From Bacteroidota bacterium (GTDB lineage: Bacteria; Bacteroidota; Bacteroidia; UKL13-3), in NCBI GenBank assembly GCA_027487835.1, contig JAIYCU010000020.1, positions 10,970-74,969 on the forward strand: a stretch of DNA of 64,000 bases, read 5' to 3'. Position numbers and translations under genes: made by a program. How positions within the stretch are numbered: the first letter of the stretch is position 1; every line of letters starts with the position of its first letter. Shown piece by piece: positions 1-64,000 of this stretch. The notes under the pieces were generated by a model. That model had not been told where the DNA came from. It worked only from the letters and a program-made list of their open reading frames with translations, and ran no database searches.

Positions 1-1715
1 TTTATGATCCACTTTCTGGCGAATTAATATGTAATACTGGAGACGTAATTGCAGAAGAAATTGCTTCAAAAATTGAAGAATCTCCAATTGAAACAATTGA
101 AATTCGCTCAGTTTTAACTTGCGAAACTAGATATGGTGTTTGTACAAAATGTTACGGTAGAAGCATGTCTACTGGCAAACAATCAAACATTGGTGATTCA
201 GTTGGTGTAATTGCTGCTCAATCAATTGGTGAGCCAGGAACACAGTTAACTCTTCGTACTTTCCACGTGGGTGGTACCGCTTCTAATATTGCTACAGAAT
301 CTCAAATGATGGCTAAGTTTGGTGGTATTCTTGAGTTTGAAGAAATTCGTACTACTGAATTATTAGGTGAAGGAGAAAGTGAAACTGTTGTAATAGGTCG
401 TCAAGGTGAGGTTAGAATTTTAGATGATAAAACTAGAAATCCGATTGTTACAATCAATATTCCTTATGGTGCACACCTTAAAGTTAAAGATGGTAAGAAA
501 GTAGAAAAAGGTGATTTAATCTTTTCTTGGGATCCATACAATGCGGTAATTATTTCAGAGTTCAATGGTAAAGTTGCATTTGAAAATATTATCGAAAATG
601 TAAACTTCAAGGAAGAAAGTGATGAACAAACTGGTCACAAAGAAAAGGTAATCGTTGAGAGTCGTGATAAAACTAAAATCCCTTCTATCATCATCACTGG
701 TGAAGGCAAGGATAAGGCTATTAAGGAATACAACTTACCGGTAGGCGCCCATATCATTATTGAAGAAGGTCATAAGATTAAGGCAGGTAATATTATTGCA
801 AAGATTCCTCGTGTGGTTGGAAAAACCCGAGATATCACCGGTGGTTTACCACGTGTAACAGAATTATTTGAAGCACGTAATCCATCTAATCCAGCAATTG
901 TAACTGAAATTGATGGTGTAGTAACATTTGGAGGTATTAAACGTGGTAATCGTGAAATAATGATTACTTCAAAAGATGGCGAGCAAAAGAAATACTTAGT
1001 GCCACTTTCTAAGCACATCCTTGTGCAAGAAAATGACTTCGTAAAAGCAGGTTCACCATTATCTGATGGTTCTATTTCACCACAAGATATTTTGCGTATT
1101 GAAGGTCCTTTGGCTGTTCAACGTTATATCTTGAATGGTATCATGGAGGTTTACCGTTTACAAGGGGTAAAAATCAATGATAAGCACGTAGAAACCATTA
1201 TACGTCAAATGATGAAACACATTGAAGTGGTAGATCCAGGTGATACAACTTTCTTAGAAGGAGAGTTTGTAAGTCGTTGGGATTTGAAACAAGCAAATGA
1301 TTGGATTTTTGACAAGAAGGTTGTAATTGAAGCGGGTGATTCTGCTACTGTTAAACCTGGTATGATCATAAGTGTACGTAAATTACGCGACGAAAACTCT
1401 ATGTTGAAACGTAAGGATATGCGTTTAGTAGAAGTTAGAGATGCGCAATCTGCTACAGTTACACAAATTATCATGGGTATTACCAAAGCCAGTTTAGGTA
1501 CACATAGCTTTATGAGTGCTGCTTCTTTCCAAGAAACTACAAAAGTTTTAAATGAAGCTGCTATCTCTGGTAAAGTAGATAGAATGTTAGGATTGAAAGA
1601 AAACGTTATTGTTGGACATTTAATTCCTGCAGGTACTGGTATGAGAGATTACGAAAAACTAATCGTAGGTTCTAAAGAAGAGTATGAAGCATTAATGGCT
1701 TCGAAAGAAGATTAG
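1..1715 (+). CDS. rpoC: DNA-directed RNA polymerase subunit beta', C-terminal part (5' end lies upstream of the window)
   Basis: Frame is open from the window start; translation contains the conserved beta' segment [21 protein letters not shown]; stop codon at 1713-1715. Confidence 0.93.
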
Positions 1716-1737
1716 ATTCCAATGAATTTGTAAGAAT

Positions 1738-1772
1738 TAAGGCCTTCATAGCAATATGAGGGCCTTTTTTTG
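1738..1772 (+). terminator. Rho-independent terminator after rpoC
   Basis: GC-rich hairpin AAGGCCTTCATA-gcaa-TATGAGGGCC followed by T7. Confidence 0.7.
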
Positions 1773-1784
1773 TTAATATTGAGG

Positions 1785-2822
1785 ATGAAATTAACGCAGT
1801 ATTCGCACGCCTCGGGATGTGGTTGTAAAATGGCGCCTGCCGATTTAGAGAAGTTGCTGAAGGATAAGAAAATTGGAAGTTTTGATTCTTTGTTAGTAGG
1901 TAATCAAGCAAATGATGATGCGGCTGTTTGGGATTTAGGGCAAGGTAGTGCTTTGGTTAGCACGGTTGACTTCTTTATGCCTATTGTAGATGATCCATTT
2001 GATTTTGGACGTATTGCTGCAACCAATGCAATTAGTGATGTTTATGCCATGGGTGCTAAACCCATTTTTGCGAATGCAATTTTAGGTTGGCCTATTGATT
2101 TATTGCCTATAGAATTAGCCGCTAAAGTTTTGGAAGGAGCCCAACAAATCTGCGCCAAAGCTGGTATTCCGTTGGCAGGGGGACATAGCATTGATAGCAA
2201 AGAACCTATTTTTGGATTGGCAGTAAATGGATTGGTTCAAACCGAAAAAATAAAAAGAAATAGCACCCCACAAATAGGTGATTATTTATTGCTTACAAAA
2301 CCTATTGGAACAGGCATTATTGGAACTGCCATTAGAAGAGGAATGGAAAAGGAAAATCATGCGCAAATAGCCATAGAAGAAATGTGCAAACTCAATAGTA
2401 TTGGGGCCGACTTAGCAAATATTAAAGGCGTAAATGCTTTAACTGATGTTACTGGCTTTGGCTTGCTTGGTCACCTAATTGAGATGTGCGGAGAACAAGT
2501 AAGTGCAGAATTATATACTGATAGAATACCTCATTTTAATTTTTTACAAACTTATTTAGACCAAAATATTATTCCCGATAACACTTACCGCAATTGGAAT
2601 GCCTGGGATAAAAAAGTAGATGGTACTTTAGATATGAAATGGTTTCAATTGCTAAACGACCCTCAAACTTCTGGCGGACTTTTAATTGCTGTTTCCGAAT
2701 TAGATTATGAGGCTGTTAAGTTAGTTATGTTAGCGCAAGGCCTCGAGGATTTTATTCTGCCAATTGGGAGATTTATAGAAAGAAATTTGACTGCTGTATC
2801 TGTAAAAACATCGGCTTACTAG
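1785..2822 (+). CDS. selD: Selenide, water dikinase (selenophosphate synthetase), Cys-type
   Basis: N-terminal TQYSHASGCGCKMAPADL closely matches the SelD active-site motif, with Cys (not Sec) at the catalytic position; AIR-synthase-like fold motifs downstream. ATG at 1785 preferred over the TTG at 1770 that overlaps the terminator. Confidence 0.88.
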   Translation: MKLTQYSHASGCGCKMAPADLEKLLKDKKIGSFDSLLVGNQANDDAAVWDLGQGSALVSTVDFFMPIVDDPFDFGRIAATNAISDVYAMGAKPIFANAILGWPIDLLPIELAAKVLEGAQQICAKAGIPLAGGHSIDSKEPIFGLAVNGLVQTEKIKRNSTPQIGDYLLLTKPIGTGIIGTAIRRGMEKENHAQIAIEEMCKLNSIGADLANIKGVNALTDVTGFGLLGHLIEMCGEQVSAELYTDRIPHFNFLQTYLDQNIIPDNTYRNWNAWDKKVDGTLDMKWFQLLNDPQTSGGLLIAVSELDYEAVKLVMLAQGLEDFILPIGRFIERNLTAVSVKTSAY

Positions 2823-2897
2823 TTTGATACTTATTTCATAAAATGGGTACTAGCAATTTCATGTTAATTATTGCATTTATTTTTTTAATTTAGTCAT

Positions 2898-4766
2898 ATG
2901 TTTAAGAACCTATCATTCATCGCAGCATTGTTTCTTTATATCGGTTTGAACCAAACACTCTTGGCTCAAACCGAAAACAACAATGGCCTTACGTACACAA
3001 CAATTTCTAGGGTTACGGCAAAAGGTGCAACCGTAAACCTAGCAGATTTACCAATGCTGCCAGATGCAAAAATCATAAGTATTCATCCGCAGGTGGTAAA
3101 CGATCCAGTTAAACTTAAGAAATTGCAGTTAGATGCACAAAGGAAAAATAGGGTTCATCATAAATCTTTGCAAAAAAAGGCTGGTCCTTTAGCGCCTATT
3201 ATTGGTAGAAATTACACAGGTAATGTTACCCAAGGTACGCCAAATGACAATGATATGGCGGTTGGAAATAATGGAATGTTAGTGAGTGTAGTGAATCAAA
3301 ATATGAATGTTTATAATGATACTGGCAGGTATGTAATTGGTAGAACATTAGCCTCATTAGGCGCAGCCATTGGGCCGCTTAACAGAACATTTGATCCGCG
3401 TGCTATTTACGACCCAGAGCAAGACAGGTTTATAGTTGTGTTTTTGCAAGGAAGCACAAGTGAAGATACTAGAATTATTGTTGCCTTTTCAGAAACTAAT
3501 GATCCTTCTAAAACTTGGAATTTGTACGCTGTGCCTGGTAATTTTGTAGGGGATAGCAGTTGGAGTGATTATCCCATAATTTCCTTATCAAAAGATGAAT
3601 TATTTATTACCGTGAACCGCCTTAAAGATAATACTTCTTGGCAAGAAGGTTTTATGGAATCTTATATTTGGCAAATTGATAAAATGGCAGGTTTTTCGGG
3701 TGATTCCATGCCTCAACAAGTGTATCAAAATATTAAGTACAATGGTAAGCCTGTATGGAGCATTTGCCCGGTTAAAGGGGGCTCTAAATTATATGGTCCA
3801 GTTAGTTATTTTTTATCACAGCGTCCCTCTGATTTAAGTAATGATACTTTATTCATTCACGCCATAAGCAATAACTTAAAGTCAGGTGTGGCCAAACTTG
3901 AATTAAAAGTTGCAAAAGCGCCTTTGGACTATGGCTTACAGCCAAATGCAATCATGCCTAATGGCAAAAAGCTACAAACCAATGATGCGCGCGTTTTGAG
4001 TGCCATGTATGAAAATGGTGTTATCTATTATGTGGGTAATACCATTGATTTTAACTTATTTTCTCCAGCAGTTTATTTTGGAAGGGTGCACGAGGCTTGG
4101 ACAAATTCACCACGTATAGAAAGTACAATCATTTCTTCTGATACCTTAGACTTTGGCTATCCAAGTATTGCTTACGTGGGCACTGGACAAAATGGTGACC
4201 ACCGAAGCATGATAACTTTTTCTCATGTTTCACCTACGCAATTTCCGGGTACTTCTGTAGTATATGTGGATAGAGATTTTAAGGTATCTGCGCCTACTTT
4301 TGTAAAACGAGGAGAGGGCAACGTGCGCTTGTTAAACGATAGTGTAGAAAGATGGGGAGATTATACAGGAATTCAAAGAAAGTATAATGAGCTTGGAGTA
4401 GCATGGCTTAATGGCTCTTGGGGCAATGCAAATGGGCAAAATAGAACTTGGATAAGCAGGGTTAGTGCCAATGATCCAAGTTTAGGAACTACAAAATTAG
4501 CTGCATCCATTGAAGCTAAATTATACCCTAATCCAGCAGAAGAGCAAGTGTCTTTTGAGTTTGAAAGTTTACAAAAACAATTACTTACCATCTCTATCTT
4601 GGATATGAAGTCGGGCATTCAAACAGCAGTATCTGTTGAGCAAGCTAAACCTGGTTTAAACAAATTGTTGTTAGATGTGAGCCAAATGAGTAATGGCATT
4701 TATGTAATAATTTTAAGCAATGAAAAGGGTAATATTAGTAGTCATAAGTTTGTGGTGCAGCATTAG
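2898..4766 (+). CDS. Secreted hypothetical protein with T9SS C-terminal sorting domain
   Basis: N-terminal signal peptide (FIAALFLYIGLNQTLLAQ); C-terminal ~80 aa (KLYPNPAEEQVSFEFESL...GIYVIILSN) resembles the Por/T9SS C-terminal sorting domain. Confidence 0.75.
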   Translation: MFKNLSFIAALFLYIGLNQTLLAQTENNNGLTYTTISRVTAKGATVNLADLPMLPDAKIISIHPQVVNDPVKLKKLQLDAQRKNRVHHKSLQKKAGPLAPIIGRNYTGNVTQGTPNDNDMAVGNNGMLVSVVNQNMNVYNDTGRYVIGRTLASLGAAIGPLNRTFDPRAIYDPEQDRFIVVFLQGSTSEDTRIIVAFSETNDPSKTWNLYAVPGNFVGDSSWSDYPIISLSKDELFITVNRLKDNTSWQEGFMESYIWQIDKMAGFSGDSMPQQVYQNIKYNGKPVWSICPVKGGSKLYGPVSYFLSQRPSDLSNDTLFIHAISNNLKSGVAKLELKVAKAPLDYGLQPNAIMPNGKKLQTNDARVLSAMYENGVIYYVGNTIDFNLFSPAVYFGRVHEAWTNSPRIESTIISSDTLDFGYPSIAYVGTGQNGDHRSMITFSHVSPTQFPGTSVVYVDRDFKVSAPTFVKRGEGNVRLLNDSVERWGDYTGIQRKYNELGVAWLNGSWGNANGQNRTWISRVSANDPSLGTTKLAASIEAKLYPNPAEEQVSFEFESLQKQLLTISILDMKSGIQTAVSVEQAKPGLNKLLLDVSQMSNGIYVIILSNEKGNISSHKFVVQH

Positions 4767-4914
4767 TTTATTACTGTCAGCTTGCAGTGCTAGCAAAGAT
4801 GCCACCGCAGAAAAGGAAGCCACTATTCAAAATCCAGTACCTCTTACAGAATTGCAAACAGACAGTTTGAAAAATTATTTAGATAGGGAAAGACTGCGCC
4901 GCAAACAGCCTTAA
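4720..4914 (+). CDS. Possible small lipoprotein (64 aa), doubtful
   Basis: ORF with a lipobox-like LLLSAC signal; overlaps the 3' end of the upstream gene by 46 nt in another frame; could be spurious. Confidence 0.25.
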   Translation: MKRVILVVISLWCSISLLLSACSASKDATAEKEATIQNPVPLTELQTDSLKNYLDRERLRRKQP

Positions 4915-4915
4915 T

Positions 4916-6205
4916 TTAAAGGCTAATATGAATTTGAATCCAATTAAGTATAATTTGGGTAGCACCACGTTTAGATTGAATCCATTGTCTGCTATTTAAA
5001 CTTTTATTTGCCATTATGATGGCTTCCATTTCGTAAAAGTCTATCCACGCTTTTAAAGCTTTCGAATCATTAACGGTTTGCGCTAGGTCTAATGAAACCA
5101 TTTCTTTTGCTTCTGGAAATCTTCCAATTTTTGGGCCAAAACAAATTGGCATGCCAAAGCTTGCCGCTTCTAAAATATTGTGTAATCCATTTTCTTTAAA
5201 GCCACCGCCAATAAAGGCAATATCTGCATATTGGTACAAGTTTGCCAGCCAACCAATCCTATCAATCACTAATACTTTTTTATCGTTATGGGCAGCAGGA
5301 TTTGCTAATAAATCAGTTAACGAAACGGAGTTGGGTTCAAACCGAGTTAAGATTTCATTTATTCGAGAAGCTGTAGTAAAATGAGGGGCAATAATTAGTT
5401 TTCGGTTTGAACCAAAAGGTGCATTGGCTTCTATTAATAATTGTTCTTCGATGGAATAGCTACTGCCTGTTAAGAGCAGGAAGTTATTGTCTTTAAATGC
5501 TTCAATTACTGGTATAGAAATGGCTTGTTCTATGTGCTGGCTTACCCTGTCGAAACGCGTATCGCCGCTTACCATACATTGGGTATATCCAATTGAATTT
5601 AATAAATCTACTGATGTTTGGTTTTGACAAAAAATGAAATTAAAGTATTTTAATAAGTTTCTTTGAAAAGTAGCATTTTTTTTAAAAAAGCGTTGTTTTG
5701 GTCTAAACGATGCTGAAATCAAAATTACTGGGATATCTTGTTTCTTTAGGGCGTCTAGGTATTGATACCATAAATCGTACTTTACAAAAACTGCTATTTT
5801 GGGGTTGAGGCAGGCAATTACTTTTTGTGCTATTGTTTTAGATTCAAATGGGAGGTAGTATACATTTCGGGTAAGGTCATTTTCTTTTCTTGCCAAATAG
5901 CCCGAGGGAGAAAAAAAGGTAACAACTAATTTGTAGTTTGGGTGTTTTTTCTGCAAGGCTTCCATGATAGGTTTGCCTTGTTCAAACTCGCCAAGCGAAC
6001 TAACATGAAACCATATGGAATTTAAGTGGGAGTTAGCTGAATCGGCCTGCATAGCACTAAGTGCGTTTTTCTGTCCATTCCACAGCGCCGCGGCCCTTTG
6101 GTGAAAAGGAGCCAGACACCTTAGCAATAAGAAATAAGCGCGCGTAGATAAAAGGTAAATTAATTGACCGAAGACAAAGGAAATTTTATCTAAATTGAAA
6201 TTCAT
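4916..6205 (-). CDS. waaA: 3-deoxy-D-manno-octulosonic acid (Kdo) transferase
   Basis: N-terminal TM segment then HVSSLGEFEQGKPIMEALQKKHPNYKLVVTFFSPSGY, matching the KdtA/WaaA N-terminal domain; GT30-like C-terminal half. Confidence 0.85.
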   Translation of the reverse strand: MNFNLDKISFVFGQLIYLLSTRAYFLLLRCLAPFHQRAAALWNGQKNALSAMQADSANSHLNSIWFHVSSLGEFEQGKPIMEALQKKHPNYKLVVTFFSPSGYLARKENDLTRNVYYLPFESKTIAQKVIACLNPKIAVFVKYDLWYQYLDALKKQDIPVILISASFRPKQRFFKKNATFQRNLLKYFNFIFCQNQTSVDLLNSIGYTQCMVSGDTRFDRVSQHIEQAISIPVIEAFKDNNFLLLTGSSYSIEEQLLIEANAPFGSNRKLIIAPHFTTASRINEILTRFEPNSVSLTDLLANPAAHNDKKVLVIDRIGWLANLYQYADIAFIGGGFKENGLHNILEAASFGMPICFGPKIGRFPEAKEMVSLDLAQTVNDSKALKAWIDFYEMEAIIMANKSLNSRQWIQSKRGATQIILNWIQIHISL

Positions 6206-6953
6206 TTTGCTCTTTGGTATTCAAATAAATTGGAATGGTCCATCCAAACCTAAAAGAGGTTGTGAAATCTAAGTGACGGGCTTTATCAAATTGTTCGGTA
6301 TCATAATTAAAACCTCTTCTATTGTAGGTGAGTGCTTGTGTAAAATCTAAGCCAATAAAAAGGTTTATATATCTATTTTGACTATGGTACATATACCCAA
6401 TGAATTGGTTAAAAGCAATTCCTGATGAAAATCGGTCGTAGCCCTTTCGGTAGTCTGAATCAATAGGAGGGGCATTCCCTTCTTGTGATTGAAAGTTAAT
6501 GCGATGATTGAGCAATCCTATTCCTCCCAATAAAAGAATGCCAGTATTCATATTAAACTTTTTAACCCCAAATAATCTACCTCCTTTTACAAAGGTTGAA
6601 ATGCCTCTCATATTCACAGAATAGTTGGCAGGAAATCCATCCGTATTAGAAATATAATTGCCGCTTGTAACTAATTGGTTGAGGATAGTCTCTTCTTTAA
6701 TTTTCATCCCAAATAAATAGTTAAACTCATAGGCCAATACCCAATTATTTTTAGATTTTAGCATACCTCCAAAACCAACAGAGCTAAAATTCCCAAAACG
6801 TTCTCCAATCCTGCCCCCAGGAATGTGGTAATTATATAAAAATTGTAAGTCGACTAATTTATTACTAAACAAGTATTTATCCTGAGCATAGCCCGAGAAG
6901 CTTGTGAATATTGAGAGTAAAATAAGAATTGTCTTGAAAATAAAAGTCTTCAT
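6186..6953 (-). CDS. Outer-membrane beta-barrel protein, hypothetical
   Basis: Signal peptide MKTFIFKTILILLSIFTSFSGYAQ; alternating aromatic/Gly-rich beta-strand pattern; C-terminal F; 20-nt overlap with the waaA start suggests co-transcription. Confidence 0.55.
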   Translation of the reverse strand: MKTFIFKTILILLSIFTSFSGYAQDKYLFSNKLVDLQFLYNYHIPGGRIGERFGNFSSVGFGGMLKSKNNWVLAYEFNYLFGMKIKEETILNQLVTSGNYISNTDGFPANYSVNMRGISTFVKGGRLFGVKKFNMNTGILLLGGIGLLNHRINFQSQEGNAPPIDSDYRKGYDRFSSGIAFNQFIGYMYHSQNRYINLFIGLDFTQALTYNRRGFNYDTEQFDKARHLDFTTSFRFGWTIPIYLNTKEQNEFQFR

Positions 6954-7068
6954 GTATAGGCAAATATGGGAATTTCCTGAGCAATTTCGAAAAAAAAGCG
7001 CTTAATGATATTATTCATAAAAGAATATCTAATGATTTTATATTTTCGCTACAATAAATTTAAAGCTT

Positions 7069-8394
7069 ATGAAGATAGTTGTTATTGGAACTGGTTACGT
7101 TGGATTAGTAACTGGAACATGCTTTGCCGAAGTAGGTATTGATGTTATTTGCGTGGATATTGATACCAAGAAAATAGAAAATCTTAAGAATGGCATTATG
7201 CCAATTTATGAGCCCGGGCTAGAAGAAATGGTGCTCAGAAATTATGAGAAAGGCCGTCTTAATTTTTCAAGTAACTTAGGTGAAAGTATCAAAGAAGCAG
7301 ATGTAGCATTTATTGCCGTTGGTACCCCTCCCGGCGAAGATGGTTCTGCAGATTTAAAATATGTAATTGGCGTAGCAAAAGAAATTGGTGCCAATATTGA
7401 TGATTATATAGTTGTCGTTACAAAAAGCACAGTACCTGTTGGTACAGCAGCAAAGGTTCGAAATGCAGTACAAGATGAACTTACTAAGCGCAACCTTGGT
7501 TTAGAATTTGATGTGGCTTCTAACCCAGAATTCTTAAAAGAAGGTGCAGCGATAGAGGATTTCTTAAAACCAGATAGAATTGTGGTAGGCGTAGAAACCA
7601 AAAAGGCTGAAGATGTAATGCGCAGACTTTATAAGCCATTCTTGTTAAATGGTCATCCAATTATTTTTATGGATGTTCCAAGCTCTGAAATGACAAAATA
7701 TGCTGCAAATGCAATGTTAGCAACTAAGATTTCATTTATGAATGATATTGCAAACCTTTGTGAAATTATGGGTGCCGATGTTAACTTGGTTAGAAAAGGG
7801 ATTGGAAGCGATCCTCGTATTGGCAATAGATTTATTTACCCCGGTATTGGTTATGGTGGTTCATGTTTTCCTAAAGATGTTAAAGCATTAATTCGCACAG
7901 CGAGAGAAAATGGACACGAAATGCGAATTTTGCAAGCAGTAGAAGATGTTAATGATGACCAAAAAAGTGTATTGTTCGACAAAATAAGCAAGCACTTTAA
8001 AGGCGACCTTAAAGGTAAAAACTTTGCTATGTGGGGATTATCATTTAAGCCAAAAACAGATGATATGCGTGAGGCTCCATCTTTGGTAATTATAGAAAAG
8101 CTATTAGGAGCTGGTGCCTCGGTAAACGCATACGACCCAGTGGCAATGCATGAAGCTAAAAAAGAATTAGGTGAGCAAATTGAATATAGCAAAGATCCTA
8201 ACGATTCTTTAGTGGATGCTGATGCGCTTCTAATTGTTACAGAATGGCCAGAATTTAGAACGCCAAACTTTAAAGTGATGGGCAAGCTTATGAAAAGTAA
8301 GGTTGTATTTGATGGCAGAAACATCTATGATCTTGAAGAAATGAAAGAACATGGTTTTGATTACTATTGCATAGGAATTAACACCAATAAATAA
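7069..8394 (+). CDS. ugd: UDP-glucose 6-dehydrogenase
   Basis: MKIVVIGTGYVGLVTGTCFAEVG Rossmann N-terminus, catalytic GGSCFPKD motif, 441 aa. Confidence 0.92.
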   Translation: MKIVVIGTGYVGLVTGTCFAEVGIDVICVDIDTKKIENLKNGIMPIYEPGLEEMVLRNYEKGRLNFSSNLGESIKEADVAFIAVGTPPGEDGSADLKYVIGVAKEIGANIDDYIVVVTKSTVPVGTAAKVRNAVQDELTKRNLGLEFDVASNPEFLKEGAAIEDFLKPDRIVVGVETKKAEDVMRRLYKPFLLNGHPIIFMDVPSSEMTKYAANAMLATKISFMNDIANLCEIMGADVNLVRKGIGSDPRIGNRFIYPGIGYGGSCFPKDVKALIRTARENGHEMRILQAVEDVNDDQKSVLFDKISKHFKGDLKGKNFAMWGLSFKPKTDDMREAPSLVIIEKLLGAGASVNAYDPVAMHEAKKELGEQIEYSKDPNDSLVDADALLIVTEWPEFRTPNFKVMGKLMKSKVVFDGRNIYDLEEMKEHGFDYYCIGINTNK

Positions 8395-8400
8395 TTAGTA

Positions 8401-9378
8401 ATGACTAAAAAACGCGTATTAGTTACCGGTGCAGCCGGGTTTTTAGGTTCACACCTATGCGATAGATTTATTGCAGAAGGCTACGATGTAGTAGGCATGG
8501 ATAACTTAATTACGGGTGATTTAAAAAACATTGAACACCTTTTTAAATTAAAGGAGTTTGAATTTTATAATCATGATGTAAGCAAGTTTATACATGTGCC
8601 AGGTAACCTAGATTATATTCTTCACTTTGCCTCACCTGCAAGTCCGATTGATTATTTGAAAATTCCTATCCAAACCCTTAAGGTAGGTTCTTTAGGCATT
8701 CATAATTGTTTAGGATTAGCTAGGGTGAAGAAAGCAAGGGTTTTGATTGCCTCTACTAGTGAAGTTTATGGCGATCCAATGGTGCACCCTCAAACGGAAG
8801 AGTATTGGGGAAATGTTAATCCTGTTGGGCCACGTGGGGTTTATGATGAAGCCAAACGTTTTCAAGAAGCAATGACCATGGCCTATCATACTTATCATGG
8901 AGTAGAAACTAGGATTGTTAGAATATTTAATACCTATGGACCCCGCATGCGTCTAAATGATGGAAGAGTACTTCCTGCATTTATTGGACAAGCATTAAGA
9001 GGCGAAGACTTAACCATGTTTGGCGATGGTAGCCAAACACGCAGTTTCTGCTATGTGGATGATTTAGTAGAAGGTATTTTTAGGTTATTACATAGCAATT
9101 ATGCATCGCCAGTTAATATTGGTAATCCAGATGAAATTACTATAAAGGAATTTGGCGAAGAAATTATCAAGCTAACAGGCACTTCTCAAAAATTGGTTTC
9201 AAAGCCATTGCCAAAAGACGATCCAAAGCAAAGAAAACCGGATATTACCTTGGCCAAAAAGTTATTGGATTGGGAACCTAAAGTAAACAGAGCTGATGGT
9301 CTAAAAATAACTTATGATTATTTTAAGACATTGAGTTCTGAAGAATTGCAAAAAACTGCTTATCATCGCTTCGAATAA
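8401..9378 (+). CDS. UDP-glucuronate decarboxylase (UDP-xylose synthase), SDR family
   Basis: [21 protein letters not shown]-binding motif and YDEAKR catalytic motif typical of UXS/ArnA-like decarboxylases; directly follows ugd. Confidence 0.85.
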
Positions 9379-9397
9379 ATTAACACATAAATAACCA

Positions 9398-9943
9398 ATG
9401 AAAAAACTACTGTTATTAGTTTCAATTATCTCTTTCACATTATTATCTTCTTGCAGCAAAACCGATGATACGCCAACAGATACAGGCAACAACGGCGGAG
9501 GAGGAACGCCAACTACCACTTATTTCTTTAAATGTAAAGTAAATGGAGTAGAAAGAAGCTTTAAGGCTTTTACCCTTGCAAAAGATGATACCATCAATCC
9601 CAATTATATTATTTTGGTTGCATATGCAAATGAAAATAATACCCAGCCGCCATTTTTCACAATTACTATGGCTAATAAGTCGCCAGGTTGGGTAAAAGGA
9701 TTAACTTATAATTTTAATGAAACAGAGCAAAGTAGCACTGCAAATTTTACGGATGAAGGTAATTTCAATTATAAAAGTTTAAATACACCCGGAAATGGTG
9801 GTTTAACGTTAACTTTTACAGATTTTGATGTTAACAAAGGTGGCAAAGTGGGTGGTATATTTTCTGGCAACTTACAACTTGAAGAAAATACAAATACAGT
9901 TATCATAACTGATGGAACTTTTTTAGTTAAAATGTTTAACTAA
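9398..9943 (+). CDS. Hypothetical lipoprotein
   Basis: MKKLLLLVSIISFTLLSSCSK lipoprotein signal; Gly/Thr-rich linker; beta-rich body. Confidence 0.6.
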   Translation: MKKLLLLVSIISFTLLSSCSKTDDTPTDTGNNGGGGTPTTTYFFKCKVNGVERSFKAFTLAKDDTINPNYIILVAYANENNTQPPFFTITMANKSPGWVKGLTYNFNETEQSSTANFTDEGNFNYKSLNTPGNGGLTLTFTDFDVNKGGKVGGIFSGNLQLEENTNTVIITDGTFLVKMFN

Positions 9944-9961
9944 CTTTTTTTTAAAAACTAA

Positions 9962-10918
9962 TTAATTGGGGAGTTCAGCAGGGCTGAATTCCCCAATTTT
10001 TTTTAGGTTCAATACAGTTGCGCTACCATCTGCCGAGCGCGTAAACATAGGAATAAATTTTGCGCCCCAAACAATTTCACTGGCCGTATAACTATGGCGG
10101 GTATGAACTACTTGAGAATAGGTGTCATCAAAGGCTTTAAACATTACTATTATTTCTGCTTTCATGTCTTCCAAATCTTGTTTTGTAAGGCCTGTTAATG
10201 GACTTTCTTCATTAATTGGATGCACAACGGTCCAGCTTAATGAGAGGGCATTTACTTTACTATATTCAAGGCTTAAGTTGATGAATCTGCGCATATTAGA
10301 TTCTTTGTCTAAGTAATTAAATAGCAAAGTTACCTCACATTCTATTAATTGATTTTTTCTGCCATTTGCAATTCTAAACATCAAGGCAGTCATGTTTTGA
10401 AAAGGCGCAATAATTGCGTTAGGACTATAAATTAACCTGGCCTGTGGCCTTGAGAATCTTCCATAAAGTAAACCTGTAATAAAGGCAAAACTTAATAAAC
10501 CAAAAAGTGCTTCAAATGATGCAATAATATCTGAGGCATTGCCAATGGGATTAATTCTGCCATAACCAACAGTGGTTAAGGTTTGTGCACTAAACGCACT
10601 TACTTCAATAAATTTGGTGAGGGTGTTGGATGTTTCTAAACCCGTTAATTGGTTCAAACCAACCAAATAGTAGGAAAGAGAAAATATCAAGTTAACCACT
10701 ATGAAAAAAGTAATGATTAGCCAAATGAATTGAGACCAACTCATGCTAATTAATTGATGGTATAAACTGATTCGTTCAAAAAATGACTGACCAATTCTTT
10801 CCACATTAAAATTACCATCTTTGCCAAGTAATCGGTCGCCTTGGTTATTTGCAGAGTTGCCAAAGCCCGTATATTTATCAAAGTTAAATCGTTTTTGAAA
10901 CTCGGTAAATTTAGACAT
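9962..10918 (-). CDS. Inward-rectifier-type potassium channel (KirBac-like)
   Basis: Two TM helices flanking a pore helix with selectivity filter TTVGYG; N-terminal RLLGKDGNFNVERIG slide-helix-like segment; C-terminal cytoplasmic beta-rich domain. Confidence 0.75.
   Translation of the reverse strand: MSKFTEFQKRFNFDKYTGFGNSANNQGDRLLGKDGNFNVERIGQSFFERISLYHQLISMSWSQFIWLIITFFIVVNLIFSLSYYLVGLNQLTGLETSNTLTKFIEVSAFSAQTLTTVGYGRINPIGNASDIIASFEALFGLLSFAFITGLLYGRFSRPQARLIYSPNAIIAPFQNMTALMFRIANGRKNQLIECEVTLLFNYLDKESNMRRFINLSLEYSKVNALSLSWTVVHPINEESPLTGLTKQDLEDMKAEIIVMFKAFDDTYSQVVHTRHSYTASEIVWGAKFIPMFTRSADGSATVLNLKKIGEFSPAELPN
9966..10004. terminator. Bidirectional rho-independent terminator (lies inside the 3' codons of the K+ channel gene)
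   Basis: 14-bp stem TTGGGGAGTTCAGC / GCTGAATTCCCCAA with loop AGG, followed by T8. Confidence 0.65.
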
Positions 10919-10936
10919 GCTGTTGAATTATTAAGA

Positions 10937-11587
10937 TTATGATTCAATTGTTTTTAGAATGATTTCACTAATTTCTTTTCCTCTTTCTACAATCATCCAA
11001 TGGCCTCCATTATTAATTAAATGATAAGGAGTGGTAATGTTATTGACAGGAAAAATACGGTCTTTATTCCCATGAATATGAATAATGCTTGGCATTGCTT
11101 CTTCGCTCTTCCAAGATAAGATTGCACCAATGGCCCAATCTAAAAATTCAGGGTCTGTTTCGTCAATTGTTTTGTGTAATGCCCGTCTAGAAATATCATC
11201 TTTTACACTAAAAAAATAGTTAGCAGTAAGGTGGTTCAACCTTTTTAAAGAACTCACAGAAATCACTTTATGTAAAGGTATGAGTCGAGCCAATTTAATA
11301 CCAAAGCTAAGTTGCTTGCTTGTTTGCACACTCGAAATAATGATGCACTTTTTTACCTGAAATTGTTTTGCAATTTCTTTTGCAATCATTCCGCCCATAG
11401 AGAGACCAATAACTATTGCCTCTTCATTGGGTACAAAATAATGTTTCACCAATCGCTGGGCATAATTTGCCAAGCTTTCTTTTTTTATCGGTTTGATCCA
11501 ATCCATGATGATGAAAGGATGGTGTTGCAAATTTAGATTCTTAAAAACTTTTGCATCTGCTCCAAGGCCTGGTATAAGGTAAATCAT
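10937..11587 (-). CDS. Alpha/beta-hydrolase fold protein
   Basis: GLSMGG nucleophile elbow, 216 aa, PGLGAD N-terminus. Confidence 0.6.
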   Translation of the reverse strand: MIYLIPGLGADAKVFKNLNLQHHPFIIMDWIKPIKKESLANYAQRLVKHYFVPNEEAIVIGLSMGGMIAKEIAKQFQVKKCIIISSVQTSKQLSFGIKLARLIPLHKVISVSSLKRLNHLTANYFFSVKDDISRRALHKTIDETDPEFLDWAIGAILSWKSEEAMPSIIHIHGNKDRIFPVNNITTPYHLINNGGHWMIVERGKEISEIILKTIES

Positions 11588-11590
11588 GTA

Positions 11591-13621
11591 TTAGTTAATA
11601 AATTTTTCAAGTTGTCCTTGAAGGGCAAACATTTCATCTCTTAGCCTCGCTGCTTCCATAAACTCTAATTCTTTTGCCGCTCTCATCATTCGTTTTTGAA
11701 CCTCGGCAATTGCTTTTTCTAATTGTGGCTTATTCATATTTTGAATAATAGGATCAGCTGCAATATTTATTTCTTCGTTTTCAATATAAGCTGTTTTAGA
11801 ACCTCCCGATAGCATGTCCGCTACACTGGTTTGGTGCATAATTTCTTCGGTGCTCTTTTTTACAGTAGTAGGAGTAATGCCATGCAGAAGGTTATGTGCT
11901 ATTTGTTTGTCTCGTCTTCTATAATTTTCGTCAATGGTTCTTTGCATGCTATCTGTAATTTTATCAGCATACATAATTACTTTACCGTTTTGGTTTCTTG
12001 CAGCGCGGCCAATCGTTTGGGTTAAGCTTCTTTCGTTTCTTAAGAAGCCTTCTTTATCTGCATCCATAATAGCCACCAAACTTACTTCCGGTAAGTCGAG
12101 GCCTTCTCTTAATAAATTAACTCCAATGAGCACATCAAACTTCCCTAAACGTAAGTCTCTTAAAATTTCAACCCTGTCAATGGTTTTAACTTCACTATGA
12201 ATATACCTGCATTTAACGTTTACTTTAGTCATGTATTTACTAAGTTCTTCTGCCATTCTCTTGGTTAAGGTAGTTATTAAAATTCGGTCGCCCATTTTAA
12301 TACGTTCATCAATTTCATCTAGTAAATCATCCACTTGGTTCAAACAAGGTCTTACTTCAATGGTTGGGTCAAGCAAACCTGTAGGTCTAATTAATTGTTC
12401 CACTACAATACCTTCAGATTCTCTAATTTCATACTCGGCGGGGGTTGCACTTACAAAAATTGTTTGAGGAATCATTGCTTCAAATTCGTTGAATTTTAAA
12501 GGTCTATTGTCTAAGGCTGAGGGAAGTCTAAAACCATATTCTACCAAACTTTCTTTTCTACTTCTATCACCCCCATACATCCCTCTTACTTGGGGTATCG
12601 TAGCGTGGCTTTCATCTACAATGAGTAAAAAATCCTTAGGGAAATAGTCAATTAAACAGAAAGGTCTATCACCAGAATTACGTTGATCCATATACCTGCT
12701 GTAATTTTCAATGCCGCTGCAATAACCTAGTTCCCTTATCATTTCAAGGTCGAAGTTGGTTCTTTCTTCAAGGCGTTTGGCTTCAATAAATTTTCCTATC
12801 GACTTAAAGTAATCTATTTGTTTAACCAAGTCGTCTTGAATTTCTCTAATGGCTCTTTGAAGTTGATCTTTTGGTGTTACATAAATATTTGCAGGAAAAA
12901 TCGCAATGTATTCAACTACCTCAATTTTTTTACCGCTAACAGGTTCAATAATGGATAGTTCTTCTACTTCATCACCAAAGAAATTAATTCTAAAGGCATA
13001 ATCTGCATAAGCAGGAAATACATCCAATACATCACCCTTTACCCTAAAGTTTCCTCTCTGAAAATCTGCTGTGGTTCTGCTATAAAGTGAGTCAACCAAT
13101 TGGTAAAGTACTTTATTTCTAGCTATAACTTCTCCTCTTTTGAGACGCACAATACTACTTGCATAATCTTTAGGATTACCAGCACCATAGATACAACTTA
13201 CCGAGGCGAGTACAATCACATCTCTTCTTCCGCTTAATAAAGATGAAGTAGTTTTTAAACGTAATTTTTCAATCTCATCATTAATTTGCAAGTCTTTTTC
13301 TATATAGGTATTTGAACTAGCGATGTAAGCCTCTGGCTGGTAATAATCGTAATAGGAAACAAAATATTCCACTGCATTGTCTGGAAAAAACTGTTTGAAC
13401 TCACCAAACAATTGCGCCACTAAGGTTTTATTATGGCTGATTATTAAAGTAGGTTTTTGAACTTTTTCAATTACGTTGGCCATGGTAAAAGTTTTACCAG
13501 AGCCTGTAACGCCAAGTAGCACTTGTGCCCTGTCGCCGCGTTCAATGCCTTCTATTAAATTTTTAATGGCATGGGGTTGGTCGCCGGTTGGCTGATAGGG
13601 TGATACTATTTTAAATTCCAT
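11591..13621 (-). CDS. uvrB: Excinuclease ABC subunit B
   Basis: FKIVSPYQPTGDQPHAI...GVTGSGKTF Walker A motif; helicase motifs; C-terminal UvrB/UvrC interaction coiled coil. Confidence 0.95.
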   Translation of the reverse strand: MEFKIVSPYQPTGDQPHAIKNLIEGIERGDRAQVLLGVTGSGKTFTMANVIEKVQKPTLIISHNKTLVAQLFGEFKQFFPDNAVEYFVSYYDYYQPEAYIASSNTYIEKDLQINDEIEKLRLKTTSSLLSGRRDVIVLASVSCIYGAGNPKDYASSIVRLKRGEVIARNKVLYQLVDSLYSRTTADFQRGNFRVKGDVLDVFPAYADYAFRINFFGDEVEELSIIEPVSGKKIEVVEYIAIFPANIYVTPKDQLQRAIREIQDDLVKQIDYFKSIGKFIEAKRLEERTNFDLEMIRELGYCSGIENYSRYMDQRNSGDRPFCLIDYFPKDFLLIVDESHATIPQVRGMYGGDRSRKESLVEYGFRLPSALDNRPLKFNEFEAMIPQTIFVSATPAEYEIRESEGIVVEQLIRPTGLLDPTIEVRPCLNQVDDLLDEIDERIKMGDRILITTLTKRMAEELSKYMTKVNVKCRYIHSEVKTIDRVEILRDLRLGKFDVLIGVNLLREGLDLPEVSLVAIMDADKEGFLRNERSLTQTIGRAARNQNGKVIMYADKITDSMQRTIDENYRRRDKQIAHNLLHGITPTTVKKSTEEIMHQTSVADMLSGGSKTAYIENEEINIAADPIIQNMNKPQLEKAIAEVQKRMMRAAKELEFMEAARLRDEMFALQGQLEKFIN

Positions 13622-14873
13622 GTGCTTCTGCGGTTTCTTCTAATAATAACTTTCTTAACACATCTAATGATTGAATGGCAGTTCTTTGAATGGTTCGTTC
13701 TCTATTATCTCCAAGGTTAAGCAATTTGCAAATTGTTTGATGTGGCGTACTCACCGCAATCCAAACAGTGCCAACAGGCTTTTCAATACTTCCTCCACTG
13801 GGGCCAGCCACACCGCTTGCAGCAATTGCATAATCTGTTTTCAATACTTTTCTTGCTCCTTCTGCCATGGCTTTAACGCAAGCTTCGCTAACCGCACCTT
13901 GTGTTGAGATAACGCTTGGGTCAACCCCTAATTGATTAATCTTAACATCATTGGCATAGCTTACAATTGAACCTTTAAAATAAGCAGAGCTTCCTGCTTG
14001 CAAAGTGATAGCGTGGGCTATATATCCGCCTGTACAACTTTCTGCTGTGCTCAATGTTTTTCTTCTTCCTTTAAGTAACATTCCAACTACTTGCGAAAGA
14101 CTATCTTCCCCTTCTCCATAAATATATTCACCAACTGTTTCATAGAGTTTTTGAATAATAGGTATTAAAGTTTCTTGTAATTCATGTTCGTTATCTCCAT
14201 AGGCACTAAAGCGCAAGCGGACCATTCCAACAGCAGGCAAGTATGCTAACTTAATGTGAGTAGGCAAAGCATCTTCAATAGCGGCAATTTTTTTGGCCAA
14301 AAAACTTTCTCCAATATTGCAAGTAAGAATAGTTCTATGCACAATAGATGGAAATGAAAAGGTTTGCTTCAGTAAAGGAATTGCTTCTTCTTCAAAAATT
14401 GTTTTCATTTCAAAAGGCACACCCGGCATACTGATATAAACTTTATTGTTTTCAAAAAACCACATGCCAGGGGCTGTTCCATTTCTATTCCAAAGCACCT
14501 TACAGTTTTCTGGCACCATGGCTTGTTGATTATTGGATGCTAACATGGGTAAATTTCGCATCTTAAAAATAGAACTCACCCATGATAATACTTTTTCGTT
14601 TTGAACCAATTGTGTGTTAAAAAAATCACATAAAGTAAGTTTGGTGATATCATCTTTTGTTGGACCCAAGCCGCCAGTTATAACAATGATATCACTTCGC
14701 ATGCTAGCCTGCGAAAGCCCGTCTAGTATGGCTTGCCTTGAATCTGATAATGCAGATTTGTGATGCACATGAATGCCTAATTGATTTAATTGTTGACCCA
14801 ACCATGAAGAGTTTGTATCTATTACTTGACCCAATAATAACTCATCCCCAATCGTAATTATTTCTGCTTTCAT
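13611..14873 (-). CDS. cinA: Competence/damage-inducible protein CinA (MoCF-binding domain plus nicotinamide-nucleotide amidase domain)
   Basis: MKAEIITIGDELLLGQVIDTNSSWL N-terminus; 420 aa. Confidence 0.85.
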   Translation of the reverse strand: MKAEIITIGDELLLGQVIDTNSSWLGQQLNQLGIHVHHKSALSDSRQAILDGLSQASMRSDIIVITGGLGPTKDDITKLTLCDFFNTQLVQNEKVLSWVSSIFKMRNLPMLASNNQQAMVPENCKVLWNRNGTAPGMWFFENNKVYISMPGVPFEMKTIFEEEAIPLLKQTFSFPSIVHRTILTCNIGESFLAKKIAAIEDALPTHIKLAYLPAVGMVRLRFSAYGDNEHELQETLIPIIQKLYETVGEYIYGEGEDSLSQVVGMLLKGRRKTLSTAESCTGGYIAHAITLQAGSSAYFKGSIVSYANDVKINQLGVDPSVISTQGAVSEACVKAMAEGARKVLKTDYAIAASGVAGPSGGSIEKPVGTVWIAVSTPHQTICKLLNLGDNRERTIQRTAIQSLDVLRKLLLEETAEAHGI

Positions 14874-15322
14874 TGTTTGAAATATGTTGCCTTAAAGGTA
14901 ATAGGAGTTGATTGAATAATAAAAGTAAAAGTTTTAATAAATATGTATAAAAAAATATACTCATTTTAAGCTTAATCATCATTTTTTTTCAAAGCCTTTA
15001 TTCTTTTATTTTATAAACATGCTAAGGCATAAACTTTGAATATATAAACTTATAATTATTTATGTAAACGATGGGAGGTCTATATTTTACAGATGTTTCA
15101 AGGTTTGTGCTAATTGCTAATTCGTTAACTTTGATGCTTACTTAAATAAAATCATGTTGTTTGGATTAAAAATAAATTTACTTTTTTTTAAAGTAGTTAA
15201 TCACATTTTTTTAATCACATTAATCTCTGAAGATATTAATAAAATCAATATCTCGCATTAATCGTTCGTAGTTATCAACAAGTATAGGTGGTAATTTTTT
15301 TTAGTTGATTTACAGATAGTAC

Positions 15323-15352
15323 TTGAATTTATTATTTGTACATATAACTTTG
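15323..15352 (+). promoter_or_regulatory. Candidate Bacteroidota sigma-A promoter (TTG-N19-TAACTTTG) for the histone-like gene
   Basis: TTG at 15323-15325 and TAACTTTG at 15345-15352, about 30 nt upstream of the ATG; inside a 510-bp AT-rich intergenic region. Confidence 0.45.
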
Positions 15353-15382
15353 TTATCGTAATCAATCAAATTTTATATAATA

Positions 15383-15673
15383 ATGGCAACAACTAAAAAA
15401 GCTAAAAAAGCAGCGCCAAAGAAAGCTGCAGCTAAGAAGGCAGCAACTAAGAAGGCTGCTCCTAAAAAAGCAGCAGCTAAAAAAGCTGCAACTAAGAAAG
15501 CAGCTCCTAAGAAAGCAGCAGCTAAAAAAGTGGCAACTAAAAAAGCAGCTCCTAAGAAAGCAGCTAAAAAAGCAGCTACTAAAAAAGCGGCTCCTAAGAA
15601 AGCAGCTACTAAGAAAGTTGCAACTAAGAAAGCTGCTCCTAAGAAAGCTGCTGCAAAGAAAGCTTCAAAGTAA
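15383..15673 (+). CDS. Histone H1-like, Lys/Ala-rich DNA-binding protein
   Basis: 96 aa made almost entirely of KKAA(A/T/P)KK repeats, like the eukaryotic H1 C-terminal tail and bacterial Hc1/AlgP-type proteins; the DNA is a tandem ~18-nt repeat array. Confidence 0.75.
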
Positions 15674-15691
15674 TTTTTGCTTAGTTAAAAG

Positions 15692-15722
15692 AAAAAAAGA
15701 CCTCATTGAGGTCTTTTTTTTT
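15692..15722. terminator. Bidirectional rho-independent terminator (A7-hairpin-T9)
   Basis: AAAAAAA-GACCTC-att-GAGGTC-TTTTTTTTT; serves the histone-like gene (+) and mfd (-). Confidence 0.8.
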
Positions 15723-15892
15723 ATATTGCTAAATGATGAAAAGGATAATTGTACTTCTCTTTTTAGGTTCTTTTTTGTTCATGCTAATACCAGCATGCAA
15801 AACAAAGGCAAAGCGCTGCGCTCAGTTTGATAATGCAGATTCAGACTACAAACTTAAACGCGATAGAAACGGTCGGGTCAAAAAGTAACTGC

Positions 15893-18800
15893 TTAACTTT
15901 TCCAGTTAAGTATTTGCCACAAATTATGCATTCCTTGTTTAATAGTATTTACTTCAAATACCACAATGGCTAAAGATTGGTTTGTTTGCTTTAACCTTCC
16001 CCATTTAGGATGACTTTGTACAAAGCCTAAAATATTGCTAAATAATTCAGATTCGTAGTAATGCTTTTTATTTTCTGGAGGGAAATAGGCTATGAGTTGA
16101 CTCTTTTTCAAAATCATTTTTTCAAATCCTAATTGTTTGCCAAGTTCTCTTAACCTAATTAAGTTAACTAAATCATGCACCTGTGTTGGTACATTACCAA
16201 ACCTGTCGTGTAACTGAGCAGTAAACTGTGTTAATTCCTCATCCGTGTGTAAAGAGGCTAAGGCATTATATAAGCTCAATCGCTCCCCAATATTCCGAAC
16301 ATAATCATCTGGTATTAGGGCTTCCAAATCTGTTTCTAAATTGCAATCTACCGATTCTACTTTTTGAACACTTAATTCATCCTTAAACAAATCTGCAAAC
16401 TCATCTTCTTTCAGTTCATGTATCGCTTCATCTAGAATTTTATGATACATTTCAAATCCAATTTCTGCAATAAATCCACTTTGTTCTCCTCCTAATAAAT
16501 TTCCAGCACCTCTGATGTCAAGGTCGCGCATAGCTACATTAAAACCACTACCCAATTCGCTAAACTCTTCAATGGCTTGTAACCTGCGTCTTGCATCATT
16601 GGTTAAGCTAGTCATAGAGGGTACCAATAAATAGCAAAAGGCTTTTGTATTGCTTCTCCCTACACGTCCTCTCATCTGGTGTAAATCACTTAACCCAAAC
16701 ATGTGAGCATTATTTATTATTATGGTATTGGCATTTGAAATATCCAAACCTGCCTCTATAATCGTGGTTGCAACAAGTACATCATATTCTCCTTCAATAA
16801 ACTTAATCATTACATCTTCAAGTTTATCTCCTTCTAATTGCCCATGCGCTACACCCACTTTAATACCTTTACAAATGTTTTCAAGGTGCTTGGCTACTTC
16901 ATAAATATCTTTTACACGATGATGCACAAAGAATACTTGCCCCCCTCTTTCAACTTCATAATTAATGGCATCTGCGATGGTGGTATCATTATAATTATGC
17001 ATTTCTGTGCTTACCGGTTGTCTATTGGCCGGTGGTGTATTAATAACAGACAAATCTCTAGCGCCCATCAAAGAAAAATGCAAGGTTCTTGGTATAGGGG
17101 TTGCAGTTAAGGTTAGGGTATCTACGTTTGTTTTTATACCCTTTAATTTTTCTTTGGCCGCTACTCCAAATTTTTGCTCTTCATCAATTATCAGTAGTCC
17201 TAACTCTTTAAATTTAATTTCTTTACTTAAGATTTTATGAGTGCCAATTACAATATCTAATTTGCCTTCCTGTAATTTTTTCATAACCTCCTTTTGCTCT
17301 GTATTCGTTTTGAACCTATTGATATAATCAATATTACAAGGGAAGTCTTTGAGCCTTTCTTTAAATGTTCTATAATGCTGGTTAGCAAGAATGGTAGTTG
17401 GCACAAGAATGGCAACTTGTTTGTTATCACAAACAGCTTTAAAGGCGGCACGAATAGCAATTTCAGTTTTTCCAAATCCAACATCACCACAAATGAGGCG
17501 GTCCATAGGATGTGGATTTTCCATGTCTTTTTTCACATCAACCGTTGCCTTCACTTGGTCTGGCGTATCCTCATACATAAAAGAAGCTTCTAATTCAACT
17601 TGCATGTAATTATCTGGTGCAAAAGCAAAGCCTTTTTGAGATTTCCTTGTGGCATAAAGTTTAATAAGGTCGCGCGCAATGTCTTTTACTTTTTTCTTGG
17701 TATTATTTTTTAATTTCTCCCACGCATCACTTCCTAATTTATTCATTTTAGGAATGGCACCATCTTTACCAACATACTTAGTTATTTTATGCAAGGAGTT
17801 TATGCTCACATACAATAAATCATTGTCTCTGTATACTAATCTTACCGCTTCTTGCAGCTGTCCGTTAATTTCTATTTTCTCAAGACCTGCAAACTTGCCA
17901 ATGCCATGATCTATATGGGTAACAAAATCACCAGGCCTTAATTCTCGAAGTTCTTTTAGGGTTATCACCTTGCTAGAGGTATAACCACTTTTAAGTTTAC
18001 CTTTATAAAATCTATCAAAAATTTGATGCTCGGTATAAATGGCCAACTTTGTATCTCTATCAATAAAGCCTCCGCTTAAGCCATGGTAAACCGGACTAAA
18101 TTTCACTTCCTTGTCTAGGTCCTCAAAAATGGTATATAAACGTTCAATTTGTCTGCTGCTTTCAGAGAAAATCAAATTTACATAGTCTTGCTTTTGATTC
18201 TCTTTTAGATTTTCTATGAGTAGTTTAAAGTTTTTGTGAAAGAGCGGCTGCGGACTCATATTAAACTCAAATACCGAAGCAGATTTTTTACTAAACCTTG
18301 TTCCAAAACCTATTTGTGTGAAAGGTTCTAGTACTTTTTTTAATTGAGAAACATCCATCCAAGTTTCAGCCACCGAACTAAAACTAATTTCATGCGGACC
18401 ATCATATTTTTTTGGGTCAAAGCTAGCGGCCCGCTCCAAGCCTTTTGAAATCTGGTCAAAAGAAAAGCTATCATCTTTCCACCAGATTAATGTTTCTTTT
18501 GGGAGGTAATCAAAAAAACTTTGCTTTAGGCTTATTTCTTTTTGAACATTTGGAATGATAAAAAAGCGGTCTACTCTTTTAGTACTTAATTGGTCTACTG
18601 GATTAAAAATTCTAATGCCTTCAATAGTATCCCCATTTAATTCAATGCGATAAGGTAAATCATTGCTAAATGAAAAAACATCTATTATACCGCCTCTTAT
18701 ACTAAAGGTACCTGCCTCATAAACAAAGTCGCTTCTTTCAAAATGATGTTCTGTTAAAAATTCTATAAAAAACTCTAAGTCGAATGGGTCACCCTGTTTT

Positions 18801-19240
18801 ATTTCAAATGTATTTTGATTTAAATCTTTTTCGCTCATTACCCACTCGCAAATAGCATCTGCAGTAGTTATTACCCATTCATTCTTACTATAATGTTGGT
18901 TAAGTCTATTTAAAACTTCTGCACGTTCAAGTACCAATTGGTTTTGCAAAGTTTCTGGCTGAAAACTTCTTTTATAGGAAGCCGGAAAATAATTGATGGT
19001 TTTTCCCTCGCACAATTGTTCGGCATCGCCAGCAAAATATCTTGCTTCTTCAATGTCTTGGCAAATTACCAACATTGGCAAGTTCAACTTTTCATAGATA
19101 CTAGCACTCAAAAGGGCAGGGGCAGCGCCTTGCAAACCTTTTATGTGTAGGTGTTTGGCTGTTTTATCCTGAATTGTTTTTAATATGGCTGCCGCTTGCT
19201 CAGCGCTGGTCCAAGCCGACAGAATTTCGGAAAGCTTCAT
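15893..19240 (-). CDS. mfd: Transcription-repair coupling factor
   Basis: 1115 aa; UvrB-homology N-terminal domain, RNAP-interaction domain, DEEQ-box superfamily-2 helicase motifs, TRCF C-terminal domain. Confidence 0.95.
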   Translation of the reverse strand: MKLSEILSAWTSAEQAAAILKTIQDKTAKHLHIKGLQGAAPALLSASIYEKLNLPMLVICQDIEEARYFAGDAEQLCEGKTINYFPASYKRSFQPETLQNQLVLERAEVLNRLNQHYSKNEWVITTADAICEWVMSEKDLNQNTFEIKQGDPFDLEFFIEFLTEHHFERSDFVYEAGTFSIRGGIIDVFSFSNDLPYRIELNGDTIEGIRIFNPVDQLSTKRVDRFFIIPNVQKEISLKQSFFDYLPKETLIWWKDDSFSFDQISKGLERAASFDPKKYDGPHEISFSSVAETWMDVSQLKKVLEPFTQIGFGTRFSKKSASVFEFNMSPQPLFHKNFKLLIENLKENQKQDYVNLIFSESSRQIERLYTIFEDLDKEVKFSPVYHGLSGGFIDRDTKLAIYTEHQIFDRFYKGKLKSGYTSSKVITLKELRELRPGDFVTHIDHGIGKFAGLEKIEINGQLQEAVRLVYRDNDLLYVSINSLHKITKYVGKDGAIPKMNKLGSDAWEKLKNNTKKKVKDIARDLIKLYATRKSQKGFAFAPDNYMQVELEASFMYEDTPDQVKATVDVKKDMENPHPMDRLICGDVGFGKTEIAIRAAFKAVCDNKQVAILVPTTILANQHYRTFKERLKDFPCNIDYINRFKTNTEQKEVMKKLQEGKLDIVIGTHKILSKEIKFKELGLLIIDEEQKFGVAAKEKLKGIKTNVDTLTLTATPIPRTLHFSLMGARDLSVINTPPANRQPVSTEMHNYNDTTIADAINYEVERGGQVFFVHHRVKDIYEVAKHLENICKGIKVGVAHGQLEGDKLEDVMIKFIEGEYDVLVATTIIEAGLDISNANTIIINNAHMFGLSDLHQMRGRVGRSNTKAFCYLLVPSMTSLTNDARRRLQAIEEFSELGSGFNVAMRDLDIRGAGNLLGGEQSGFIAEIGFEMYHKILDEAIHELKEDEFADLFKDELSVQKVESVDCNLETDLEALIPDDYVRNIGERLSLYNALASLHTDEELTQFTAQLHDRFGNVPTQVHDLVNLIRLRELGKQLGFEKMILKKSQLIAYFPPENKKHYYESELFSNILGFVQSHPKWGRLKQTNQSLAIVVFEVNTIKQGMHNLWQILNWKS

Positions 19241-19282
19241 GTGTAATCTTAGTATCGGGTTGCAATATAAAGCCCCGTAGCG

Positions 19283-19537
19283 CTAATTTTGTTCTCTACA
19301 CCTGATTACTTTTATTTCATCGCCATTTGGAATAATTCCAAAGTCATAGCAATACAAACAGGTTTCTCCCGATTCTGATATTTCGAGGTGGGTATGGTAC
19401 TTAAATTTAAATCCCATTTCTTGCAATTTTGTATTTGAAACCTGAATATGTTCCTGCTCATTAAATTTTAAAAAATGCCCTAATATCATTCTGTTCCTTC
19501 TCAAATACTGATTGATTTGTTTCACATTTTGGTTCAA
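19283..19537 (-). CDS. Hypothetical protein (84 aa)
   Basis: ORF only; C-terminal CLYC...C cysteines; upstream flank holds a cryptic zinc-ribbon-like frame and an A22 tract (see findings). Confidence 0.4.
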   Translation of the reverse strand: MNQNVKQINQYLRRNRMILGHFLKFNEQEHIQVSNTKLQEMGFKFKYHTHLEISESGETCLYCYDFGIIPNGDEIKVIRCREQN

Positions 19538-19634
19538 CCCAAAAGCTTTAGAATTGTTGAAACTACTACGGCAATGGTCGTCGCAGAACTTTTTATCACT
19601 TCGACCTAGTAGCGGTTCACCGCAACGTAGGCAG

Positions 19635-19656
19635 TTTTTTTTTTTTTTTTTTTTTT
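19635..19656. repeat. Homopolymeric T22 (A22 on the minus strand) tract
   Basis: 22 consecutive T residues between the yggS-like stop and the 84-aa ORF. Confidence 0.9.
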
Positions 19657-19680
19657 ACTTTTTCATCAAGTAAGTAAAAT

Positions 19681-20340
19681 TTATCTTGAACCAAAAATTG
19701 CGCTGCCAATTCTAACTAAGGTTGCACCCTCCTCAATGGCAACTAAATAATCGCCACTCATGCCCATTGAGATTTCTTTAAAAGTGTCTTGAGCTTCAAA
19801 AAAGTCAGATTTCACCTTGTCAAATAGCATTTTTAAACCCTTAAATTCATTCCGAATTTGAGATGAATCATCGGTATTGCTAGCCATACCCATAAGCCCG
19901 TAAATGGCAATATTTTTCATTTCTTTAAATGACTTATTTTGTAATAGTTCATATAACTCGGCTTGAACCAACCCAAATTTAGTCTCTTCATTCGCAATAT
20001 ATATTTGCAATAAACAGGGGATAATTCGTTGATTTTTTATGCCCTCTTTATTAATAACCTCAAGCAACTTTAAGCTATCTACGCCATGGATCAGGGATAC
20101 AAAATTTGCCATGTATTTAACCTTATTACTTTGTAAATGACCAATCATATGCCATTCAATATCTTTAGGCAATTGTTGATGCTTTTCTACCATTTCTTGC
20201 ACTTTATTTTCTCCAAATATTCTTTGTCCGGCATCATAGGCCTCTTGCAATGCAGGCATAGGCTTGGTTTTGCTAACAGCAATTAATCTTGCATTTAATC
20301 CTATTTCTTGATTTATTTTTTCAATATTTGTAGCAATCAT
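19681..20340 (-). CDS. yggS: PLP-binding protein, YggS/PLPBP family
   Basis: IAVSKTKP with the PLP-binding Lys; alanine-racemase N-terminal-domain fold. Start set at MIATN (20340) rather than the upstream in-frame ATG. Confidence 0.85.
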   Translation of the reverse strand: MIATNIEKINQEIGLNARLIAVSKTKPMPALQEAYDAGQRIFGENKVQEMVEKHQQLPKDIEWHMIGHLQSNKVKYMANFVSLIHGVDSLKLLEVINKEGIKNQRIIPCLLQIYIANEETKFGLVQAELYELLQNKSFKEMKNIAIYGLMGMASNTDDSSQIRNEFKGLKMLFDKVKSDFFEAQDTFKEISMGMSGDYLVAIEEGATLVRIGSAIFGSR

Positions 20341-20740
20341 GAGAGATAATATAATTTTCAAATATCTGTATCTATTTTTGTTTCTGCTAATAATGTCTTG
20401 CAACAATGAAATTGGTTCAGACATTGAAAAACCAAATCCATTTTTTGATAGACAGAAAATGGCAGAAATAATAGCAGATATACAATTGGCAGAATCTGCC
20501 GTGCAAATGAAAAACTATCCTTTTGATTCTATGAATAGAGCCTATGCAGGTTATTATGATTTTGTTTTTGAAAAGCATAACATCGATTCTCAAAGTTTTG
20601 CAGATAACTTTGCCTATTATTTAGCAAATCCTGTGGAGATGGATAGCGTCTATCAAGTAACCATTACAATTTTAAGTACCTTAGAATCAAAATCAAGAGG
20701 AATAATTGTTTTAGATTCAAACAAGATTACAGTTAACTAA
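20339..20740 (+). CDS. Hypothetical lipoprotein
   Basis: Signal KYLYLFLFLLIMSC with lipobox; 133 aa. Confidence 0.55.
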   Translation: MRDNIIFKYLYLFLFLLIMSCNNEIGSDIEKPNPFFDRQKMAEIIADIQLAESAVQMKNYPFDSMNRAYAGYYDFVFEKHNIDSQSFADNFAYYLANPVEMDSVYQVTITILSTLESKSRGIIVLDSNKITVN

Positions 20741-20752
20741 GTTAAAGTTACA

Positions 20753-23149
20753 TTGACGGTTTCAAGAGTTATAGAAAATAAATTGGCTTTTAATCAAATC
20801 ACGGATTTGGTTATTGCCCGCTGCTTATCACCTATGGGTGTTGGATATGCACAAAAAGTAAGATTCATAAATCGCTTCGATTTAATAGAAAAATTGCTAT
20901 TACAAACCAAAGAGTTTAAAAGTGTATTGCAGGAGCGACTCCCTTTTCCAGATCAAAATTATTTAGACATTGGTCCTTGGTTGTACAAAGCCAGAATCGA
21001 AGGGGTTTGGTTATTGGAAGAGGAACTTCATCAAGTGCGGTTAACGGTTCAAACCTTTTTACATATTGCAAAATTCTTGCGCGAGCGAAATGGTTTATAC
21101 CCCAATTTAGAAGCCTTAATGGAAGGGCTTTTAATTAATGATTTAGTAATTCGCAGAATTGATAAAATCCTAGAGCCAGAAGGTAAGCTTAAGGCGAATG
21201 CCTCGCCAGAATTGTCTAAATTATCCCAAAAAATAAACGAAAAGGAGTCAGAAATCAGGAGAAAAACCCAAAAGTTATTTGATAAGTACCAGGATTTGGG
21301 CTACCTCGCTGATAATATTGGTGTGAGCATTAGAGAAGGCAGAATGGTGCTACCTGTTTTGGCAGAGCATAAAAGGCATGTAAACGGCTTTATGCATGAT
21401 GAATCTCAAACGGGTCAAACAGTCTATATTGAGCCAACAGATTGTTTTGATCTTAATAATTTCTTGCGGGAATTACAAATGGCTTACAGAAGAGAGCGTG
21501 AAAGAATCTTGCTTGAAACCACAGACCAATTGCGCCCTGAGATTCCAGAATTAGAGAAAAATCAACTGCGTCTAGGCTTGTTTGATTTTGTTCGTGCAAA
21601 GGCCTTATTAGCCATCGAAATGAAAGCGGATATGCCAATTCTATCAAGGCATCCTGGTATAAATTACTTACAAGCGTATCATCCATTGCTAAAGATGAAT
21701 CATGATAGACAAGGACTAAAAACGGTTCCATTGTCGGTAAGCCTTTCAAAAGATTCGCATATCATGGTTATTTCTGGTCCAAATGCAGGCGGTAAATCTG
21801 TTTGTTTAAAAACCATTGGGCTTTTGCAATTTATGTTGCAATGTGGTTTTTTGATTCCTTGTGATGCCGCAAGCGAGCTTGGTATTTTTAAAGATATTAT
21901 GGTTGATATTGGCGATGAGCAAAGCATCGAAAACGACCTAAGTACTTATAGTTCACACCTGCTGAGCATGAAAAATTTTACAGAGTTTGCAGATGCCAAA
22001 ACATTATTTTTAATTGATGAATTTGGTACTGGAACTGACCCTCAATTTGGTGGACCCTTAGCAGAGGCTATCTTACATCATTTAACTAGAAAGAAAGCAT
22101 TTGGGGTGGTTACAACCCATTTTAGCAACCTTAAGAATTTTGCCAACCATACCCCAGGATTACTAAATGCATGTATGTTGTTCGACCATGAAGCCTTGCA
22201 ACCTTTATATATTTTAGAAACTGGAAAACCAGGCAGTAGCTATGCGTTTGAGCTTGCTGTTAAGTCTGGTTTGAACCAACAAATTATCAACTACGCCAAA
22301 AACAAAGTGGGCGATAAACAAAGGAAAGTAGAAGAGTTATTGGTAGAATTGGAGCGTGAAAAGCAGCATGTTAATGAGTTGCGCATTCGTTTTACAGAGA
22401 AAGAAGAGAAATCTGAAGCTATGCTTTTGAAATACGAAACCTTAACCAATAAGTTTGAGGCTGAGAAAAAGCAATTACTTAAAAAAGCAAAGGAAGAGGC
22501 ATTAGCACTGGTTGCGGAAGCCAATAGTAAAATTGAGGCTACCATTCGAGAAATTAAGCAAGAACAAGCTAGCAGTGAGGTGCAAAGAAAAGCTCGAACC
22601 TTGGTAAAGGATGAGATTCAACAATTGAAAGAAGCTGTTGGCGAGGCTACTGAAGTTATTCAAAGCAAAACGGAAGGGATTTTGAGTTTAGGCAATATTC
22701 AGGTAGGTGATATGGTACGCGTAATCGGACAAGAAACGCCGGTAAAAGTGATAGAATTACAAAAAAACAAAGCAGTTGTTGGAATGGGGGATTTGCGAAG
22801 CACTGTTGCTTTACAAAAACTTGAAAAATTTTCTTCTGACCAAGAGCAAGTTGTAAAACGACTTGCTCCTAAAGGGATTGACTTTAATGCGAAGATGCAG
22901 CACTTTTCTTCGGAGCTTAATGTGATAGGTACGCGCGGTGAAGAGGCTTTGAAACAATTGGATGATTACCTTGATGATGCTTTAATTTTAGGCATCAAAC
23001 AAGTAAGAATTGTGCATGGAAAAGGATATGGTATTTTAAGGAAGCTTGTAAGAAATTCTTTAAAACTTAATAAGCGTGTTGAAACATTTCAAGATGAACA
23101 TGTTGAATTAGGCGGAGATGGGGTTACAATTGTTACCTTAAAGGTATAA
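20753..23149 (+). CDS. mutS2: Endonuclease MutS2 (MutS domains III-V plus C-terminal Smr)
   Basis: Walker A GPNAGGKS, central coiled-coil region, C-terminal Smr domain (VIGTRGEEAL...VRIVHGKG). Confidence 0.92.
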   Translation: MTVSRVIENKLAFNQITDLVIARCLSPMGVGYAQKVRFINRFDLIEKLLLQTKEFKSVLQERLPFPDQNYLDIGPWLYKARIEGVWLLEEELHQVRLTVQTFLHIAKFLRERNGLYPNLEALMEGLLINDLVIRRIDKILEPEGKLKANASPELSKLSQKINEKESEIRRKTQKLFDKYQDLGYLADNIGVSIREGRMVLPVLAEHKRHVNGFMHDESQTGQTVYIEPTDCFDLNNFLRELQMAYRRERERILLETTDQLRPEIPELEKNQLRLGLFDFVRAKALLAIEMKADMPILSRHPGINYLQAYHPLLKMNHDRQGLKTVPLSVSLSKDSHIMVISGPNAGGKSVCLKTIGLLQFMLQCGFLIPCDAASELGIFKDIMVDIGDEQSIENDLSTYSSHLLSMKNFTEFADAKTLFLIDEFGTGTDPQFGGPLAEAILHHLTRKKAFGVVTTHFSNLKNFANHTPGLLNACMLFDHEALQPLYILETGKPGSSYAFELAVKSGLNQQIINYAKNKVGDKQRKVEELLVELEREKQHVNELRIRFTEKEEKSEAMLLKYETLTNKFEAEKKQLLKKAKEEALALVAEANSKIEATIREIKQEQASSEVQRKARTLVKDEIQQLKEAVGEATEVIQSKTEGILSLGNIQVGDMVRVIGQETPVKVIELQKNKAVVGMGDLRSTVALQKLEKFSSDQEQVVKRLAPKGIDFNAKMQHFSSELNVIGTRGEEALKQLDDYLDDALILGIKQVRIVHGKGYGILRKLVRNSLKLNKRVETFQDEHVELGGDGVTIVTLKV

Positions 23150-23833
23150 TTACAACTTTTGGAATTGTTCAAATGCTGCAGTTAATGAATCATAATCAGT
23201 ATAACCATTAGCCAAAGCATACCATTTGCCATTTTTTATTGCCAGCACTGCCGGATAGCCATTAACTCCCAAAGTAGAAACATGTTTAAAACTGTTAAAT
23301 GCCCTTGTCTTCATTTCCTCAGATTTTAACATTTGTAAAAACTGTTCTGGCTCAAAGTCAAATTGTTTAGCCAAAGAAATATAAACAGAATCTTCTCTTA
23401 AATCTAAGCCTTCAACATAATATGCTGCTTGAAGTGCAGAAGCAAAGGGTATGGCCTTCTTATTATCCAATGCTTTACATACCTCCATTGCAATGGAAGG
23501 AATGACAGAACTTGAATAAATGGATTTTGTTTTTAATTGATTTAGGTAGGCTTGACCAAACTTTACACCTGTTAATTTTTCTAATCTAGGATAAGCACTA
23601 AGAATATAATCAGCAAAATCGCCAATTGGGCCTTCTCTTTCTCCAACCACCATCCCACCACTTAAAACATCAAAATAAAAAGTGGTGTCATATTCATGGG
23701 CTGCTTTCTTAATTACCTCAGAGAATCCAAAGCACCAGCCACACATAGGGTCAAACACATAAAAAATTGTATCTTTTGCGTTAGTTGTCATACAATAAAG
23801 GCTAAGTAATAAACCAATAAAAATCTTTTTCAA
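23150..23833 (-). CDS. DsbA-like thioredoxin-fold protein
   Basis: Signal peptide; CGWC redox motif in FDPMCGWCFG. Confidence 0.7.
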   Translation of the reverse strand: MKKIFIGLLLSLYCMTTNAKDTIFYVFDPMCGWCFGFSEVIKKAAHEYDTTFYFDVLSGGMVVGEREGPIGDFADYILSAYPRLEKLTGVKFGQAYLNQLKTKSIYSSSVIPSIAMEVCKALDNKKAIPFASALQAAYYVEGLDLREDSVYISLAKQFDFEPEQFLQMLKSEEMKTRAFNSFKHVSTLGVNGYPAVLAIKNGKWYALANGYTDYDSLTAAFEQFQKL

Positions 23834-23847
23834 AGTAGGTAAGGGTC

Positions 23848-24249
23848 TTAACTTCTTTGGGTGATATAATATAATCCAATTATACCTGCTACAAAGTGCA
23901 TTGGAATGGTTAACAAAGCAAAGTGTTCAGGCGTGGGTGTGCCATCTGGCAAGACCGATGCAAATGAAGGAAATAAACTAAATGCGGTAAAGGAACCGCC
24001 AATAAAAATAAACAAACGATTGGCTTCTTTAAAATGCTTTTGTAAGAAAAAATAGATAAACGCACCAATTAGTATTGGAACAATTGAAGAGATAACTACC
24101 GCCACTGGAAACCCATTTGGTAGCCCATTAATTTTTAGGATATATTCTAAAATAAAAAGCCAAGAGATATTAATACCTGCTGTAATTAAACCTCCTTGAA
24201 AGGCGGCCTTCAGAATATTAGCTAATTTTTTATTATTCAATTCGCTCAT
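23848..24249 (-). CDS. Hypothetical membrane protein (4 predicted TM)
   Basis: Hydrophobic segments; 133 aa; 4-nt overlap with the upstream response-regulator gene. Confidence 0.5.
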   Translation of the reverse strand: MSELNNKKLANILKAAFQGGLITAGINISWLFILEYILKINGLPNGFPVAVVISSIVPILIGAFIYFFLQKHFKEANRLFIFIGGSFTAFSLFPSFASVLPDGTPTPEHFALLTIPMHFVAGIIGLYYITQRS

Positions 24250-24641
24250 AACATTTTTAGGATGTTTTCTATTTTTTGTGCGTTTAAAGGTTTTGATATG
24301 TAATCAAGTACAAAGGGATATGCTTTAGATTTTTCTTGGTCGCGAGAATCAATAGAAGAGCTAAACATAAAAATTCTCATTTGAAGATGATTTTTTTCAA
24401 TGTCATTCAAAAAATCCCAACCATTATAGAGAGGCATATTAATGTCTAGTAGGATGATACAATTTTGATCAAAACCCTCTGATAAAAAATGTTGAATCGC
24501 TTGTTTTCCATCCTTAAAAGCTTCAATTTCAAATCCCTTATTGAATTGTTGTAAAATCCTGGTGGTTAAAAATATGGTGATATCATCATCATCGATAATC
24601 ACAAACTTTAAAGGATTTTGATAGGGCAAGGTATTTTCCAA
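24246..24641 (-). CDS. Single-domain response regulator (CheY-like receiver)
   Basis: VIIDDDD acidic pocket, phospho-acceptor Asp in LLDINMP, conserved K near the C-terminus; no output domain. Confidence 0.8.
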   Translation of the reverse strand: MENTLPYQNPLKFVIIDDDDITIFLTTRILQQFNKGFEIEAFKDGKQAIQHFLSEGFDQNCIILLDINMPLYNGWDFLNDIEKNHLQMRIFMFSSSIDSRDQEKSKAYPFVLDYISKPLNAQKIENILKML

Positions 24642-24718
24642 TTTTCACCAAGTATTTAAGCAATACTAAGCATACTTTTATCCAATTAAAAGAGGAAAAT
24701 ATACAAGCCTGTGTAAAT

Positions 24719-25468
24719 CTAAAAGATGGATTTCCATACCAATCTTGTACCAGTGCTTCCCCAATCCTTTAGACCTTTTGTAATTTCGTCTCTAAAAACG
24801 CTAAAATTCACCTTTTTACCTTTTAGTTTAGGTACTAAAAAGACATTTTCTGGTAAGCTTTGGGGTTCTATTTTTGTGGCAAAATAAGTAATATTCAATC
24901 TTGGAATTACAATCCCTAAAATCATTCCAGGTAAGCCATTAAAACTCTCTGGACCTGCTGATACTGGAATTTGTTCGGTATAAAAGGCAATCACATACAC
25001 CGAATCAAATAAAACAGTGGCGGCCTTTCTGCAGGTATATCCTGCAATTTCTCTAAACTCTCCAAGGTATTTCCAATCATAAATAGGCAGACTATCTTCT
25101 ATGATATAATTATTTTCAAATACTTGTTTTACCGCTAAGAGTTGCGTGTCTTTAAAATTTTGCCATACTAGGTTTGTATTGGCTGGTTTGAGCCAAGAAG
25201 GCGTTGCGGCCTCATCCTCTATTGATATTTTATAGGCCGATTGAAGTGCATTGAAATTCAATTCAAAAAAATCTACTTTGTACTTTGGAAGTGTTTTTAA
25301 AAAAGCATCTCTCCAGCTACTTTCTTCTGTAAATTGTTTATGTAAATTTTCCTTCCTTTCAAAGGTGATTTTTCCAGAAAGAATTATTTGTTGGGCGTTT
25401 ACGTTTTGGGTCAAACCAAAAACTAAACAGAAGATTAATATAAATTTACTCATTGTTTTTGGCCTCAT
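24719..25468 (-). CDS. GLPGLI-family protein
   Basis: Signal peptide; GLPGMILGIVIP motif characteristic of the Bacteroidota GLPGLI paralog family; 23-nt overlap with the upstream receptor gene. Confidence 0.65.
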   Translation of the reverse strand: MRPKTMSKFILIFCLVFGLTQNVNAQQIILSGKITFERKENLHKQFTEESSWRDAFLKTLPKYKVDFFELNFNALQSAYKISIEDEAATPSWLKPANTNLVWQNFKDTQLLAVKQVFENNYIIEDSLPIYDWKYLGEFREIAGYTCRKAATVLFDSVYVIAFYTEQIPVSAGPESFNGLPGMILGIVIPRLNITYFATKIEPQSLPENVFLVPKLKGKKVNFSVFRDEITKGLKDWGSTGTRLVWKSIF

Positions 25469-28256
25469 TTTTATTGCTATTCAAATTCCATGTTAACCCA
25501 AATAATACATAGCGTTTAAGCACTAAATAGTTTTGCTCATTGATATAATTACTATTAGCATTTCTTTCGAAACCAATATTTTGATTAAAAACATCTACCA
25601 CGGTAATTCTAGCAATCAGTTGATCCCATGCTAATAATTTTTTACTCAAGTTTATATTTACAATGGTATTGGTATTTCCGGCAAAAGAACCAGTTCCTGC
25701 TCTGTTGTTCCAGTTTCCATCAATGCCAAACTTAAATTTCTTGGGTAGGTAAAAGCTTGCACTTGCATTTACCATATAAGTATAAAAATTGATGACAGCA
25801 TCTTTTCTTAAACTGGTGGTAGAACGGCTATAGTTAATGCCTGGCGATACATAAATATCTAATTTTTCTTCCTTTTCATAGCTAATATTTAAATCGTAAT
25901 TTAGGTTAGAACTTAAGTTTTGATTGCTGAGTCCGTTAATAAAATTAGCTCTTTTATATATTCCACCATTTAAACTATTTCCAATGCCTAAGTTTAATTT
26001 TGAAATTTTGAAAAAGTAATAGGTATAGAAACTTGCTGATTGATTGCCATCAACATTTACCGTTTTAAAAACTCTTCTGCCTAGGGCATCTACTTGGTCG
26101 AAGTTTGCAAAATCATTGAGCGTATTGCTAAGGTTGAAATTCAGCCATAAACTTTTTCCAGAGATTGGCTTATAATTATTATAACTAATATTAATATCAT
26201 TTCTAAAGCTTTGACCTAAGCCTGGATTACCTTGAAAAACAACTAAGGGATTACTTAAATTTTGGATTGGATTAATTTGTTGCAAAGTTGGCTGTCGGGT
26301 TGAACCTGTATAGCTAAAATTTAATGCGCGCGTAGTACTTATTTTATAGTTTAACCGAGCGGACGGAAACAGATTAGTAAAGTTTTGGGTGAGAACGGTA
26401 TCTAGAGATTTGTTATCCTGTATTAAGGTAGTTTGTGAAATTTTTGCGCCGATAGAGGTGTTAATTTTTTTGTTTATAAACCTTAATAAGACTTCTCCTT
26501 TTTGAATCCCAATGGTATAATTTAAATCATTAGAAAGTGAGTCCACCAATTGGGTGTAATTACCTGCAGCAGTTTTATTAAATGTGTTGATGCTAGATTT
26601 ACTTTTAGTTAAATGATAATCATAACTACTCACCAAAAAGAGTTTTTTACTAAGCGGTTCTGTGTAAGTTATTGCACCACCTAGTGCATTTCCGCTTTCA
26701 GCGGCATCGGTTAATTGATCTAGTTGCTGCTCACTGTTAATACTTGAATCGCCATTGAAAAAAATTGTGCTCGACAGTAAATTTCCAATTTTATTATTCT
26801 GAGTAATTCGCTGATCATACTTTAAAGAGAGGGTGCGCCCCAAGGTTTTAAATTTTTTATTTAAGACCATTGAATAATTTAAAGTAGTATTATCTCCTTC
26901 ACTTTTATTGGTTCTATTGTTTCTGTTTACCAAACTATTGTCTTCATTTAAGTTGTCGGCATTAATGGTTGAACTGTTATTATAAAAGGACTGCATAAAA
27001 TTTCCTTTAACAATTAGAGTACTTAAAGAATCTAACTTAAATTCTGCCTTTCCATTTATATTATTATTTGTGCGGTTATTACGGGTTCGTGTAAGGACGT
27101 CATTGTAATAGGTGGTGTCTGGTAAAATCCATTGCGAATAATCTCTTTCGGCTCCTGTGATTAATGTGTTTCTATGTGAGGCTGTTAATTGATAAATTTG
27201 CTTGTCGTTTTTTATTTTATCGCTATAATGAATACCTGCATAACGCGAAGTGGGTATACCATTTCCATTATATTCACCATCGCCACTTTCAAAATAACTA
27301 TACATATAACCACTGGCTTCATCATATTCTACATTGTTTCCGCCTAAATATTGCTCTCTTTCTTCCCAATCTAAATCGGTATTTTCTGTATTAGAGAAGG
27401 TAGAAAAAACAGATACTTTTCTTTTCCCTGCAAACTTGTTTATCAAAGCCTTGCTTTCGTATCGGTTTTCATTTCCACCAACATTATTTAAGCCCGGACT
27501 ATTATTATTATTCGGTGTGCCATAGGCTGCCTCTATTTTGCCAAAGTATCCTTTTTTTGCTTCCTCTTTTAGGGTCAGATTAATGGTTTTTTCTTTGGTT
27601 CCATCGTCTATGCCTGTAAACGCACTTTGCTCACTCTTTTTATCAAATACCTGAACAGTTTCTACATTATCAGCCTTAATATTTTTGGTAGCAATGGTTG
27701 GGTCATTCCCAAAAAACTCTTCTCCGTCTACTAATACCTTTTTTACTTCTTGCCCTTGAGCGGTAATTTTTCCATCCTTGTCAACTTGTATCCCAGGCAA
27801 TCTTTTCAATAACTCCTCAACATTCGCACTTTTATTTACCAAAAAACTATCCACTAAAAACTCTACGGTATCACCTTTTATTTTAATGGCTTGGCGGTCT
27901 TTGATAATAATTTCTTTCAATAGATTTGCCTTAGAAATTAGACTAATGCTCCCTAAGTCTTTCGTTTCATTAGCTTGAAAACGTAAAATTTCTTCATAAT
28001 CAGCAAATCCTGGCTTTGCAATGAGTAGTCGATAGGTATCTGGCAAAAGGTTTATAAAAGAAAAAGCACCATTATTATTGGTAAATTGTTTTTTATAAAT
28101 AGTTGAATCCCGTTTAATAAGTACCACTGCAGAATATGCCATAGGCTTGTAATTGCTGGTATCTTGCAAGGTTCCTTTTAGTGCAGCTGTTTGGGAAAGG
28201 CCGAGGAAGGGGAAGGTGAAAAAAGTAATAAAGTAAAGGAGTCTAATTATTTTCAT
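25446..28256 (-). CDS. TonB-dependent receptor-like outer-membrane protein with N-terminal carboxypeptidase-regulatory-like domain
   Basis: Signal peptide, CarbopepD_reg-like beta-sandwich (GTLQDTSNYKPMAYSAVVLI), plug-like DTVEFLVDSF region, long Asn/Ser/Tyr-rich beta-barrel, C-terminal aromatic residue. Confidence 0.7.
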   Translation of the reverse strand: MKIIRLLYFITFFTFPFLGLSQTAALKGTLQDTSNYKPMAYSAVVLIKRDSTIYKKQFTNNNGAFSFINLLPDTYRLLIAKPGFADYEEILRFQANETKDLGSISLISKANLLKEIIIKDRQAIKIKGDTVEFLVDSFLVNKSANVEELLKRLPGIQVDKDGKITAQGQEVKKVLVDGEEFFGNDPTIATKNIKADNVETVQVFDKKSEQSAFTGIDDGTKEKTINLTLKEEAKKGYFGKIEAAYGTPNNNNSPGLNNVGGNENRYESKALINKFAGKRKVSVFSTFSNTENTDLDWEEREQYLGGNNVEYDEASGYMYSYFESGDGEYNGNGIPTSRYAGIHYSDKIKNDKQIYQLTASHRNTLITGAERDYSQWILPDTTYYNDVLTRTRNNRTNNNINGKAEFKLDSLSTLIVKGNFMQSFYNNSSTINADNLNEDNSLVNRNNRTNKSEGDNTTLNYSMVLNKKFKTLGRTLSLKYDQRITQNNKIGNLLSSTIFFNGDSSINSEQQLDQLTDAAESGNALGGAITYTEPLSKKLFLVSSYDYHLTKSKSSINTFNKTAAGNYTQLVDSLSNDLNYTIGIQKGEVLLRFINKKINTSIGAKISQTTLIQDNKSLDTVLTQNFTNLFPSARLNYKISTTRALNFSYTGSTRQPTLQQINPIQNLSNPLVVFQGNPGLGQSFRNDINISYNNYKPISGKSLWLNFNLSNTLNDFANFDQVDALGRRVFKTVNVDGNQSASFYTYYFFKISKLNLGIGNSLNGGIYKRANFINGLSNQNLSSNLNYDLNISYEKEEKLDIYVSPGINYSRSTTSLRKDAVINFYTYMVNASASFYLPKKFKFGIDGNWNNRAGTGSFAGNTNTIVNINLSKKLLAWDQLIARITVVDVFNQNIGFERNANSNYINEQNYLVLKRYVLFGLTWNLNSNKNEAKNNE

Positions 28257-28308
28257 AGCGTATCAAAAATGACAATCTCTTAACATAGTTTAAAGAAATT
28301 TATTATAA

Positions 28309-29103
28309 GTGGTTAAAGATTGGTTTGAGCCAAGTCAATTTATTACTTTCGAACACGCAATGGAGCAACAAAAAGAATGGTTTAAAGAATGGTTTAATTC
28401 GCCTTATTATCATATATTATATGGCGATAGAGACCAGCAGGAGGCAGAGTTTTTTCTAAGAAATTTAGTTCAACAATTTTCTCCAGCCCCTCAGGCTACT
28501 TTCCTAGACCTAGCCTGCGGCGCAGGCCGGCATAGCATATTTTTGAACAATTTAGGTTTTCAGGTTACAGGGATTGACCTTTCTAAACACAGTATTTCCA
28601 TTGCTAAACAATACGAAAACCCAAGCCTGCATTTTGAAGTTGGTGATTTAAGAACCTTTCACCTACCCACCACCTTTGATTTTGTGTTAAACCTTTTTAC
28701 TAGTTTTGGCTATTTTGATTGCATGGATACAAATAAGGAGGTTCTGCATCAAGTAAAACAATCTCTTAAGCCTAATGGTGTTTTTATTATTGATTTTATG
28801 AATGCCGATAAAATCCTAGAAAACTTGATTCCTTTTGAATTAAAAGAAAGACAAGGAATTATTTTTGAAATCAGCAAAACCATAGAAAATGGGATAATAA
28901 TAAAAGATATTTCATTTACCGATCTAGGGAAATCGTTCCATTACCAAGAAAAAGTGCAAGCTTTAACCTTAAATGATTTCAATAACTTGCTTTCTCAATG
29001 CGGTTTTCAACTACTTTCTACCTTTGGAAATTATGCCCTCGAATCCTATGATAGGCAAGAAAGTGATCGTCTCATTTTAGTTTCCCAACTCAATCATGCT
29101 TGA
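28309..29103 (+). CDS. Class I SAM-dependent methyltransferase
   Basis: LDLACGAGRHS motif I; VIIDFMN motif. Confidence 0.8.
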   Translation: MVKDWFEPSQFITFEHAMEQQKEWFKEWFNSPYYHILYGDRDQQEAEFFLRNLVQQFSPAPQATFLDLACGAGRHSIFLNNLGFQVTGIDLSKHSISIAKQYENPSLHFEVGDLRTFHLPTTFDFVLNLFTSFGYFDCMDTNKEVLHQVKQSLKPNGVFIIDFMNADKILENLIPFELKERQGIIFEISKTIENGIIIKDISFTDLGKSFHYQEKVQALTLNDFNNLLSQCGFQLLSTFGNYALESYDRQESDRLILVSQLNHA

Positions 29104-29659
29104 ACAATTACTTAGTTTAGATAGGTCCCTATTTTTAGAAATAAACAATGGATTATCGCATCCATTTTTAAATGAATTATGCTTGACCCTAAGAAACCAA
29201 GCTACTTGGTATCCGATGTATGCTGTATTTATTTTCTTTCTTATTAAACAATATAAAATTGAGTCTTGGAAAATTTTATTAGCTGCTGGTTTAATGATTT
29301 TGTTATCTGATCAATTTAGCGCAAACTTGGTAAAGAATACATTTATGCGCGCTCGCCCTTGTGCAGAGCCATTATTGTCGGGTAAAGTAATTCATTTAAC
29401 GGGTTCATGTAATGGATATAGTTTTATATCAGCACATGCCACCAATCATTTTGCATTGGCTATATTTTTGGCCTATTGTTTTAAACAATTAAAGTGGTTA
29501 TTGCCAGTTTTGATTTTATGGGCCTTGAGTATTGCGTTTTCTCAGGTATATGTTGGGGTGCATTATCCTTTAGATGTAACGGTAGGGGCACTATGTGGTA
29601 CTCTCTTTGGTGTAGCTTTTTCTAGGTATGTTTTTAAATTTGTTAAGGTAAACATATGA
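29096..29659 (+). CDS. PAP2-family phosphatase (phosphatidic acid phosphatase type 2 / undecaprenyl-PP phosphatase-like)
   Basis: KxxxxxxRP ... SGH (SFISAHAT) ... VGVHYPLDV PAP2 signature motifs. Confidence 0.8.
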   Translation: MLEQLLSLDRSLFLEINNGLSHPFLNELCLTLRNQATWYPMYAVFIFFLIKQYKIESWKILLAAGLMILLSDQFSANLVKNTFMRARPCAEPLLSGKVIHLTGSCNGYSFISAHATNHFALAIFLAYCFKQLKWLLPVLILWALSIAFSQVYVGVHYPLDVTVGALCGTLFGVAFSRYVFKFVKVNI

Positions 29660-30387
29660 GTTGGTTGTGGTTATTATTATTGCCTGTTGGGCCTTTGGTA
29701 GGTACTTATTTAGGGGTTAAAGGCGCTAGAAAAGTAGGTGGCAGTTTAGCCTGGTTTTTATCTTTTGCAGGCGCATATCTTTTAGGCATTACTATATTAA
29801 ATTTAATTCCTGAGGTTTTTAGGGTATTTGATCCCTTAAAAGGTGCCCTGATGTTAATGGGATTCTTTTTTCAAATTTTTTTAGAGCGATTTTCAGAAGG
29901 GGTAGAGCATGGGCATATGCACGCCCACCATCATTTAAAACATAAAGTTTTACCAGTAGGGGTGGTGGTTTCATTAAGCTTACATTCTTTTTCGGAAGGG
30001 GTGCCTTTAGGTGCTTTGTGGCTTGAAGGTAGTTCGCACTTTTTTCCTTTTCTTTTTGGGATTATGATTCATGAGGTACCAGCTGCCTTTGCCTTATTAA
30101 CATTACTAAAAGGTTTAAACCTAAGCGAGAGTTTACTTACCAAAACAGGGTTGCTTTATTCTATAATGTCTTTTGCTGGAGCCATGGTAAGCATGCTGCT
30201 AGAGTCGAGCATTCCAGTGGAGTTTTTCGAATATTTTATGGCGTTCGTCATTGGAACCTTCTTACATATTTCAACTACTATACTATTTGAAAATAGTGAG
30301 CACCATATTTTTAACAAAAAGAAGTTGAGTGCGGTTTTAGCAGGTATATCTGCAGCTTTGCTCATTAGTATGATGCACGTGCATTAA
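29656..30387 (+). CDS. ZIP-family divalent metal (zinc) transporter
   Basis: His-rich loop HGHMHAHHHLKH; LHSFSEGVPLG and HEVPAAFALL match the ZIP HSxxEG / HE(I/V)PxG motifs. Confidence 0.7.
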   Translation: MSWLWLLLLPVGPLVGTYLGVKGARKVGGSLAWFLSFAGAYLLGITILNLIPEVFRVFDPLKGALMLMGFFFQIFLERFSEGVEHGHMHAHHHLKHKVLPVGVVVSLSLHSFSEGVPLGALWLEGSSHFFPFLFGIMIHEVPAAFALLTLLKGLNLSESLLTKTGLLYSIMSFAGAMVSMLLESSIPVEFFEYFMAFVIGTFLHISTTILFENSEHHIFNKKKLSAVLAGISAALLISMMHVH

Positions 30388-30788
30388 AGAAATCTGTCTT
30401 TATTTTCAGCACTTGGCATAGGGCAAACATCATATTTCCCAAACCATCGATATCTATGGGCTGCTACCCAATTATACATTTTGCGTGTAGTTGTTTTAGG
30501 CAATATTTTTCCAATACAAATAAGATTAGCAGGAAATCCTAGAATTTGTGCAATTTTAAAAGCAGCATTATCATATTGAAATACCTTTTTTTTATAAATC
30601 AATACGATTGAATCTTGGGCTTCATCTATTTGGTTCAAACCGAGAGATGCTTTGCCAATGCTTGACTGTAAGGCGGCGAAATGGAATTTTTTTTTTCTGT
30701 CTAGCTTTATAATAATTTTAACAAAGCCATTACACAAAGCGCAATGACCATCATAAAGCACTAAAATTTCTATTGCTTCCTTAGCCAT
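30384..30788 (-). CDS. DCC-family thiol-disulfide oxidoreductase (DUF393)
   Basis: LVLYDGHCALCNGFV, the CxxC motif of the DCC1-like family. Confidence 0.75.
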   Translation of the reverse strand: MAKEAIEILVLYDGHCALCNGFVKIIIKLDRKKKFHFAALQSSIGKASLGLNQIDEAQDSIVLIYKKKVFQYDNAAFKIAQILGFPANLICIGKILPKTTTRKMYNWVAAHRYRWFGKYDVCPMPSAENKDRFL

Positions 30789-31185
30789 TTTTTTTAGCCA
30801 ATTCTGGGTTGAACCTAATTGGGCTAAAAACGTAAATCATAATTACACGCGAGTATCTATAGGAAAAGGGTGTAAATAATATGAAGCTTGAAATGATAGG
30901 AATTATATACATCCAGAAGTTGGCCTCCCCAGAACTAAGCAATAAAATTGCACCTCCAATTATGAGCATGAGCGCAACAGAAAACCCATAACTTATATAC
31001 ATTGCACCCCAAAAGAAACCAGGTTCGATTTCAAACTTTAAATTACAAACAGGGCAAGATGCATTCATGTTTGTAAAGTTCTTTAAATCGTAAAATGGAT
31101 GAGTAAACATTTTCCCACTTTGACATTGGGGGCATTTGCACTTCAATAAGGACATTCCTTTTGAAGGTTCGTATAAATCGCACAT
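30781..31185 (-). CDS. DUF983-like zinc-ribbon membrane protein
   Basis: CPQCQSG...CPVCNLKF double CxxC followed by two TM helices; start set at internal Met (MCDLY) so the next ORF is not overlapped. Confidence 0.55.
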   Translation of the reverse strand: MCDLYEPSKGMSLLKCKCPQCQSGKMFTHPFYDLKNFTNMNASCPVCNLKFEIEPGFFWGAMYISYGFSVALMLIIGGAILLLSSGEANFWMYIIPIISSFILFTPFSYRYSRVIMIYVFSPIRFNPELAKKNG

Positions 31186-31186
31186 A

Positions 31187-31444
31187 TTATGGTTGAGTTG
31201 AGAGAGCGTTTTTCTTTTCTTTATACTTTTTAAAGTATATATAGGCAAAGGCACCTGCAATTAGGTAAGGAAGTGCCAATAAATACAGAATGCCATCATT
31301 AATTGTATTTCCTACTTCTGTGCTTCCATTTTGCCTAGCCATTTCTAAGTTGCTTTTACACATAGTGCATTGTGCTAATAGCTCAGGCATTGAAAAAATA
31401 AGTAAGGCCAATAGAAGAAGTGAAAATTGAAGGCTTTTTTTCAT
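31187..31444 (-). CDS. Small exported CxxC protein with C-terminal TM anchor (hypothetical)
   Basis: MKKSLQFSLLLLALLIFS signal, CTMCK motif, C-terminal hydrophobic helix then KKYKEKK. Confidence 0.45.
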   Translation of the reverse strand: MKKSLQFSLLLLALLIFSMPELLAQCTMCKSNLEMARQNGSTEVGNTINDGILYLLALPYLIAGAFAYIYFKKYKEKKNALSTQP

Positions 31445-31446
31445 AA

Positions 31447-31998
31447 TTATGCGGGATAATACGGACTTATCATCAAATAAACGATTACGCCAGTAATCGT
31501 AACATATAACCAAATTGGATAGGCAAATCTCACAATTTTTTTATGTAAATCCACCTGCATCTGAAGACCTCTATAAAAACTTAACAGCACTAGTGGTAAA
31601 ACTAATGCAGCCAATGCAATATGTGAAACTAAAATGACATAATATAAATTTGCGTTAGGTGCATTTTCTGGATAGTAAGTTTGCGGTGCTATCCAATGAA
31701 AAACCACATAGCTAACCAAAAAAACACTGGATAAAGCAAATGCACTAAGGTTTACAGCCTTGTGTGCAGCAATATTTTTGTTTTTTATAAAATATAGTGA
31801 CAGTAGTAATAATATTGTACAAGTGCCATTAATGAATGCATTTAGTTTTGGGAGAAGGTAAGTCCAACTCGGCAATTCGATTGGTGCTGGTAAAACTTTC
31901 CTATTTAAAACGATTACGGCAATAAAAATCAAGACCGAAATGGCCATGATAATTCTAAAAACTAATTTATCTTCCTTTTCCTGGTTGATGGTATTCAT
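31447..31998 (-). CDS. DUF420-family membrane protein (commonly found with caa3 oxidase/SCO genes)
   Basis: 4 TM helices; conserved His residues; C-terminal IWLYVTITGV segment. Confidence 0.55.
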   Translation of the reverse strand: MNTINQEKEDKLVFRIIMAISVLIFIAVIVLNRKVLPAPIELPSWTYLLPKLNAFINGTCTILLLLSLYFIKNKNIAAHKAVNLSAFALSSVFLVSYVVFHWIAPQTYYPENAPNANLYYVILVSHIALAALVLPLVLLSFYRGLQMQVDLHKKIVRFAYPIWLYVTITGVIVYLMISPYYPA

Positions 31999-32635
31999 AC
32001 AAAAGTACTTTTAAATCTTCTTCTAAATGCTTAATGTCAATGTCGCTTCCGCTATCATAAACGCCTCTAACATGTTTAGATTTGTCTATTAATATTAACT
32101 GCTGACTATGATCAATTGTTTTGTCTTCAATAGAAACTGGTAATAGCATTCCTTGACCAATGGCAAAAACGCCATCCACTCCTGAATTTACGAAATGCCA
32201 GATTTTAGGATCAGCTTCATATTTTTTGCTGTATGTAAGCAATACAGAGGTACTGTCATTTGCTGGGTCTACAGTAAAAGAAACAAATTTAACTTCTGCA
32301 AACTCTTTAAACCGTGTATATACTTTTTGTAATCTTCTATTCATAGAAGGGCATACATCCTTGCAGCTAGCAAAAAAGAAATTGGCAACAAAAATGTTAT
32401 TACTCAAATCATTGGAATGAAGGGTATCGCCACTTTGATCAATCCCCATAAAGTCGGGAATTGAATAGTAGATAGTATCCTTAATTCCGATGCCATCGGG
32501 AGCAATTCTTTCACCTAAAAAGGGAAGTTTTTTAAAATTTTGACTGCCCGCATTCAGCATATAAAAAATAACAACCGGCACTACAAGTAGTCCGGTTGCT
32601 ATAAAGAATCCTTTTTTTTTCATTATTTGAGCCAT
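31967..32635 (-). CDS. SCO1/SenC copper chaperone
   Basis: Thioredoxin fold with FFFASCKDVCP (CxxxC) and a conserved His further downstream. Confidence 0.85.
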   Translation of the reverse strand: MAQIMKKKGFFIATGLLVVPVVIFYMLNAGSQNFKKLPFLGERIAPDGIGIKDTIYYSIPDFMGIDQSGDTLHSNDLSNNIFVANFFFASCKDVCPSMNRRLQKVYTRFKEFAEVKFVSFTVDPANDSTSVLLTYSKKYEADPKIWHFVNSGVDGVFAIGQGMLLPVSIEDKTIDHSQQLILIDKSKHVRGVYDSGSDIDIKHLEEDLKVLLYEYHQPGKGR

Positions 32636-32955
32636 CTCAAAACGTTTGTGAAATCGCCTTCAATTAGCATGAGGGCAACAAAGAAAATTACAAAAACCAT
32701 TGGAAGTACGATTGTGTACATTAAGGCTTTCTTTTCAAATTTCATGTGCATAAATACACCCACAATATAGTATGCTTTAACAACACCAAGTATAATAAAT
32801 ACCCAATTCTTCCACATTGCATGTGTGCTCAAGAGCACAAAATAAAGCACAATATCTACAACAGTGAAGGCCAATAAAATCCAGAATGTTTTCCAAATCT
32901 GGCTCTTCATATCCGAAGGAGTTTCTGTGTGTTCTAAATGTTCTGTATGTTCCAT
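32623..32955 (-). CDS. Cytochrome c oxidase subunit IV (caa3-type, small 3-TM subunit)
   Basis: 110 aa, three TM helices, immediately downstream of the subunit III genes. Confidence 0.65.
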   Translation of the reverse strand: MEHTEHLEHTETPSDMKSQIWKTFWILLAFTVVDIVLYFVLLSTHAMWKNWVFIILGVVKAYYIVGVFMHMKFEKKALMYTIVLPMVFVIFFVALMLIEGDFTNVLRWLK

Positions 32956-32973
32956 TTTAAAATAGTTTTAGCG

Positions 32974-33726
32974 TTAAATTAAGTAGAAGAAAGTAAATAC
33001 AAATACCCATACTAAGTCTACGAAATGCCAGTATAAACCAACTTTTTCAACCATTTCATAGTGACCTCTTTTTTGGTAGGTGCCATCTAATACATTAAAA
33101 TAGATAATTATATTAAGCATTACCCCAGAGAATACGTGAAAGCCATGGAATCCTGTAACAATAAAGAACAGCGCTGCGAATGAGGTTGGTCCAAATGGGT
33201 TGCCATGTAAAGTTGCTCCTTCTCCAATAAAGGTTGTCCATTCCCAAGCTTGACAACCTAAGAAGGCTGCACCACCAATAATGGTTAGGAACATATATTT
33301 AGAAACTTCATCTTTAGCCATGCGGTGACCAGCCTCTACAGCAAGTACCATAGTTACTGAACTAAAGATTAGGATAAAGGTCATTAAACTTACGAAAAAC
33401 AATGGTAAATGCATACCATGCACAAAAGGGAAGTGATTAAATACCAATTCTGGCGAAGGCCAATGGTCTTTAACAAACAAACCAACATCTCCCATTTCTT
33501 TCACGAATTCGTGACTCAAATGATTGAATGGTTTTACGATAGTGTTTCTGATGGGCTCTAAAAATGAGTAACGGATAAAGCCGTACGCAATTAGTAAAGA
33601 AGAAAAAGTGAAGGCATCAGAAAGCAGAAATATCCACATCATGAGCTTACCATAGCTCACACTAAAGGGTGATTTACCGCCACCCCAGGTGAATTTACTG
33701 TTTGTTGTTAAGGTGTTTGTAGCCAT
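32974..33726 (-). CDS. Cytochrome c oxidase subunit III
   Basis: Heme-copper oxidase subunit III helices; FHGFHV and WHFVDLVW motifs. Confidence 0.85.
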   Translation of the reverse strand: MATNTLTTNSKFTWGGGKSPFSVSYGKLMMWIFLLSDAFTFSSLLIAYGFIRYSFLEPIRNTIVKPFNHLSHEFVKEMGDVGLFVKDHWPSPELVFNHFPFVHGMHLPLFFVSLMTFILIFSSVTMVLAVEAGHRMAKDEVSKYMFLTIIGGAAFLGCQAWEWTTFIGEGATLHGNPFGPTSFAALFFIVTGFHGFHVFSGVMLNIIIYFNVLDGTYQKRGHYEMVEKVGLYWHFVDLVWVFVFTFFYLI

Positions 33727-33752
33727 TGTTCAATTATGCTTGTTTAGGTTAA

Positions 33753-34343
33753 TTAGCGATATAAGTATAAAAATAAATATAAATAAATCCAAAGTATGCC
33801 AATAAAATGCCAGTAGGTGAGGCACATATTTAAATAAAGTTGGAAACTGTTGGACAAGATTCGTTTAAAAGACAGTCCCCACATAATAAATAAAAAAACG
33901 AGTCCACCAATTACATGTGCCAAATGTAATCCAGAGATTACATATACAAAAGAGTTAGAAGGATTAGAGAAGGCAAAAAATACATTGTTGGCTATCAATT
34001 GTTGGTAGGCAAAGAACTGCCCAAAGCAAAATGATAATCCCAAGGCTACAGTTATCCCAAGGAATAATTTTGTTCTCCCGGATTGATTATTTTTAGCACT
34101 CCAAAACGCCAATTGCATAAATATGGATGAAACCACTGCAATAATAGTATTTACTAGAAAAAGAGAAGGTAATTCAAATACCTCCCAATTTCCCTCACCA
34201 CGTCTTACAATATAGGCAGAGGTGAATCCTGCGAATAACATTACACTTGCTACAATTAATAACCATAACACAAATTTCTTTGGGTTAATAATGTAGTTTT
34301 CTTCTTCTTTATATACAGTTTGCATGTTGTTAAATTTTGTCAA
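33753..34343 (-). CDS. Cytochrome c oxidase subunit III-like protein (second paralog)
   Basis: 196 aa, 5 TM, GLHLAHVIGG and YWHFIGILW motifs typical of the subunit III family. Confidence 0.75.
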   Translation of the reverse strand: MTKFNNMQTVYKEEENYIINPKKFVLWLLIVASVMLFAGFTSAYIVRRGEGNWEVFELPSLFLVNTIIAVVSSIFMQLAFWSAKNNQSGRTKLFLGITVALGLSFCFGQFFAYQQLIANNVFFAFSNPSNSFVYVISGLHLAHVIGGLVFLFIMWGLSFKRILSNSFQLYLNMCLTYWHFIGILWIYLYLFLYLYR

Positions 34344-35241
34344 ATAAATAAGCTAATTGCACAATCGGAAGGTATACGAAGGAAGCAAACATTAGTTTTT
34401 TTGCATCCTTTGTTTCACAGGTTTTAAGGAGTCGAAACGAATAAAAGCTTAGCATTAAACCACCCAATACACCAACCACACCAGAACTTATGCCAGTTAT
34501 ACCATATTGCATAGGAAGCATTCCTAATGGAATAAGTACTAAACTAAAAATCAAAGTTTGTAAAGCAGTGCCTTTATCCCTTCCAGGTGTAGAAGGTAAC
34601 ATTTTGAAGCCTGCTCTTTTATAATCATCGTCTAAGATCCAAGCAATGCTCCAAAAGTGAGGAAATTGCCAGAAAAATTGAACCGCAAATAAAATGATAG
34701 CAGGGGTGTCAATACTTCCGCTGTAAGCAACCCATCCCAACATGGTAGGGATAGCACCTGGAAAAGCCCCCACAAAAACTGATATGGGAGAGATTCTTTT
34801 AAGTGGCGTGTAAATGAATGCATAGCTTATCAAGGCAAAAAAGGCTAACCAACCTGAGGCTGAATTAAGGTAATAGCCAATGATAAATACTCCAGCTAAG
34901 CCCATTATTAAACAAATTATTGAAGCCTCTAGCACACTCATTCGGTTAGTAGCAACAGGTCTGTTGGCGGTTCTAACCATTAATTTATCATAATCTTTTT
35001 CAATAATTTGATTAATTCCATTAGAGGCTCCTGTTACTAGAAAACCTCCAATTGTAAGCATGGCTACTTCAAACCAATTAATAGCCCCTTGACATGCAGT
35101 TAGGTAAGTAACTACAGAGGAGAACACGACCAGAAAGGTAAGCCTAAACTTTACCAGTTGGTTAAAGTCGCTCGCCTTTGACCTGAAGAAACTCATTTCT
35201 CCGTTAAGGTTATTTTCTATGACTGAAGTTTTAACTTCCAC
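34330..35241 (-). CDS. ctaB: Protoheme IX farnesyltransferase (heme O synthase)
   Basis: UbiA prenyltransferase fold; GASNGINQIIEKDYDKLMVRTANRP motif. Confidence 0.9.
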   Translation of the reverse strand: MEVKTSVIENNLNGEMSFFRSKASDFNQLVKFRLTFLVVFSSVVTYLTACQGAINWFEVAMLTIGGFLVTGASNGINQIIEKDYDKLMVRTANRPVATNRMSVLEASIICLIMGLAGVFIIGYYLNSASGWLAFFALISYAFIYTPLKRISPISVFVGAFPGAIPTMLGWVAYSGSIDTPAIILFAVQFFWQFPHFWSIAWILDDDYKRAGFKMLPSTPGRDKGTALQTLIFSLVLIPLGMLPMQYGITGISSGVVGVLGGLMLSFYSFRLLKTCETKDAKKLMFASFVYLPIVQLAYLFDKI

Positions 35242-35245
35242 TGTT

Positions 35246-36154
35246 TTATTTTTCTTCTAAAAAGGTTGTTTTGCTAAAAGCAAGAATGAAAATGAAAATT
35301 TGCAATCCTGCTGTTAAGCTGCCCAATGTTAAATGAATGCTTTGGGCATTCCCCGGAAAGCTAAGGTTAGCTAACACGGCTCCTGTAAATGTTTGAGCAC
35401 ACATCATAAGGATTACTGCAAGCGAGGCTTTGTATAAAATACTATTGCGTTCAAATAATTTTTTGAACCTTAAATGAAGGAATACTGCTAAGCCTATATT
35501 TATAAGGCTCCAACTTCTGTGTACATAAAATACCCAGTCCATTTCATTTAACCAAAGGTCTCTGTTGTCAATTCTTTTGGCAATTTCATCAACTGATTCT
35601 CTTACCTGTGTGCCTAAGATAATTTGAATAAACATTACAAACATCATTAGCAAAACTAAAGGTTTAAGCATTGAATCTGGTTTTGCCATTCGAATTACAA
35701 AATCCTGACTTGCGGTGATGGTATAAATTAGCAAGGCCACAATTAATAAAGCTATCAACATATGGATAGTAACCATATATATTGCTAAATCAGTTGAAAC
35801 TACTTTTGCTCCTATCCATGCTTGAAAAGCTACAAGGACAAAGGATAACAAGCTCAACCAAAAGATTTTCTTATTCTCAGTTTTTAAATAAGGAAAAGAA
35901 AATATAAGGGTTAAGAAAATGAAAATACCAATTAATACACCCACTAAACGGTTATAATATTCCGTCCAAGTTTTAAATGCATCAAAGTCGGCTATTTCTT
36001 TACCTGCTACTGCAAATTTAGTTTTATAGTCTGCTGGCAGTTCACTGATATCAGAAGGGGGTACCCATTGTCCAAAGCATTTTGGCCAATCTGGGCAACC
36101 CATTCCACTTCCAGTGCTGCGTACTAATCCACCAACGAATATGAGAAAGAACAC
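35246..36154 (-). CDS. ctaA: Heme A synthase (COX15/CtaA)
   Basis: LVRSTGSGMGCPDWPKCFG N-terminal motif; 8 TM with conserved His pairs. Confidence 0.85.
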   Translation of the reverse strand: MFFLIFVGGLVRSTGSGMGCPDWPKCFGQWVPPSDISELPADYKTKFAVAGKEIADFDAFKTWTEYYNRLVGVLIGIFIFLTLIFSFPYLKTENKKIFWLSLLSFVLVAFQAWIGAKVVSTDLAIYMVTIHMLIALLIVALLIYTITASQDFVIRMAKPDSMLKPLVLLMMFVMFIQIILGTQVRESVDEIAKRIDNRDLWLNEMDWVFYVHRSWSLINIGLAVFLHLRFKKLFERNSILYKASLAVILMMCAQTFTGAVLANLSFPGNAQSIHLTLGSLTAGLQIFIFILAFSKTTFLEEK

Positions 36155-36222
36155 GGCTGCTATGGTTAGTATACCAAGGCGCCTAAATCGTATTTGCTTT
36201 TTAAGTTCGATAATCTTGTTGT

Positions 36223-38070
36223 TTAGTGAGATGCCTCAGCTGAAACAGCAGATTTAACCGATACTTCAGGCAACCCTACAGCTTCTTCCAATGGGTCAAC
36301 CTGACCTGCATCAGGCACGTTTTGAGGAATGAAGTCTACCTCTGAACCTGGCTTGCTGTAGTCATAGGCCCAACGGTATACATGAGGAATTTCACCAGGC
36401 CAGTTACCATGTAAATGCTCAACTGGGGCTGTCCATTCTAAGGTATTTGAATTCCAAGGATTTTGCGGTGCACGTCTGCCTTTGAATATACTGTAAAAGA
36501 AATTAGCCAAGAAAATTAATTGGGCAATACCACCAAGCATTGCTGCAATTGTAATAAACTGGTTCATGTCAACAAAAACATTGAACTGATCGTATGCTGT
36601 ATTTGCATAGTACCTTCTTGGAACACCTGCTAAACCCATGAAGTGCATCGGGAAGAATACACAGTAGGCAGAGATTAGGGTCAACCAGAAATGTATGTGA
36701 CCAGCTGTCTCATTCAACATTCTACCAAACATTCTTGGATACCAATGGTAAATACCACTCATCATTCCAAAAATTGCAGCACTACCCATTACCAAATGGA
36801 AGTGGGCCACAACAAAATAAGTATCGTGAAGATTAATATCTAAGGCAGCATTACCAAGGTAAATACCAGTTAAACCACCTGAGATAAATAAAGAAACTAA
36901 GCCGATTGCAAACATCATTGCCGGAGTTAGCTTTAAATTTCCTTGCCATAATGTAGCAAGATAGTTAAAGGTCTTAACTGCTGAAGGTACTGCAATAATT
37001 AAGGTTCCTAACATGAAAACAGAACCTAAGAATGGATTCATACCTGTAATAAACATGTGGTGACCCCAAACAATAAAGGATAGAATTCCGATGGCTAGGA
37101 TTGAACCAATCATGGCACGGTATCCAAAAATTGGTTTTCTTGAATTAGTTGCAATAACTTCTGAAGTAATACCTAAGGCTGGTAATAAGATAATATATAC
37201 CTCTGGATGTCCTAAGAACCAGAAAAGATGTTGAAACAAAATTGGTGAACCACCTGTACGTTCGATGCCACCTGCAAATTCAGCAACAATTTCTGATAAG
37301 TAAAAAGAAGTACCGAAACTTCTATCAAAAATTAATAATAATGAACCTCCCAATAATACAGGGAAAGATAATAAACCTAAAATAGCAGTTGTTAAAAAGG
37401 CCCAAATGGTTAAAGGCATACGAGACATTTTCATGCCTTTTGTGCGCATATTTAAAATGGTTGCAATGTAATTGATACCTCCTAGTAAAGAAGAAGCGAT
37501 AAATAAAACCATAGCAACTAGCCAAAGTGTCATACCAGTTCCAGATCCTGGGATGGCCTTAGGCAATGCAGATAAAGGAGGATAAACCGTCCATCCAGCA
37601 GAGGCTGGTCCACCCTCAACAAATAAAGACCAAAGTAAAACCACAGAAGAGGTGAAGAAGAACCAATAAGACAACATATTCATAAATGGAGAGGCCATAT
37701 CTCTAGCACCTACTTGTAATGGAATCAATAAGTTAGAAAAAGTTCCACTTAAACCAGCTGTTAATACGTAAAATACCATGATGGTACCATGAATGGTTAT
37801 CAAGGCTAAATAGAAATTTGGATCTAGTTTACCATCTTTACCCCAGTGACCTAAGATACCTTCAAGAAAAGGGAAGGTCATGTTTGGATAAGCTAATTGT
37901 AAACGGAAAATCAAAGACATTAACATTCCAATGGTACCCATAATGATACCAGTGATGAGAAATTGCCTTGCAATCATTTTGTGGTCCATACTAAAGATAT
38001 ACTTCGTGATGAAGTTATCCTCATGGTGCTCATGATCGTCGTGGCTGTGTGTTAAGTTGTGATCGCTCAT
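36223..38070 (-). CDS. ctaD: Cytochrome c oxidase subunit I
   Basis: 615 aa, 12+ TM, WFFGHPEVYI and HHMF(T) motifs. Confidence 0.95.
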   Translation of the reverse strand: MSDHNLTHSHDDHEHHEDNFITKYIFSMDHKMIARQFLITGIIMGTIGMLMSLIFRLQLAYPNMTFPFLEGILGHWGKDGKLDPNFYLALITIHGTIMVFYVLTAGLSGTFSNLLIPLQVGARDMASPFMNMLSYWFFFTSSVVLLWSLFVEGGPASAGWTVYPPLSALPKAIPGSGTGMTLWLVAMVLFIASSLLGGINYIATILNMRTKGMKMSRMPLTIWAFLTTAILGLLSFPVLLGGSLLLIFDRSFGTSFYLSEIVAEFAGGIERTGGSPILFQHLFWFLGHPEVYIILLPALGITSEVIATNSRKPIFGYRAMIGSILAIGILSFIVWGHHMFITGMNPFLGSVFMLGTLIIAVPSAVKTFNYLATLWQGNLKLTPAMMFAIGLVSLFISGGLTGIYLGNAALDINLHDTYFVVAHFHLVMGSAAIFGMMSGIYHWYPRMFGRMLNETAGHIHFWLTLISAYCVFFPMHFMGLAGVPRRYYANTAYDQFNVFVDMNQFITIAAMLGGIAQLIFLANFFYSIFKGRRAPQNPWNSNTLEWTAPVEHLHGNWPGEIPHVYRWAYDYSKPGSEVDFIPQNVPDAGQVDPLEEAVGLPEVSVKSAVSAEASH

Positions 38071-38106
38071 ATAAAGTAGTAAGTTATTGTTTAATTGATT
38101 TAGAAA

Positions 38107-39537
38107 TTAGTTCATTGCAACTGGGGCATTGGCACTTTTGCCTGCAACTAATACCGGTTGTGATTTTAACCATTTTTGGTAGTCTTCCTTAGTATCTACT
38201 ACCACTTTCATTTTCATTCGATAATGTGCACCGCCACAAATTTTATTACATAATAGAATGTAATCAAAGTTTGAATCGTTTTTCTTGGTTCTCATTTCCG
38301 CTGTAGTAACAGTTGGCGTGAAGTGGAAACGAGTTGGCAAACCAGGAACAACGTTCATTTGCGCTCTGAAATGCGGGAAGTAGGCAGAGTGAATTACGTC
38401 TTTAGCTCTAAATGCAAATTCTACTGGTTCGTTTACTTCTAAATGCAATTCATTTACAATTATGTCATCATAGGCATTTACATCTGCTGTATCTACTCCT
38501 AATGCATTCACTTTTCCAACTTGTCTAAAATCATGCTTTCCCAATTTGTTATCAGCACCTGCATGGCGGGCATTCCAGCCAAATTGGTAAGCAAATATTT
38601 CTACATTTCTAGTGTTAGGTTCTGTTTTGGCTGTCATATGACTCCAAGTAATTAATCCACGAATTACAAGCACCGTTAAAACAACAGCGGGAACAGCAGT
38701 CCACCATAGTTCTAGTTTATGATTATCGGCATAGTAAAGGGCTTTTCTTTTCCCATCCGATTTGTATTTGAAACCATACCAGAAAAGTAGTATTTGTGTA
38801 ATGATGAATACAATTCCTGTGATAATAAGGGTTATCATAAACATGTTATCGTATTCCACACCATGCGCTGAGGCAGGTCCTTCATTAAAATAAGTTAGTT
38901 TTCCATGTACTATAAATTCCCAAGTTCCAGCTATTAGTCCTACCACCACAAATACCAACATAAGAACAGCGTTCACTGAATTCCAATTAATTGCTGGCTT
39001 TCCTTGTATATCACTAATTCTACCGAGGATAATAAACACGTACCTAATTACGCCTAACAATAGCACTCCAATTAATAATAATAACCAATTAATGGAAGAA
39101 GAAAGATCATTTCCATCTTCACTTGGCGGAACATTACCTGGAGTTGTTGCTGCTACTGCTGCGGTGGCAGCAGGTGCTTCGCTTTCGGCTTTTACATAAG
39201 CAATGATTGATTTAATTTGATTGTCTGAGAGATTTTCAAATGCAGTCATTGGACTTTCATTATTCTCTTTGTAAAGCTGAACAGCAACAGCATCGCCGCT
39301 TGCAATTAGTTTTTGAGAATTTTTAATCCATTTTACCAACCAAGCTTCTTCTCTTCTCTTATGAACATCTTTAAGCGCTGGCCCAACCACTTTATCATTT
39401 ATGGCATGGCATGAGGTACAATTTGCCTGAAATAGCGTTTTTCCTTCTTCAGCACTTTGTGCAAAAAGGCCTGAAATTAAAGAAAACGTGAGCGCCATTA
39501 CGAGGGCTGTTTTCGGTAACAGTTTGAAAATCTTCAT
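38107..39537 (-). CDS. Cytochrome c oxidase subunit II with N-terminal cytochrome c domain
   Basis: Signal peptide; CTSCH heme-binding motif; two TM helices; CuA site H...CNKICGGAHYRM. Confidence 0.9.
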   Translation of the reverse strand: MKIFKLLPKTALVMALTFSLISGLFAQSAEEGKTLFQANCTSCHAINDKVVGPALKDVHKRREEAWLVKWIKNSQKLIASGDAVAVQLYKENNESPMTAFENLSDNQIKSIIAYVKAESEAPAATAAVAATTPGNVPPSEDGNDLSSSINWLLLLIGVLLLGVIRYVFIILGRISDIQGKPAINWNSVNAVLMLVFVVVGLIAGTWEFIVHGKLTYFNEGPASAHGVEYDNMFMITLIITGIVFIITQILLFWYGFKYKSDGKRKALYYADNHKLELWWTAVPAVVLTVLVIRGLITWSHMTAKTEPNTRNVEIFAYQFGWNARHAGADNKLGKHDFRQVGKVNALGVDTADVNAYDDIIVNELHLEVNEPVEFAFRAKDVIHSAYFPHFRAQMNVVPGLPTRFHFTPTVTTAEMRTKKNDSNFDYILLCNKICGGAHYRMKMKVVVDTKEDYQKWLKSQPVLVAGKSANAPVAMN

Positions 39538-39707
39538 CTTTTTTAGATTATTGATAGGATTACAGTTAGGTTAAATTGCGGTGCAATATAGTAAAGTAAT
39601 TTTTTTGCAATACTTGATTTTTTAAACAAAGTATTTTTTTTTGAAATTCACTTAAAAAAAAACCATATATCTATTGAACATGAGAGTTTTCCTAAGGTTT
39701 TAATTTT

Positions 39708-40925
39708 TTATTTTTTTACAGGATTTCCCTTCATTGGGGTTTTATAGATGATGGCACTATCTAGTTTTCCACCATTTGATTTGTCATTTGACATAGGTGT
39801 TTGGGGTTTTAATATGGCTTTATATTTTATAGAATCTTGTTTAGTTAAGGTTCTAATAGCTGCAATGCTATCCAATTGCCTTTTCATAGGATTTGTTTCT
39901 TGCGGGATTCCATTATTACCAGCTTTTTGAGGTAATAGGATTCCACTTGGTATAATTCTGGCGCCAAAGTTTTGCGAACCTTTTATGCGGGGCGCTATCA
40001 GTACATATTGATTATTTTTTGTAAAACAAAGGTCCTTAATTCCAATTTCCTCATCCAGCCATTTACTGATAAGTTTACCCGTTTCAGATTCCCAAACGCG
40101 CACGGAACCATCATTACAGCCTGTTATACAGTATTTACTGTCCTCAGTAAACCCAACTGACACTACCTTCCAACACTCAGTATTTAAAACAAACAATGTT
40201 TTCATGGTTTTTAAGTCCCAAATTCTAGCACTTTTATCATTTGAACCACTGATTAAATATTTATTGTTTGCGCTCATTGCTAAACAATTTACCACATCAG
40301 TATGCCCATCTAAAGTTCTCACTAATTTGCCAGTGGCCAAAGCGAAAATTTTTATTTGTGGGTCGCTATGAGCTATAAATATGTTGGCAGGACTAGGGCT
40401 CAAACATAAATCTTGGATTGAATTACCTGTTAAATAGTGTCTTACCGATTTTTTATTGGCAAGGTCCCACATAATCAATTTTCCATCCTTGTCTCCGCTA
40501 AATAGAAATTTTCCACTTCTGTCGAATAAAACGGCATGCACTGCGGTTTCATGTTTGTTATTTCCCCCTTCACTTAAGGGTACAAAGCGGTATAGGCTAT
40601 CATATAATCTAACTGTTTGGTCGCTAGAACCGCTGGCAAACATATTTCCTGCGAAGTTGTAGCATAAAGCATTAACTGGGGCTTGGTGTCCTATTAATTT
40701 TTGAACCAAGGTATATGGACTGTCGCTTTGGTAGATTAAAATTTCATTGTCCCAACCTGCAACTGCCATGCGTTTATATTTAGCCGGACTCATAGCGCAG
40801 GTATTCAAATCATTCCTTGCACCTTGCAATACAATCGGGATAATTTCTTTGCTTTCTTGCGCTAGAACCAGGGTTTGGTTCAAACCGAAAAGTAAAATTA
40901 TACTTGAATAGAAATATTTGAGCAT
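39708..40925 (-). CDS. Secreted WD40-repeat beta-propeller protein
   Basis: Signal peptide LLFGLNQTLVLAQ; at least six WD40 units (for example GHQAPVNALCYNFAGNMFASGSSDQTVRLYD, KDGKLIMWDL, GSNDKSARIWDL). Confidence 0.75.
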   Translation of the reverse strand: MLKYFYSSIILLFGLNQTLVLAQESKEIIPIVLQGARNDLNTCAMSPAKYKRMAVAGWDNEILIYQSDSPYTLVQKLIGHQAPVNALCYNFAGNMFASGSSDQTVRLYDSLYRFVPLSEGGNNKHETAVHAVLFDRSGKFLFSGDKDGKLIMWDLANKKSVRHYLTGNSIQDLCLSPSPANIFIAHSDPQIKIFALATGKLVRTLDGHTDVVNCLAMSANNKYLISGSNDKSARIWDLKTMKTLFVLNTECWKVVSVGFTEDSKYCITGCNDGSVRVWESETGKLISKWLDEEIGIKDLCFTKNNQYVLIAPRIKGSQNFGARIIPSGILLPQKAGNNGIPQETNPMKRQLDSIAAIRTLTKQDSIKYKAILKPQTPMSNDKSNGGKLDSAIIYKTPMKGNPVKK

Positions 40926-40966
40926 GGTGCAAAAATACTTAAATCAAGCACTTAACAAAGATGCTT

Positions 40967-41263
40967 TTACAGAAAAAACTTTAATAAGACAATGATAAAA
41001 CCATAAAGAAAGGTGGAAAGGATGACTCCTCTGCTAGCAAATAACTTATCGAAATGCATGAAAGAGAAGAATATACCTAAGTTTATAACACAACAAAGTG
41101 CCAATAAAGGGGATAGTAATTTTTGCTTAACCGCTAGGTTTAGAAACACATCTAAACTCGAGGTATTAAAGTTAAAAAGGTAAAAAAAATAAATTACGAT
41201 ACTGGGAGCTATTACTCCACATAGAAAGCCTACAATTAAGTTATCTAGCCAGCCAAATTTCAT
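40967..41263 (-). CDS. Small hypothetical membrane protein (3 TM)
   Basis: ORF only; hydrophobic profile. Confidence 0.35.
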   Translation of the reverse strand: MKFGWLDNLIVGFLCGVIAPSIVIYFFYLFNFNTSSLDVFLNLAVKQKLLSPLLALCCVINLGIFFSFMHFDKLFASRGVILSTFLYGFIIVLLKFFL

Positions 41264-41304
41264 ATGATGTTATTAGGATATGGGTATGCAAATAACATCA
41301 ATTG

Positions 41305-42078
41305 TTATGGATTTATTGTCCATTGGTGCAAATACGACAATGCGCTGTGTGCAGTAAGGTCAAAATGCACAGGAACAACAGAAGCATATCCATTTGTTAA
41401 GGCCCATTCGTCGGTATCTTCTCCTTTATCGAAATTTACAAATTTGCCAGTTAGCCAATAATAACTTTTTCCATTGGGGTCTTTTCTTTCGTCAAAATCT
41501 TCTTCCCATTTAGCCCAAGCTTGTCTGCAAATTTTCACACCCTTAAATTCTGTGGCTTCAAGTTTAGGGATATTTACATTGAGTAAAACGCCTTGTGGCA
41601 AGCCATTTGTTAGGATATTTTCTGCCACATTGCTGGCAATTTTTGCGGCCAATGAGAAATCTGCGTCAATTGAAAAATCGCATAGGCTAAAACCTACAGA
41701 TGGAATTCCTTCTATTCCTCCTTCAACTGCCGCGCTCATGGTGCCACTATATAAAATATTAATGGAGCTGTTTGAACCATGGTTGATACCTGATACCAGA
41801 AGGTCTGGCTTTCTATGCAATACCTTATCTACTGCAATTTTAACGCAATCTGCGGGTGTTCCGCTGCATTGATAGGCTGTAAGGGGTTCATATAAATTGC
41901 TTTTTTCTAAGCGTAAGGGTTTAGAAATGGTAACAGCATGACCCATGGCACTTTGTGGGCTATCTGGAGCAACTATTACTACCTCACCTAAATGCTGAAC
42001 CGCAGCAATTAAAGCTTTGATGCCGGGGGCGCCTATGCCGTCATCATTGGTTACTAATATTAAAGGTTTTTCTGTCAT
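41305..42078 (-). CDS. surE: 5'/3'-nucleotidase SurE
   Basis: ILVTNDDGIGAPGIKAL N-terminal motif. Confidence 0.92.
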   Translation of the reverse strand: MTEKPLILVTNDDGIGAPGIKALIAAVQHLGEVVIVAPDSPQSAMGHAVTISKPLRLEKSNLYEPLTAYQCSGTPADCVKIAVDKVLHRKPDLLVSGINHGSNSSINILYSGTMSAAVEGGIEGIPSVGFSLCDFSIDADFSLAAKIASNVAENILTNGLPQGVLLNVNIPKLEATEFKGVKICRQAWAKWEEDFDERKDPNGKSYYWLTGKFVNFDKGEDTDEWALTNGYASVVPVHFDLTAHSALSYLHQWTINP

Positions 42079-42083
42079 GTCAA

Positions 42084-43631
42084 TTAAAATGGTACTGATC
42101 CGCTAAAATCACCAGTATCTTCTTCGGTATTAAGTTTAGAGCTGATGGTAATAAAACCAGGGTTATCTGGGATAAGATTTGAACCAATATTGCTAAAGGC
42201 ATCCTCGTTTAAGTCGGTAAATTTAGTGAAGTCACTAATAAATCGAAGGCGAATATTTTCCAAGGCTCCATGTCTATTTTTGGCCATCATCACTTCTGCC
42301 TGTCCGGTAGTTGGTTCTCCATCTTCCCATTCTGCGAGTGAATAATATTCAGGTCTATAAATAAACATTACCATATCTGCATCTTGTTCAATGGATCCAG
42401 ATTCACGCAAGTCAGAAAGCATAGGCCTATTGGAACCGCCTGTTCTTCTTTCTGTCATACGACTCAACTGTGAAAGGGCAATAACGGGTACGTCTAGTTC
42501 TTTGGCAAGTGCTTTTAAGGACCTAGAAATAAAACTTACTTCTTGTTCGCGGTTTCCGTTCTTATTGTTCCCATCGTCTCCTCGCATGAGTTGAAGGTAA
42601 TCAATAAGCACCATTTGAATATTATTTTGTTGTTTGAGTCGGCGGCATTTTGCACGTAACTCAAATACTGATAGGGCAGGGGTATCATCAATAAAAATGG
42701 GCGCTTCGCTAAGTCGGGCAATTTTAGAATTAAGCTGAGCCCATTCATAGTCTTGTAATTCTCCTGTTCTTAGTTTATGTCCATGTATTTCGGCTTCGGC
42801 ACTAATCATCCTGCTTACCATTTGTTTATTACCCATTTCAAGGGAAAAAATAGCAATGGCTCTAGGCTTTTCGTCTGGGCCTAAACTCTCGAGGGATGCA
42901 TTTCTGGCGACGCTCAAGGCAAAGGCAGTTTTACCCATACCGGGTCTAGCTGCCACAATAATAAGGTCAGATTTTTGAAACCCAGAAGTCATTCTGTCTA
43001 GTTTAGCAAAGCCGGAAGGAACACCTGTAAATTTACCAGTTTTGTGTTTAAGTTCTTCGATGTCTTTTAAGGTATCAATGATTACCTTTTTCATGCTTTG
43101 CATAGCCTTTTTGATATTTCCTTGGGATAATTCAAAAAGTTTACGTTCGGCACTATCTAGTAAATCAAAGGCGTCTTTATCATCTTCAAAGGCTTCTGTT
43201 TGGATTTCGCCCGAAATTCGAATCAACTCACGTTGAAGGTATTTTTCGGCCACGATTCGGGCATGATAATCAATATTGGCAGCAGAGGCAATGCGATTAG
43301 TTAGTTGGGTAATATAAAAGGCTCCTCCAACAAGGTCTAGTTCTCCTCTCTTTCTAAGTTCAGCTGTAACCGTTAATATGTCGATTGGCTGGGCATTGAT
43401 TGCCAATTCTCGAATGGCTTTGTAAATAATGGCATGCGATTCTTTGTAGAAACTTTCGGGTAATAAAATCTCTCCAATTTGGGTAATAGCATGTTTCTCT
43501 AACATTAATGCCCCTAAAACCGCTTCCTCAAGCTCTAAGGCTTGTGGGGGTATTTTTGATCCTTCAAATTGATAATTAACTTGTTTGGTAAGGGGGGTCC
43601 TTTTCTTTGTGTTCGTTCTTTCTTCTGCCAT
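42084..43631 (-). CDS. dnaB: Replicative DNA helicase
   Basis: N-terminal DnaB domain (PQALELEEAVLGALM), Walker A GARPGMGKT, RecA-like fold motifs. Confidence 0.95.
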   Translation of the reverse strand: MAEERTNTKKRTPLTKQVNYQFEGSKIPPQALELEEAVLGALMLEKHAITQIGEILLPESFYKESHAIIYKAIRELAINAQPIDILTVTAELRKRGELDLVGGAFYITQLTNRIASAANIDYHARIVAEKYLQRELIRISGEIQTEAFEDDKDAFDLLDSAERKLFELSQGNIKKAMQSMKKVIIDTLKDIEELKHKTGKFTGVPSGFAKLDRMTSGFQKSDLIIVAARPGMGKTAFALSVARNASLESLGPDEKPRAIAIFSLEMGNKQMVSRMISAEAEIHGHKLRTGELQDYEWAQLNSKIARLSEAPIFIDDTPALSVFELRAKCRRLKQQNNIQMVLIDYLQLMRGDDGNNKNGNREQEVSFISRSLKALAKELDVPVIALSQLSRMTERRTGGSNRPMLSDLRESGSIEQDADMVMFIYRPEYYSLAEWEDGEPTTGQAEVMMAKNRHGALENIRLRFISDFTKFTDLNEDAFSNIGSNLIPDNPGFITISSKLNTEEDTGDFSGSVPF

Positions 43632-43915
43632 AACTCTTTAACCGTGTCGGAAGATAGCAACTCGCCACCGATTTCTTTGTCTTATTTTTCTTATCAACAA
43701 GGAGGAAATTTGCAAGGAGAACTTGTTAATAACACCTTTCTTTTTTGTTAAAGCTTTGAGGTTCAAATCTAACTTTTCCACATAACAGATTTTGGGTCAA
43801 ACCTAATTAATTGAAAGCCATTCAAGGATTTGTCTTAGGCTTTTAGCAGTAGTTTTTTTTTCACAAAGATTGGGAATAATTAGGTTACTTCGTTTACTTT
43901 AAATTTAAGAAATAA

Positions 43916-44947
43916 GTGCCAGCAGATAGTTTAATGGATTATGAAAGATTGGTGGGAGATTTAAAAGCCAAAAGGTTTAAATCTATCTACCTTTTACATG
44001 GAGAGGAGTCATATTTTATCGATCAAATTATGGCTTACATAGAAACCTATGCCTTAACCGAAATGGAAAAAGCCTTTAATCAATCCATTTTGTATGCTAG
44101 AGATATCGAAATCAGTGCGGTAATAGAAAGTGCAAGACGCTATCCAATGATGGCCAATTACCAAGTTATTATACTTAAAGAGGCACAGTTTTATAAAAAG
44201 TTGGATGAGTTTGAGGCTTATTTTGAAAACCCTGTTCCCACCACCATTCTCGTAATTGCTGTAAAAGGCAAAAAAGTGGATGGTAGAAGTAGACTCTATA
44301 AATTGGCTCAGAAATATGCCTGTTTTGAGTCGAAAAAATTATATGAAGACAGCGAATTGCCGAAATGGATTAGGCAATACCTTAAAGAAAGAAAGAAAGA
44401 GATTTCTGATGCAAATTGCATGCTTATAGCCGACCATGTTGGGAGTGATTTATCTAAGGTTGCCAATGAATTAGATAAACTACTAATTAATACCGAAACT
44501 GAATCTGAAATTTCTGAAACTTTAATTGAACAACAAATTGGAATTAGTAAAGACTTTAACGTTTTTGAATTGATGTCGGCACTTGCCCACCGCAATGCTA
44601 AACGAGTATTTTATATTAACTACCATTTTAGTAATAATAAAGAGTTTTCCATTATTCCATTGCTTACGCAGTTTAATAGCTTTTTTATGAAGGCCGTTAT
44701 TATGAAGCAACAAAATATTAGAGATCAAAAATCTATGGCAGCTATGGGGGTTAGATTTCCGCAGGCTAGAGATTATGAAAAATTATTGGCTAATTATGGC
44801 ATTCTTGAATTAGAAAAAATCATGGCACTAATTGCAGAATATGACCTTAAAAGCAAGGGTTTTAATCAGAATAAGGTTGAAGATAGTGAGTTAATGAAAG
44901 AGCTTTTATTTAAAATACTTTACAGACCGCAACTGGAACCAATGTAA
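43916..44947 (+). CDS. holA: DNA polymerase III delta subunit
   Basis: 343 aa; IYLLHGEESYFID N-terminus typical of HolA. Confidence 0.8.
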   Translation: MPADSLMDYERLVGDLKAKRFKSIYLLHGEESYFIDQIMAYIETYALTEMEKAFNQSILYARDIEISAVIESARRYPMMANYQVIILKEAQFYKKLDEFEAYFENPVPTTILVIAVKGKKVDGRSRLYKLAQKYACFESKKLYEDSELPKWIRQYLKERKKEISDANCMLIADHVGSDLSKVANELDKLLINTETESEISETLIEQQIGISKDFNVFELMSALAHRNAKRVFYINYHFSNNKEFSIIPLLTQFNSFFMKAVIMKQQNIRDQKSMAAMGVRFPQARDYEKLLANYGILELEKIMALIAEYDLKSKGFNQNKVEDSELMKELLFKILYRPQLEPM

Positions 44948-45028
44948 ACAATTTGAAAGGGATTTGCATTTTTTAGTTAAATCCCTACTTTTGACAAAAC
45001 AAGCTTAATAACCTTAAATTAATATACA

Positions 45029-46894
45029 ATGAAAAAAATCTACTTATTGGCCCTTACAGCCCTTTCAGGTTTTGCTTTTGCGCAGACGCCGAAAGTTCTT
45101 AACGGACCTAATGTGGCGCGTCAGGCATCAAAAGTAACGGAAGCAGAACAAGCTGCTCCAGCCAAATCTTTCCCAAAATCAGATTTTACTTACCGTACCT
45201 TAGGTAAAAAATCGTTTTTGAGCAAAGTGGGTGAAACCCAAAACGACCAACAAACAAATTCTTCTATTTATCGTCGCGTGCAATTATTGCCTAACGGAAA
45301 AGTTTCTTTAACTTGGACAACTAGTAGCGATCCAGCTCCTTACGCAACTCGCGGTGCGGGTTACAATCATTTTAATGGTTCTGCTTGGGGTCAAGTTTCA
45401 GCTAATCGTATTGATGTTGAAAGATCAGGTTTCCCTTGCTACGTTTATAACCCAACTACCAACGAAGAAATCATTACTTCACATATTGTAAAACAAGGTA
45501 CAGGTAATGCAGGTGGTATTTTAATGAACCGTAAAGCAGGCGTTGGTCCTGGTACTTGGACTTCAACTACTGTTCTTGATACCGTTGCAACTGTTCCTGG
45601 TTTATTATGGGCACAAACTGCAATTACGGGTGATTTTATGATTGTAATTGGTTCATACACTGATTCATCAGAAACACAACCAAACCGTGTGGTTAAAAAT
45701 GGCGTTCGCACACCTCAGGTATACTCACGCTACCAATTTAGCACAAACACCTGGTTAGTTAAAAACGCGTGTTTACCTGGATATGATAACACACGCTATT
45801 ATGCAGGTGGTGGCGATAACTATAGCATTGATGCAAATGGTTCAAACGTTGCCATCCTTATTGGAGGCTTAACAGATGATTTAACATTATACAAATCTAC
45901 TGATGCTGGTGCTACTTGGGGAAAAACAATTATTGACTCTTTCCCAGTTCCAGCTTACGATTACAAAACTTTATTTGATACTTCATTTACCAATGACGGT
46001 TCTGTACACGTAACTTTAGACAATGGTGGTAAAGCACATTGTTTCTGGTCTAGAGCTCGAGTTCTAGATGCAAATACAGATGATAACAATGTTACTTATT
46101 TCCCTGGTCAAAATGCAATTTTCTATTGGAATGATGCAATGGCTGTTGCAGATGCAAAAAACATTGCAGGAATGCCTGATGAAAACAATAATAATGCGTT
46201 AGATTTAGCTACTTCTTGGAATGAAACCGGCGCCCGTTATGGTAACCACTCAATTCCAACCATGCCATATGCGGCTATTTCTGATAATGGAATTATCTAT
46301 CTTACTTATTCTTCTTTAACTGAAGATGATATCAGTACAGATAGCAAAAATTTCCGCGATGTTTATTGCACTTATTCTGCTGATGGTGGTAATACTTGGA
46401 GTGGCATTGCAAACCTTACAGGCTGGATTGGCTTGAACTACGAGCAAGTTTTCCCTTCAGTATCTAAGAAAATGGATGGTCGTTTACACCTAACTTTCTT
46501 ACAAAAAACAACCATCGGACGTTACGATGCCACCAACAACCCTGGTGCTGCCGGAACGCATGATGTTATGTACATGGTAATTGACACAGCAGACATTACC
46601 AATGGTCTTGTATCTGTGGCTTCATACAAAAATGAATTGTTTACTGTTGGTCAAAATTATCCAAATCCATTCTCTGCAACTACAAGTATCCCTGTTAGCT
46701 TTAAGCAAAATACAGATGCTTCTATTAGCATTGTAGATGTAACAGGTAAGTTAGTTTACAACCAAGCTTACGAAAATATTCCTGCTGGAAGCGCAGATAT
46801 TGAAGTTAGCTTAACCAATATCAAAACAGGTATCTATTTCTACACCGTAGAAGCTGAAGGTATCAAAGTAACTCGTAAAATGATCGTTGAGTAA
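45029..46894 (+). CDS. Secreted BNR/Asp-box repeat protein with T9SS C-terminal sorting domain
   Basis: Signal peptide; Asp-box motifs STDAGATW and SADGGNTW; C-terminal GQNYPNPFSATTSI...GIYFYTVEAEGIKVTRKMIVE sorting-domain-like segment. Confidence 0.75.
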   Translation: MKKIYLLALTALSGFAFAQTPKVLNGPNVARQASKVTEAEQAAPAKSFPKSDFTYRTLGKKSFLSKVGETQNDQQTNSSIYRRVQLLPNGKVSLTWTTSSDPAPYATRGAGYNHFNGSAWGQVSANRIDVERSGFPCYVYNPTTNEEIITSHIVKQGTGNAGGILMNRKAGVGPGTWTSTTVLDTVATVPGLLWAQTAITGDFMIVIGSYTDSSETQPNRVVKNGVRTPQVYSRYQFSTNTWLVKNACLPGYDNTRYYAGGGDNYSIDANGSNVAILIGGLTDDLTLYKSTDAGATWGKTIIDSFPVPAYDYKTLFDTSFTNDGSVHVTLDNGGKAHCFWSRARVLDANTDDNNVTYFPGQNAIFYWNDAMAVADAKNIAGMPDENNNNALDLATSWNETGARYGNHSIPTMPYAAISDNGIIYLTYSSLTEDDISTDSKNFRDVYCTYSADGGNTWSGIANLTGWIGLNYEQVFPSVSKKMDGRLHLTFLQKTTIGRYDATNNPGAAGTHDVMYMVIDTADITNGLVSVASYKNELFTVGQNYPNPFSATTSIPVSFKQNTDASISIVDVTGKLVYNQAYENIPAGSADIEVSLTNIKTGIYFYTVEAEGIKVTRKMIVE

Positions 46895-46917
46895 TATCAT
46901 TGATTATATTCTTAAAA

Positions 46918-46945
46918 AAGGCAACCTTTGGTTGCCTTTTTTATT
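46918..46945 (+). terminator. Rho-independent terminator
   Basis: AAAAAA-GGCAACC-ttt-GGTTGCC-TTTTTT. Confidence 0.8.
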
Positions 46946-46953
46946 TTATCAAA

Positions 46954-47940
46954 ATGCGAAATCATCAAGAATCACTTCGTGTCCAGTCATGGGTGCTTAT
47001 CATTGGCTTACTGTTAATGATTGTAAAGTTTGCCACGCACATTATTACGGGTAGTAACGCAATACTAAGCGATGCGCTAGAATCGATTATCAATGTGGCC
47101 GCAGGTGCTTTTGCTTTATATAGTATTCGTTTGGCAGGCCGACCCAAAGATTTAAATCATCCATATGGCCATGGTAAAATTGAATTTGTTTCTGTAGGTT
47201 TTGAAGGCGGATTGATTGTATTGGCAGCCATTTATATTTTGTTCGAAGCAGTCCATTCTTTTATTGTTCCCAACCAAATTAAATCCTTAGACATTGGGAT
47301 TTGGCTAACCTTGGGTTCGGGCATTGTAAACCTTATTTTAGCACTCGTTTTAATGCACTTTGGTAAGAAAAATAATTCCAATGCCATGGTGGCAGATGGG
47401 AACCATTTGCTAACCGATACTTACACCTCTGTAGGTTTAATTGTAGGCTTAGGCTTGGTTTATTTTACAGGCTTGGTTTGGATTGATGCCTTTGTTGCAT
47501 TACTAATGGGTGCGTTTATATTGGTTACCGGACTTAAATTAATAAGACATTCTCTTTCTGGATTATTAGATGAGACGGATGAAGTCATTATTAAAGATAT
47601 TTTGGTTTCTTTAAACAAAGCAAGAAAGCCAGAATGGGTAGATGTTCATAACCTTCGCGTGGTTAAACATGGGGCTAATTATCATATCGATGCACACGTT
47701 ACCTTGCCATGGTATTGGTCGCTTGAAAGAGCCCATGAGGAGTTACACCAAATGGAACATATTATTGATGCTCAATTCCCTAATGAAACCGAACTCTTTA
47801 TTCATGCAGATCCTTGTATCCCTAGCTCTTGCCAAGTTTGTATTTTGGCAAATTGTCCTGAACGCAAAGCCGATTTCTCGCAACAAATAAAATGGGATAT
47901 TGCCTCAATTACCAATAACAAGAAACACCAACTTAATTGA
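46954..47940 (+). CDS. Cation diffusion facilitator family transporter
   Basis: 6 TM, HxxxD-type motifs (HLLTDTYTS), C-terminal cytoplasmic domain; start moved to the ATG at 46954, downstream of the terminator. Confidence 0.85.
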   Translation: MRNHQESLRVQSWVLIIGLLLMIVKFATHIITGSNAILSDALESIINVAAGAFALYSIRLAGRPKDLNHPYGHGKIEFVSVGFEGGLIVLAAIYILFEAVHSFIVPNQIKSLDIGIWLTLGSGIVNLILALVLMHFGKKNNSNAMVADGNHLLTDTYTSVGLIVGLGLVYFTGLVWIDAFVALLMGAFILVTGLKLIRHSLSGLLDETDEVIIKDILVSLNKARKPEWVDVHNLRVVKHGANYHIDAHVTLPWYWSLERAHEELHQMEHIIDAQFPNETELFIHADPCIPSSCQVCILANCPERKADFSQQIKWDIASITNNKKHQLN

Positions 47941-49333
47941 AAATTTTACCTGGGTTCAAAATTCCTTTTGGGTCAAAGGCTTCCTTAATTCGTTTCATTA
48001 AGTCTAATTGAAATTGGGGCATTACAACCGACATGAATTTTTGTTGAACCAATCCAATGCCATGTTCTCCGCTAATGGTGCCTTTAAGCTTTTTACAGAG
48101 TTCAAATATCTCAATAATGGCTTGGTTTATTTCGGTATTCCAAAAGTCGTCACTTAATTGGTCTTTTAAGATATTTACATGCAAGTTACCATCACCTGCA
48201 TGCCCATAACATATGGTTCTAAAACCATATCTATTGGCAATTTCTTTCACCCCTTCAAACAGTTCTGGTAATTCTGCTCTAGGTACTACTGTGTCTTCCT
48301 CTTTATATACATTGTTGTGCTTGGTGGCTTCGCCAATGCTCCGTCGTAGTTTCCAATAGTATTCTTTTTGGGCAGCCGTTTCTGCCAACAAAACATCTAA
48401 GGCCTGATGATTATACAATACCTCACTAATTGTTTCACATTCATTCATCATGGCTTGATAATCGTTGCCATCTACTTCTATCAATAAATAAGCTCCTACC
48501 TCATCTGCAATGGGAAAAGGAATGTTCAATAAATCAGCGGCCAATCTAAATCCATCTGGTTCTATAAACTCACATGCCGATGGGTTAGCTCCTGCCCTAA
48601 AAATGCCGCTTACGGCTTCGCAAGCCTTTGCTGGCGAGGCAAAAGGGGCAAATAATAAAAGTGTATTTTTGGGTAAAGGCAATACCTTTAAAACCATTTT
48701 TGTTACCACACCCAAAGTGCCTTCGCTGCCAATCATTAATTGGGTTAGGTTATAACCTGTTGAGTACTTCAAGGTATTTGCACCTGTTTCTAAGATTTCG
48801 CCAGTGGCTAACACCACTTCTAGGTTCAAAACGTAATCTCTAGTGGTGCCATATTTTACCGCTCTTGGTCCGCCACTGCTGTGTGCAACATTTCCCCCCA
48901 AAAAGCATGAACCTTTGCTGGCAGGGTCTGGTGGGTAAAATAAACCAATTTCTTTTAGCACATTTTGTAAGGCCTCATTTATTACACCTGGCTCTATATG
49001 TACTTGGAAATTTCTTTCATCTATTTCCAAAATCTTATTAAATCTTACCATGCTTAAACTAACGCCACCCATCACTGGTAAAGCGCCCCCACTGAGTCCA
49101 GTGCCCGCTCCGCGAGGTGTCACGCAAATGTTTTGCGAATTACAATACATTAAAATTGCGGCAACATCTTCGCGTGTTCCTGGTTTTAGTACCACTTCTG
49201 GGTAATAACATAAATCCTCTGTATAATCCCTTGAATGGGCCGCTAAATCTGATGGCTCGGCAAGTACATTTCCGGGGCCAAGTAAGCCGCTAAAGTAATT
49301 TATATCGGTTGGGTCTACCTTTTTAAATGTCAT
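47933..49333 (-). CDS. FAD-linked oxidase (GlcD / D-lactate dehydrogenase family)
   Basis: FAD-binding PCMH-type domain (RGAGTGLSGGALP) and C-terminal FAD-oxidase domain. Confidence 0.85.
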   Translation of the reverse strand: MTFKKVDPTDINYFSGLLGPGNVLAEPSDLAAHSRDYTEDLCYYPEVVLKPGTREDVAAILMYCNSQNICVTPRGAGTGLSGGALPVMGGVSLSMVRFNKILEIDERNFQVHIEPGVINEALQNVLKEIGLFYPPDPASKGSCFLGGNVAHSSGGPRAVKYGTTRDYVLNLEVVLATGEILETGANTLKYSTGYNLTQLMIGSEGTLGVVTKMVLKVLPLPKNTLLLFAPFASPAKACEAVSGIFRAGANPSACEFIEPDGFRLAADLLNIPFPIADEVGAYLLIEVDGNDYQAMMNECETISEVLYNHQALDVLLAETAAQKEYYWKLRRSIGEATKHNNVYKEEDTVVPRAELPELFEGVKEIANRYGFRTICYGHAGDGNLHVNILKDQLSDDFWNTEINQAIIEIFELCKKLKGTISGEHGIGLVQQKFMSVVMPQFQLDLMKRIKEAFDPKGILNPGKIFN

Positions 49334-49381
49334 GGTTCAAATATGCTTATTTTTTTATTAGGTTTGAACCAAACATAGATT

Positions 49382-51553
49382 ATGAAAAAACAATTTATAC
49401 TAATCGTTTTTACTTTATTATTTGCATTTGGGTCAAACAGCCAAACTAAAATAACTTTAGAAGATATATGGACCAAAGGAACTTTTTCTGCCCGCGGCGT
49501 AGCTGGTTTTAACTCTTTGAAAGATGGTAGATACTATTGTAATTTAGATGATGAACAAAATCTCTTGCGTTATGCTTTTGCAAGCGGAAGGGTAGTAGAT
49601 ACCTTGGTTAAGATTAGTGAGGTGAAAAAAGCAAATGGCGGTTTGAACCTAAGTATTAGTAATTTTAGTTTTAGCGAAGATGAATCTAAACTTTTGATTG
49701 CAACTGAAACAGAAGCAATTTACAGACATAGTAGTCAGAGTATTTTTTATGTGTTTGATTTGCAAAAGAAAACCTTACTAAACCCAATAAAAGATAAGGT
49801 GCGTTATGCCACACTTTCGTCAGATGCGTCTAAGCTTGCCTTTGTAAGAAACAATGATTTGTATTACTATGATTTTAGGTTGAACCAAGAGTTTAGAATT
49901 ACCAAGGATGGAAAAGATAATGAGGTGATAAATGGTGCAACTGATTGGGTGTACGAAGAAGAGTTTGCCATTTGGAAAGGATTTTCTTGGAATGGAAGTG
50001 GCGATAAAATTGCCTTTTATCGGTTTGATGAAAGCAAGGTGCCACAGTTTGAAATGACCATGTATGGAACCTTATATCCTAAACAAGATAAGTTTAAATA
50101 TCCTAAAGCTGGCGAAGCCAATTCTTTGGTAAATATTTTTGTATATGACCTGAAAACAGAATTGATTACTGAGATTGAAACTGGAAAAGAAACAGATATT
50201 TATTTGCCGCGTATGCAATGGACTCAAAACAACGAGGTGCTTTGTGTGCAAAGATTAAACCGTCTTCAAAATAAATTAGAGTTGCTTTTGGCTGATGCAA
50301 AAAATGGCAAATCAAAAGTAATTTATACAGAAACCAACCCATATTATATAGATATTACCGATAACTTAACTTTTTTAAATGATGGGAAGTCCTTTGTGTT
50401 TACAAGCGAACGTGATGGGTTCAACCATATTTATCTTTTTGATTTGAATGGCAAACTTCAAAAGCAATTAACCAAAGGCAATTATGATGTAGATGAGTTT
50501 TTAGGGGTAGATGCCAAAAATAAAATGGTTTACTATTCTTCATCTGAAGTGAATGCTGCCGAACGCTATATTTATGCTATTGGATTGAATGGAAAAAATA
50601 AGGCGAAGTTGAGCAATGGAAAAGGCTGGCATAATGCCTACTTTAATTCAGATTACTCTTTCTACCTAGATGTGTTTAGCGATATCAATACACCTCCAGT
50701 ATATGCTTTGTTGAACCGAAAAGGCGAAACAGTAAGAGTGTTAGAAGATAACAATGCCTTGCGTGAAAAATTAAAATCTTACCAAATTGCAAAAGCAAGC
50801 TTTGCTGAGATGCAAAATGAAGTAGGCGATAATATGAACTATTTTAGCATTTTACCTAGCCAGTTTGATAGCACAAAAAAATATCCTGTTTTAATGTACG
50901 TGTATGGGGGTCCGGGTAGCCAAACAGTGATGAATCGCTGGAGTGGGGCCAATTATTTTTGGTATCAACATTTGGCGCAACAAGGGTACATCATTGTTTC
51001 GGTAGATGGCAGAGGTACTGGTTTTAAAGGCGAGAAGTTTAAAAAATGCACTTATCTTAACTTGGGTAAGTTTGAAATAGAAGACCAAATTTATGCAGCC
51101 AAGCAGTTGGCACAACTTCCTTTTGTAGATGCAAACCGTATAGGCATTTGGGGTTGGAGTTTTGGCGGTTATATGGCAGGCCTAGGCATAAGCAAAGGAA
51201 ACGATGTTTTTAAAGCAGCCATATCTGTGGCACCTGTAACCAATTGGCGCTATTATGATAATATTTATACAGAGCGTTTTATGCGCACCCCACAAGAAAA
51301 CGGTAAAAATTACGACGACAATTCACCGATGAATCATGTAGAGAAAATCAAAGGTAATTATCTCATTATACACGGTACTGCAGACGATAATGTGCATTTT
51401 CAGAATGCAGTAGAGATGGTTGACCAAATGATTAAAAAGGGTGTTAGGTTCGACTCTGAATTTTATCCTAATAAAAACCATGGCATCGGCGGCTCAAGGG
51501 TAAGGCTTCATTTATATGAAAGAATGACAAGGTTTTTGGTTGAGAAGTTGTAA
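49382..51553 (+). CDS. Dipeptidyl-peptidase IV (peptidase S9B)
   Basis: Signal peptide, DPP-IV N-terminal beta-propeller, catalytic GWSFGGY serine motif, C-terminal Asp/His. Confidence 0.9.
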   Translation: MKKQFILIVFTLLFAFGSNSQTKITLEDIWTKGTFSARGVAGFNSLKDGRYYCNLDDEQNLLRYAFASGRVVDTLVKISEVKKANGGLNLSISNFSFSEDESKLLIATETEAIYRHSSQSIFYVFDLQKKTLLNPIKDKVRYATLSSDASKLAFVRNNDLYYYDFRLNQEFRITKDGKDNEVINGATDWVYEEEFAIWKGFSWNGSGDKIAFYRFDESKVPQFEMTMYGTLYPKQDKFKYPKAGEANSLVNIFVYDLKTELITEIETGKETDIYLPRMQWTQNNEVLCVQRLNRLQNKLELLLADAKNGKSKVIYTETNPYYIDITDNLTFLNDGKSFVFTSERDGFNHIYLFDLNGKLQKQLTKGNYDVDEFLGVDAKNKMVYYSSSEVNAAERYIYAIGLNGKNKAKLSNGKGWHNAYFNSDYSFYLDVFSDINTPPVYALLNRKGETVRVLEDNNALREKLKSYQIAKASFAEMQNEVGDNMNYFSILPSQFDSTKKYPVLMYVYGGPGSQTVMNRWSGANYFWYQHLAQQGYIIVSVDGRGTGFKGEKFKKCTYLNLGKFEIEDQIYAAKQLAQLPFVDANRIGIWGWSFGGYMAGLGISKGNDVFKAAISVAPVTNWRYYDNIYTERFMRTPQENGKNYDDNSPMNHVEKIKGNYLIIHGTADDNVHFQNAVEMVDQMIKKGVRFDSEFYPNKNHGIGGSRVRLHLYERMTRFLVEKL

Positions 51554-51556
51554 GGA

Positions 51557-51620
51557 GACCATAGTCCATGGACTATGGTCAATATCTTAAGTGGATATTA
51601 AGAGTGTACTCTTTTTTTTA
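51557..51620. terminator. Compound terminator: perfect 24-bp palindrome plus a second hairpin and a T-run
   Basis: GACCATAGTCCATGGACTATGGTC (51557-51580), then AATATC-ttaagtg-GATATT, then CTCTTTTTTTT. Confidence 0.7.
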
Positions 51621-51664
51621 ACTATATCTTCGTATTGTATTTAACCACCATAAAATTAAACGCC

Positions 51665-53341
51665 ATGAAAAAGATACATTTACCATTAATTGCAATCTTA
51701 TTGTTTGCATTAAATGTGCGGATTGCTAACGCTGCTTGTGCCCCATCTTTTACAGCTTCTATAAACAACTTTGTAGTAACCTTTACAAATACTTCAACTA
51801 CCACAAGTGGTTTTCCAAATAAAATTATATCCTATTGGAATTTTGGAGACAATACAATTTCCAGTGAAAAGAATCCCGTAAAAACATATACCTCCTCAGG
51901 GTATAAAATAGTTAGTTTAACCATGAATGATTCTTTTGGTTGCGTCCAAACCTTTGTGGATACCATATTAATTACAGCAGTTGGTAATTTTTGCAATGCA
52001 TCTTTTACAAAATCATTTACAGGATTAAGTATTTATTTTCAAAATACTTCAAAAAACACCAATGGCTTAGCGGGTGGTTTAACCTCTATGTGGGATTTTG
52101 GAGATGGCACTACTTCTGTTGCCACGCATCCTACCAAGACATTTGCCACACCTGGAAAAAAGATTGTTAAACTTGTAATAAGGGATAGCGTTCAGGCCTG
52201 TTTTGCAACTAGGATTGATACCTTTTATGTTCATAATGCTAGCACTTGTAATGCGAGTTATGTAAGTTCAAGAAATGGAATGACACTTAATTTTATTAAT
52301 ACCTCCACAACCATTTCAAGTGTGCCTAATAGGGTTACTTATTATTGGGAATTTGGAGACGGAACGGTTTCAAATTTAAAAGACCCTGTTAAAACCTATT
52401 CAAATCAAGGTGCATGGAACGTCGTTCTTAGGATTCAGGATTCTTTAGGTTGCTCTGATGTTGTGTCGGATACTGTTTTTGTAAGTGCAACAGGAACAAA
52501 TTGCAAAGCAGCCTTTAGCAAAAGTGTGAATGGTTTGCTGGTAAATTTTAATAGCTCCTCATTAAACTCAACCGGGTTTAGTGCCGGTCTAAACTACCTT
52601 TGGTCTTTTGGGGATAGCACAACTTCAACACAAAGAAATCCAGTAAAAAACTATCTGACAGGCGGTCCGAAGTTGGTTCAACTTACTATTTCAGACACTA
52701 CCCAAGGATGTTTCGATACGTATTACGACTCGTTATTTTTGGTAGGTCCAACGGTTTATTGCAGTGCAAGGTTTCAAGTAGGTTTTGACACCACCACTCC
52801 TTTTCAATTTTATATTTTAAACACAAGTCTAATTAGACCAAACTCTACTTTTCTTTGGAATTTTGGTGATGGTGGAAGCTCTACCGCATTAGCGCCTTCG
52901 CATACTTACGCTAATTTTGGTTCATACCTTGTTTGTTTAACCGTTTCAGATTCGATGTGCACCAGTACTTTTTGTGATTCAGTAGGGATGGATTCTTCAG
53001 GAACTCTACTTAAACAAGGGAAATTCGGGTTTAGGACTTTGGATTATACTACCTTACTTCCAAGTACCGGAAATAATACTTTGAATTCAAAATTGGAGTA
53101 TTCTATTTATCCAAACCCTACCAATAGCCTTATTAATGTTGAGTTGAACCTAAAGAACGCATCACAAGTTAAATTCATCCTCTCAGATTTTTCTGGAAAA
53201 ATATTGCTGAATAAGGAAATGCAAGCACCTTCTGGTTTGTGGAGTGAAAGCATTAACCTTAGCGAATTACAACCAGCTCTTTATTTGCTGCATATAATAA
53301 CTGATGAAGGTATTAAAATGAGTAAGATAATTAAGAATTAA
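51665..53341 (+). CDS. Secreted protein with five tandem PKD-like domains and a T9SS C-terminal sorting domain
   Basis: Signal MKKIHLPLIAILLFALNVRIANA; five ~90-aa repeats each with W(N/D/E)FGDG and flanking Cys; C-terminal YSIYPNPTNSLINVEL...GIKMSKIIKN. Confidence 0.8.
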   Translation: MKKIHLPLIAILLFALNVRIANAACAPSFTASINNFVVTFTNTSTTTSGFPNKIISYWNFGDNTISSEKNPVKTYTSSGYKIVSLTMNDSFGCVQTFVDTILITAVGNFCNASFTKSFTGLSIYFQNTSKNTNGLAGGLTSMWDFGDGTTSVATHPTKTFATPGKKIVKLVIRDSVQACFATRIDTFYVHNASTCNASYVSSRNGMTLNFINTSTTISSVPNRVTYYWEFGDGTVSNLKDPVKTYSNQGAWNVVLRIQDSLGCSDVVSDTVFVSATGTNCKAAFSKSVNGLLVNFNSSSLNSTGFSAGLNYLWSFGDSTTSTQRNPVKNYLTGGPKLVQLTISDTTQGCFDTYYDSLFLVGPTVYCSARFQVGFDTTTPFQFYILNTSLIRPNSTFLWNFGDGGSSTALAPSHTYANFGSYLVCLTVSDSMCTSTFCDSVGMDSSGTLLKQGKFGFRTLDYTTLLPSTGNNTLNSKLEYSIYPNPTNSLINVELNLKNASQVKFILSDFSGKILLNKEMQAPSGLWSESINLSELQPALYLLHIITDEGIKMSKIIKN

Positions 53342-53409
53342 AGGATTTTCAATTCTTCACCACGCATTTATTAATTCTGAGTTTCTTTGGGATGCAATTA
53401 AAAAATAAA

Positions 53410-54147
53410 CTATTCTCCAAATACCTTTTTTAAAATTTCGCTTACTCGGTGCAATGGGTCTCTTCTAATTTTTCTTTCTTCGTCGCCTACTTTTACAAAT
53501 AGGCCTTCTAGTGCTTTTTCTGTAACATGTTGGCTCAATGAATTGGTTTTAATTTCTGGCCAAAGAATACCTCCTAAAGAAGCAGTATTGTAGGCATTGA
53601 TTAAATCTGTATAGGCTTTTTCAGCTGAGGTATTTAAGACCAATGGTTTGCTTAATGAACTTTGAATTTTTGGCTTAAATAAGTCGGTTAATGGAATCTT
53701 AGTTTTATCGGCTAAGTAAATAGTTGCAGCAGTGTCTCCACCATTTAAAATAGTGAACCCATCTGCAATACTAATGCCTGTAATGGCTTCTACAAATATA
53801 GTTTTAGCTTCTGGAGCAGCATCTTCTGCTGCCCTGTTTATGGCCATTACGGCATTGTTTAAAAGGCTTTGGCCACCTGGAATGCTGCTTAATACATTGT
53901 ATACAGGTTCAGCTTCCTTAGGCAATAAAATCTTTACTATATCATCTTTGTAATAACCATCCAATGCAGATAAGCGAGTTACCGAAGTGTCTGTGCCTAC
54001 ATTAAGAGCCGTTTTTAAACCTGTAATTACTTCTTCATTACTAAGACCCAAGTCCTCTAAAATTTTTGAAGCTTCTTCACATGAGCTAAAGCTTAAAGAA
54101 CCAAGCAGTAGCCAAAATAGTAGGATGAATTTTCTGCTGTTATTCAT
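53410..54147 (-). CDS. DUF4197-like hypothetical lipoprotein
   Basis: MNNSRKFILLFWLLLGSLSFSSCEE lipoprotein signal; helical body. Confidence 0.5.
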   Translation of the reverse strand: MNNSRKFILLFWLLLGSLSFSSCEEASKILEDLGLSNEEVITGLKTALNVGTDTSVTRLSALDGYYKDDIVKILLPKEAEPVYNVLSSIPGGQSLLNNAVMAINRAAEDAAPEAKTIFVEAITGISIADGFTILNGGDTAATIYLADKTKIPLTDLFKPKIQSSLSKPLVLNTSAEKAYTDLINAYNTASLGGILWPEIKTNSLSQHVTEKALEGLFVKVGDEERKIRRDPLHRVSEILKKVFGE

Positions 54148-54227
54148 ATTACAATGATAACAAGTTTTCTTCACATTTGAAAAAGTGCCAACAATACATA
54201 TATTGCATTCCAAACTAAAAATCAAAA

Positions 54228-55922
54228 ATGAGTCAAATAGCTACAACAACAACCCATCCTAAAGGTTTATGGGTATTATTTGGTACAGAAATGTGGGAGC
54301 GATTTAATTTTTATGGAATGCGCGCAATTCTAACCTTATTCATGGTAAATGCACTTTTGATGAAGGAGGAAGATGCCTCTTTAACCTACGGTGCCTTTTT
54401 AGGTTTATGTTATCTAACTCCAATGTTGGGTGGTTTCATAGCAGATAGGTTTTTTGGAAACAGAAATTGCATTTTACTCGGCGGTATTATGATGGCAATT
54501 GGGCAATTTATGCTTTTTGCTAGTGCAAGTGTTTTTGGCACCAACCTAGCTTTGGCAAACACTTTAATGTGGTCTGCTTTGGCTGTTATTATTTTTGGAA
54601 ATGGTTTTTTTAAGCCCAATATTTCTAGTATGGTTGGTAGTTTGTATCCCAAACAAGAAAAAAACAAATTAGATACAGCCTTTACGATTTTTTACATGGG
54701 TATTAATTTAGGTGCATTTTTGGGACAAATGATATGTCCATTTCTTGGAGATGTAAAAGATTCTGGTGGTATCAGAGATATTCACGCTTTTAAATGGGGG
54801 TTTTTAGCTGCATCTGCGGCTATGGTTATTGGGACAGCTGTTTTCTTTTTTCTAAAAGATAAATATGTTGTAACTCCTGATGGTAAGCCATTGGGTGGAC
54901 TTCCTTCAAAAAATGAATCCTCAGATTTTGAAGATGGTGAATCACAAAAAGCGGTATTTACAACTACTTCATTGATAGGTTCAGTAATTGCTTTTATTGC
55001 TTTATTTTTTGCATTTAGATATATGTTAGATGGACATAATTTTGTAAAAACAGTTATCTATCCAATTATCTATGCAAGCGGACTAACACTAGCTGGATTA
55101 ATTGTAACCGATAGTTCATTAACTAAAGTAGAAAGAGAAAGAATTTATGTGATTTATATTGTAGCTTTTTTTATTATTTTCTTTTGGGCCGCCTTTGAGC
55201 AAGCCGGCTCATCATTGACTTTTATTGCCGATAATCAAACAGATAGAACATTCTTATTTGGATGGCAAATGCCTGCTTCTATGATTCAAGTTTTTAATGG
55301 TGTTTTTGTTTTTGCCTTTGCCTTTCCATTTAGCATGCTTTGGGATAAGTTAAGAGCAGCAGGTAAAGAGCCAATTTCTCCTGTAAAACAATCAATTGGT
55401 TTAGGTTTAATTGCTATTAGTTATTTTATAATAGCGCACAATGTGAAAGATTTAGGCAATAGTGGTTTGTTAGGAATTAAATGGTTAATCTTGTTATATC
55501 TTATCCAGACTTTTGCAGAATTATGCCTTTCCCCAATTGGATTATCCTTAGTAGGTAAATTATCACCAAAGAGATTTGCATCTTTGTTATTTGGGGTATT
55601 CTTTCTATCAAATGCTGCTGGTTATGCCCTTGCTGGGACTTTAGGTTCAATACTGCCTGCTACAGGTGATAAATTTATGAAAGCGCAGTCTCTAGGTATT
55701 GATTTGCAAGCTGTTCTGGATAAAACTGTTATCCCTACTGCAGAACAACTAAAACTTTTAGAAGAGAACCAAATTAACCCACAAAACCCTGTTTTTGGCG
55801 GGTTTGAAATTCACAATTTATATGAATTTTTTATGGTGTTTGTGGTTTTAACTGGAATAGCGGCAATTATCTTATTTTTATTAACTCCAATTCTGAAAAG
55901 AATGATGCATGGTGTAAGATAA
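54228..55922 (+). CDS. POT/PTR2-family proton-dependent di/tripeptide transporter
   Basis: GTEMWERFNFYGMRAILTLFMV and FYMGINLGAF PTR2 signatures. Confidence 0.9.
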   Translation: MSQIATTTTHPKGLWVLFGTEMWERFNFYGMRAILTLFMVNALLMKEEDASLTYGAFLGLCYLTPMLGGFIADRFFGNRNCILLGGIMMAIGQFMLFASASVFGTNLALANTLMWSALAVIIFGNGFFKPNISSMVGSLYPKQEKNKLDTAFTIFYMGINLGAFLGQMICPFLGDVKDSGGIRDIHAFKWGFLAASAAMVIGTAVFFFLKDKYVVTPDGKPLGGLPSKNESSDFEDGESQKAVFTTTSLIGSVIAFIALFFAFRYMLDGHNFVKTVIYPIIYASGLTLAGLIVTDSSLTKVERERIYVIYIVAFFIIFFWAAFEQAGSSLTFIADNQTDRTFLFGWQMPASMIQVFNGVFVFAFAFPFSMLWDKLRAAGKEPISPVKQSIGLGLIAISYFIIAHNVKDLGNSGLLGIKWLILLYLIQTFAELCLSPIGLSLVGKLSPKRFASLLFGVFFLSNAAGYALAGTLGSILPATGDKFMKAQSLGIDLQAVLDKTVIPTAEQLKLLEENQINPQNPVFGGFEIHNLYEFFMVFVVLTGIAAIILFLLTPILKRMMHGVR

Positions 55923-55925
55923 GCT

Positions 55926-57434
55926 ATGAACAAATTAACTTTAGCAGAAATACAGAATTTTAAAGGCAAGTACCCCAAGCAATTGTGGTACTTGTTTTTT
56001 AGTGAAATGTGGGAACGTTTTAGTTTCTACGGCATGCGCGGAATGCTTATCATTTTTATGGTTAGTAAACTGCAAATGAATTCAGAAGTAGCCAACCTGC
56101 AATATGGCGCAACTCAAGCTTTTGTATACGCATTCACGTTTGTGGGTGGAATGTTTGCTGATAAGATTTTAGGTTATAGGAAATCCCTTTTTTGGGGTGG
56201 AATTCTAATGATTATTGGGAGTGTTATTTTGGCTATTGACCCCACTCGGTTTTTCTTTACTGGTATTGGTTTTACCATAATTGGCACGGGCTTTTTTAAA
56301 CCCAATATTTCTACCATCGTTGGTAAATTATATGCCGAAGGTGATACAAGAACAGATGCAGGTTTTTCTCTCTTTTATGCTGGAGTTAATCTAGGTGCCC
56401 TCATTGGTGGCTACCTCTGCATTGCAGTGGCTAATGGTAATTTACTAGAAAACATAGTACCAGAAGCCTTGCGTTGGAACGTTGCATTTGGTTTTGCATC
56501 TGTGGTAATGGTAATAAGTTTGCTCACTTTTGTAAATACCCAAAAAAGCCTAGGCGAAATAGGGGAGTCGCCCTTGCAAGACTTGCCTAAACATAAAAGG
56601 AACTTGTATGAATGGCTAACCTTTGTTGGCTCCATTGCATTTATTCCGCTTGTAGTGCTCATGGTTTCCAATGCAGATTATACCGATTTGTTTATGAAAA
56701 TTATCGGTCCGTTTTCTTTGGTTTATCTTTTTTACGAAATGAAAAATTTCAATGCCAAAGAGAATAAAAAGCTTTTGGCTGCTTTGGTGTTCATTTTATT
56801 CTCCATTTTGTTTTGGGCCTTTTTTGAACAAAGTGGAGGCTCATTAAGCTTGTTTGCTGCCAATAATTTAAGCAATGAATTGGTGGGTATTAAGCTTGAT
56901 CCAAATGGCGTAAATAATTCAGCCAATTCACTTTTTGTCATTGTATTTGCAGCCTTGGTGGGCATCTTATGGATTTGGATGGCCAAGCTTAAAATAGAGC
57001 CTAATACGGTAGTTAAATTCGGACTCGGGTTTTTGTTTTTAGCAGGTGGTTTTTATGTGTTTTACCAAACCCAATTCTTTGCCAATGAGCAAGGCATTAC
57101 CTCTTTAAACTTATTCACCTTTGGCTGGTTTATCATCACCTTTGGAGAGTTGTGTTTATCGCCAATTGGCATGTCTATCATGACAAAATTATCTCCTCAA
57201 AAATTGCAAGCGGTAATGATGGGAATGTGGTTTTTGGCTAGCGCATATGGACAATATTTGGCCGGAATTTTAGGAGCAAATATTGCCAGTGCCTCAGAAA
57301 ATGCCAATAATTTAGATAAGCTTATTATATACACAAACGGTTATAAACAATTAGCCATTTATGCGCTAATAGCAGGTGTGGTGCTAATTTTGATTTCTCC
57401 ATTAGTTAAAAAATTAATGCAAGAAGTAAAGTAA
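55926..57434 (+). CDS. POT/PTR2-family di/tripeptide transporter (second tandem copy)
   Basis: FSEMWERFSFYGMRGMLIIFMV and FYAGVNLGAL. Confidence 0.9.
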   Translation: MNKLTLAEIQNFKGKYPKQLWYLFFSEMWERFSFYGMRGMLIIFMVSKLQMNSEVANLQYGATQAFVYAFTFVGGMFADKILGYRKSLFWGGILMIIGSVILAIDPTRFFFTGIGFTIIGTGFFKPNISTIVGKLYAEGDTRTDAGFSLFYAGVNLGALIGGYLCIAVANGNLLENIVPEALRWNVAFGFASVVMVISLLTFVNTQKSLGEIGESPLQDLPKHKRNLYEWLTFVGSIAFIPLVVLMVSNADYTDLFMKIIGPFSLVYLFYEMKNFNAKENKKLLAALVFILFSILFWAFFEQSGGSLSLFAANNLSNELVGIKLDPNGVNNSANSLFVIVFAALVGILWIWMAKLKIEPNTVVKFGLGFLFLAGGFYVFYQTQFFANEQGITSLNLFTFGWFIITFGELCLSPIGMSIMTKLSPQKLQAVMMGMWFLASAYGQYLAGILGANIASASENANNLDKLIIYTNGYKQLAIYALIAGVVLILISPLVKKLMQEVK

Positions 57435-57461
57435 TTTCCCACAAACCATATTTTTAAGAAA

Positions 57462-57493
57462 GGGGCTTGGGTCAAACCGAGCCTCTTTTTTTT
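57462..57493 (+). terminator. Rho-independent terminator
   Basis: GGGGCTTGG-gtcaaa-CCGAGCCTC (two G-U pairs) followed by T8. Confidence 0.65.
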
Positions 57494-57504
57494 ATACTTG
57501 TACC

Positions 57505-58227
57505 ATGCTGCAAAATATAGACCTCACCAAAATATTGGTTTTAGACATAGAAACTGTTCCACAATATGCCGCATTTGATAAGTTGCCAGAAACTTGGCAA
57601 TACCTATGGAAGAAGAAAGCGGCTTCTCTTAAAAAAGAACAGGATGAGACCGAAATTGACATTTATCCAAGGGCAGGGATTTATGCAGAATTTGGTAAAA
57701 TTGTTTGCATTTCTTGTGGCTTTTTTAGTAGATCTGGTACTGAGTATTTATTTAGAGTTAAATCTTTTTATGGCGACGAAGAGAAGCGTTTGTTGGCAGA
57801 TTTTGCAAACATGTTAAACGCCCATTTCAATAAACCCGATCACTCTTTGTGCGCGCATAATGGGAAAGAATTTGACTATCCATTTATTGCACGTCGTTGT
57901 TTGCTGAATGGCCTCGAAATTCCTAGTATCTTAAATATTGCTGGCAAAAAACCTTGGGAAATAAACCTTTTAGACACCATGGAACTTTGGAAGTTTGGCG
58001 ATTATAAAAGTTATACCTCATTAGAACTTTTGGCTGCTTCTTTTGATATTCCAACCCCTAAAGATGATATTGATGGCAGCATGGTTTGGAAAGTATATTG
58101 GGAAGAAAATAACTTAGAACGCATTAAAACCTATTGCCAAAAAGATGTGGTAACAGTTGCACAATTGCTGTTAAAATTTAGAAATGAAAAGCTTTTGCAT
58201 GAATCAATGGTGCAAATGATTGACTAA
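57505..58227 (+). CDS. Stand-alone 3'-5' exonuclease (PolB-like / DnaQ-like exonuclease fold)
   Basis: ILVLDIETVP Exo I motif and downstream acidic residues; 240 aa. Confidence 0.6.
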   Translation: MLQNIDLTKILVLDIETVPQYAAFDKLPETWQYLWKKKAASLKKEQDETEIDIYPRAGIYAEFGKIVCISCGFFSRSGTEYLFRVKSFYGDEEKRLLADFANMLNAHFNKPDHSLCAHNGKEFDYPFIARRCLLNGLEIPSILNIAGKKPWEINLLDTMELWKFGDYKSYTSLELLAASFDIPTPKDDIDGSMVWKVYWEENNLERIKTYCQKDVVTVAQLLLKFRNEKLLHESMVQMID

Positions 58228-58230
58228 ATG

Positions 58231-59349
58231 TCAAACGTTTAGCTTTTTCATCAGGTTTTGAATAATCCCGGTCCAGCTGTAGGTTTCAAAAAATTGTATT
58301 GGTAATGGGTTTCGGTTTGAACCAAAATGCGTTTGAACCAATTGAATGAAAGCGTCCCAATCTTGGTCTTTGGCAACTTTTAAATGATCGCCACAAACAT
58401 TAGGGTTAATTCCTTCTGCACCTGTTGTCGTTGAAATTACAGTTTGTCCTCTTCCTAAAGTATCAATGGCTTTGGTTTTAACTCCACCGCCGCTTAGAAT
58501 AGGATTAATCATAACATCTACACCATCAATATAGGTTTCTATATCTTCTACAAAGCCAAGGTAATGAATGTTTTTTATGGCAGCTAGGCCTTGAACCAAC
58601 TCTGAAGGTAAGTTCTTGCCACAAATAAGAATGCTAAACTGCTCTCCCATTTGTTGCTTTAAACGAGGGTAAATCTCATCTTTAATAAAAGCCACTGCAT
58701 CGTAATTGGGTTTATAGCTTAAGGTTGCAAAAAACAACAAAAGCTTATGTTCTGCTAGTAGTTGATGCCGCTCAAGCAGCAACTGGCGTGCGTTTACAAC
58801 CTTAGTAGGTAATTCACTTTGTGGAATTCCATATGGGGTGAGTAAGGTTTGGTTCAACCCTAAACCAAATTGTGTAATGGCTTTATGTTGGTCTATATCA
58901 CTTACAAAAATCACCAAATTACTTTGTCTGTAAACAAATCTTTCATAAACATAAAGTAGGCGCCACCAGGGTTTTCCCATGCTCTTAAAACGCAGGTATT
59001 CTATATTGTTGCTTCTAATAAAAACTTGTTTGCCAGTAAACCATTTAAAGAAAGGAATCATCCAACCCATCCAAGGTTGGTCAAAAAAAATGGCATCTGC
59101 CTTAAATTGCTTTATTTTGGTCAAGAGTTTAGGCAATAAAAAAATATTGGCATACCTACTTTGCTTAAAGCGCATGCCAAAGTCTATTTTAAAACTAAAG
59201 TCTTTTTTGTCTATAGGTTTATAGGGGTCAACCGTAAACACCATCATCTCATTCACCCTTGCCATATATTCCAAAATATTTTGGGTAGATATTTCACCAC
59301 CAGTAGTGGCAGGCAAAAAGGGATAGGAGATGATGGCGTAAATTCTCAA
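58231..59349 (-). CDS. Glycosyltransferase family 4 (GT-B fold)
   Basis: C-terminal GGGVKTKAIDTLGRGQTVISTTTGAEG matches the GT4 EX7E-region motif. Confidence 0.75.
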   Translation of the reverse strand: MRIYAIISYPFLPATTGGEISTQNILEYMARVNEMMVFTVDPYKPIDKKDFSFKIDFGMRFKQSRYANIFLLPKLLTKIKQFKADAIFFDQPWMGWMIPFFKWFTGKQVFIRSNNIEYLRFKSMGKPWWRLLYVYERFVYRQSNLVIFVSDIDQHKAITQFGLGLNQTLLTPYGIPQSELPTKVVNARQLLLERHQLLAEHKLLLFFATLSYKPNYDAVAFIKDEIYPRLKQQMGEQFSILICGKNLPSELVQGLAAIKNIHYLGFVEDIETYIDGVDVMINPILSGGGVKTKAIDTLGRGQTVISTTTGAEGINPNVCGDHLKVAKDQDWDAFIQLVQTHFGSNRNPLPIQFFETYSWTGIIQNLMKKLNV

Positions 59350-59367
59350 GTTAATTGAAATTCAATT

Positions 59368-60852
59368 TTATTGAATGATCAGCTTTTGAATTTGCGTTTG
59401 ATTTTCGCTAATTACTTTTAAGAGGTAAGTGCCAGTTGCCAAGTTAGAAATTGCGCTTAAATCTAAACTATACTTTGCTTGCGTACTGGTATCAACGTCT
59501 TTGTTGTAAATTAATTTACCTGTAAGGTCTAATAAACTAATTGAAAGCACTTTTGTGCCATTGGTATTAATTTGTACCCATTCATTTTTACCTACAGGGT
59601 TAGGATATACTAGCAAAGGATTAGCCACCACACCTTTGGTTTCTCCAAGGCTATTGGCCAATTGGTAACAAATCTTTAATTGAGGCCATTTTGTTTGGTC
59701 CTGATGGTCGGAGTTAGCAAAAATTAAACTTCTAAATTTAACCTCATCCACTAATTTGAGCATCATGCCAAAACTAGAATTTTTATTGTTGTACATATCA
59801 GCCACCAAATTTTTAACATCAATATTTAAATAATTTTGGGTGGAAGAATTACTTTCAGGTAGATTAACTCTATTAGTTGCACTTGTAGTAGGTTGGTTAT
59901 TCCAATTTACAGAATTTTCATCCCAAGTGCTGGTGATTCTTTCAAGAAAACACGCGTTTGAACCTGATAGGGTAGAATGCAATTGCGGATGGTCTGAGGT
60001 GGTATTGCAATATAAATTCAGGTAAGCTTCTGTAATGGTAGCATTCGCTGGAATACCGCTTAGGTCGAAATCAATTAAAGCCCTTGAAACAAATTCACCT
60101 CCACTTGTCCAAGCAATAGCCGCAAAATTTGGATAGCTTCCATAATTTGTAGTTGGTGTATTAGAGGTAATCCAAGCATCTTTACCCGCTGTAGCACCTG
60201 GCCTTAAAGTAATGCAAGGGTCGTTTGAAGGTAATTTATACGTAATTACAAGTTTTGGTCTTTTATTAGCATTAATATGTTCTGAGTTAGCAAAAACTAA
60301 ACTTCTAAACTTTTGTTCGGTTGCCAATTTTATCATAAATCCATGATTATTTGTTGGATTGGCAAGCATATCAGTTACCCAATTTTGAACATTAATGTCA
60401 AGGTAATCTTGTGTGGCAGTAGTAGAGGCTGCTAAAGTAATTTGATCTACTATGCTTGTATTAGGTTGATTGTTCCAATTAACCCCAAATTCTGTCCAAC
60501 TATTAGTGATTCTTTGTAGAAAACAGGTATTAGCTCCTGATAAAGTAGAGTGCAATTGCGAGTGGTCTGAGGTTGTATTGCAATACAATGATAGTTTTGC
60601 TTCAAGGATAATAGCATTGCTTGGAATACTGCTAAAATCAAATTGCATTAATCCTCTCGACACAAAATCACCGCCGCTGCTCCACGCAATGGCTGCAAAG
60701 TTGGCATAGTTTCCAAAGTTTGTAGTAGGTACATTTGAACTAATCCAAGCATCTTTTCCTTTGGTTGAATCTGGTTGTAATGTAACTGTAGTTTGTGCAT
60801 AGCCTGTTGCTGTTAAAGCAAGCATTAAGGCAATTTGTAAGGCTTTCTTCAT
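59368..60852 (-). CDS. Secreted protein with two tandem DNRLRE-like domains and a T9SS C-terminal sorting domain
   Basis: Signal MKKALQIALMLALTATGYAQ; two ~190-aa internal repeats (…GKDAWI(S/T)SN…NFAAIAW…FD(F/L)S(S/G)IP…LYCNTTSDH…VNWNNQP); C-terminal VYPNPVGKNEWVQI...GTYLLKVISE. Confidence 0.7.
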   Translation of the reverse strand: MKKALQIALMLALTATGYAQTTVTLQPDSTKGKDAWISSNVPTTNFGNYANFAAIAWSSGGDFVSRGLMQFDFSSIPSNAIILEAKLSLYCNTTSDHSQLHSTLSGANTCFLQRITNSWTEFGVNWNNQPNTSIVDQITLAASTTATQDYLDINVQNWVTDMLANPTNNHGFMIKLATEQKFRSLVFANSEHINANKRPKLVITYKLPSNDPCITLRPGATAGKDAWITSNTPTTNYGSYPNFAAIAWTSGGEFVSRALIDFDLSGIPANATITEAYLNLYCNTTSDHPQLHSTLSGSNACFLERITSTWDENSVNWNNQPTTSATNRVNLPESNSSTQNYLNIDVKNLVADMYNNKNSSFGMMLKLVDEVKFRSLIFANSDHQDQTKWPQLKICYQLANSLGETKGVVANPLLVYPNPVGKNEWVQINTNGTKVLSISLLDLTGKLIYNKDVDTSTQAKYSLDLSAISNLATGTYLLKVISENQTQIQKLIIQ

Positions 60853-60871
60853 GGGATTGGTTTTATAAGAT

Positions 60872-61771
60872 TTATTTATAGACTTCAATAATCATTCTAT
60901 CGCCTGGTACCCCAAACCATTTGGTTAAATAGTAATTGAGGTATTGAAAGGCCAGCTTAAATGTATTTTCTGCAAAGTTTCCTCTTAATGTAATAGTGCT
61001 GGGTGGCTTTATATCTTCTTTGATAATAATTTTCTTGAACCCACATTTCTCAAACATAGTTCTAGCGGTTTTGGCATTGAACTCTGTTAAATGATAGGGT
61101 GGGATATACATGGTTTTTTGTGAACCTATCAATTTATAAATGAAGAAGGCAATCCTACTAGAAATTAGGTTAAGTGTGCCTGGTAATTGAATTAAGGCAA
61201 CCCCGCCTGGCTTTAGAATTTTATAGGTTAATTCCATTGCCTCTGTTGGGTTGGTAAAATGTTCAAGAACATCGCCCATCATAATTACATCAAAGTAATT
61301 TTCATCCAATTCTTTGTTAATTAAATCAACAGAATAGGGTTTATTGATGATGTTAATGCCAAAATTTTTCCTGCCAAATTCTGCGGCAAAGGTTGACAAT
61401 TCTATTCCTTTTACATTGTAACCGTTTTTGCTTAGGACATAAATAAAATTTCCAGTAGCGCAACCCACATCCAGAATATTTCCTGATTCGCAATACTTTT
61501 TTATTTGCTGAATGCCTTCTTGGTAATCCCCTTTGCTCAAAATTTCTAGGTAAGAAACCTCCATATGGTGGGTTTGCTTATCGTCTGAGGTAAAATAATC
61601 ATCTTCATACATTTCTTTTATTTCTTCATCACTTGGCCTAGGCCATATAGAAACTAAAGAGCAGCTATTACAAGAAACACCCCATAAAAATCTATCCTTG
61701 AATGCATACCTAAAAGGAATTGTCTTTCCATCTTCACCACCACATAGGTTGCATTTAAACTTTACATTCAT
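60872..61771 (-). CDS. Class I SAM-dependent methyltransferase with N-terminal Cys4 zinc-ribbon
   Basis: CNLCGG...CNSC; LDVGCATGNF motif I. Confidence 0.75.
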   Translation of the reverse strand: MNVKFKCNLCGGEDGKTIPFRYAFKDRFLWGVSCNSCSLVSIWPRPSDEEIKEMYEDDYFTSDDKQTHHMEVSYLEILSKGDYQEGIQQIKKYCESGNILDVGCATGNFIYVLSKNGYNVKGIELSTFAAEFGRKNFGINIINKPYSVDLINKELDENYFDVIMMGDVLEHFTNPTEAMELTYKILKPGGVALIQLPGTLNLISSRIAFFIYKLIGSQKTMYIPPYHLTEFNAKTARTMFEKCGFKKIIIKEDIKPPSTITLRGNFAENTFKLAFQYLNYYLTKWFGVPGDRMIIEVYK

Positions 61772-61885
61772 GTATCAAAAATTGCGATTTAACTAAGTAT
61801 GCAAGTATAAAATTATAATTTCAAAAAACCTTTTTTAACGCCATTTTTTGATGAATAACAATTAAAAGTTTTGTTATTTTGAGCG

Positions 61886-62419
61886 ATGAGTACAATTGCA
61901 CTTCACCAGCTAAATTTTAATAAATTTATAGATAAAGAAACTATCCAAAATAGGATAATAAGTTTGGCCGCAGAAATTACCCAAGAAATGCGAGACGAAA
62001 ATCCATTATTTATTGTGGTTTTAAATGGCTCCTTCATCTTTGCAGCCGATTTGTTGAGGCATCTTGATTTCGCCTGTGAAATTGAATTCGTAAAAGTTAG
62101 CAGCTACGCTGGCACCCAAAGCACAGGCGTGGTTAAACAAGTGATAGGGTTAAATCAATCCATCGAAAATAGATCCATTATTATCCTAGAAGATATCATC
62201 GATTCTGGATTAACCATTGATTTTTTACTTCAGGACTTGTCTCGGTTCAAACCGAAAGAAATTAAAATTTGCAGTTTGTTATTAAAACCAGAAGCCTTAC
62301 TTGTAAAGCTTCTGGTTCATTATATTGGCTTTGAAGTTGCCAATGATTTTTTAGTAGGATATGGCTTAGATTATAATGGACTTGGTAGAAATTTACCGCA
62401 TATTTATAAAGCGGTTTGA
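61886..62419 (+). CDS. hpt: Hypoxanthine phosphoribosyltransferase
   Basis: IIILEDIIDSGLT PRPP-binding motif; 177 aa. Confidence 0.9.
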   Translation: MSTIALHQLNFNKFIDKETIQNRIISLAAEITQEMRDENPLFIVVLNGSFIFAADLLRHLDFACEIEFVKVSSYAGTQSTGVVKQVIGLNQSIENRSIIILEDIIDSGLTIDFLLQDLSRFKPKEIKICSLLLKPEALLVKLLVHYIGFEVANDFLVGYGLDYNGLGRNLPHIYKAV

Positions 62420-62432
62420 ACCTAGCGTTTGC

Positions 62433-62882
62433 TTAGGCCATTTTTACATTTACAGCCTGTGGACCTTTATGATTAGTTTCAATTTCGAAACTTACCTTGT
62501 TGCCTTCTTTAATATTTACTGTTAAACCAGACGAATGCACAAAAACACCTTCTTTGGTTTTATCATCTTTGATAAATCCATAGCCTTTGCTATCGTTGAA
62601 AAATGTTACAATCCCTGTGCGATACGGATCGTAAATTTCAGCCACTTGCTTGGCTACCCCAATTTCAATGTCTTCTAGTTTAAATTCTTTTTTTCTACTC
62701 GGATCTGGTGGAACAGAAGTTAAATTTCCATTCTCATCCACATAAGCCATCATGTGCTCAATGCCCATACCCTTGGCAGAACTAGCTTTTCTTTGCTCTT
62801 TCTTTTCTTCTTTTTCTTTACGCTTGCGTACTTTTTGTTTTTCTTTTTCCTTCTTGCTGAAGGTTTCTTGTGATTTTGCCAT
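62433..62882 (-). CDS. Cold-shock-domain protein with Lys/Glu-rich N-terminal extension
   Basis: C-terminal GIVTFFNDSKGYGFIKDD...VFVHSSG CSD (RNP1-like motif); N-terminal KEKEKQKVRKRKEKEEKKEQRK. Confidence 0.8.
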   Translation of the reverse strand: MAKSQETFSKKEKEKQKVRKRKEKEEKKEQRKASSAKGMGIEHMMAYVDENGNLTSVPPDPSRKKEFKLEDIEIGVAKQVAEIYDPYRTGIVTFFNDSKGYGFIKDDKTKEGVFVHSSGLTVNIKEGNKVSFEIETNHKGPQAVNVKMA

Positions 62883-62972
62883 ATAAGTGAACAAAGATAA
62901 CTGATTATCTGATAGATTTTTGGTTTTTTAATAAAAATCATTTGTCATACCCAAAATATACTATTTATTCGC

Positions 62973-63560
62973 ATGAAAATTAATACTATGCTCAATCTTG
63001 TACTTTTTGGCCCTCCGGGCGCAGGTAAAGGCACCCAATCTGCCAAGCTTATCGAGAAATACCAATTAGTTCACCTTTCTACGGGTGATATTTTTAGAGC
63101 AAATATTAAAGGGGGGACCGATTTAGGTGTTTTGGCTAAAAGTTATATCGACGCGGGTAAATTGGTTCCAGATGAAGTTACCATTGGGATGCTTGCCCAA
63201 GAAGTTAATCAATCGCCAAATGCAAAAGGTTTTATTTTTGATGGTTTCCCAAGAACCTCTGCGCAGGCAGAAGCCCTAGATGTTTTGCTTGCTGAAAAAG
63301 GTACAGGCATTGCTATGATGCTTGCTTTAGAAGTAGAGGAGGAAGAACTTAAGAAACGTTTACTCATTAGAGGGAAAGACAGCGGCCGTGCAGACGACCA
63401 AGACCCTGCCATAATTCAAAATAGAATTAATGTTTATAATGCCGAAACAATGCCAGTTAAGTTATTTTATGAAGTGCAAGGAAAATACTATGGCATCAAC
63501 GGAATTGGCGAGATTGAGTCAATTTTTGAGGCACTTTGTAGCCATATAGACAAAGCATAA
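62973..63560 (+). CDS. adk: Adenylate kinase (true start may be the Met at 62988)
   Basis: LVLFGPPGAGKGTQ P-loop; LID and AMP-binding regions. Confidence 0.92.
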   Translation: MKINTMLNLVLFGPPGAGKGTQSAKLIEKYQLVHLSTGDIFRANIKGGTDLGVLAKSYIDAGKLVPDEVTIGMLAQEVNQSPNAKGFIFDGFPRTSAQAEALDVLLAEKGTGIAMMLALEVEEEELKKRLLIRGKDSGRADDQDPAIIQNRINVYNAETMPVKLFYEVQGKYYGINGIGEIESIFEALCSHIDKA

Positions 63561-63581
63561 TATTTTCGTCCTTTGTGGTAA

Positions 63582-63613
63582 GGCCTGCAAAAACTATCTT
63601 TGCAGGCCTTTTT
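63582..63613 (+). terminator. Rho-independent terminator after adk
   Basis: GGCCTGCAAA-aactatc-TTTGCAGGCC followed by TTTTT. Confidence 0.85.
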
Positions 63614-63625
63614 AATTTATACACC

Positions 63626-64000
63626 ATGGCCGATTCTAATTTTGTTGATTACGTAAAAATCTGTTGCCGCAGCGGAAAAGGCGGAGCAGGTGCCATGCAC
63701 TTTCACCGTGATAAACATACCACTAAAGGCGGACCAGACGGCGGCGATGGCGGCCGTGGTGGAAATATTATCTTAAAAGGTAGCGCAAATGTTTGGACCC
63801 TTTTGCACCTAAAGTTTAGAAAACATATTATTGCTTCTCCTGGAAATAACGGAGAATCTGCGCTTAGAAGTGGCAAGGACGGTAAGGATGAAATTATTGA
63901 AGTGCCACTGGGAACTGTTGCTAAAGATGCTGAAACAGGCACTGTTTTATTTGAGATTACAAAGGTTGGAGAAACACATATTCTATTATCTGGTGGAAGA
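63626..64000 (+). CDS. obg: GTPase Obg, N-terminal part (runs off the window end)
   Basis: MADSNFVDYVKICCRSGKGGAGAMHFHRDKH...GGPDGGDGGRGGNIIL, the Obg-fold glycine-rich N-terminal domain; no stop before the window end. Confidence 0.88.
   Translation, partial: MADSNFVDYVKICCRSGKGGAGAMHFHRDKHTTKGGPDGGDGGRGGNIILKGSANVWTLLHLKFRKHIIASPGNNGESALRSGKDGKDEIIEVPLGTVAKDAETGTVLFEITKVGETHILLSGGR

Follow-up and report, generated by a model that had tools for sequence, protein, structure and literature searches.

Dispersed copies of a 10-mer in coding and non-coding DNA

The 10-mer GGTTTGAACC recurs throughout the window (the whole 64-kb stretch of DNA analysed here), and the question is whether it is an uptake signal, a chromosomal site of another kind, or a by-product of mutation, repeats or coding. 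It has 14 exact copies, whereas 100 dinucleotide-preserving shuffles give an expectation of 0.10 ± 0.30; with at most one mismatch, there are 42 matches against 4.11 ± 2.04. All 14 copies lie where the initial annotation had placed them, seven per strand. The approximately 25 single-mismatch variants reported there are also present, as 28 matches at 27 positions (the palindrome GGTTTAAACC at 30112 counts twice; some 4-6 of the 28 would be expected by chance), but five of their coordinates were off by 1-3 bases: the starts are 25408, 43794, 57469, 26297 and 30806 instead of 25411, 43793, 57470, 26298 and 30808. The likeliest chance matches are the variants at positions 4-6 (8446, 30112, 34969 and 52919).

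The enrichment holds under an order-3 Markov model of the 64-kb window (GGTTTGAACC, 14 versus 0.25; CGGTTTGAACC, 10 versus 0.03; TCGGTTTGAACC, 8 versus 0.01), and all top-ranked k-mers of the window from k = 7 to 12 derive from this motif, the over-representation of which is 50-900-fold. The wider form of the core is tttCGGTTTGAACCAA; in the window, TCGGTTTGAACCAA occurs six times (0.00 expected) and the 16-mer TTCGGTTTGAACCAAA three times. The consensus, tttC-GGTTTGAACC-AA, is an asymmetric element of ~12-16 bp with a T-rich tract on its 5' side and an A-rich tract on its 3' side, and the information content of the aligned copies is approximately zero outside positions -3 to +12. Exact copies occur once per 4.6 kb, and the 43 PWM sites with at least 14 bits correspond to one per 1.43 kb, or ~0.7% of the window DNA (Table 1).

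Table 1. Motif sites in the 64-kb window. The 25 one-mismatch copies in the collective row span 8446..59964 and exclude those at 2963 and 57469. PWM-only sites have at least two mismatches to GGTTTGAACC and retain TTGA[AC]CC; their numbers are starts of 24-nt PWM windows, and the 10-mer core starts 7 nt further on.
Feature	Position	Strand	Context
Exact GGTTTGAACC, wider context TCGGTTTGAACCAA	2234..2243	-	Antisense in purM-like ORF, reads LVQT
Exact copy	2943..2952	+	Sense frame 0 (GLNQ), signal-peptide region of T9SS-sorted protein; left arm of inverted pair
Variant GGTTTGAGCC	2963..2972	-	Right arm of inverted pair 2943-2972, hairpin -17.1 kcal/mol
Exact copy	5334..5343	-	Sense frame 1 (RFEP), Kdo-transferase-like ORF
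Exact copy (TTTCGGTTTGAACCAAA)	5404..5413	+	Antisense (GSNR), same Kdo-transferase-like ORF as 5334; top PWM score 27.1
Exact copy	10651..10660	-	Sense frame 0 (GLNQ), K+ channel ORF
Exact copy	21046..21055	-	Antisense in MutS2 (TVQT); lineage-specific, with synonymous changes in relatives
Exact copy	22268..22277	+	Sense (SGLNQ) in MutS2; codons GGT TTG AAC CAA identical in 6 lineages, 67-88% protein identity
Exact copy	30632..30641	-	Sense (GLNQ); kept in L323 and L324
Exact copy (TTTCGGTTTGAACCAAA)	40877..40886	-	Sense (GLNQT), near N-terminus of WD40 protein
Exact copy	49361..49370	+	Intergenic, 12 bp upstream of DPP-IV start codon
Exact copy	49640..49649	+	Sense (GLNL), DPP-IV ORF
Exact copy (TTTCGGTTTGAACCAAA)	58314..58323	+	Antisense in glycosyltransferase ORF; direct variant 16 bp on, at 58330
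Exact copy	62244..62253	-	Antisense (RFKP) in hpt
Exact copy	62413..62422	+	Spans hpt stop TGA (62417-62419); sense frame 2, possible only at gene end
Terminator-like hairpin + T-run	57456..57491	+	After POT transporter gene; variant GGGTCAAACC = minus-strand GGTTTGACCC (57469-57478) across stem and loop
One-mismatch copies	8446-, 11490+, 12337-, 14598+, 17307+, 19531-, 19960+, 25185+, 25408-, 26297+, 28322+, 30112 (palindrome GGTTTAAACC), 30806+, 34969-, 37098+, 41769+, 42176+, 43760-, 43794-, 45839-, 48823-, 52919-, 58330+, 58851-, 59955+		
PWM-only degenerate sites (13911..53157)	13911-, 23741-, 29173+, 36671-, 40691+, 48034+, 49423-, 49870+, 50411-, 53134+		

Asymmetric recognition of the word

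When one of positions 6, 7, 9 or 10 (G, A, C and C) was substituted, the enrichment ratio was 0-1 in two independent data sets, whereas single substitutions at positions 1-5 and 8 were 3-28-fold enriched in both; the former positions are indispensable, the latter are tolerant and the core is TGA-CC. With positions 1-2 (GG) substituted, the word is still 3-8-fold enriched, whereas no variant at positions 9-10 (CC) is enriched. A C precedes the word (position -1) in 10 of the 14 exact copies, and the mirror G at +1 is present in just two of the 14. Recognition is asymmetric, because the GG side is tolerant and the CC side is not, and because the -1 C has no mirror +1 G. The palindromic outer arms emphasized in the initial annotation are therefore misleading, and of two perfect palindromes, GGTTCGAACC is absent from the window and GGTTTAAACC is present once.

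These results bear on a neutral origin, in which near-matches would be pushed to the word by a sequence-specific, VSP-repair-like bias in mismatch repair or gene conversion, or through deamination of the palindrome GGTTCGAACC / TTCGAA or avoidance of its restriction. The motif is the C-to-T deamination product of GGTTCGAACC, CpG is depleted overall (observed/expected, 0.63) and lineage-specific gains arise via single substitutions. However, deamination cannot generate a 50-900-fold enrichment of 10-12-mers from a precursor that is not abundant, the flank asymmetry is tied to the TG orientation, and the known repair biases (Vsr/Dcm) involve 4-5 bp contexts and modest effects. Restriction avoidance was rejected, because TTCGAA is not depleted (12 versus 13.8) and GGTTCGAACC is enriched rather than avoided in some related metagenome loci (18 versus 0.2, both strands). 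We consider a neutral origin improbable.

Strand, reading frame and genic position

No strand skew was detected in the window or in any of 18 loci (8-64 kb) from motif-bearing genomes. The PWM sites of the window are divided 24+/19- (18 sense and 20 antisense), and the summed plus-minus imbalance of the 18 loci was 38 (null, 41.2 ± 7.9); with 75% polarity simulated over these loci, the imbalance is ~88 and never fell below 54 in 2000 simulations. This bears on a polar signal, either Chi for RecBCD/AddAB or a KOPS/AIMS-type sequence orienting FtsK. Like Chi and KOPS, the present word is short, asymmetric and over-represented in the chromosome, and the density of Chi in E. coli resembles that of the exact copies. 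However, those words are strongly strand-skewed with replication, whereas the present one is unskewed (7+/7- among exact copies) and far more over-represented. Chi/KOPS-type polarity is refuted by the window and the 18 loci, and we give a polar signal practically no chance of being correct.

Approximately 88% of the sites are inside ordinary housekeeping ORFs, as judged from crude gene calls (longest ORFs). Every frame is used apart from sense frame 2, which creates TGA and accounts for one of ~250 sites, at the hpt stop. More coding sites are in sense frame 0, reading GLN(Q), than in any other context (14 of the 38 in the window), as would be expected of a peptide motif or codon bias. However, five different frame/strand combinations and intergenic DNA carry the motif, and motif-free related genomes encode the same residues with other codons, which upholds the exclusion of both explanations in the initial annotation. 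Its other statements on context were also confirmed, namely the encoded peptides GLNQ, LVQT, RFEP, GSNR and RFKP, the copy at 62413 containing the hpt stop, and the terminator hairpin with a variant across its loop.

Nor do the sites behave as a dispersed repeat family. REP and MITE elements have flanks of more than 30-40 bp in common, lie chiefly between genes and frequently end in inverted repeats, whereas the flanks of the present sites share A/T richness only and the sites lie mostly in ORFs. MITE/REP is refuted: there is no flank information beyond ~16 bp, and the repeat families reach no more than ~35 nt at 70-84% identity, indicating independent oligomers. A repeat family, a peptide motif or codon bias is extremely unlikely to account for the word.

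The intergenic share of sites was 24.7% versus 12.3% in metagenome loci (p 2e-6) and 11.6% versus 5.2% in the window (p 0.07), and no intergenic enrichment was found in the MutS2-relative loci. No regularity of spacing was detected (CV 1.03 versus null 0.97) in the 64 kb, which is too short for HIP1-type periods of 10-90 kb.

Clade restriction and conservation

The analysis covered 64 kb from the source genome, plus ~0.43 Mb of related DNA. In all eight relatives forming one MutS2 clade, the PWM finds 2.2-8.9 sites per 10 kb, compared with 0.04-0.27 expected; this tree is based on a single gene (MutS2), and each genome was sampled by 12-22 kb. These motif-rich uncultured relatives have a MutS2 identity of 67-88%. 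The restriction to the clade is graded: in a deeper relative (L330), the core TTGAACC alone is enriched (22 versus 5.4), and the motif was found neither in L331 nor in any of 80 Bacteroidota loci from GTDB (81 loci in all). Among 120 metagenome loci retrieved with a 17-mer and representing independent genome regions, 46 are motif-rich, at the density seen in the window, and with the seeds masked the 10-mer occurs 52 times against 1.16 expected; because the motif-rich loci were chosen for several copies, their density is biased upward. In IMG/VR, where the phages of this clade may be unrepresented, the 17-mer had two matches and no motif-rich viral locus was found.

Motif sites are conserved, including at synonymous positions, with turnover. 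Between genomes with ~76% DNA identity, 38-57% of the motif 10-mers are fully identical, compared with 9-10% of background 10-mers (p 1.5e-3 to 6e-6), so that full conservation is 4-6 times more frequent for motif copies. Lineage-specific gains and losses occur.

Conservation far above background is the argument made by Xu et al. (2018) for the cyanobacterial word HIP1 (GCGATCGC), and the present motif may similarly have a selected chromosomal function apart from uptake, for example by binding a nucleoid-associated protein or one that organises the chromosome, or through a link to methylation. Both words are over-represented (HIP1 15-300-fold), present in coding and non-coding DNA and conserved between genomes beyond expectation, and the present motif is near-palindromic and without strand bias. 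However, HIP1 is a perfect 8-bp palindrome, whereas the present word is longer and functionally asymmetric, perfect palindromes being absent (GGTTCGAACC) or single (GGTTTAAACC) in the window. It also forms spaced inverted pairs at gene ends, a hallmark of DUS and USS, its spacing shows no regularity over the length covered, and no candidate binding protein is known. We regard such a chromosomal function as rather unlikely, although it deserves serious consideration.

Comparison with known uptake signals

Among 11 non-overlapping pairs of sites less than 50 bp apart, eight consist of the motif followed by its reverse complement. The inverted pairs fold into stems of up to ~19 bp (-13 to -36 kcal/mol), and five of the nine intergenic pairs begin 5-12 bp past a stop codon. 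Most sites are single copies rather than terminator pairs.

DUS and USS are present in thousands of copies, occupying up to 1% of the chromosome (Frye et al. 2013); most DUS dialects contain TGA in one frame, and inverted pairs of DUS and USS are located in terminators. The anatomy of the present motif appears to match these two signals best. It resembles the DUS of Neisseriaceae (GCCGTCTGAA and dialects) in being 10-12 nt long, with some positions indispensable (the core) and others tolerant, and in occurring approximately once per kb (~1% of DNA) on both strands within and between genes, having TGA in one frame and forming inverted pairs as terminator-like hairpins. In both cases, graded strengths or dialects track phylogeny, and some members of the wider group are without the word. 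Similarly to the USS of Pasteurellaceae (AAGTGCGGT / ACAAGCGGT), it has a short, strongly constrained core with A/T-rich flanks, accumulates at coding positions that tolerate it, with a degree of intergenic excess, and is found as inverted pairs in terminators, and subtypes differ among sub-clades. Both signals differ from it in sequence and phylum, and the present word, in contrast to DUS, is near-palindromic.

We tentatively regard the motif, at a little under even confidence, as a lineage-specific uptake-signal-like element new for Bacteroidota. Slightly more cautiously, it is possibly a genuine DNA-uptake signal of an uncultured, probably freshwater Bacteroidota clade, which would be read by a pilus-independent machinery of the Bacteroidota type. 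The three readings offered in the initial annotation fared differently: the Chi-like one fails for lack of skew, an uptake signal appears to be the best fit, and an abundant protein-binding or structural site is a possible alternative. Points fitting an uptake signal are the density (~1 per 1.4 kb), strand symmetry, presence in coding and non-coding DNA, gene-end inverted pairs, clade specificity and synonymous-site conservation. We counted against it the near-palindrome, a form commoner among HIP1-like words and the sites of dimeric DNA-binding proteins, the above-background conservation, which fits any selected function equally well, the inconsistency of intergenic enrichment across data sets and the predominance of single sites over terminator pairs.

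From these patterns, we infer competence, a receptor and an uptake bias in the clade. Its cells would be naturally competent, and a surface or periplasmic receptor would bind double-stranded DNA bearing the word, such that word-bearing fragments would be preferentially taken up and then recombined into the chromosome. Molecular drive through this uptake bias, along with any advantage of favouring conspecific DNA, would spread the word wherever proteins tolerate it, which would explain its presence in all stop-free frames, signal-peptide regions and intergenic DNA. Inverted pairs may have been recruited as terminator-like hairpins downstream of stop codons.

DUS are recognized by ComP, a type IV minor pilin. 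In the Bacteroidota studied (Riemerella), by contrast, transformation involves no pilus homologues but a pilus-independent machinery with component homologues across the phylum. R. columbina favours its own DNA, and no signal has been identified there. The 64-kb window carries cinA, which is not diagnostic of competence, and comEC, dprA and comF were not found in it.

We know of no earlier uptake signal outside Neisseriaceae and Pasteurellaceae. In agreement with the initial annotation, the literature yielded no comparable motif described for Bacteroidota, and papers from 2025-2026 still describe uptake sequences for those two families only. Sequence-specific DNA uptake is known from just these two proteobacterial families, both comprising host-associated bacteria. 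If the motif is an uptake signal, this clade would be a third lineage with independently evolved sequence-specific natural transformation, operating in environmental bacteria, and self-preferring transformation would be a recurrent evolutionary solution. It would also point to a new DNA receptor in the pilus-independent competence system of Bacteroidota and provide a concrete sequence for testing competence in uncultured lineages. If the motif instead has a chromosomal function, it would pose a HIP1-type puzzle for a second time, in another phylum and with an asymmetric word. As an uptake signal, the word would further serve as a genomic barcode for the clade's DNA in metagenomes; the lineage, probably freshwater, is known only from metagenome assemblies.

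Abundance and anatomy of the repeated word

By gene content, the window is ordinary Bacteroidota chromosomal DNA, containing the 3' end of rpoC, purM, uvrB, cinA, mfd, mutS2, dnaB, holA, hpt, and adk, together with cytochrome oxidase genes and several genes for proteins with a T9SS C-terminal sorting domain. The identical UvrB protein was found only in metagenome data (Logan assemblies SRR16126855 and SRR16126877, including a contig of 0.2-1 Mb), indicating that the organism is uncultured, and the nearest GTDB species representatives among the matches listed share 78% UvrB identity.

Counting both strands, the window contains 14 copies of the 10-mer GGTTTGAACC, whereas 0.10 copies are expected from dinucleotide-preserving shuffles. 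All of the 14 copies listed in the initial annotation were found at the starts it gave, seven on each strand. Matches with up to one mismatch number 42 (vs. 4.11 expected), and approximately 4-6 of the 28 one-mismatch matches may thus be due to chance; the variants that had been reported are present, but some of their coordinates were 1-3 bases off. A comparison with a Markov expectation gave the same picture: in an unbiased ranking of all k-mers of the window under an order-3 model, derivatives of GGTTTGAACC came top at each k from 7 to 12, including CGGTTTGAACC (10 vs. 0.03 expected) and TCGGTTTGAACC (8 vs. 0.01), and TCGGTTTGAACCAA occurs 6 times (vs. 0.00). A position weight matrix (PWM) seeded from GGTTTGAACC and refined on the window detected 43 sites scoring 14 bits or more, corresponding to one site per 1.43 kb and ~0.7% of the DNA.

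The PWM consensus is tttC-GGTTTGAACC-AA, and its information is approximately zero outside positions -3 to +12. A repeat search around the copies detected no family longer than ~35 nt at 70-84% identity, the likeness of the flanks consisting of A/T richness only. Therefore, the copies do not sit within a single MITE or REP family, and this explanation was rejected.

The word is asymmetric. A C immediately 5' of GGTTTGAACC is present in 10 of the 14 exact copies, whereas the mirror G on the 3' side is present in only 2, and of two perfect palindromes, GGTTCGAACC is missing from the window and GGTTTAAACC is present once. A single-substitution scan was performed on two independent sets, namely the window with the loci of relatives identified through MutS2 (179 kb) and seed-masked metagenome loci (246 kb). 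Substitutions at positions 6, 7, 9, and 10 (G, A, C, and C) were not enriched (observed/expected ratio, 0-1), whereas those at positions 1-5 and 8 were still enriched 3- to 28-fold. Because positions 1-2 are tolerant and positions 9-10 are not, the outer GG and CC of the arms previously described as palindromic are not equivalent, and recognition would be directional.

An origin through biased repair, deamination, or avoidance of GGTTCGAACC/TTCGAA is improbable: the window shows no depletion of TTCGAA (12 vs. 13.8 expected), the flank asymmetry is coupled to motif orientation, and GGTTCGAACC itself is enriched in some related loci. Deamination and restriction avoidance were rejected on the first two grounds.

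In some relatives, the perfect palindrome (TTT)TGGTTCGAACCAAA(AAA), absent from the window, is recurrent (coordinates are tabulated below). Because TGGTTCGAACCAAA contains the indispensable positions in both orientations, it behaves like two overlapping copies of the motif, reminiscent of the overlapping dyad pairs of DNA uptake sequences (DUSs) reported in Simonsiella muelleri.

Location, pairing, and orientation of the sites

According to crude ORF calls, 38 of the 43 sites in the window are located within ORFs (18 sense and 20 antisense), using five frame/strand combinations. A site in sense frame 2 would read TGA; over all data, 1 of ~250 sites uses this frame, at the stop codon of hpt, as had been noted. 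The peptides encoded in the differing frames were also as initially described. The use of several frames, both strands, and intergenic DNA excludes a peptide or codon effect, and an RNA-level explanation was rejected because the window has no Rfam family match and the sites show no sense-strand bias. Some copies lie in weakly constrained parts of proteins, such as a signal peptide containing an inverted pair. Several further copies lie near the starts of ORFs, and this rough count suggests that the motif may favour N-terminal regions under weak constraint.

Enrichment near terminators was raised in the initial annotation as a property of uptake signals. A clear intergenic excess was observed in the metagenome loci, where 24.7% of the sites fall in the 12.3% of DNA called as intergenic by crude gene calling (p 2e-6). 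It was marginal in the window (11.6% of sites vs. 5.2% of DNA, p 0.07), and no excess was found in the MutS2-relative loci, for which the gene calls are likewise crude. Among non-overlapping neighbours <50 bp apart, 8 of the 11 pairs consist of the motif followed by its reverse complement, with stems of up to ~19 bp and -13 to -36 kcal/mol when folded. Five of the nine intergenic pairs examined start 5-12 bp 3' of a stop codon, and one is located between convergent genes and has a T-run. The terminator-like hairpin previously reported to carry a motif variant was confirmed.

Coordinates of the motif sites and other features described in the text
Feature	Sequence	Position
Inverted pair 2943/2963 within the signal-peptide coding sequence (IGLNQTLLAQ; MFKNLSFIAALFLYIGLNQTLLAQ) of a T9SS-sorted protein	Window	2943-2972
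Copies within the first 2-7% of ORFs	Window	8446, 25408, 28322, 40877
Terminator-like hairpin with motif variant	Window	57456-57491
Copy containing the hpt stop codon (TGA)	Window	62413
TGGTTCGAACCAAA palindrome	L204	9814
TGGTTCGAACCAAA palindrome	L282	9459, 10367
TGGTTCGAACCAAA palindrome	L293	10163
TGGTTCGAACCAAA palindrome	L329	17586
96-aa ORF, nearly all (A/P/T)KKAA(A) repeats	Window	15383-15673 (+)
Tandem repeat in the 96-aa ORF (15-nt period, ~17.7 copies)	Window	15402-15668
214-aa Kinase-PolyVal gene 3' of mutS2	L324	12472-13116

The spacing of the sites in the window shows no regularity (CV 1.03 vs. 0.97 for the null). The two orientations are about equally frequent, both in the window and in every one of 18 loci (8-64 kb) taken from motif-bearing genomes; the strand imbalance summed over the 18 loci was 38 (null, 41.2 +/- 7.9), whereas a simulated motif of 75% polarity gave ~88, with a minimum of 54. 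This balance excludes Chi, as suggested in the initial annotation, and the FtsK-orienting KOPS and AIMS, wherever the replication origin is located.

Distribution among genomes

The DNA analysed comprised 64 kb of source-genome sequence and ~0.43 Mb of related sequence. Sequences carrying the motif include the MAGs GCA_945898275.1, GCA_027488765.1, and GCA_002256395.1, the JGI contig Ga0643544_0000026, and the Logan contig of SRR16126855; relatives lacking it include L331 and the MAGs RE-14apr17-15 and Jr-23apr18-60. In 80 uvrB loci of ~22 kb from GTDB Bacteroidota species (among the matches listed), neither the 10-mer nor the PWM motif was seen and TTGAACC was not in excess, and other hyper-abundant 9-mers in these loci were at noise level (5-7 vs. 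0.2-0.6 expected, with ~131,000 words tested). Closer relatives were found through MutS2 homologues. Seven of their loci contain PWM sites at densities far above the expected 0.04-0.27 per 10 kb and form one clade of two sub-clades with the window in a neighbour-joining tree of MutS2 alone.

PWM site density in loci of relatives identified through MutS2
Locus	MutS2 identity (%)	PWM sites per 10 kb
L323	88	8.9
L324	85	6.3
L327	71	3.2
L326	70	6.5
L328	69	3.6
L325	69	2.2
L329	67	2.7

A candidate dialect of the word in L325, TTAAACCAAA, was rejected because its five copies have no common wider context. In the 22-kb locus L330 of a deeper relative (GCA_046296495.1, contig JBKBLB010000002.1; 63% MutS2 identity), only the core TTGAACC is enriched (22 vs. 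5.4 expected), with a T-rich 5' flank in place of CGG; this may represent an ancestral state or a dialect of the word. L331 (65%) shows no motif signal (TTGAACC, 8 vs. 8.0).

A metagenome scan with the 17-mer TTTCGGTTTGAACCAAA yielded at least 120 loci. Among the 120 matches listed, 46 contain several further copies; these are all of 30-39% G+C and, with few exceptions, are distinct regions that do not overlap. After masking of the seeds, 52 copies of the 10-mer were counted (vs. 1.16 expected), a density biased upward by the selection of loci with several copies. Long low-GC metagenome loci are clearly bimodal in motif content. Clustering around one chromosomal landmark of the parS type was rejected because the 46 unrelated loci have equal motif density. 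In viral contigs (IMG/VR), the 17-mer gave two matches and no motif-rich locus, and a 14-mer scan gave chance singletons only.

Conservation and turnover

In the three-way alignment of the window, L323, and L324 (75-77% DNA identity), 7 of the 29 site positions are motifs in all three, and many other aligned sites were gained or lost in a single lineage. Of the motif 10-mers (one mismatch allowed), 38-57% are preserved without any change in the partner genome, compared with 9-10% of all 10-mers and 6-7% of G+C-matched ones (p 1.5e-3 to 6e-6). At one MutS2 site, the codons GGT TTG AAC CAA (GLNQ) are the same in six lineages with 67-88% protein identity, whereas motif-poor relatives have different codons or residues there. 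Other sites arose in single lineages by synonymous or conservative changes. The identical codons and the synonymous gains indicate that the constraint acts on DNA.

A putative uptake-signal-like element

The features of this motif correspond in combination to the published anatomy of the DUSs of Neisseriaceae and the uptake signal sequences (USSs) of Pasteurellaceae: an asymmetric word of ~12-16 bp with few indispensable positions and A/T-rich flanks; approximately one copy per kb with equal use of both strands; occurrence in all stop-free frames and intergenic DNA, one frame reading TGA; inverted pairs, separated by a spacer, right after stop codons; restriction to a clade, at graded strength; and conservation with turnover. 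Natural transformation is known in the Bacteroidota from Riemerella anatipestifer and R. columbina, which transform without pilus homologues and use proteins of the outer membrane and periplasm with homologues widely distributed in the phylum. Transformation genes of Riemerella include RA0C_RS04920, RS04915, RS02645, and RS09020. R. columbina favours its own DNA, and a search for uptake signals in this species gave A-rich k-mers only. On the basis of the shared anatomy and of transformation in this phylum, we favour an uptake-signal-like element; the uptake-signal reading of the initial annotation thus agrees with DUSs and USSs in anatomy, and we infer competence, a receptor, and uptake bias. 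Biased uptake followed by recombination would spread the motif, and inverted pairs may have been co-opted as terminators.

The main alternative is a selected chromosomal word like HIP1, the iterated palindrome of cyanobacteria. Such a word would account for both the abundance and the conservation, but predicts neither the asymmetry nor the inverted pairs at gene ends, and we consider it possible but rather doubtful.

Full-text literature searches turned up neither a paper joining 'uptake sequence' with Bacteroidota nor a relevant one in which the 10-mer appears, in agreement with the earlier statement that no described motif of this type was known in this phylum; papers from 2025-2026 describe uptake sequences for Neisseriaceae and Pasteurellaceae only. 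The element, whose function is putative, is therefore previously undescribed.

Other features of the window and compared loci

Across the window, CpG is rarer (observed/expected, 0.63) and GpC more frequent (1.42) than expected. Some palindromes are rarer than expected (TCCGGA, 0 vs. 3.1; TCTAGA, 5 vs. 12.5), which may be a restriction-avoidance signature unrelated to the motif. In L002 (MAG Jr-23apr18-60, CANGGG010000052.1), a compared locus without GGTTTGAACC, AAACACTTAA and its shifted forms occur 13-16 times in 15.7 kb, probably as a tandem or interspersed repeat array. Compared with the window and L323, the Kinase-PolyVal gene of L324 constitutes a small insertion specific to this strain. 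The product of the 96-aa repeat ORF resembles a DNA-binding protein of the histone H1 type, rich in lysine and alanine. The repeat word CTAAGAAAGC recurs at the syntenic position in L324, L325, and L081, another compared locus, indicating that this repeat is conserved in the clade.

Follow-up and report, generated by a model that had tools for sequence, protein, structure and literature searches.

A stretch of 64,000 nucleotides from a Bacteroidota bacterium (hereafter the window) contains a long A/T homopolymer beside a reading frame for a small zinc ribbon that has no proper start codon. The question raised by this locus is whether the tract is a genetic device that governs the zinc-ribbon gene or a flaw in the sequence. 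Three possibilities had been put forward in the original prediction: an error in the length of the homopolymer, a phase-variable switch operating by slippage, and a gene in decay. Table 1 lists the features that bear on the answer, all of which are read on the minus strand.

Table 1. Coordinates of the tract, the gene that it touches and the neighbouring genes within the window
Feature	Position	Strand	Remark
A22 tract (T22 on the + strand)	19635..19656	-	no other A/T homopolymer in the 64 kb exceeds 10
9-nt span with all six mismatches	19644..19652	-	contigs read TAAGATGCC; only differences in 62,452 compared bases
84-aa ORF, TTG start	19283..19537	-	probably an artefactual truncation; C-terminal 84 codons (two thirds) of the 121-aa gene, same frame
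True gene, 121-aa DUF2116-like zinc-ribbon protein (MPKKNCLRCG...REQN)	19283..19648	-	equals P0001 once six bases are restored
Native ATG position	19646..19648	-	AAA in the window
Zinc-ribbon core, Cys6-x2-Cys9-x12-Cys22-x3-Cys26	19571..19633	-	31-member alignment, DUF2116 matches
yggS (PLP-binding, Ala_racemase_N fold; 219 aa on identical contigs), upstream neighbour	19681..20340	-	
mfd (transcription-repair coupling factor, 1115 aa), downstream neighbour	15893..19240	-	

The homopolymer and its reading frames

The run of 22 T residues is perfect, as had been reported, and it does lie between the stop codon of yggS (19681-19683) and the TTG codon at 19537 that opens an 84-aa ORF. On the minus strand, 24 nt separate the yggS stop from the tract, and NCLRCGEPLLGRSDKKFCDDHCRSSFNN codons stand directly 3' of it. 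Across the 64 kb, the lengths of A/T runs fall smoothly to one run of 10 and then jump to 22. Since a first-order Markov model of the 64-kb window predicts only about 1e-4 runs of 22 or more, the tract is a real feature of the window and not a product of chance. A scan for promoters and terminators around the tract gave no signal exceeding the shuffled background.

The zinc ribbon had been assigned to the +1 frame relative to the 84-aa ORF and credited with 62 open codons. Neither assignment survives: positions 19636 and 19537 are 99 nt or 33 codons apart, which places both in the same frame, and in the minus-strand translation that frame is open for 124 codons (19283-19654). The peptide itself, NCLRCGEPLLGRSDKKFCDDHCRSSFNNSKAFGLNQ, is present with its C-x2-C-x12-C-x3-C spacing, and the frame is indeed closed upstream by a TAA composed of T19657 and the first two A residues of the tract. 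The arithmetic of tract length is likewise sound in silico, where 21 or 24 A residues join an upstream frame containing TTG codons to the zinc ribbon (…QFLVQDKFYLLDEKVK6-7 joined to NCLRCGE). The only starts available to the fused frame are TTG codons, and they overlap the end of yggS.

The segment between the tract and the 84-aa ORF had also been singled out as unusually GC-rich. Its GC content is raised (0.464 at 19538-19634, the mean being 0.359 with an sd of 0.053), but the enrichment is modest, being equalled or exceeded in 2.8% of windows of the same size (97 nt), and the gene as a whole has a GC content of 0.34. The local composition is probably explained by the encoded stretch, which is rich in Cys, Arg, Gly and Asp.

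Comparison with same-species contigs and relatives

In a homology search, the best match to the 117-residue frame adjoining the tract was P0001, a protein of 121 aa that matches it at 100% identity and has MPKKNCLRCG as its first residues. Five Logan contigs, from the runs SRR16126855, 844, 833, 834 and 877, encode P0001. Contigs of the same clone cover 62,452 of the 64,000 window positions, where they align gap-free at 100.000% identity bar six mismatches. All six fall within the tract, at 19652, 19649, 19647, 19646, 19645 and 19644, where the coding strand has T, G, T, G, C and C in the contigs and A throughout in the window. Thus GT-AAAATAAGATGCCAAAAAAAAA-CTGC in the contigs corresponds to GT-AAAAAAAAAAAAAAAAAAAAAA-CTGC in the window, and both inner segments are 22 nt in length. 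The ATG and the CC of a Pro codon are among the bases replaced, and the window encodes exactly P0001 once the six bases are put back.

Assemblies from two other studies (JGI 3300032315 and ENA ERZ28593915) both carry AAAATAAGATGCCAAAAAAAAA and encode a one-residue variant of the protein, P0064; outside the tract, these slightly diverged strains differ from the window at 3 further positions over 1459 nt and at 4 over 699 nt, respectively. There is no homopolymer at the site in any of the seven contigs of the species (five Logan, JGI and ENA) or in four contigs of close relatives. Nor were variants in tract length found among the contigs, the seven from the species sharing one identical sequence. 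Exact and degenerate pattern scans for the locus in genome and metagenome contigs gave no matches. Two long Logan contigs from different runs (65,305 and 70,204 bp) both begin at the same point, 1155 nt before the first position of the window, which suggests a repeat or a strain-variable junction at that point; a 209-kb NCBI contig evidently bridges it.

Relatives at 65-66% amino-acid identity (P0003 and P0004) have AAATGAAATGCC and AAAATGAGATGCC at the start site, with ATGCC kept. The contigs that encode P0004, from GCA_027487655.1 and GCA_027488905.1, show the full order yggS, 121-aa gene, mfd, and the short contigs of P0003 show the gene followed by mfd. A scan of species-representative Bacteroidota genomes gave at least 572 loci of the family. 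The best 80 of the 572 were kept, among them loci from Chitinophagaceae, Cyclobacterium, Algoriphagus, Pedobacter and Roseivirga, and 73 of these could be scored. None of the 73 has an A run longer than 9 between -60 and +45 of the start, and in all but one of them an ATG precedes the CxxC motif. Neither the tract nor a shorter version of it is conserved at the same site in the relatives of about 65% identity or in the 73 family loci. Going by these relatives and the 73 loci, a long homopolymer does not belong to the gene in any relative. As judged by these sequence comparisons, the non-homopolymer version is the ancestral and conserved state.

The zinc-ribbon gene at the tract

The supposedly cryptic zinc ribbon belongs to an intact, conserved gene, of which it forms the N-terminal domain, and the tract has overwritten the start codon of this gene. 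The suspicion that the frame is coding was well founded, as 49 homologous proteins were retrieved with E-values down to 3e-75. The absence of a proper start had also been seen correctly, and the tract itself is the reason for it. The idea of a decaying gene is contradicted by the otherwise identical contigs, in which the gene is intact and 100% identical at the protein level.

The native gene opens with the codons ATG CCA AAA AAA AAC TGC, or M P K K N C. Its ATG lies 32 nt 3' of the yggS stop, and the gene ends 42 nt upstream of mfd. The start sits within an A-rich leader. Bacteroidota generally do without Shine-Dalgarno sequences and favour A-rich leaders, so this start context is an ordinary one. 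Codons 2-5 (CCA AAA AAA AAC) contain a C-A9-C run (19635-19648; L005:10001-10015) that is identical in the seven contigs of the species and absent in the relatives at about 65% identity, whose proteins begin MPNKTC and MPEKYC. From its ATG onwards the native gene runs as one ORF without interruption, the A9 being read in frame, and nothing indicates that this A9 is used for programmed frameshifting or transcriptional slippage. A mini-ORF, ATG AAA AAG TAA, occupies 19657-19668 on the minus strand, directly upstream of the zinc-ribbon gene and in frame with it. Its end lies 6 nt short of the true ATG in the native sequence, and its frame is not kept in a relative at 66% identity (L013).

The 49 homologues of the 117-residue frame range from 111 to 184 aa, most being about 120 aa. 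Among 31 aligned members, the motif GR.DKKFCDD.CR never varies, nor do Cys22 and Cys26; Cys6 and Cys9 are kept in at least 90%, and a second conserved block, FKY.TH...G..Y.FCYDFGY, lies towards the C-terminus. Of the Pfam families, only DUF2116 (PF09889, described as a 'probable treble clef') gives a consistent signal. For the window protein its score of 19.4-19.8 bits (E about 1e-3) falls below the gathering threshold of 26.8 bits; across the family, PF09889 is found at E <= 0.01 in 23 of the 31 members, with a best value of 1.8e-5, and one homologue (P0011) has a precomputed match to it. The arrangement of four cysteines, CxxC...CxxxC, is that of a DUF2116 treble clef, and metal binding is predicted. 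The window protein shares with DUF2116 proteins the N-terminal CxxC...FCDDxC motif, and some family members are named 'DUF2116 family Zn-ribbon domain-containing protein' by NCBI. Unlike the DUF2116 model, which spans 59 positions, it adds a conserved extension of 85 residues comprising a helix and an alpha/beta region.

The earlier comparison with YacG, TRASH and FCS zinc fingers is apt only loosely, in that the protein has a short four-Cys ribbon with 'FC..xC' in its second half; no significant profile match goes with it. YacG and TRASH are absent from the Pfam families reported at E <= 10 for the window protein, and zf-FCS appears at E = 6.1 for that protein and at E <= 0.01 in just one of the 31 members. 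An AlphaFold2 model built with the family alignment is confident, with a pLDDT of 87.8 overall and of 85-91 over the four-Cys region. In it, a knuckle region at the N-terminus is followed by a helix (residues 24-61) and a small alpha/beta domain. In the PDB, neither a Foldseek search with the model nor a profile search of the sequences gave a significant match, and a literature search on DUF2116 and on the run and assembly accessions found nothing useful. From the alignment and the model, the product is predicted to be a small treble-clef-like zinc ribbon with four cysteines, followed by a long helix and, at the C-terminus, a small alpha/beta domain. The gene itself is ordinary, uncharacterised and DUF2116-like, and it is widespread in Bacteroidota.

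Turning to its neighbours, in the clade of the window the zinc-ribbon gene stands between yggS and mfd, with mutS2 nearby (window 15893-23149). At the distant loci (L017-L096), where family members are 115-127 aa in length, a divergently oriented ssb gene (PF00436, E = 1.4e-32) adjoins the zinc-ribbon gene in 61 of the best 80 of 572 loci, and a PIF1-like helicase is found further upstream in 26 of the same 80. Going by this genomic context, the zinc-ribbon protein is probably linked to DNA metabolism. For yggS, the mechanically called ORF in the window encodes 247 aa from an upstream ATG (19681-20424, minus strand), and the calls on identical contigs begin at 20340 and give 219 aa. The additional 28 codons overlap the region of a divergent DUF4296 gene and are probably untranslated.

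Origin of the tract

The tract is real in the window; on present evidence, it is not a biological feature. It is probably a defect of this one assembled sequence, an artefact of assembly or of the record. The six-base discrepancy, the intact gene in all other contigs and the conservation of its start are observed directly, and an artefactual origin is what we infer from them, the locus being most likely a same-length overwrite of a conserved gene start. In such an overwrite, a block of 9-22 nt over a normal start would come to read A on the coding strand where the DNA of the organism is AAAATAAGATGCCAAAAAAAAA. The ATG and the Pro codon would be removed, and a gene caller would then be left with a truncated product, either 84 aa from the TTG or 68 aa from the next ATG. 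The discrepancy would have arisen during assembly, consensus calling or record handling rather than in the cell. The unchanged length of 22 nt fits a block overwrite and not slippage, because slippage changes length.

The public records point in the same direction. The truncated 68-aa product (MILGHF...REQN) is on record from one NCBI contig only, of 209,215 bp, and this contig also carries the exact Mfd and MutS2 of the window. The 68-aa product came to light through a cluster look-up, position look-ups of the 84-aa and 68-aa products having given no matches. No Logan, JGI or ENA assembly yields it, and for intact P0001 the only records are Logan assemblies. Since the 68-aa product is confined to the NCBI contig that shares Mfd and MutS2, the window most likely comes from that deposited assembly and the defect lies in the public record. 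This observation also carries some weight against an artefact, since a broken version that apparently sits in a publicly deposited assembly must have been made by some process working from real reads. We know of no specific assembler artefact that gives exactly such a pattern. One cause considered is the conversion of N to A, through 2-bit encoding, in a short masked or unresolved block. It would account for the preserved length; against it, the run is T on the + strand of the window.

Natural point mutation was tried as a candidate and rejected, as it calls for six substitutions, all to A, within 9 nt, compared with zero in the other 62,446 compared positions. Alternatively, the A22 allele could be a real mutation private to the assembled strain, a start-loss allele of the zinc-ribbon gene that is null or hypomorphic. 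One conceivable route is that TAAGATGCC was lost from between A4 and A9, which left A13, and that this run then grew by exactly 9. The native A4 and A9 runs do flank the 9-nt block and could promote its deletion, and the 68-aa product of the NCBI contig indicates that the deposited assembly has the broken start. However, this history needs at least two events that restore exactly 22 nt, set against zero other differences in 62,452 bases, and the allele is absent from every other assembly of the same project. The window, moreover, has no second A/T run longer than 10. A private allele is therefore rated as unlikely.

A further alternative is that the tract acts as a switch, with expression toggled by replication slippage to A21 or A24 or by transcriptional or ribosomal slippage. 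A homopolymer of 22 nt is expected to be highly unstable and prone to slippage, and the in silico fusion of a TTG-initiated upstream frame through poly-Lys to the zinc ribbon is what such a switch would use. The contigs speak against it, since none shows a length variant, the close strains and relatives use a conventional ATG without any tract, and the tract is missing from the 73 family loci. The fused frame would also have to begin at a TTG inside or just after yggS, and a conserved single-copy gene beside DNA-repair genes is unlike the surface or restriction genes that are usually phase-variable. A phase-variable tract is consequently unsupported in the seven contigs of the species and the four of close relatives, and a slippage switch is regarded as very improbable. 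In a related reading, part of the natural population of this environmental Bacteroidota lineage would truly carry the A22 allele, as a de novo switch over the start codon that makes expression of the zinc-ribbon protein, with its links to DNA-repair and SSB genes, depend on replication or transcription slippage; we would give it equally little credence. A simple miscall of length, with a true tract of A21 or A24 read through poly-Lys, is the least credible of all, for the frame arithmetic works but the independent contigs have a non-homopolymer of the same 22 nt, with six non-A bases, and a poly-Lys N-terminus occurs in no family member.

With a record artefact as the preferred reading, the outcome is the removal of a false lead and the flagging of a mis-called gene: the record that apparently lies behind the window annotates a conserved 121-aa gene as a 68-aa fragment. 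It also serves as a caution, in that a 22-nt homopolymer with a plausible frameshift story vanishes on comparison with independent assemblies of the same clone. Independently of the tract, the DUF2116-like family, with at least 572 loci in Bacteroidota that usually lie beside ssb, may merit attention.

Phase variation through slipped-strand mispairing at homopolymeric tracts is surveyed in PMC2831843 and PMC1891110. The present locus resembles such systems in having a long mononucleotide run at the 5' end of a coding sequence, where changes in length would switch the frame. It differs from them in that the tract shows neither length polymorphism nor conservation in relatives, has no credible upstream start codon and is absent from otherwise identical contigs. 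A second likeness is to assembly or consensus errors in metagenome-assembled genomes that produce a false loss of a start codon or a truncated gene call. Homopolymer errors usually change the length of a run, whereas here the length is kept and six bases are replaced by A. As in those errors, a single record stands against every independent assembly of the clone, the difference is confined to a few bases and lowers their complexity, and its sole consequence is a truncated gene call.
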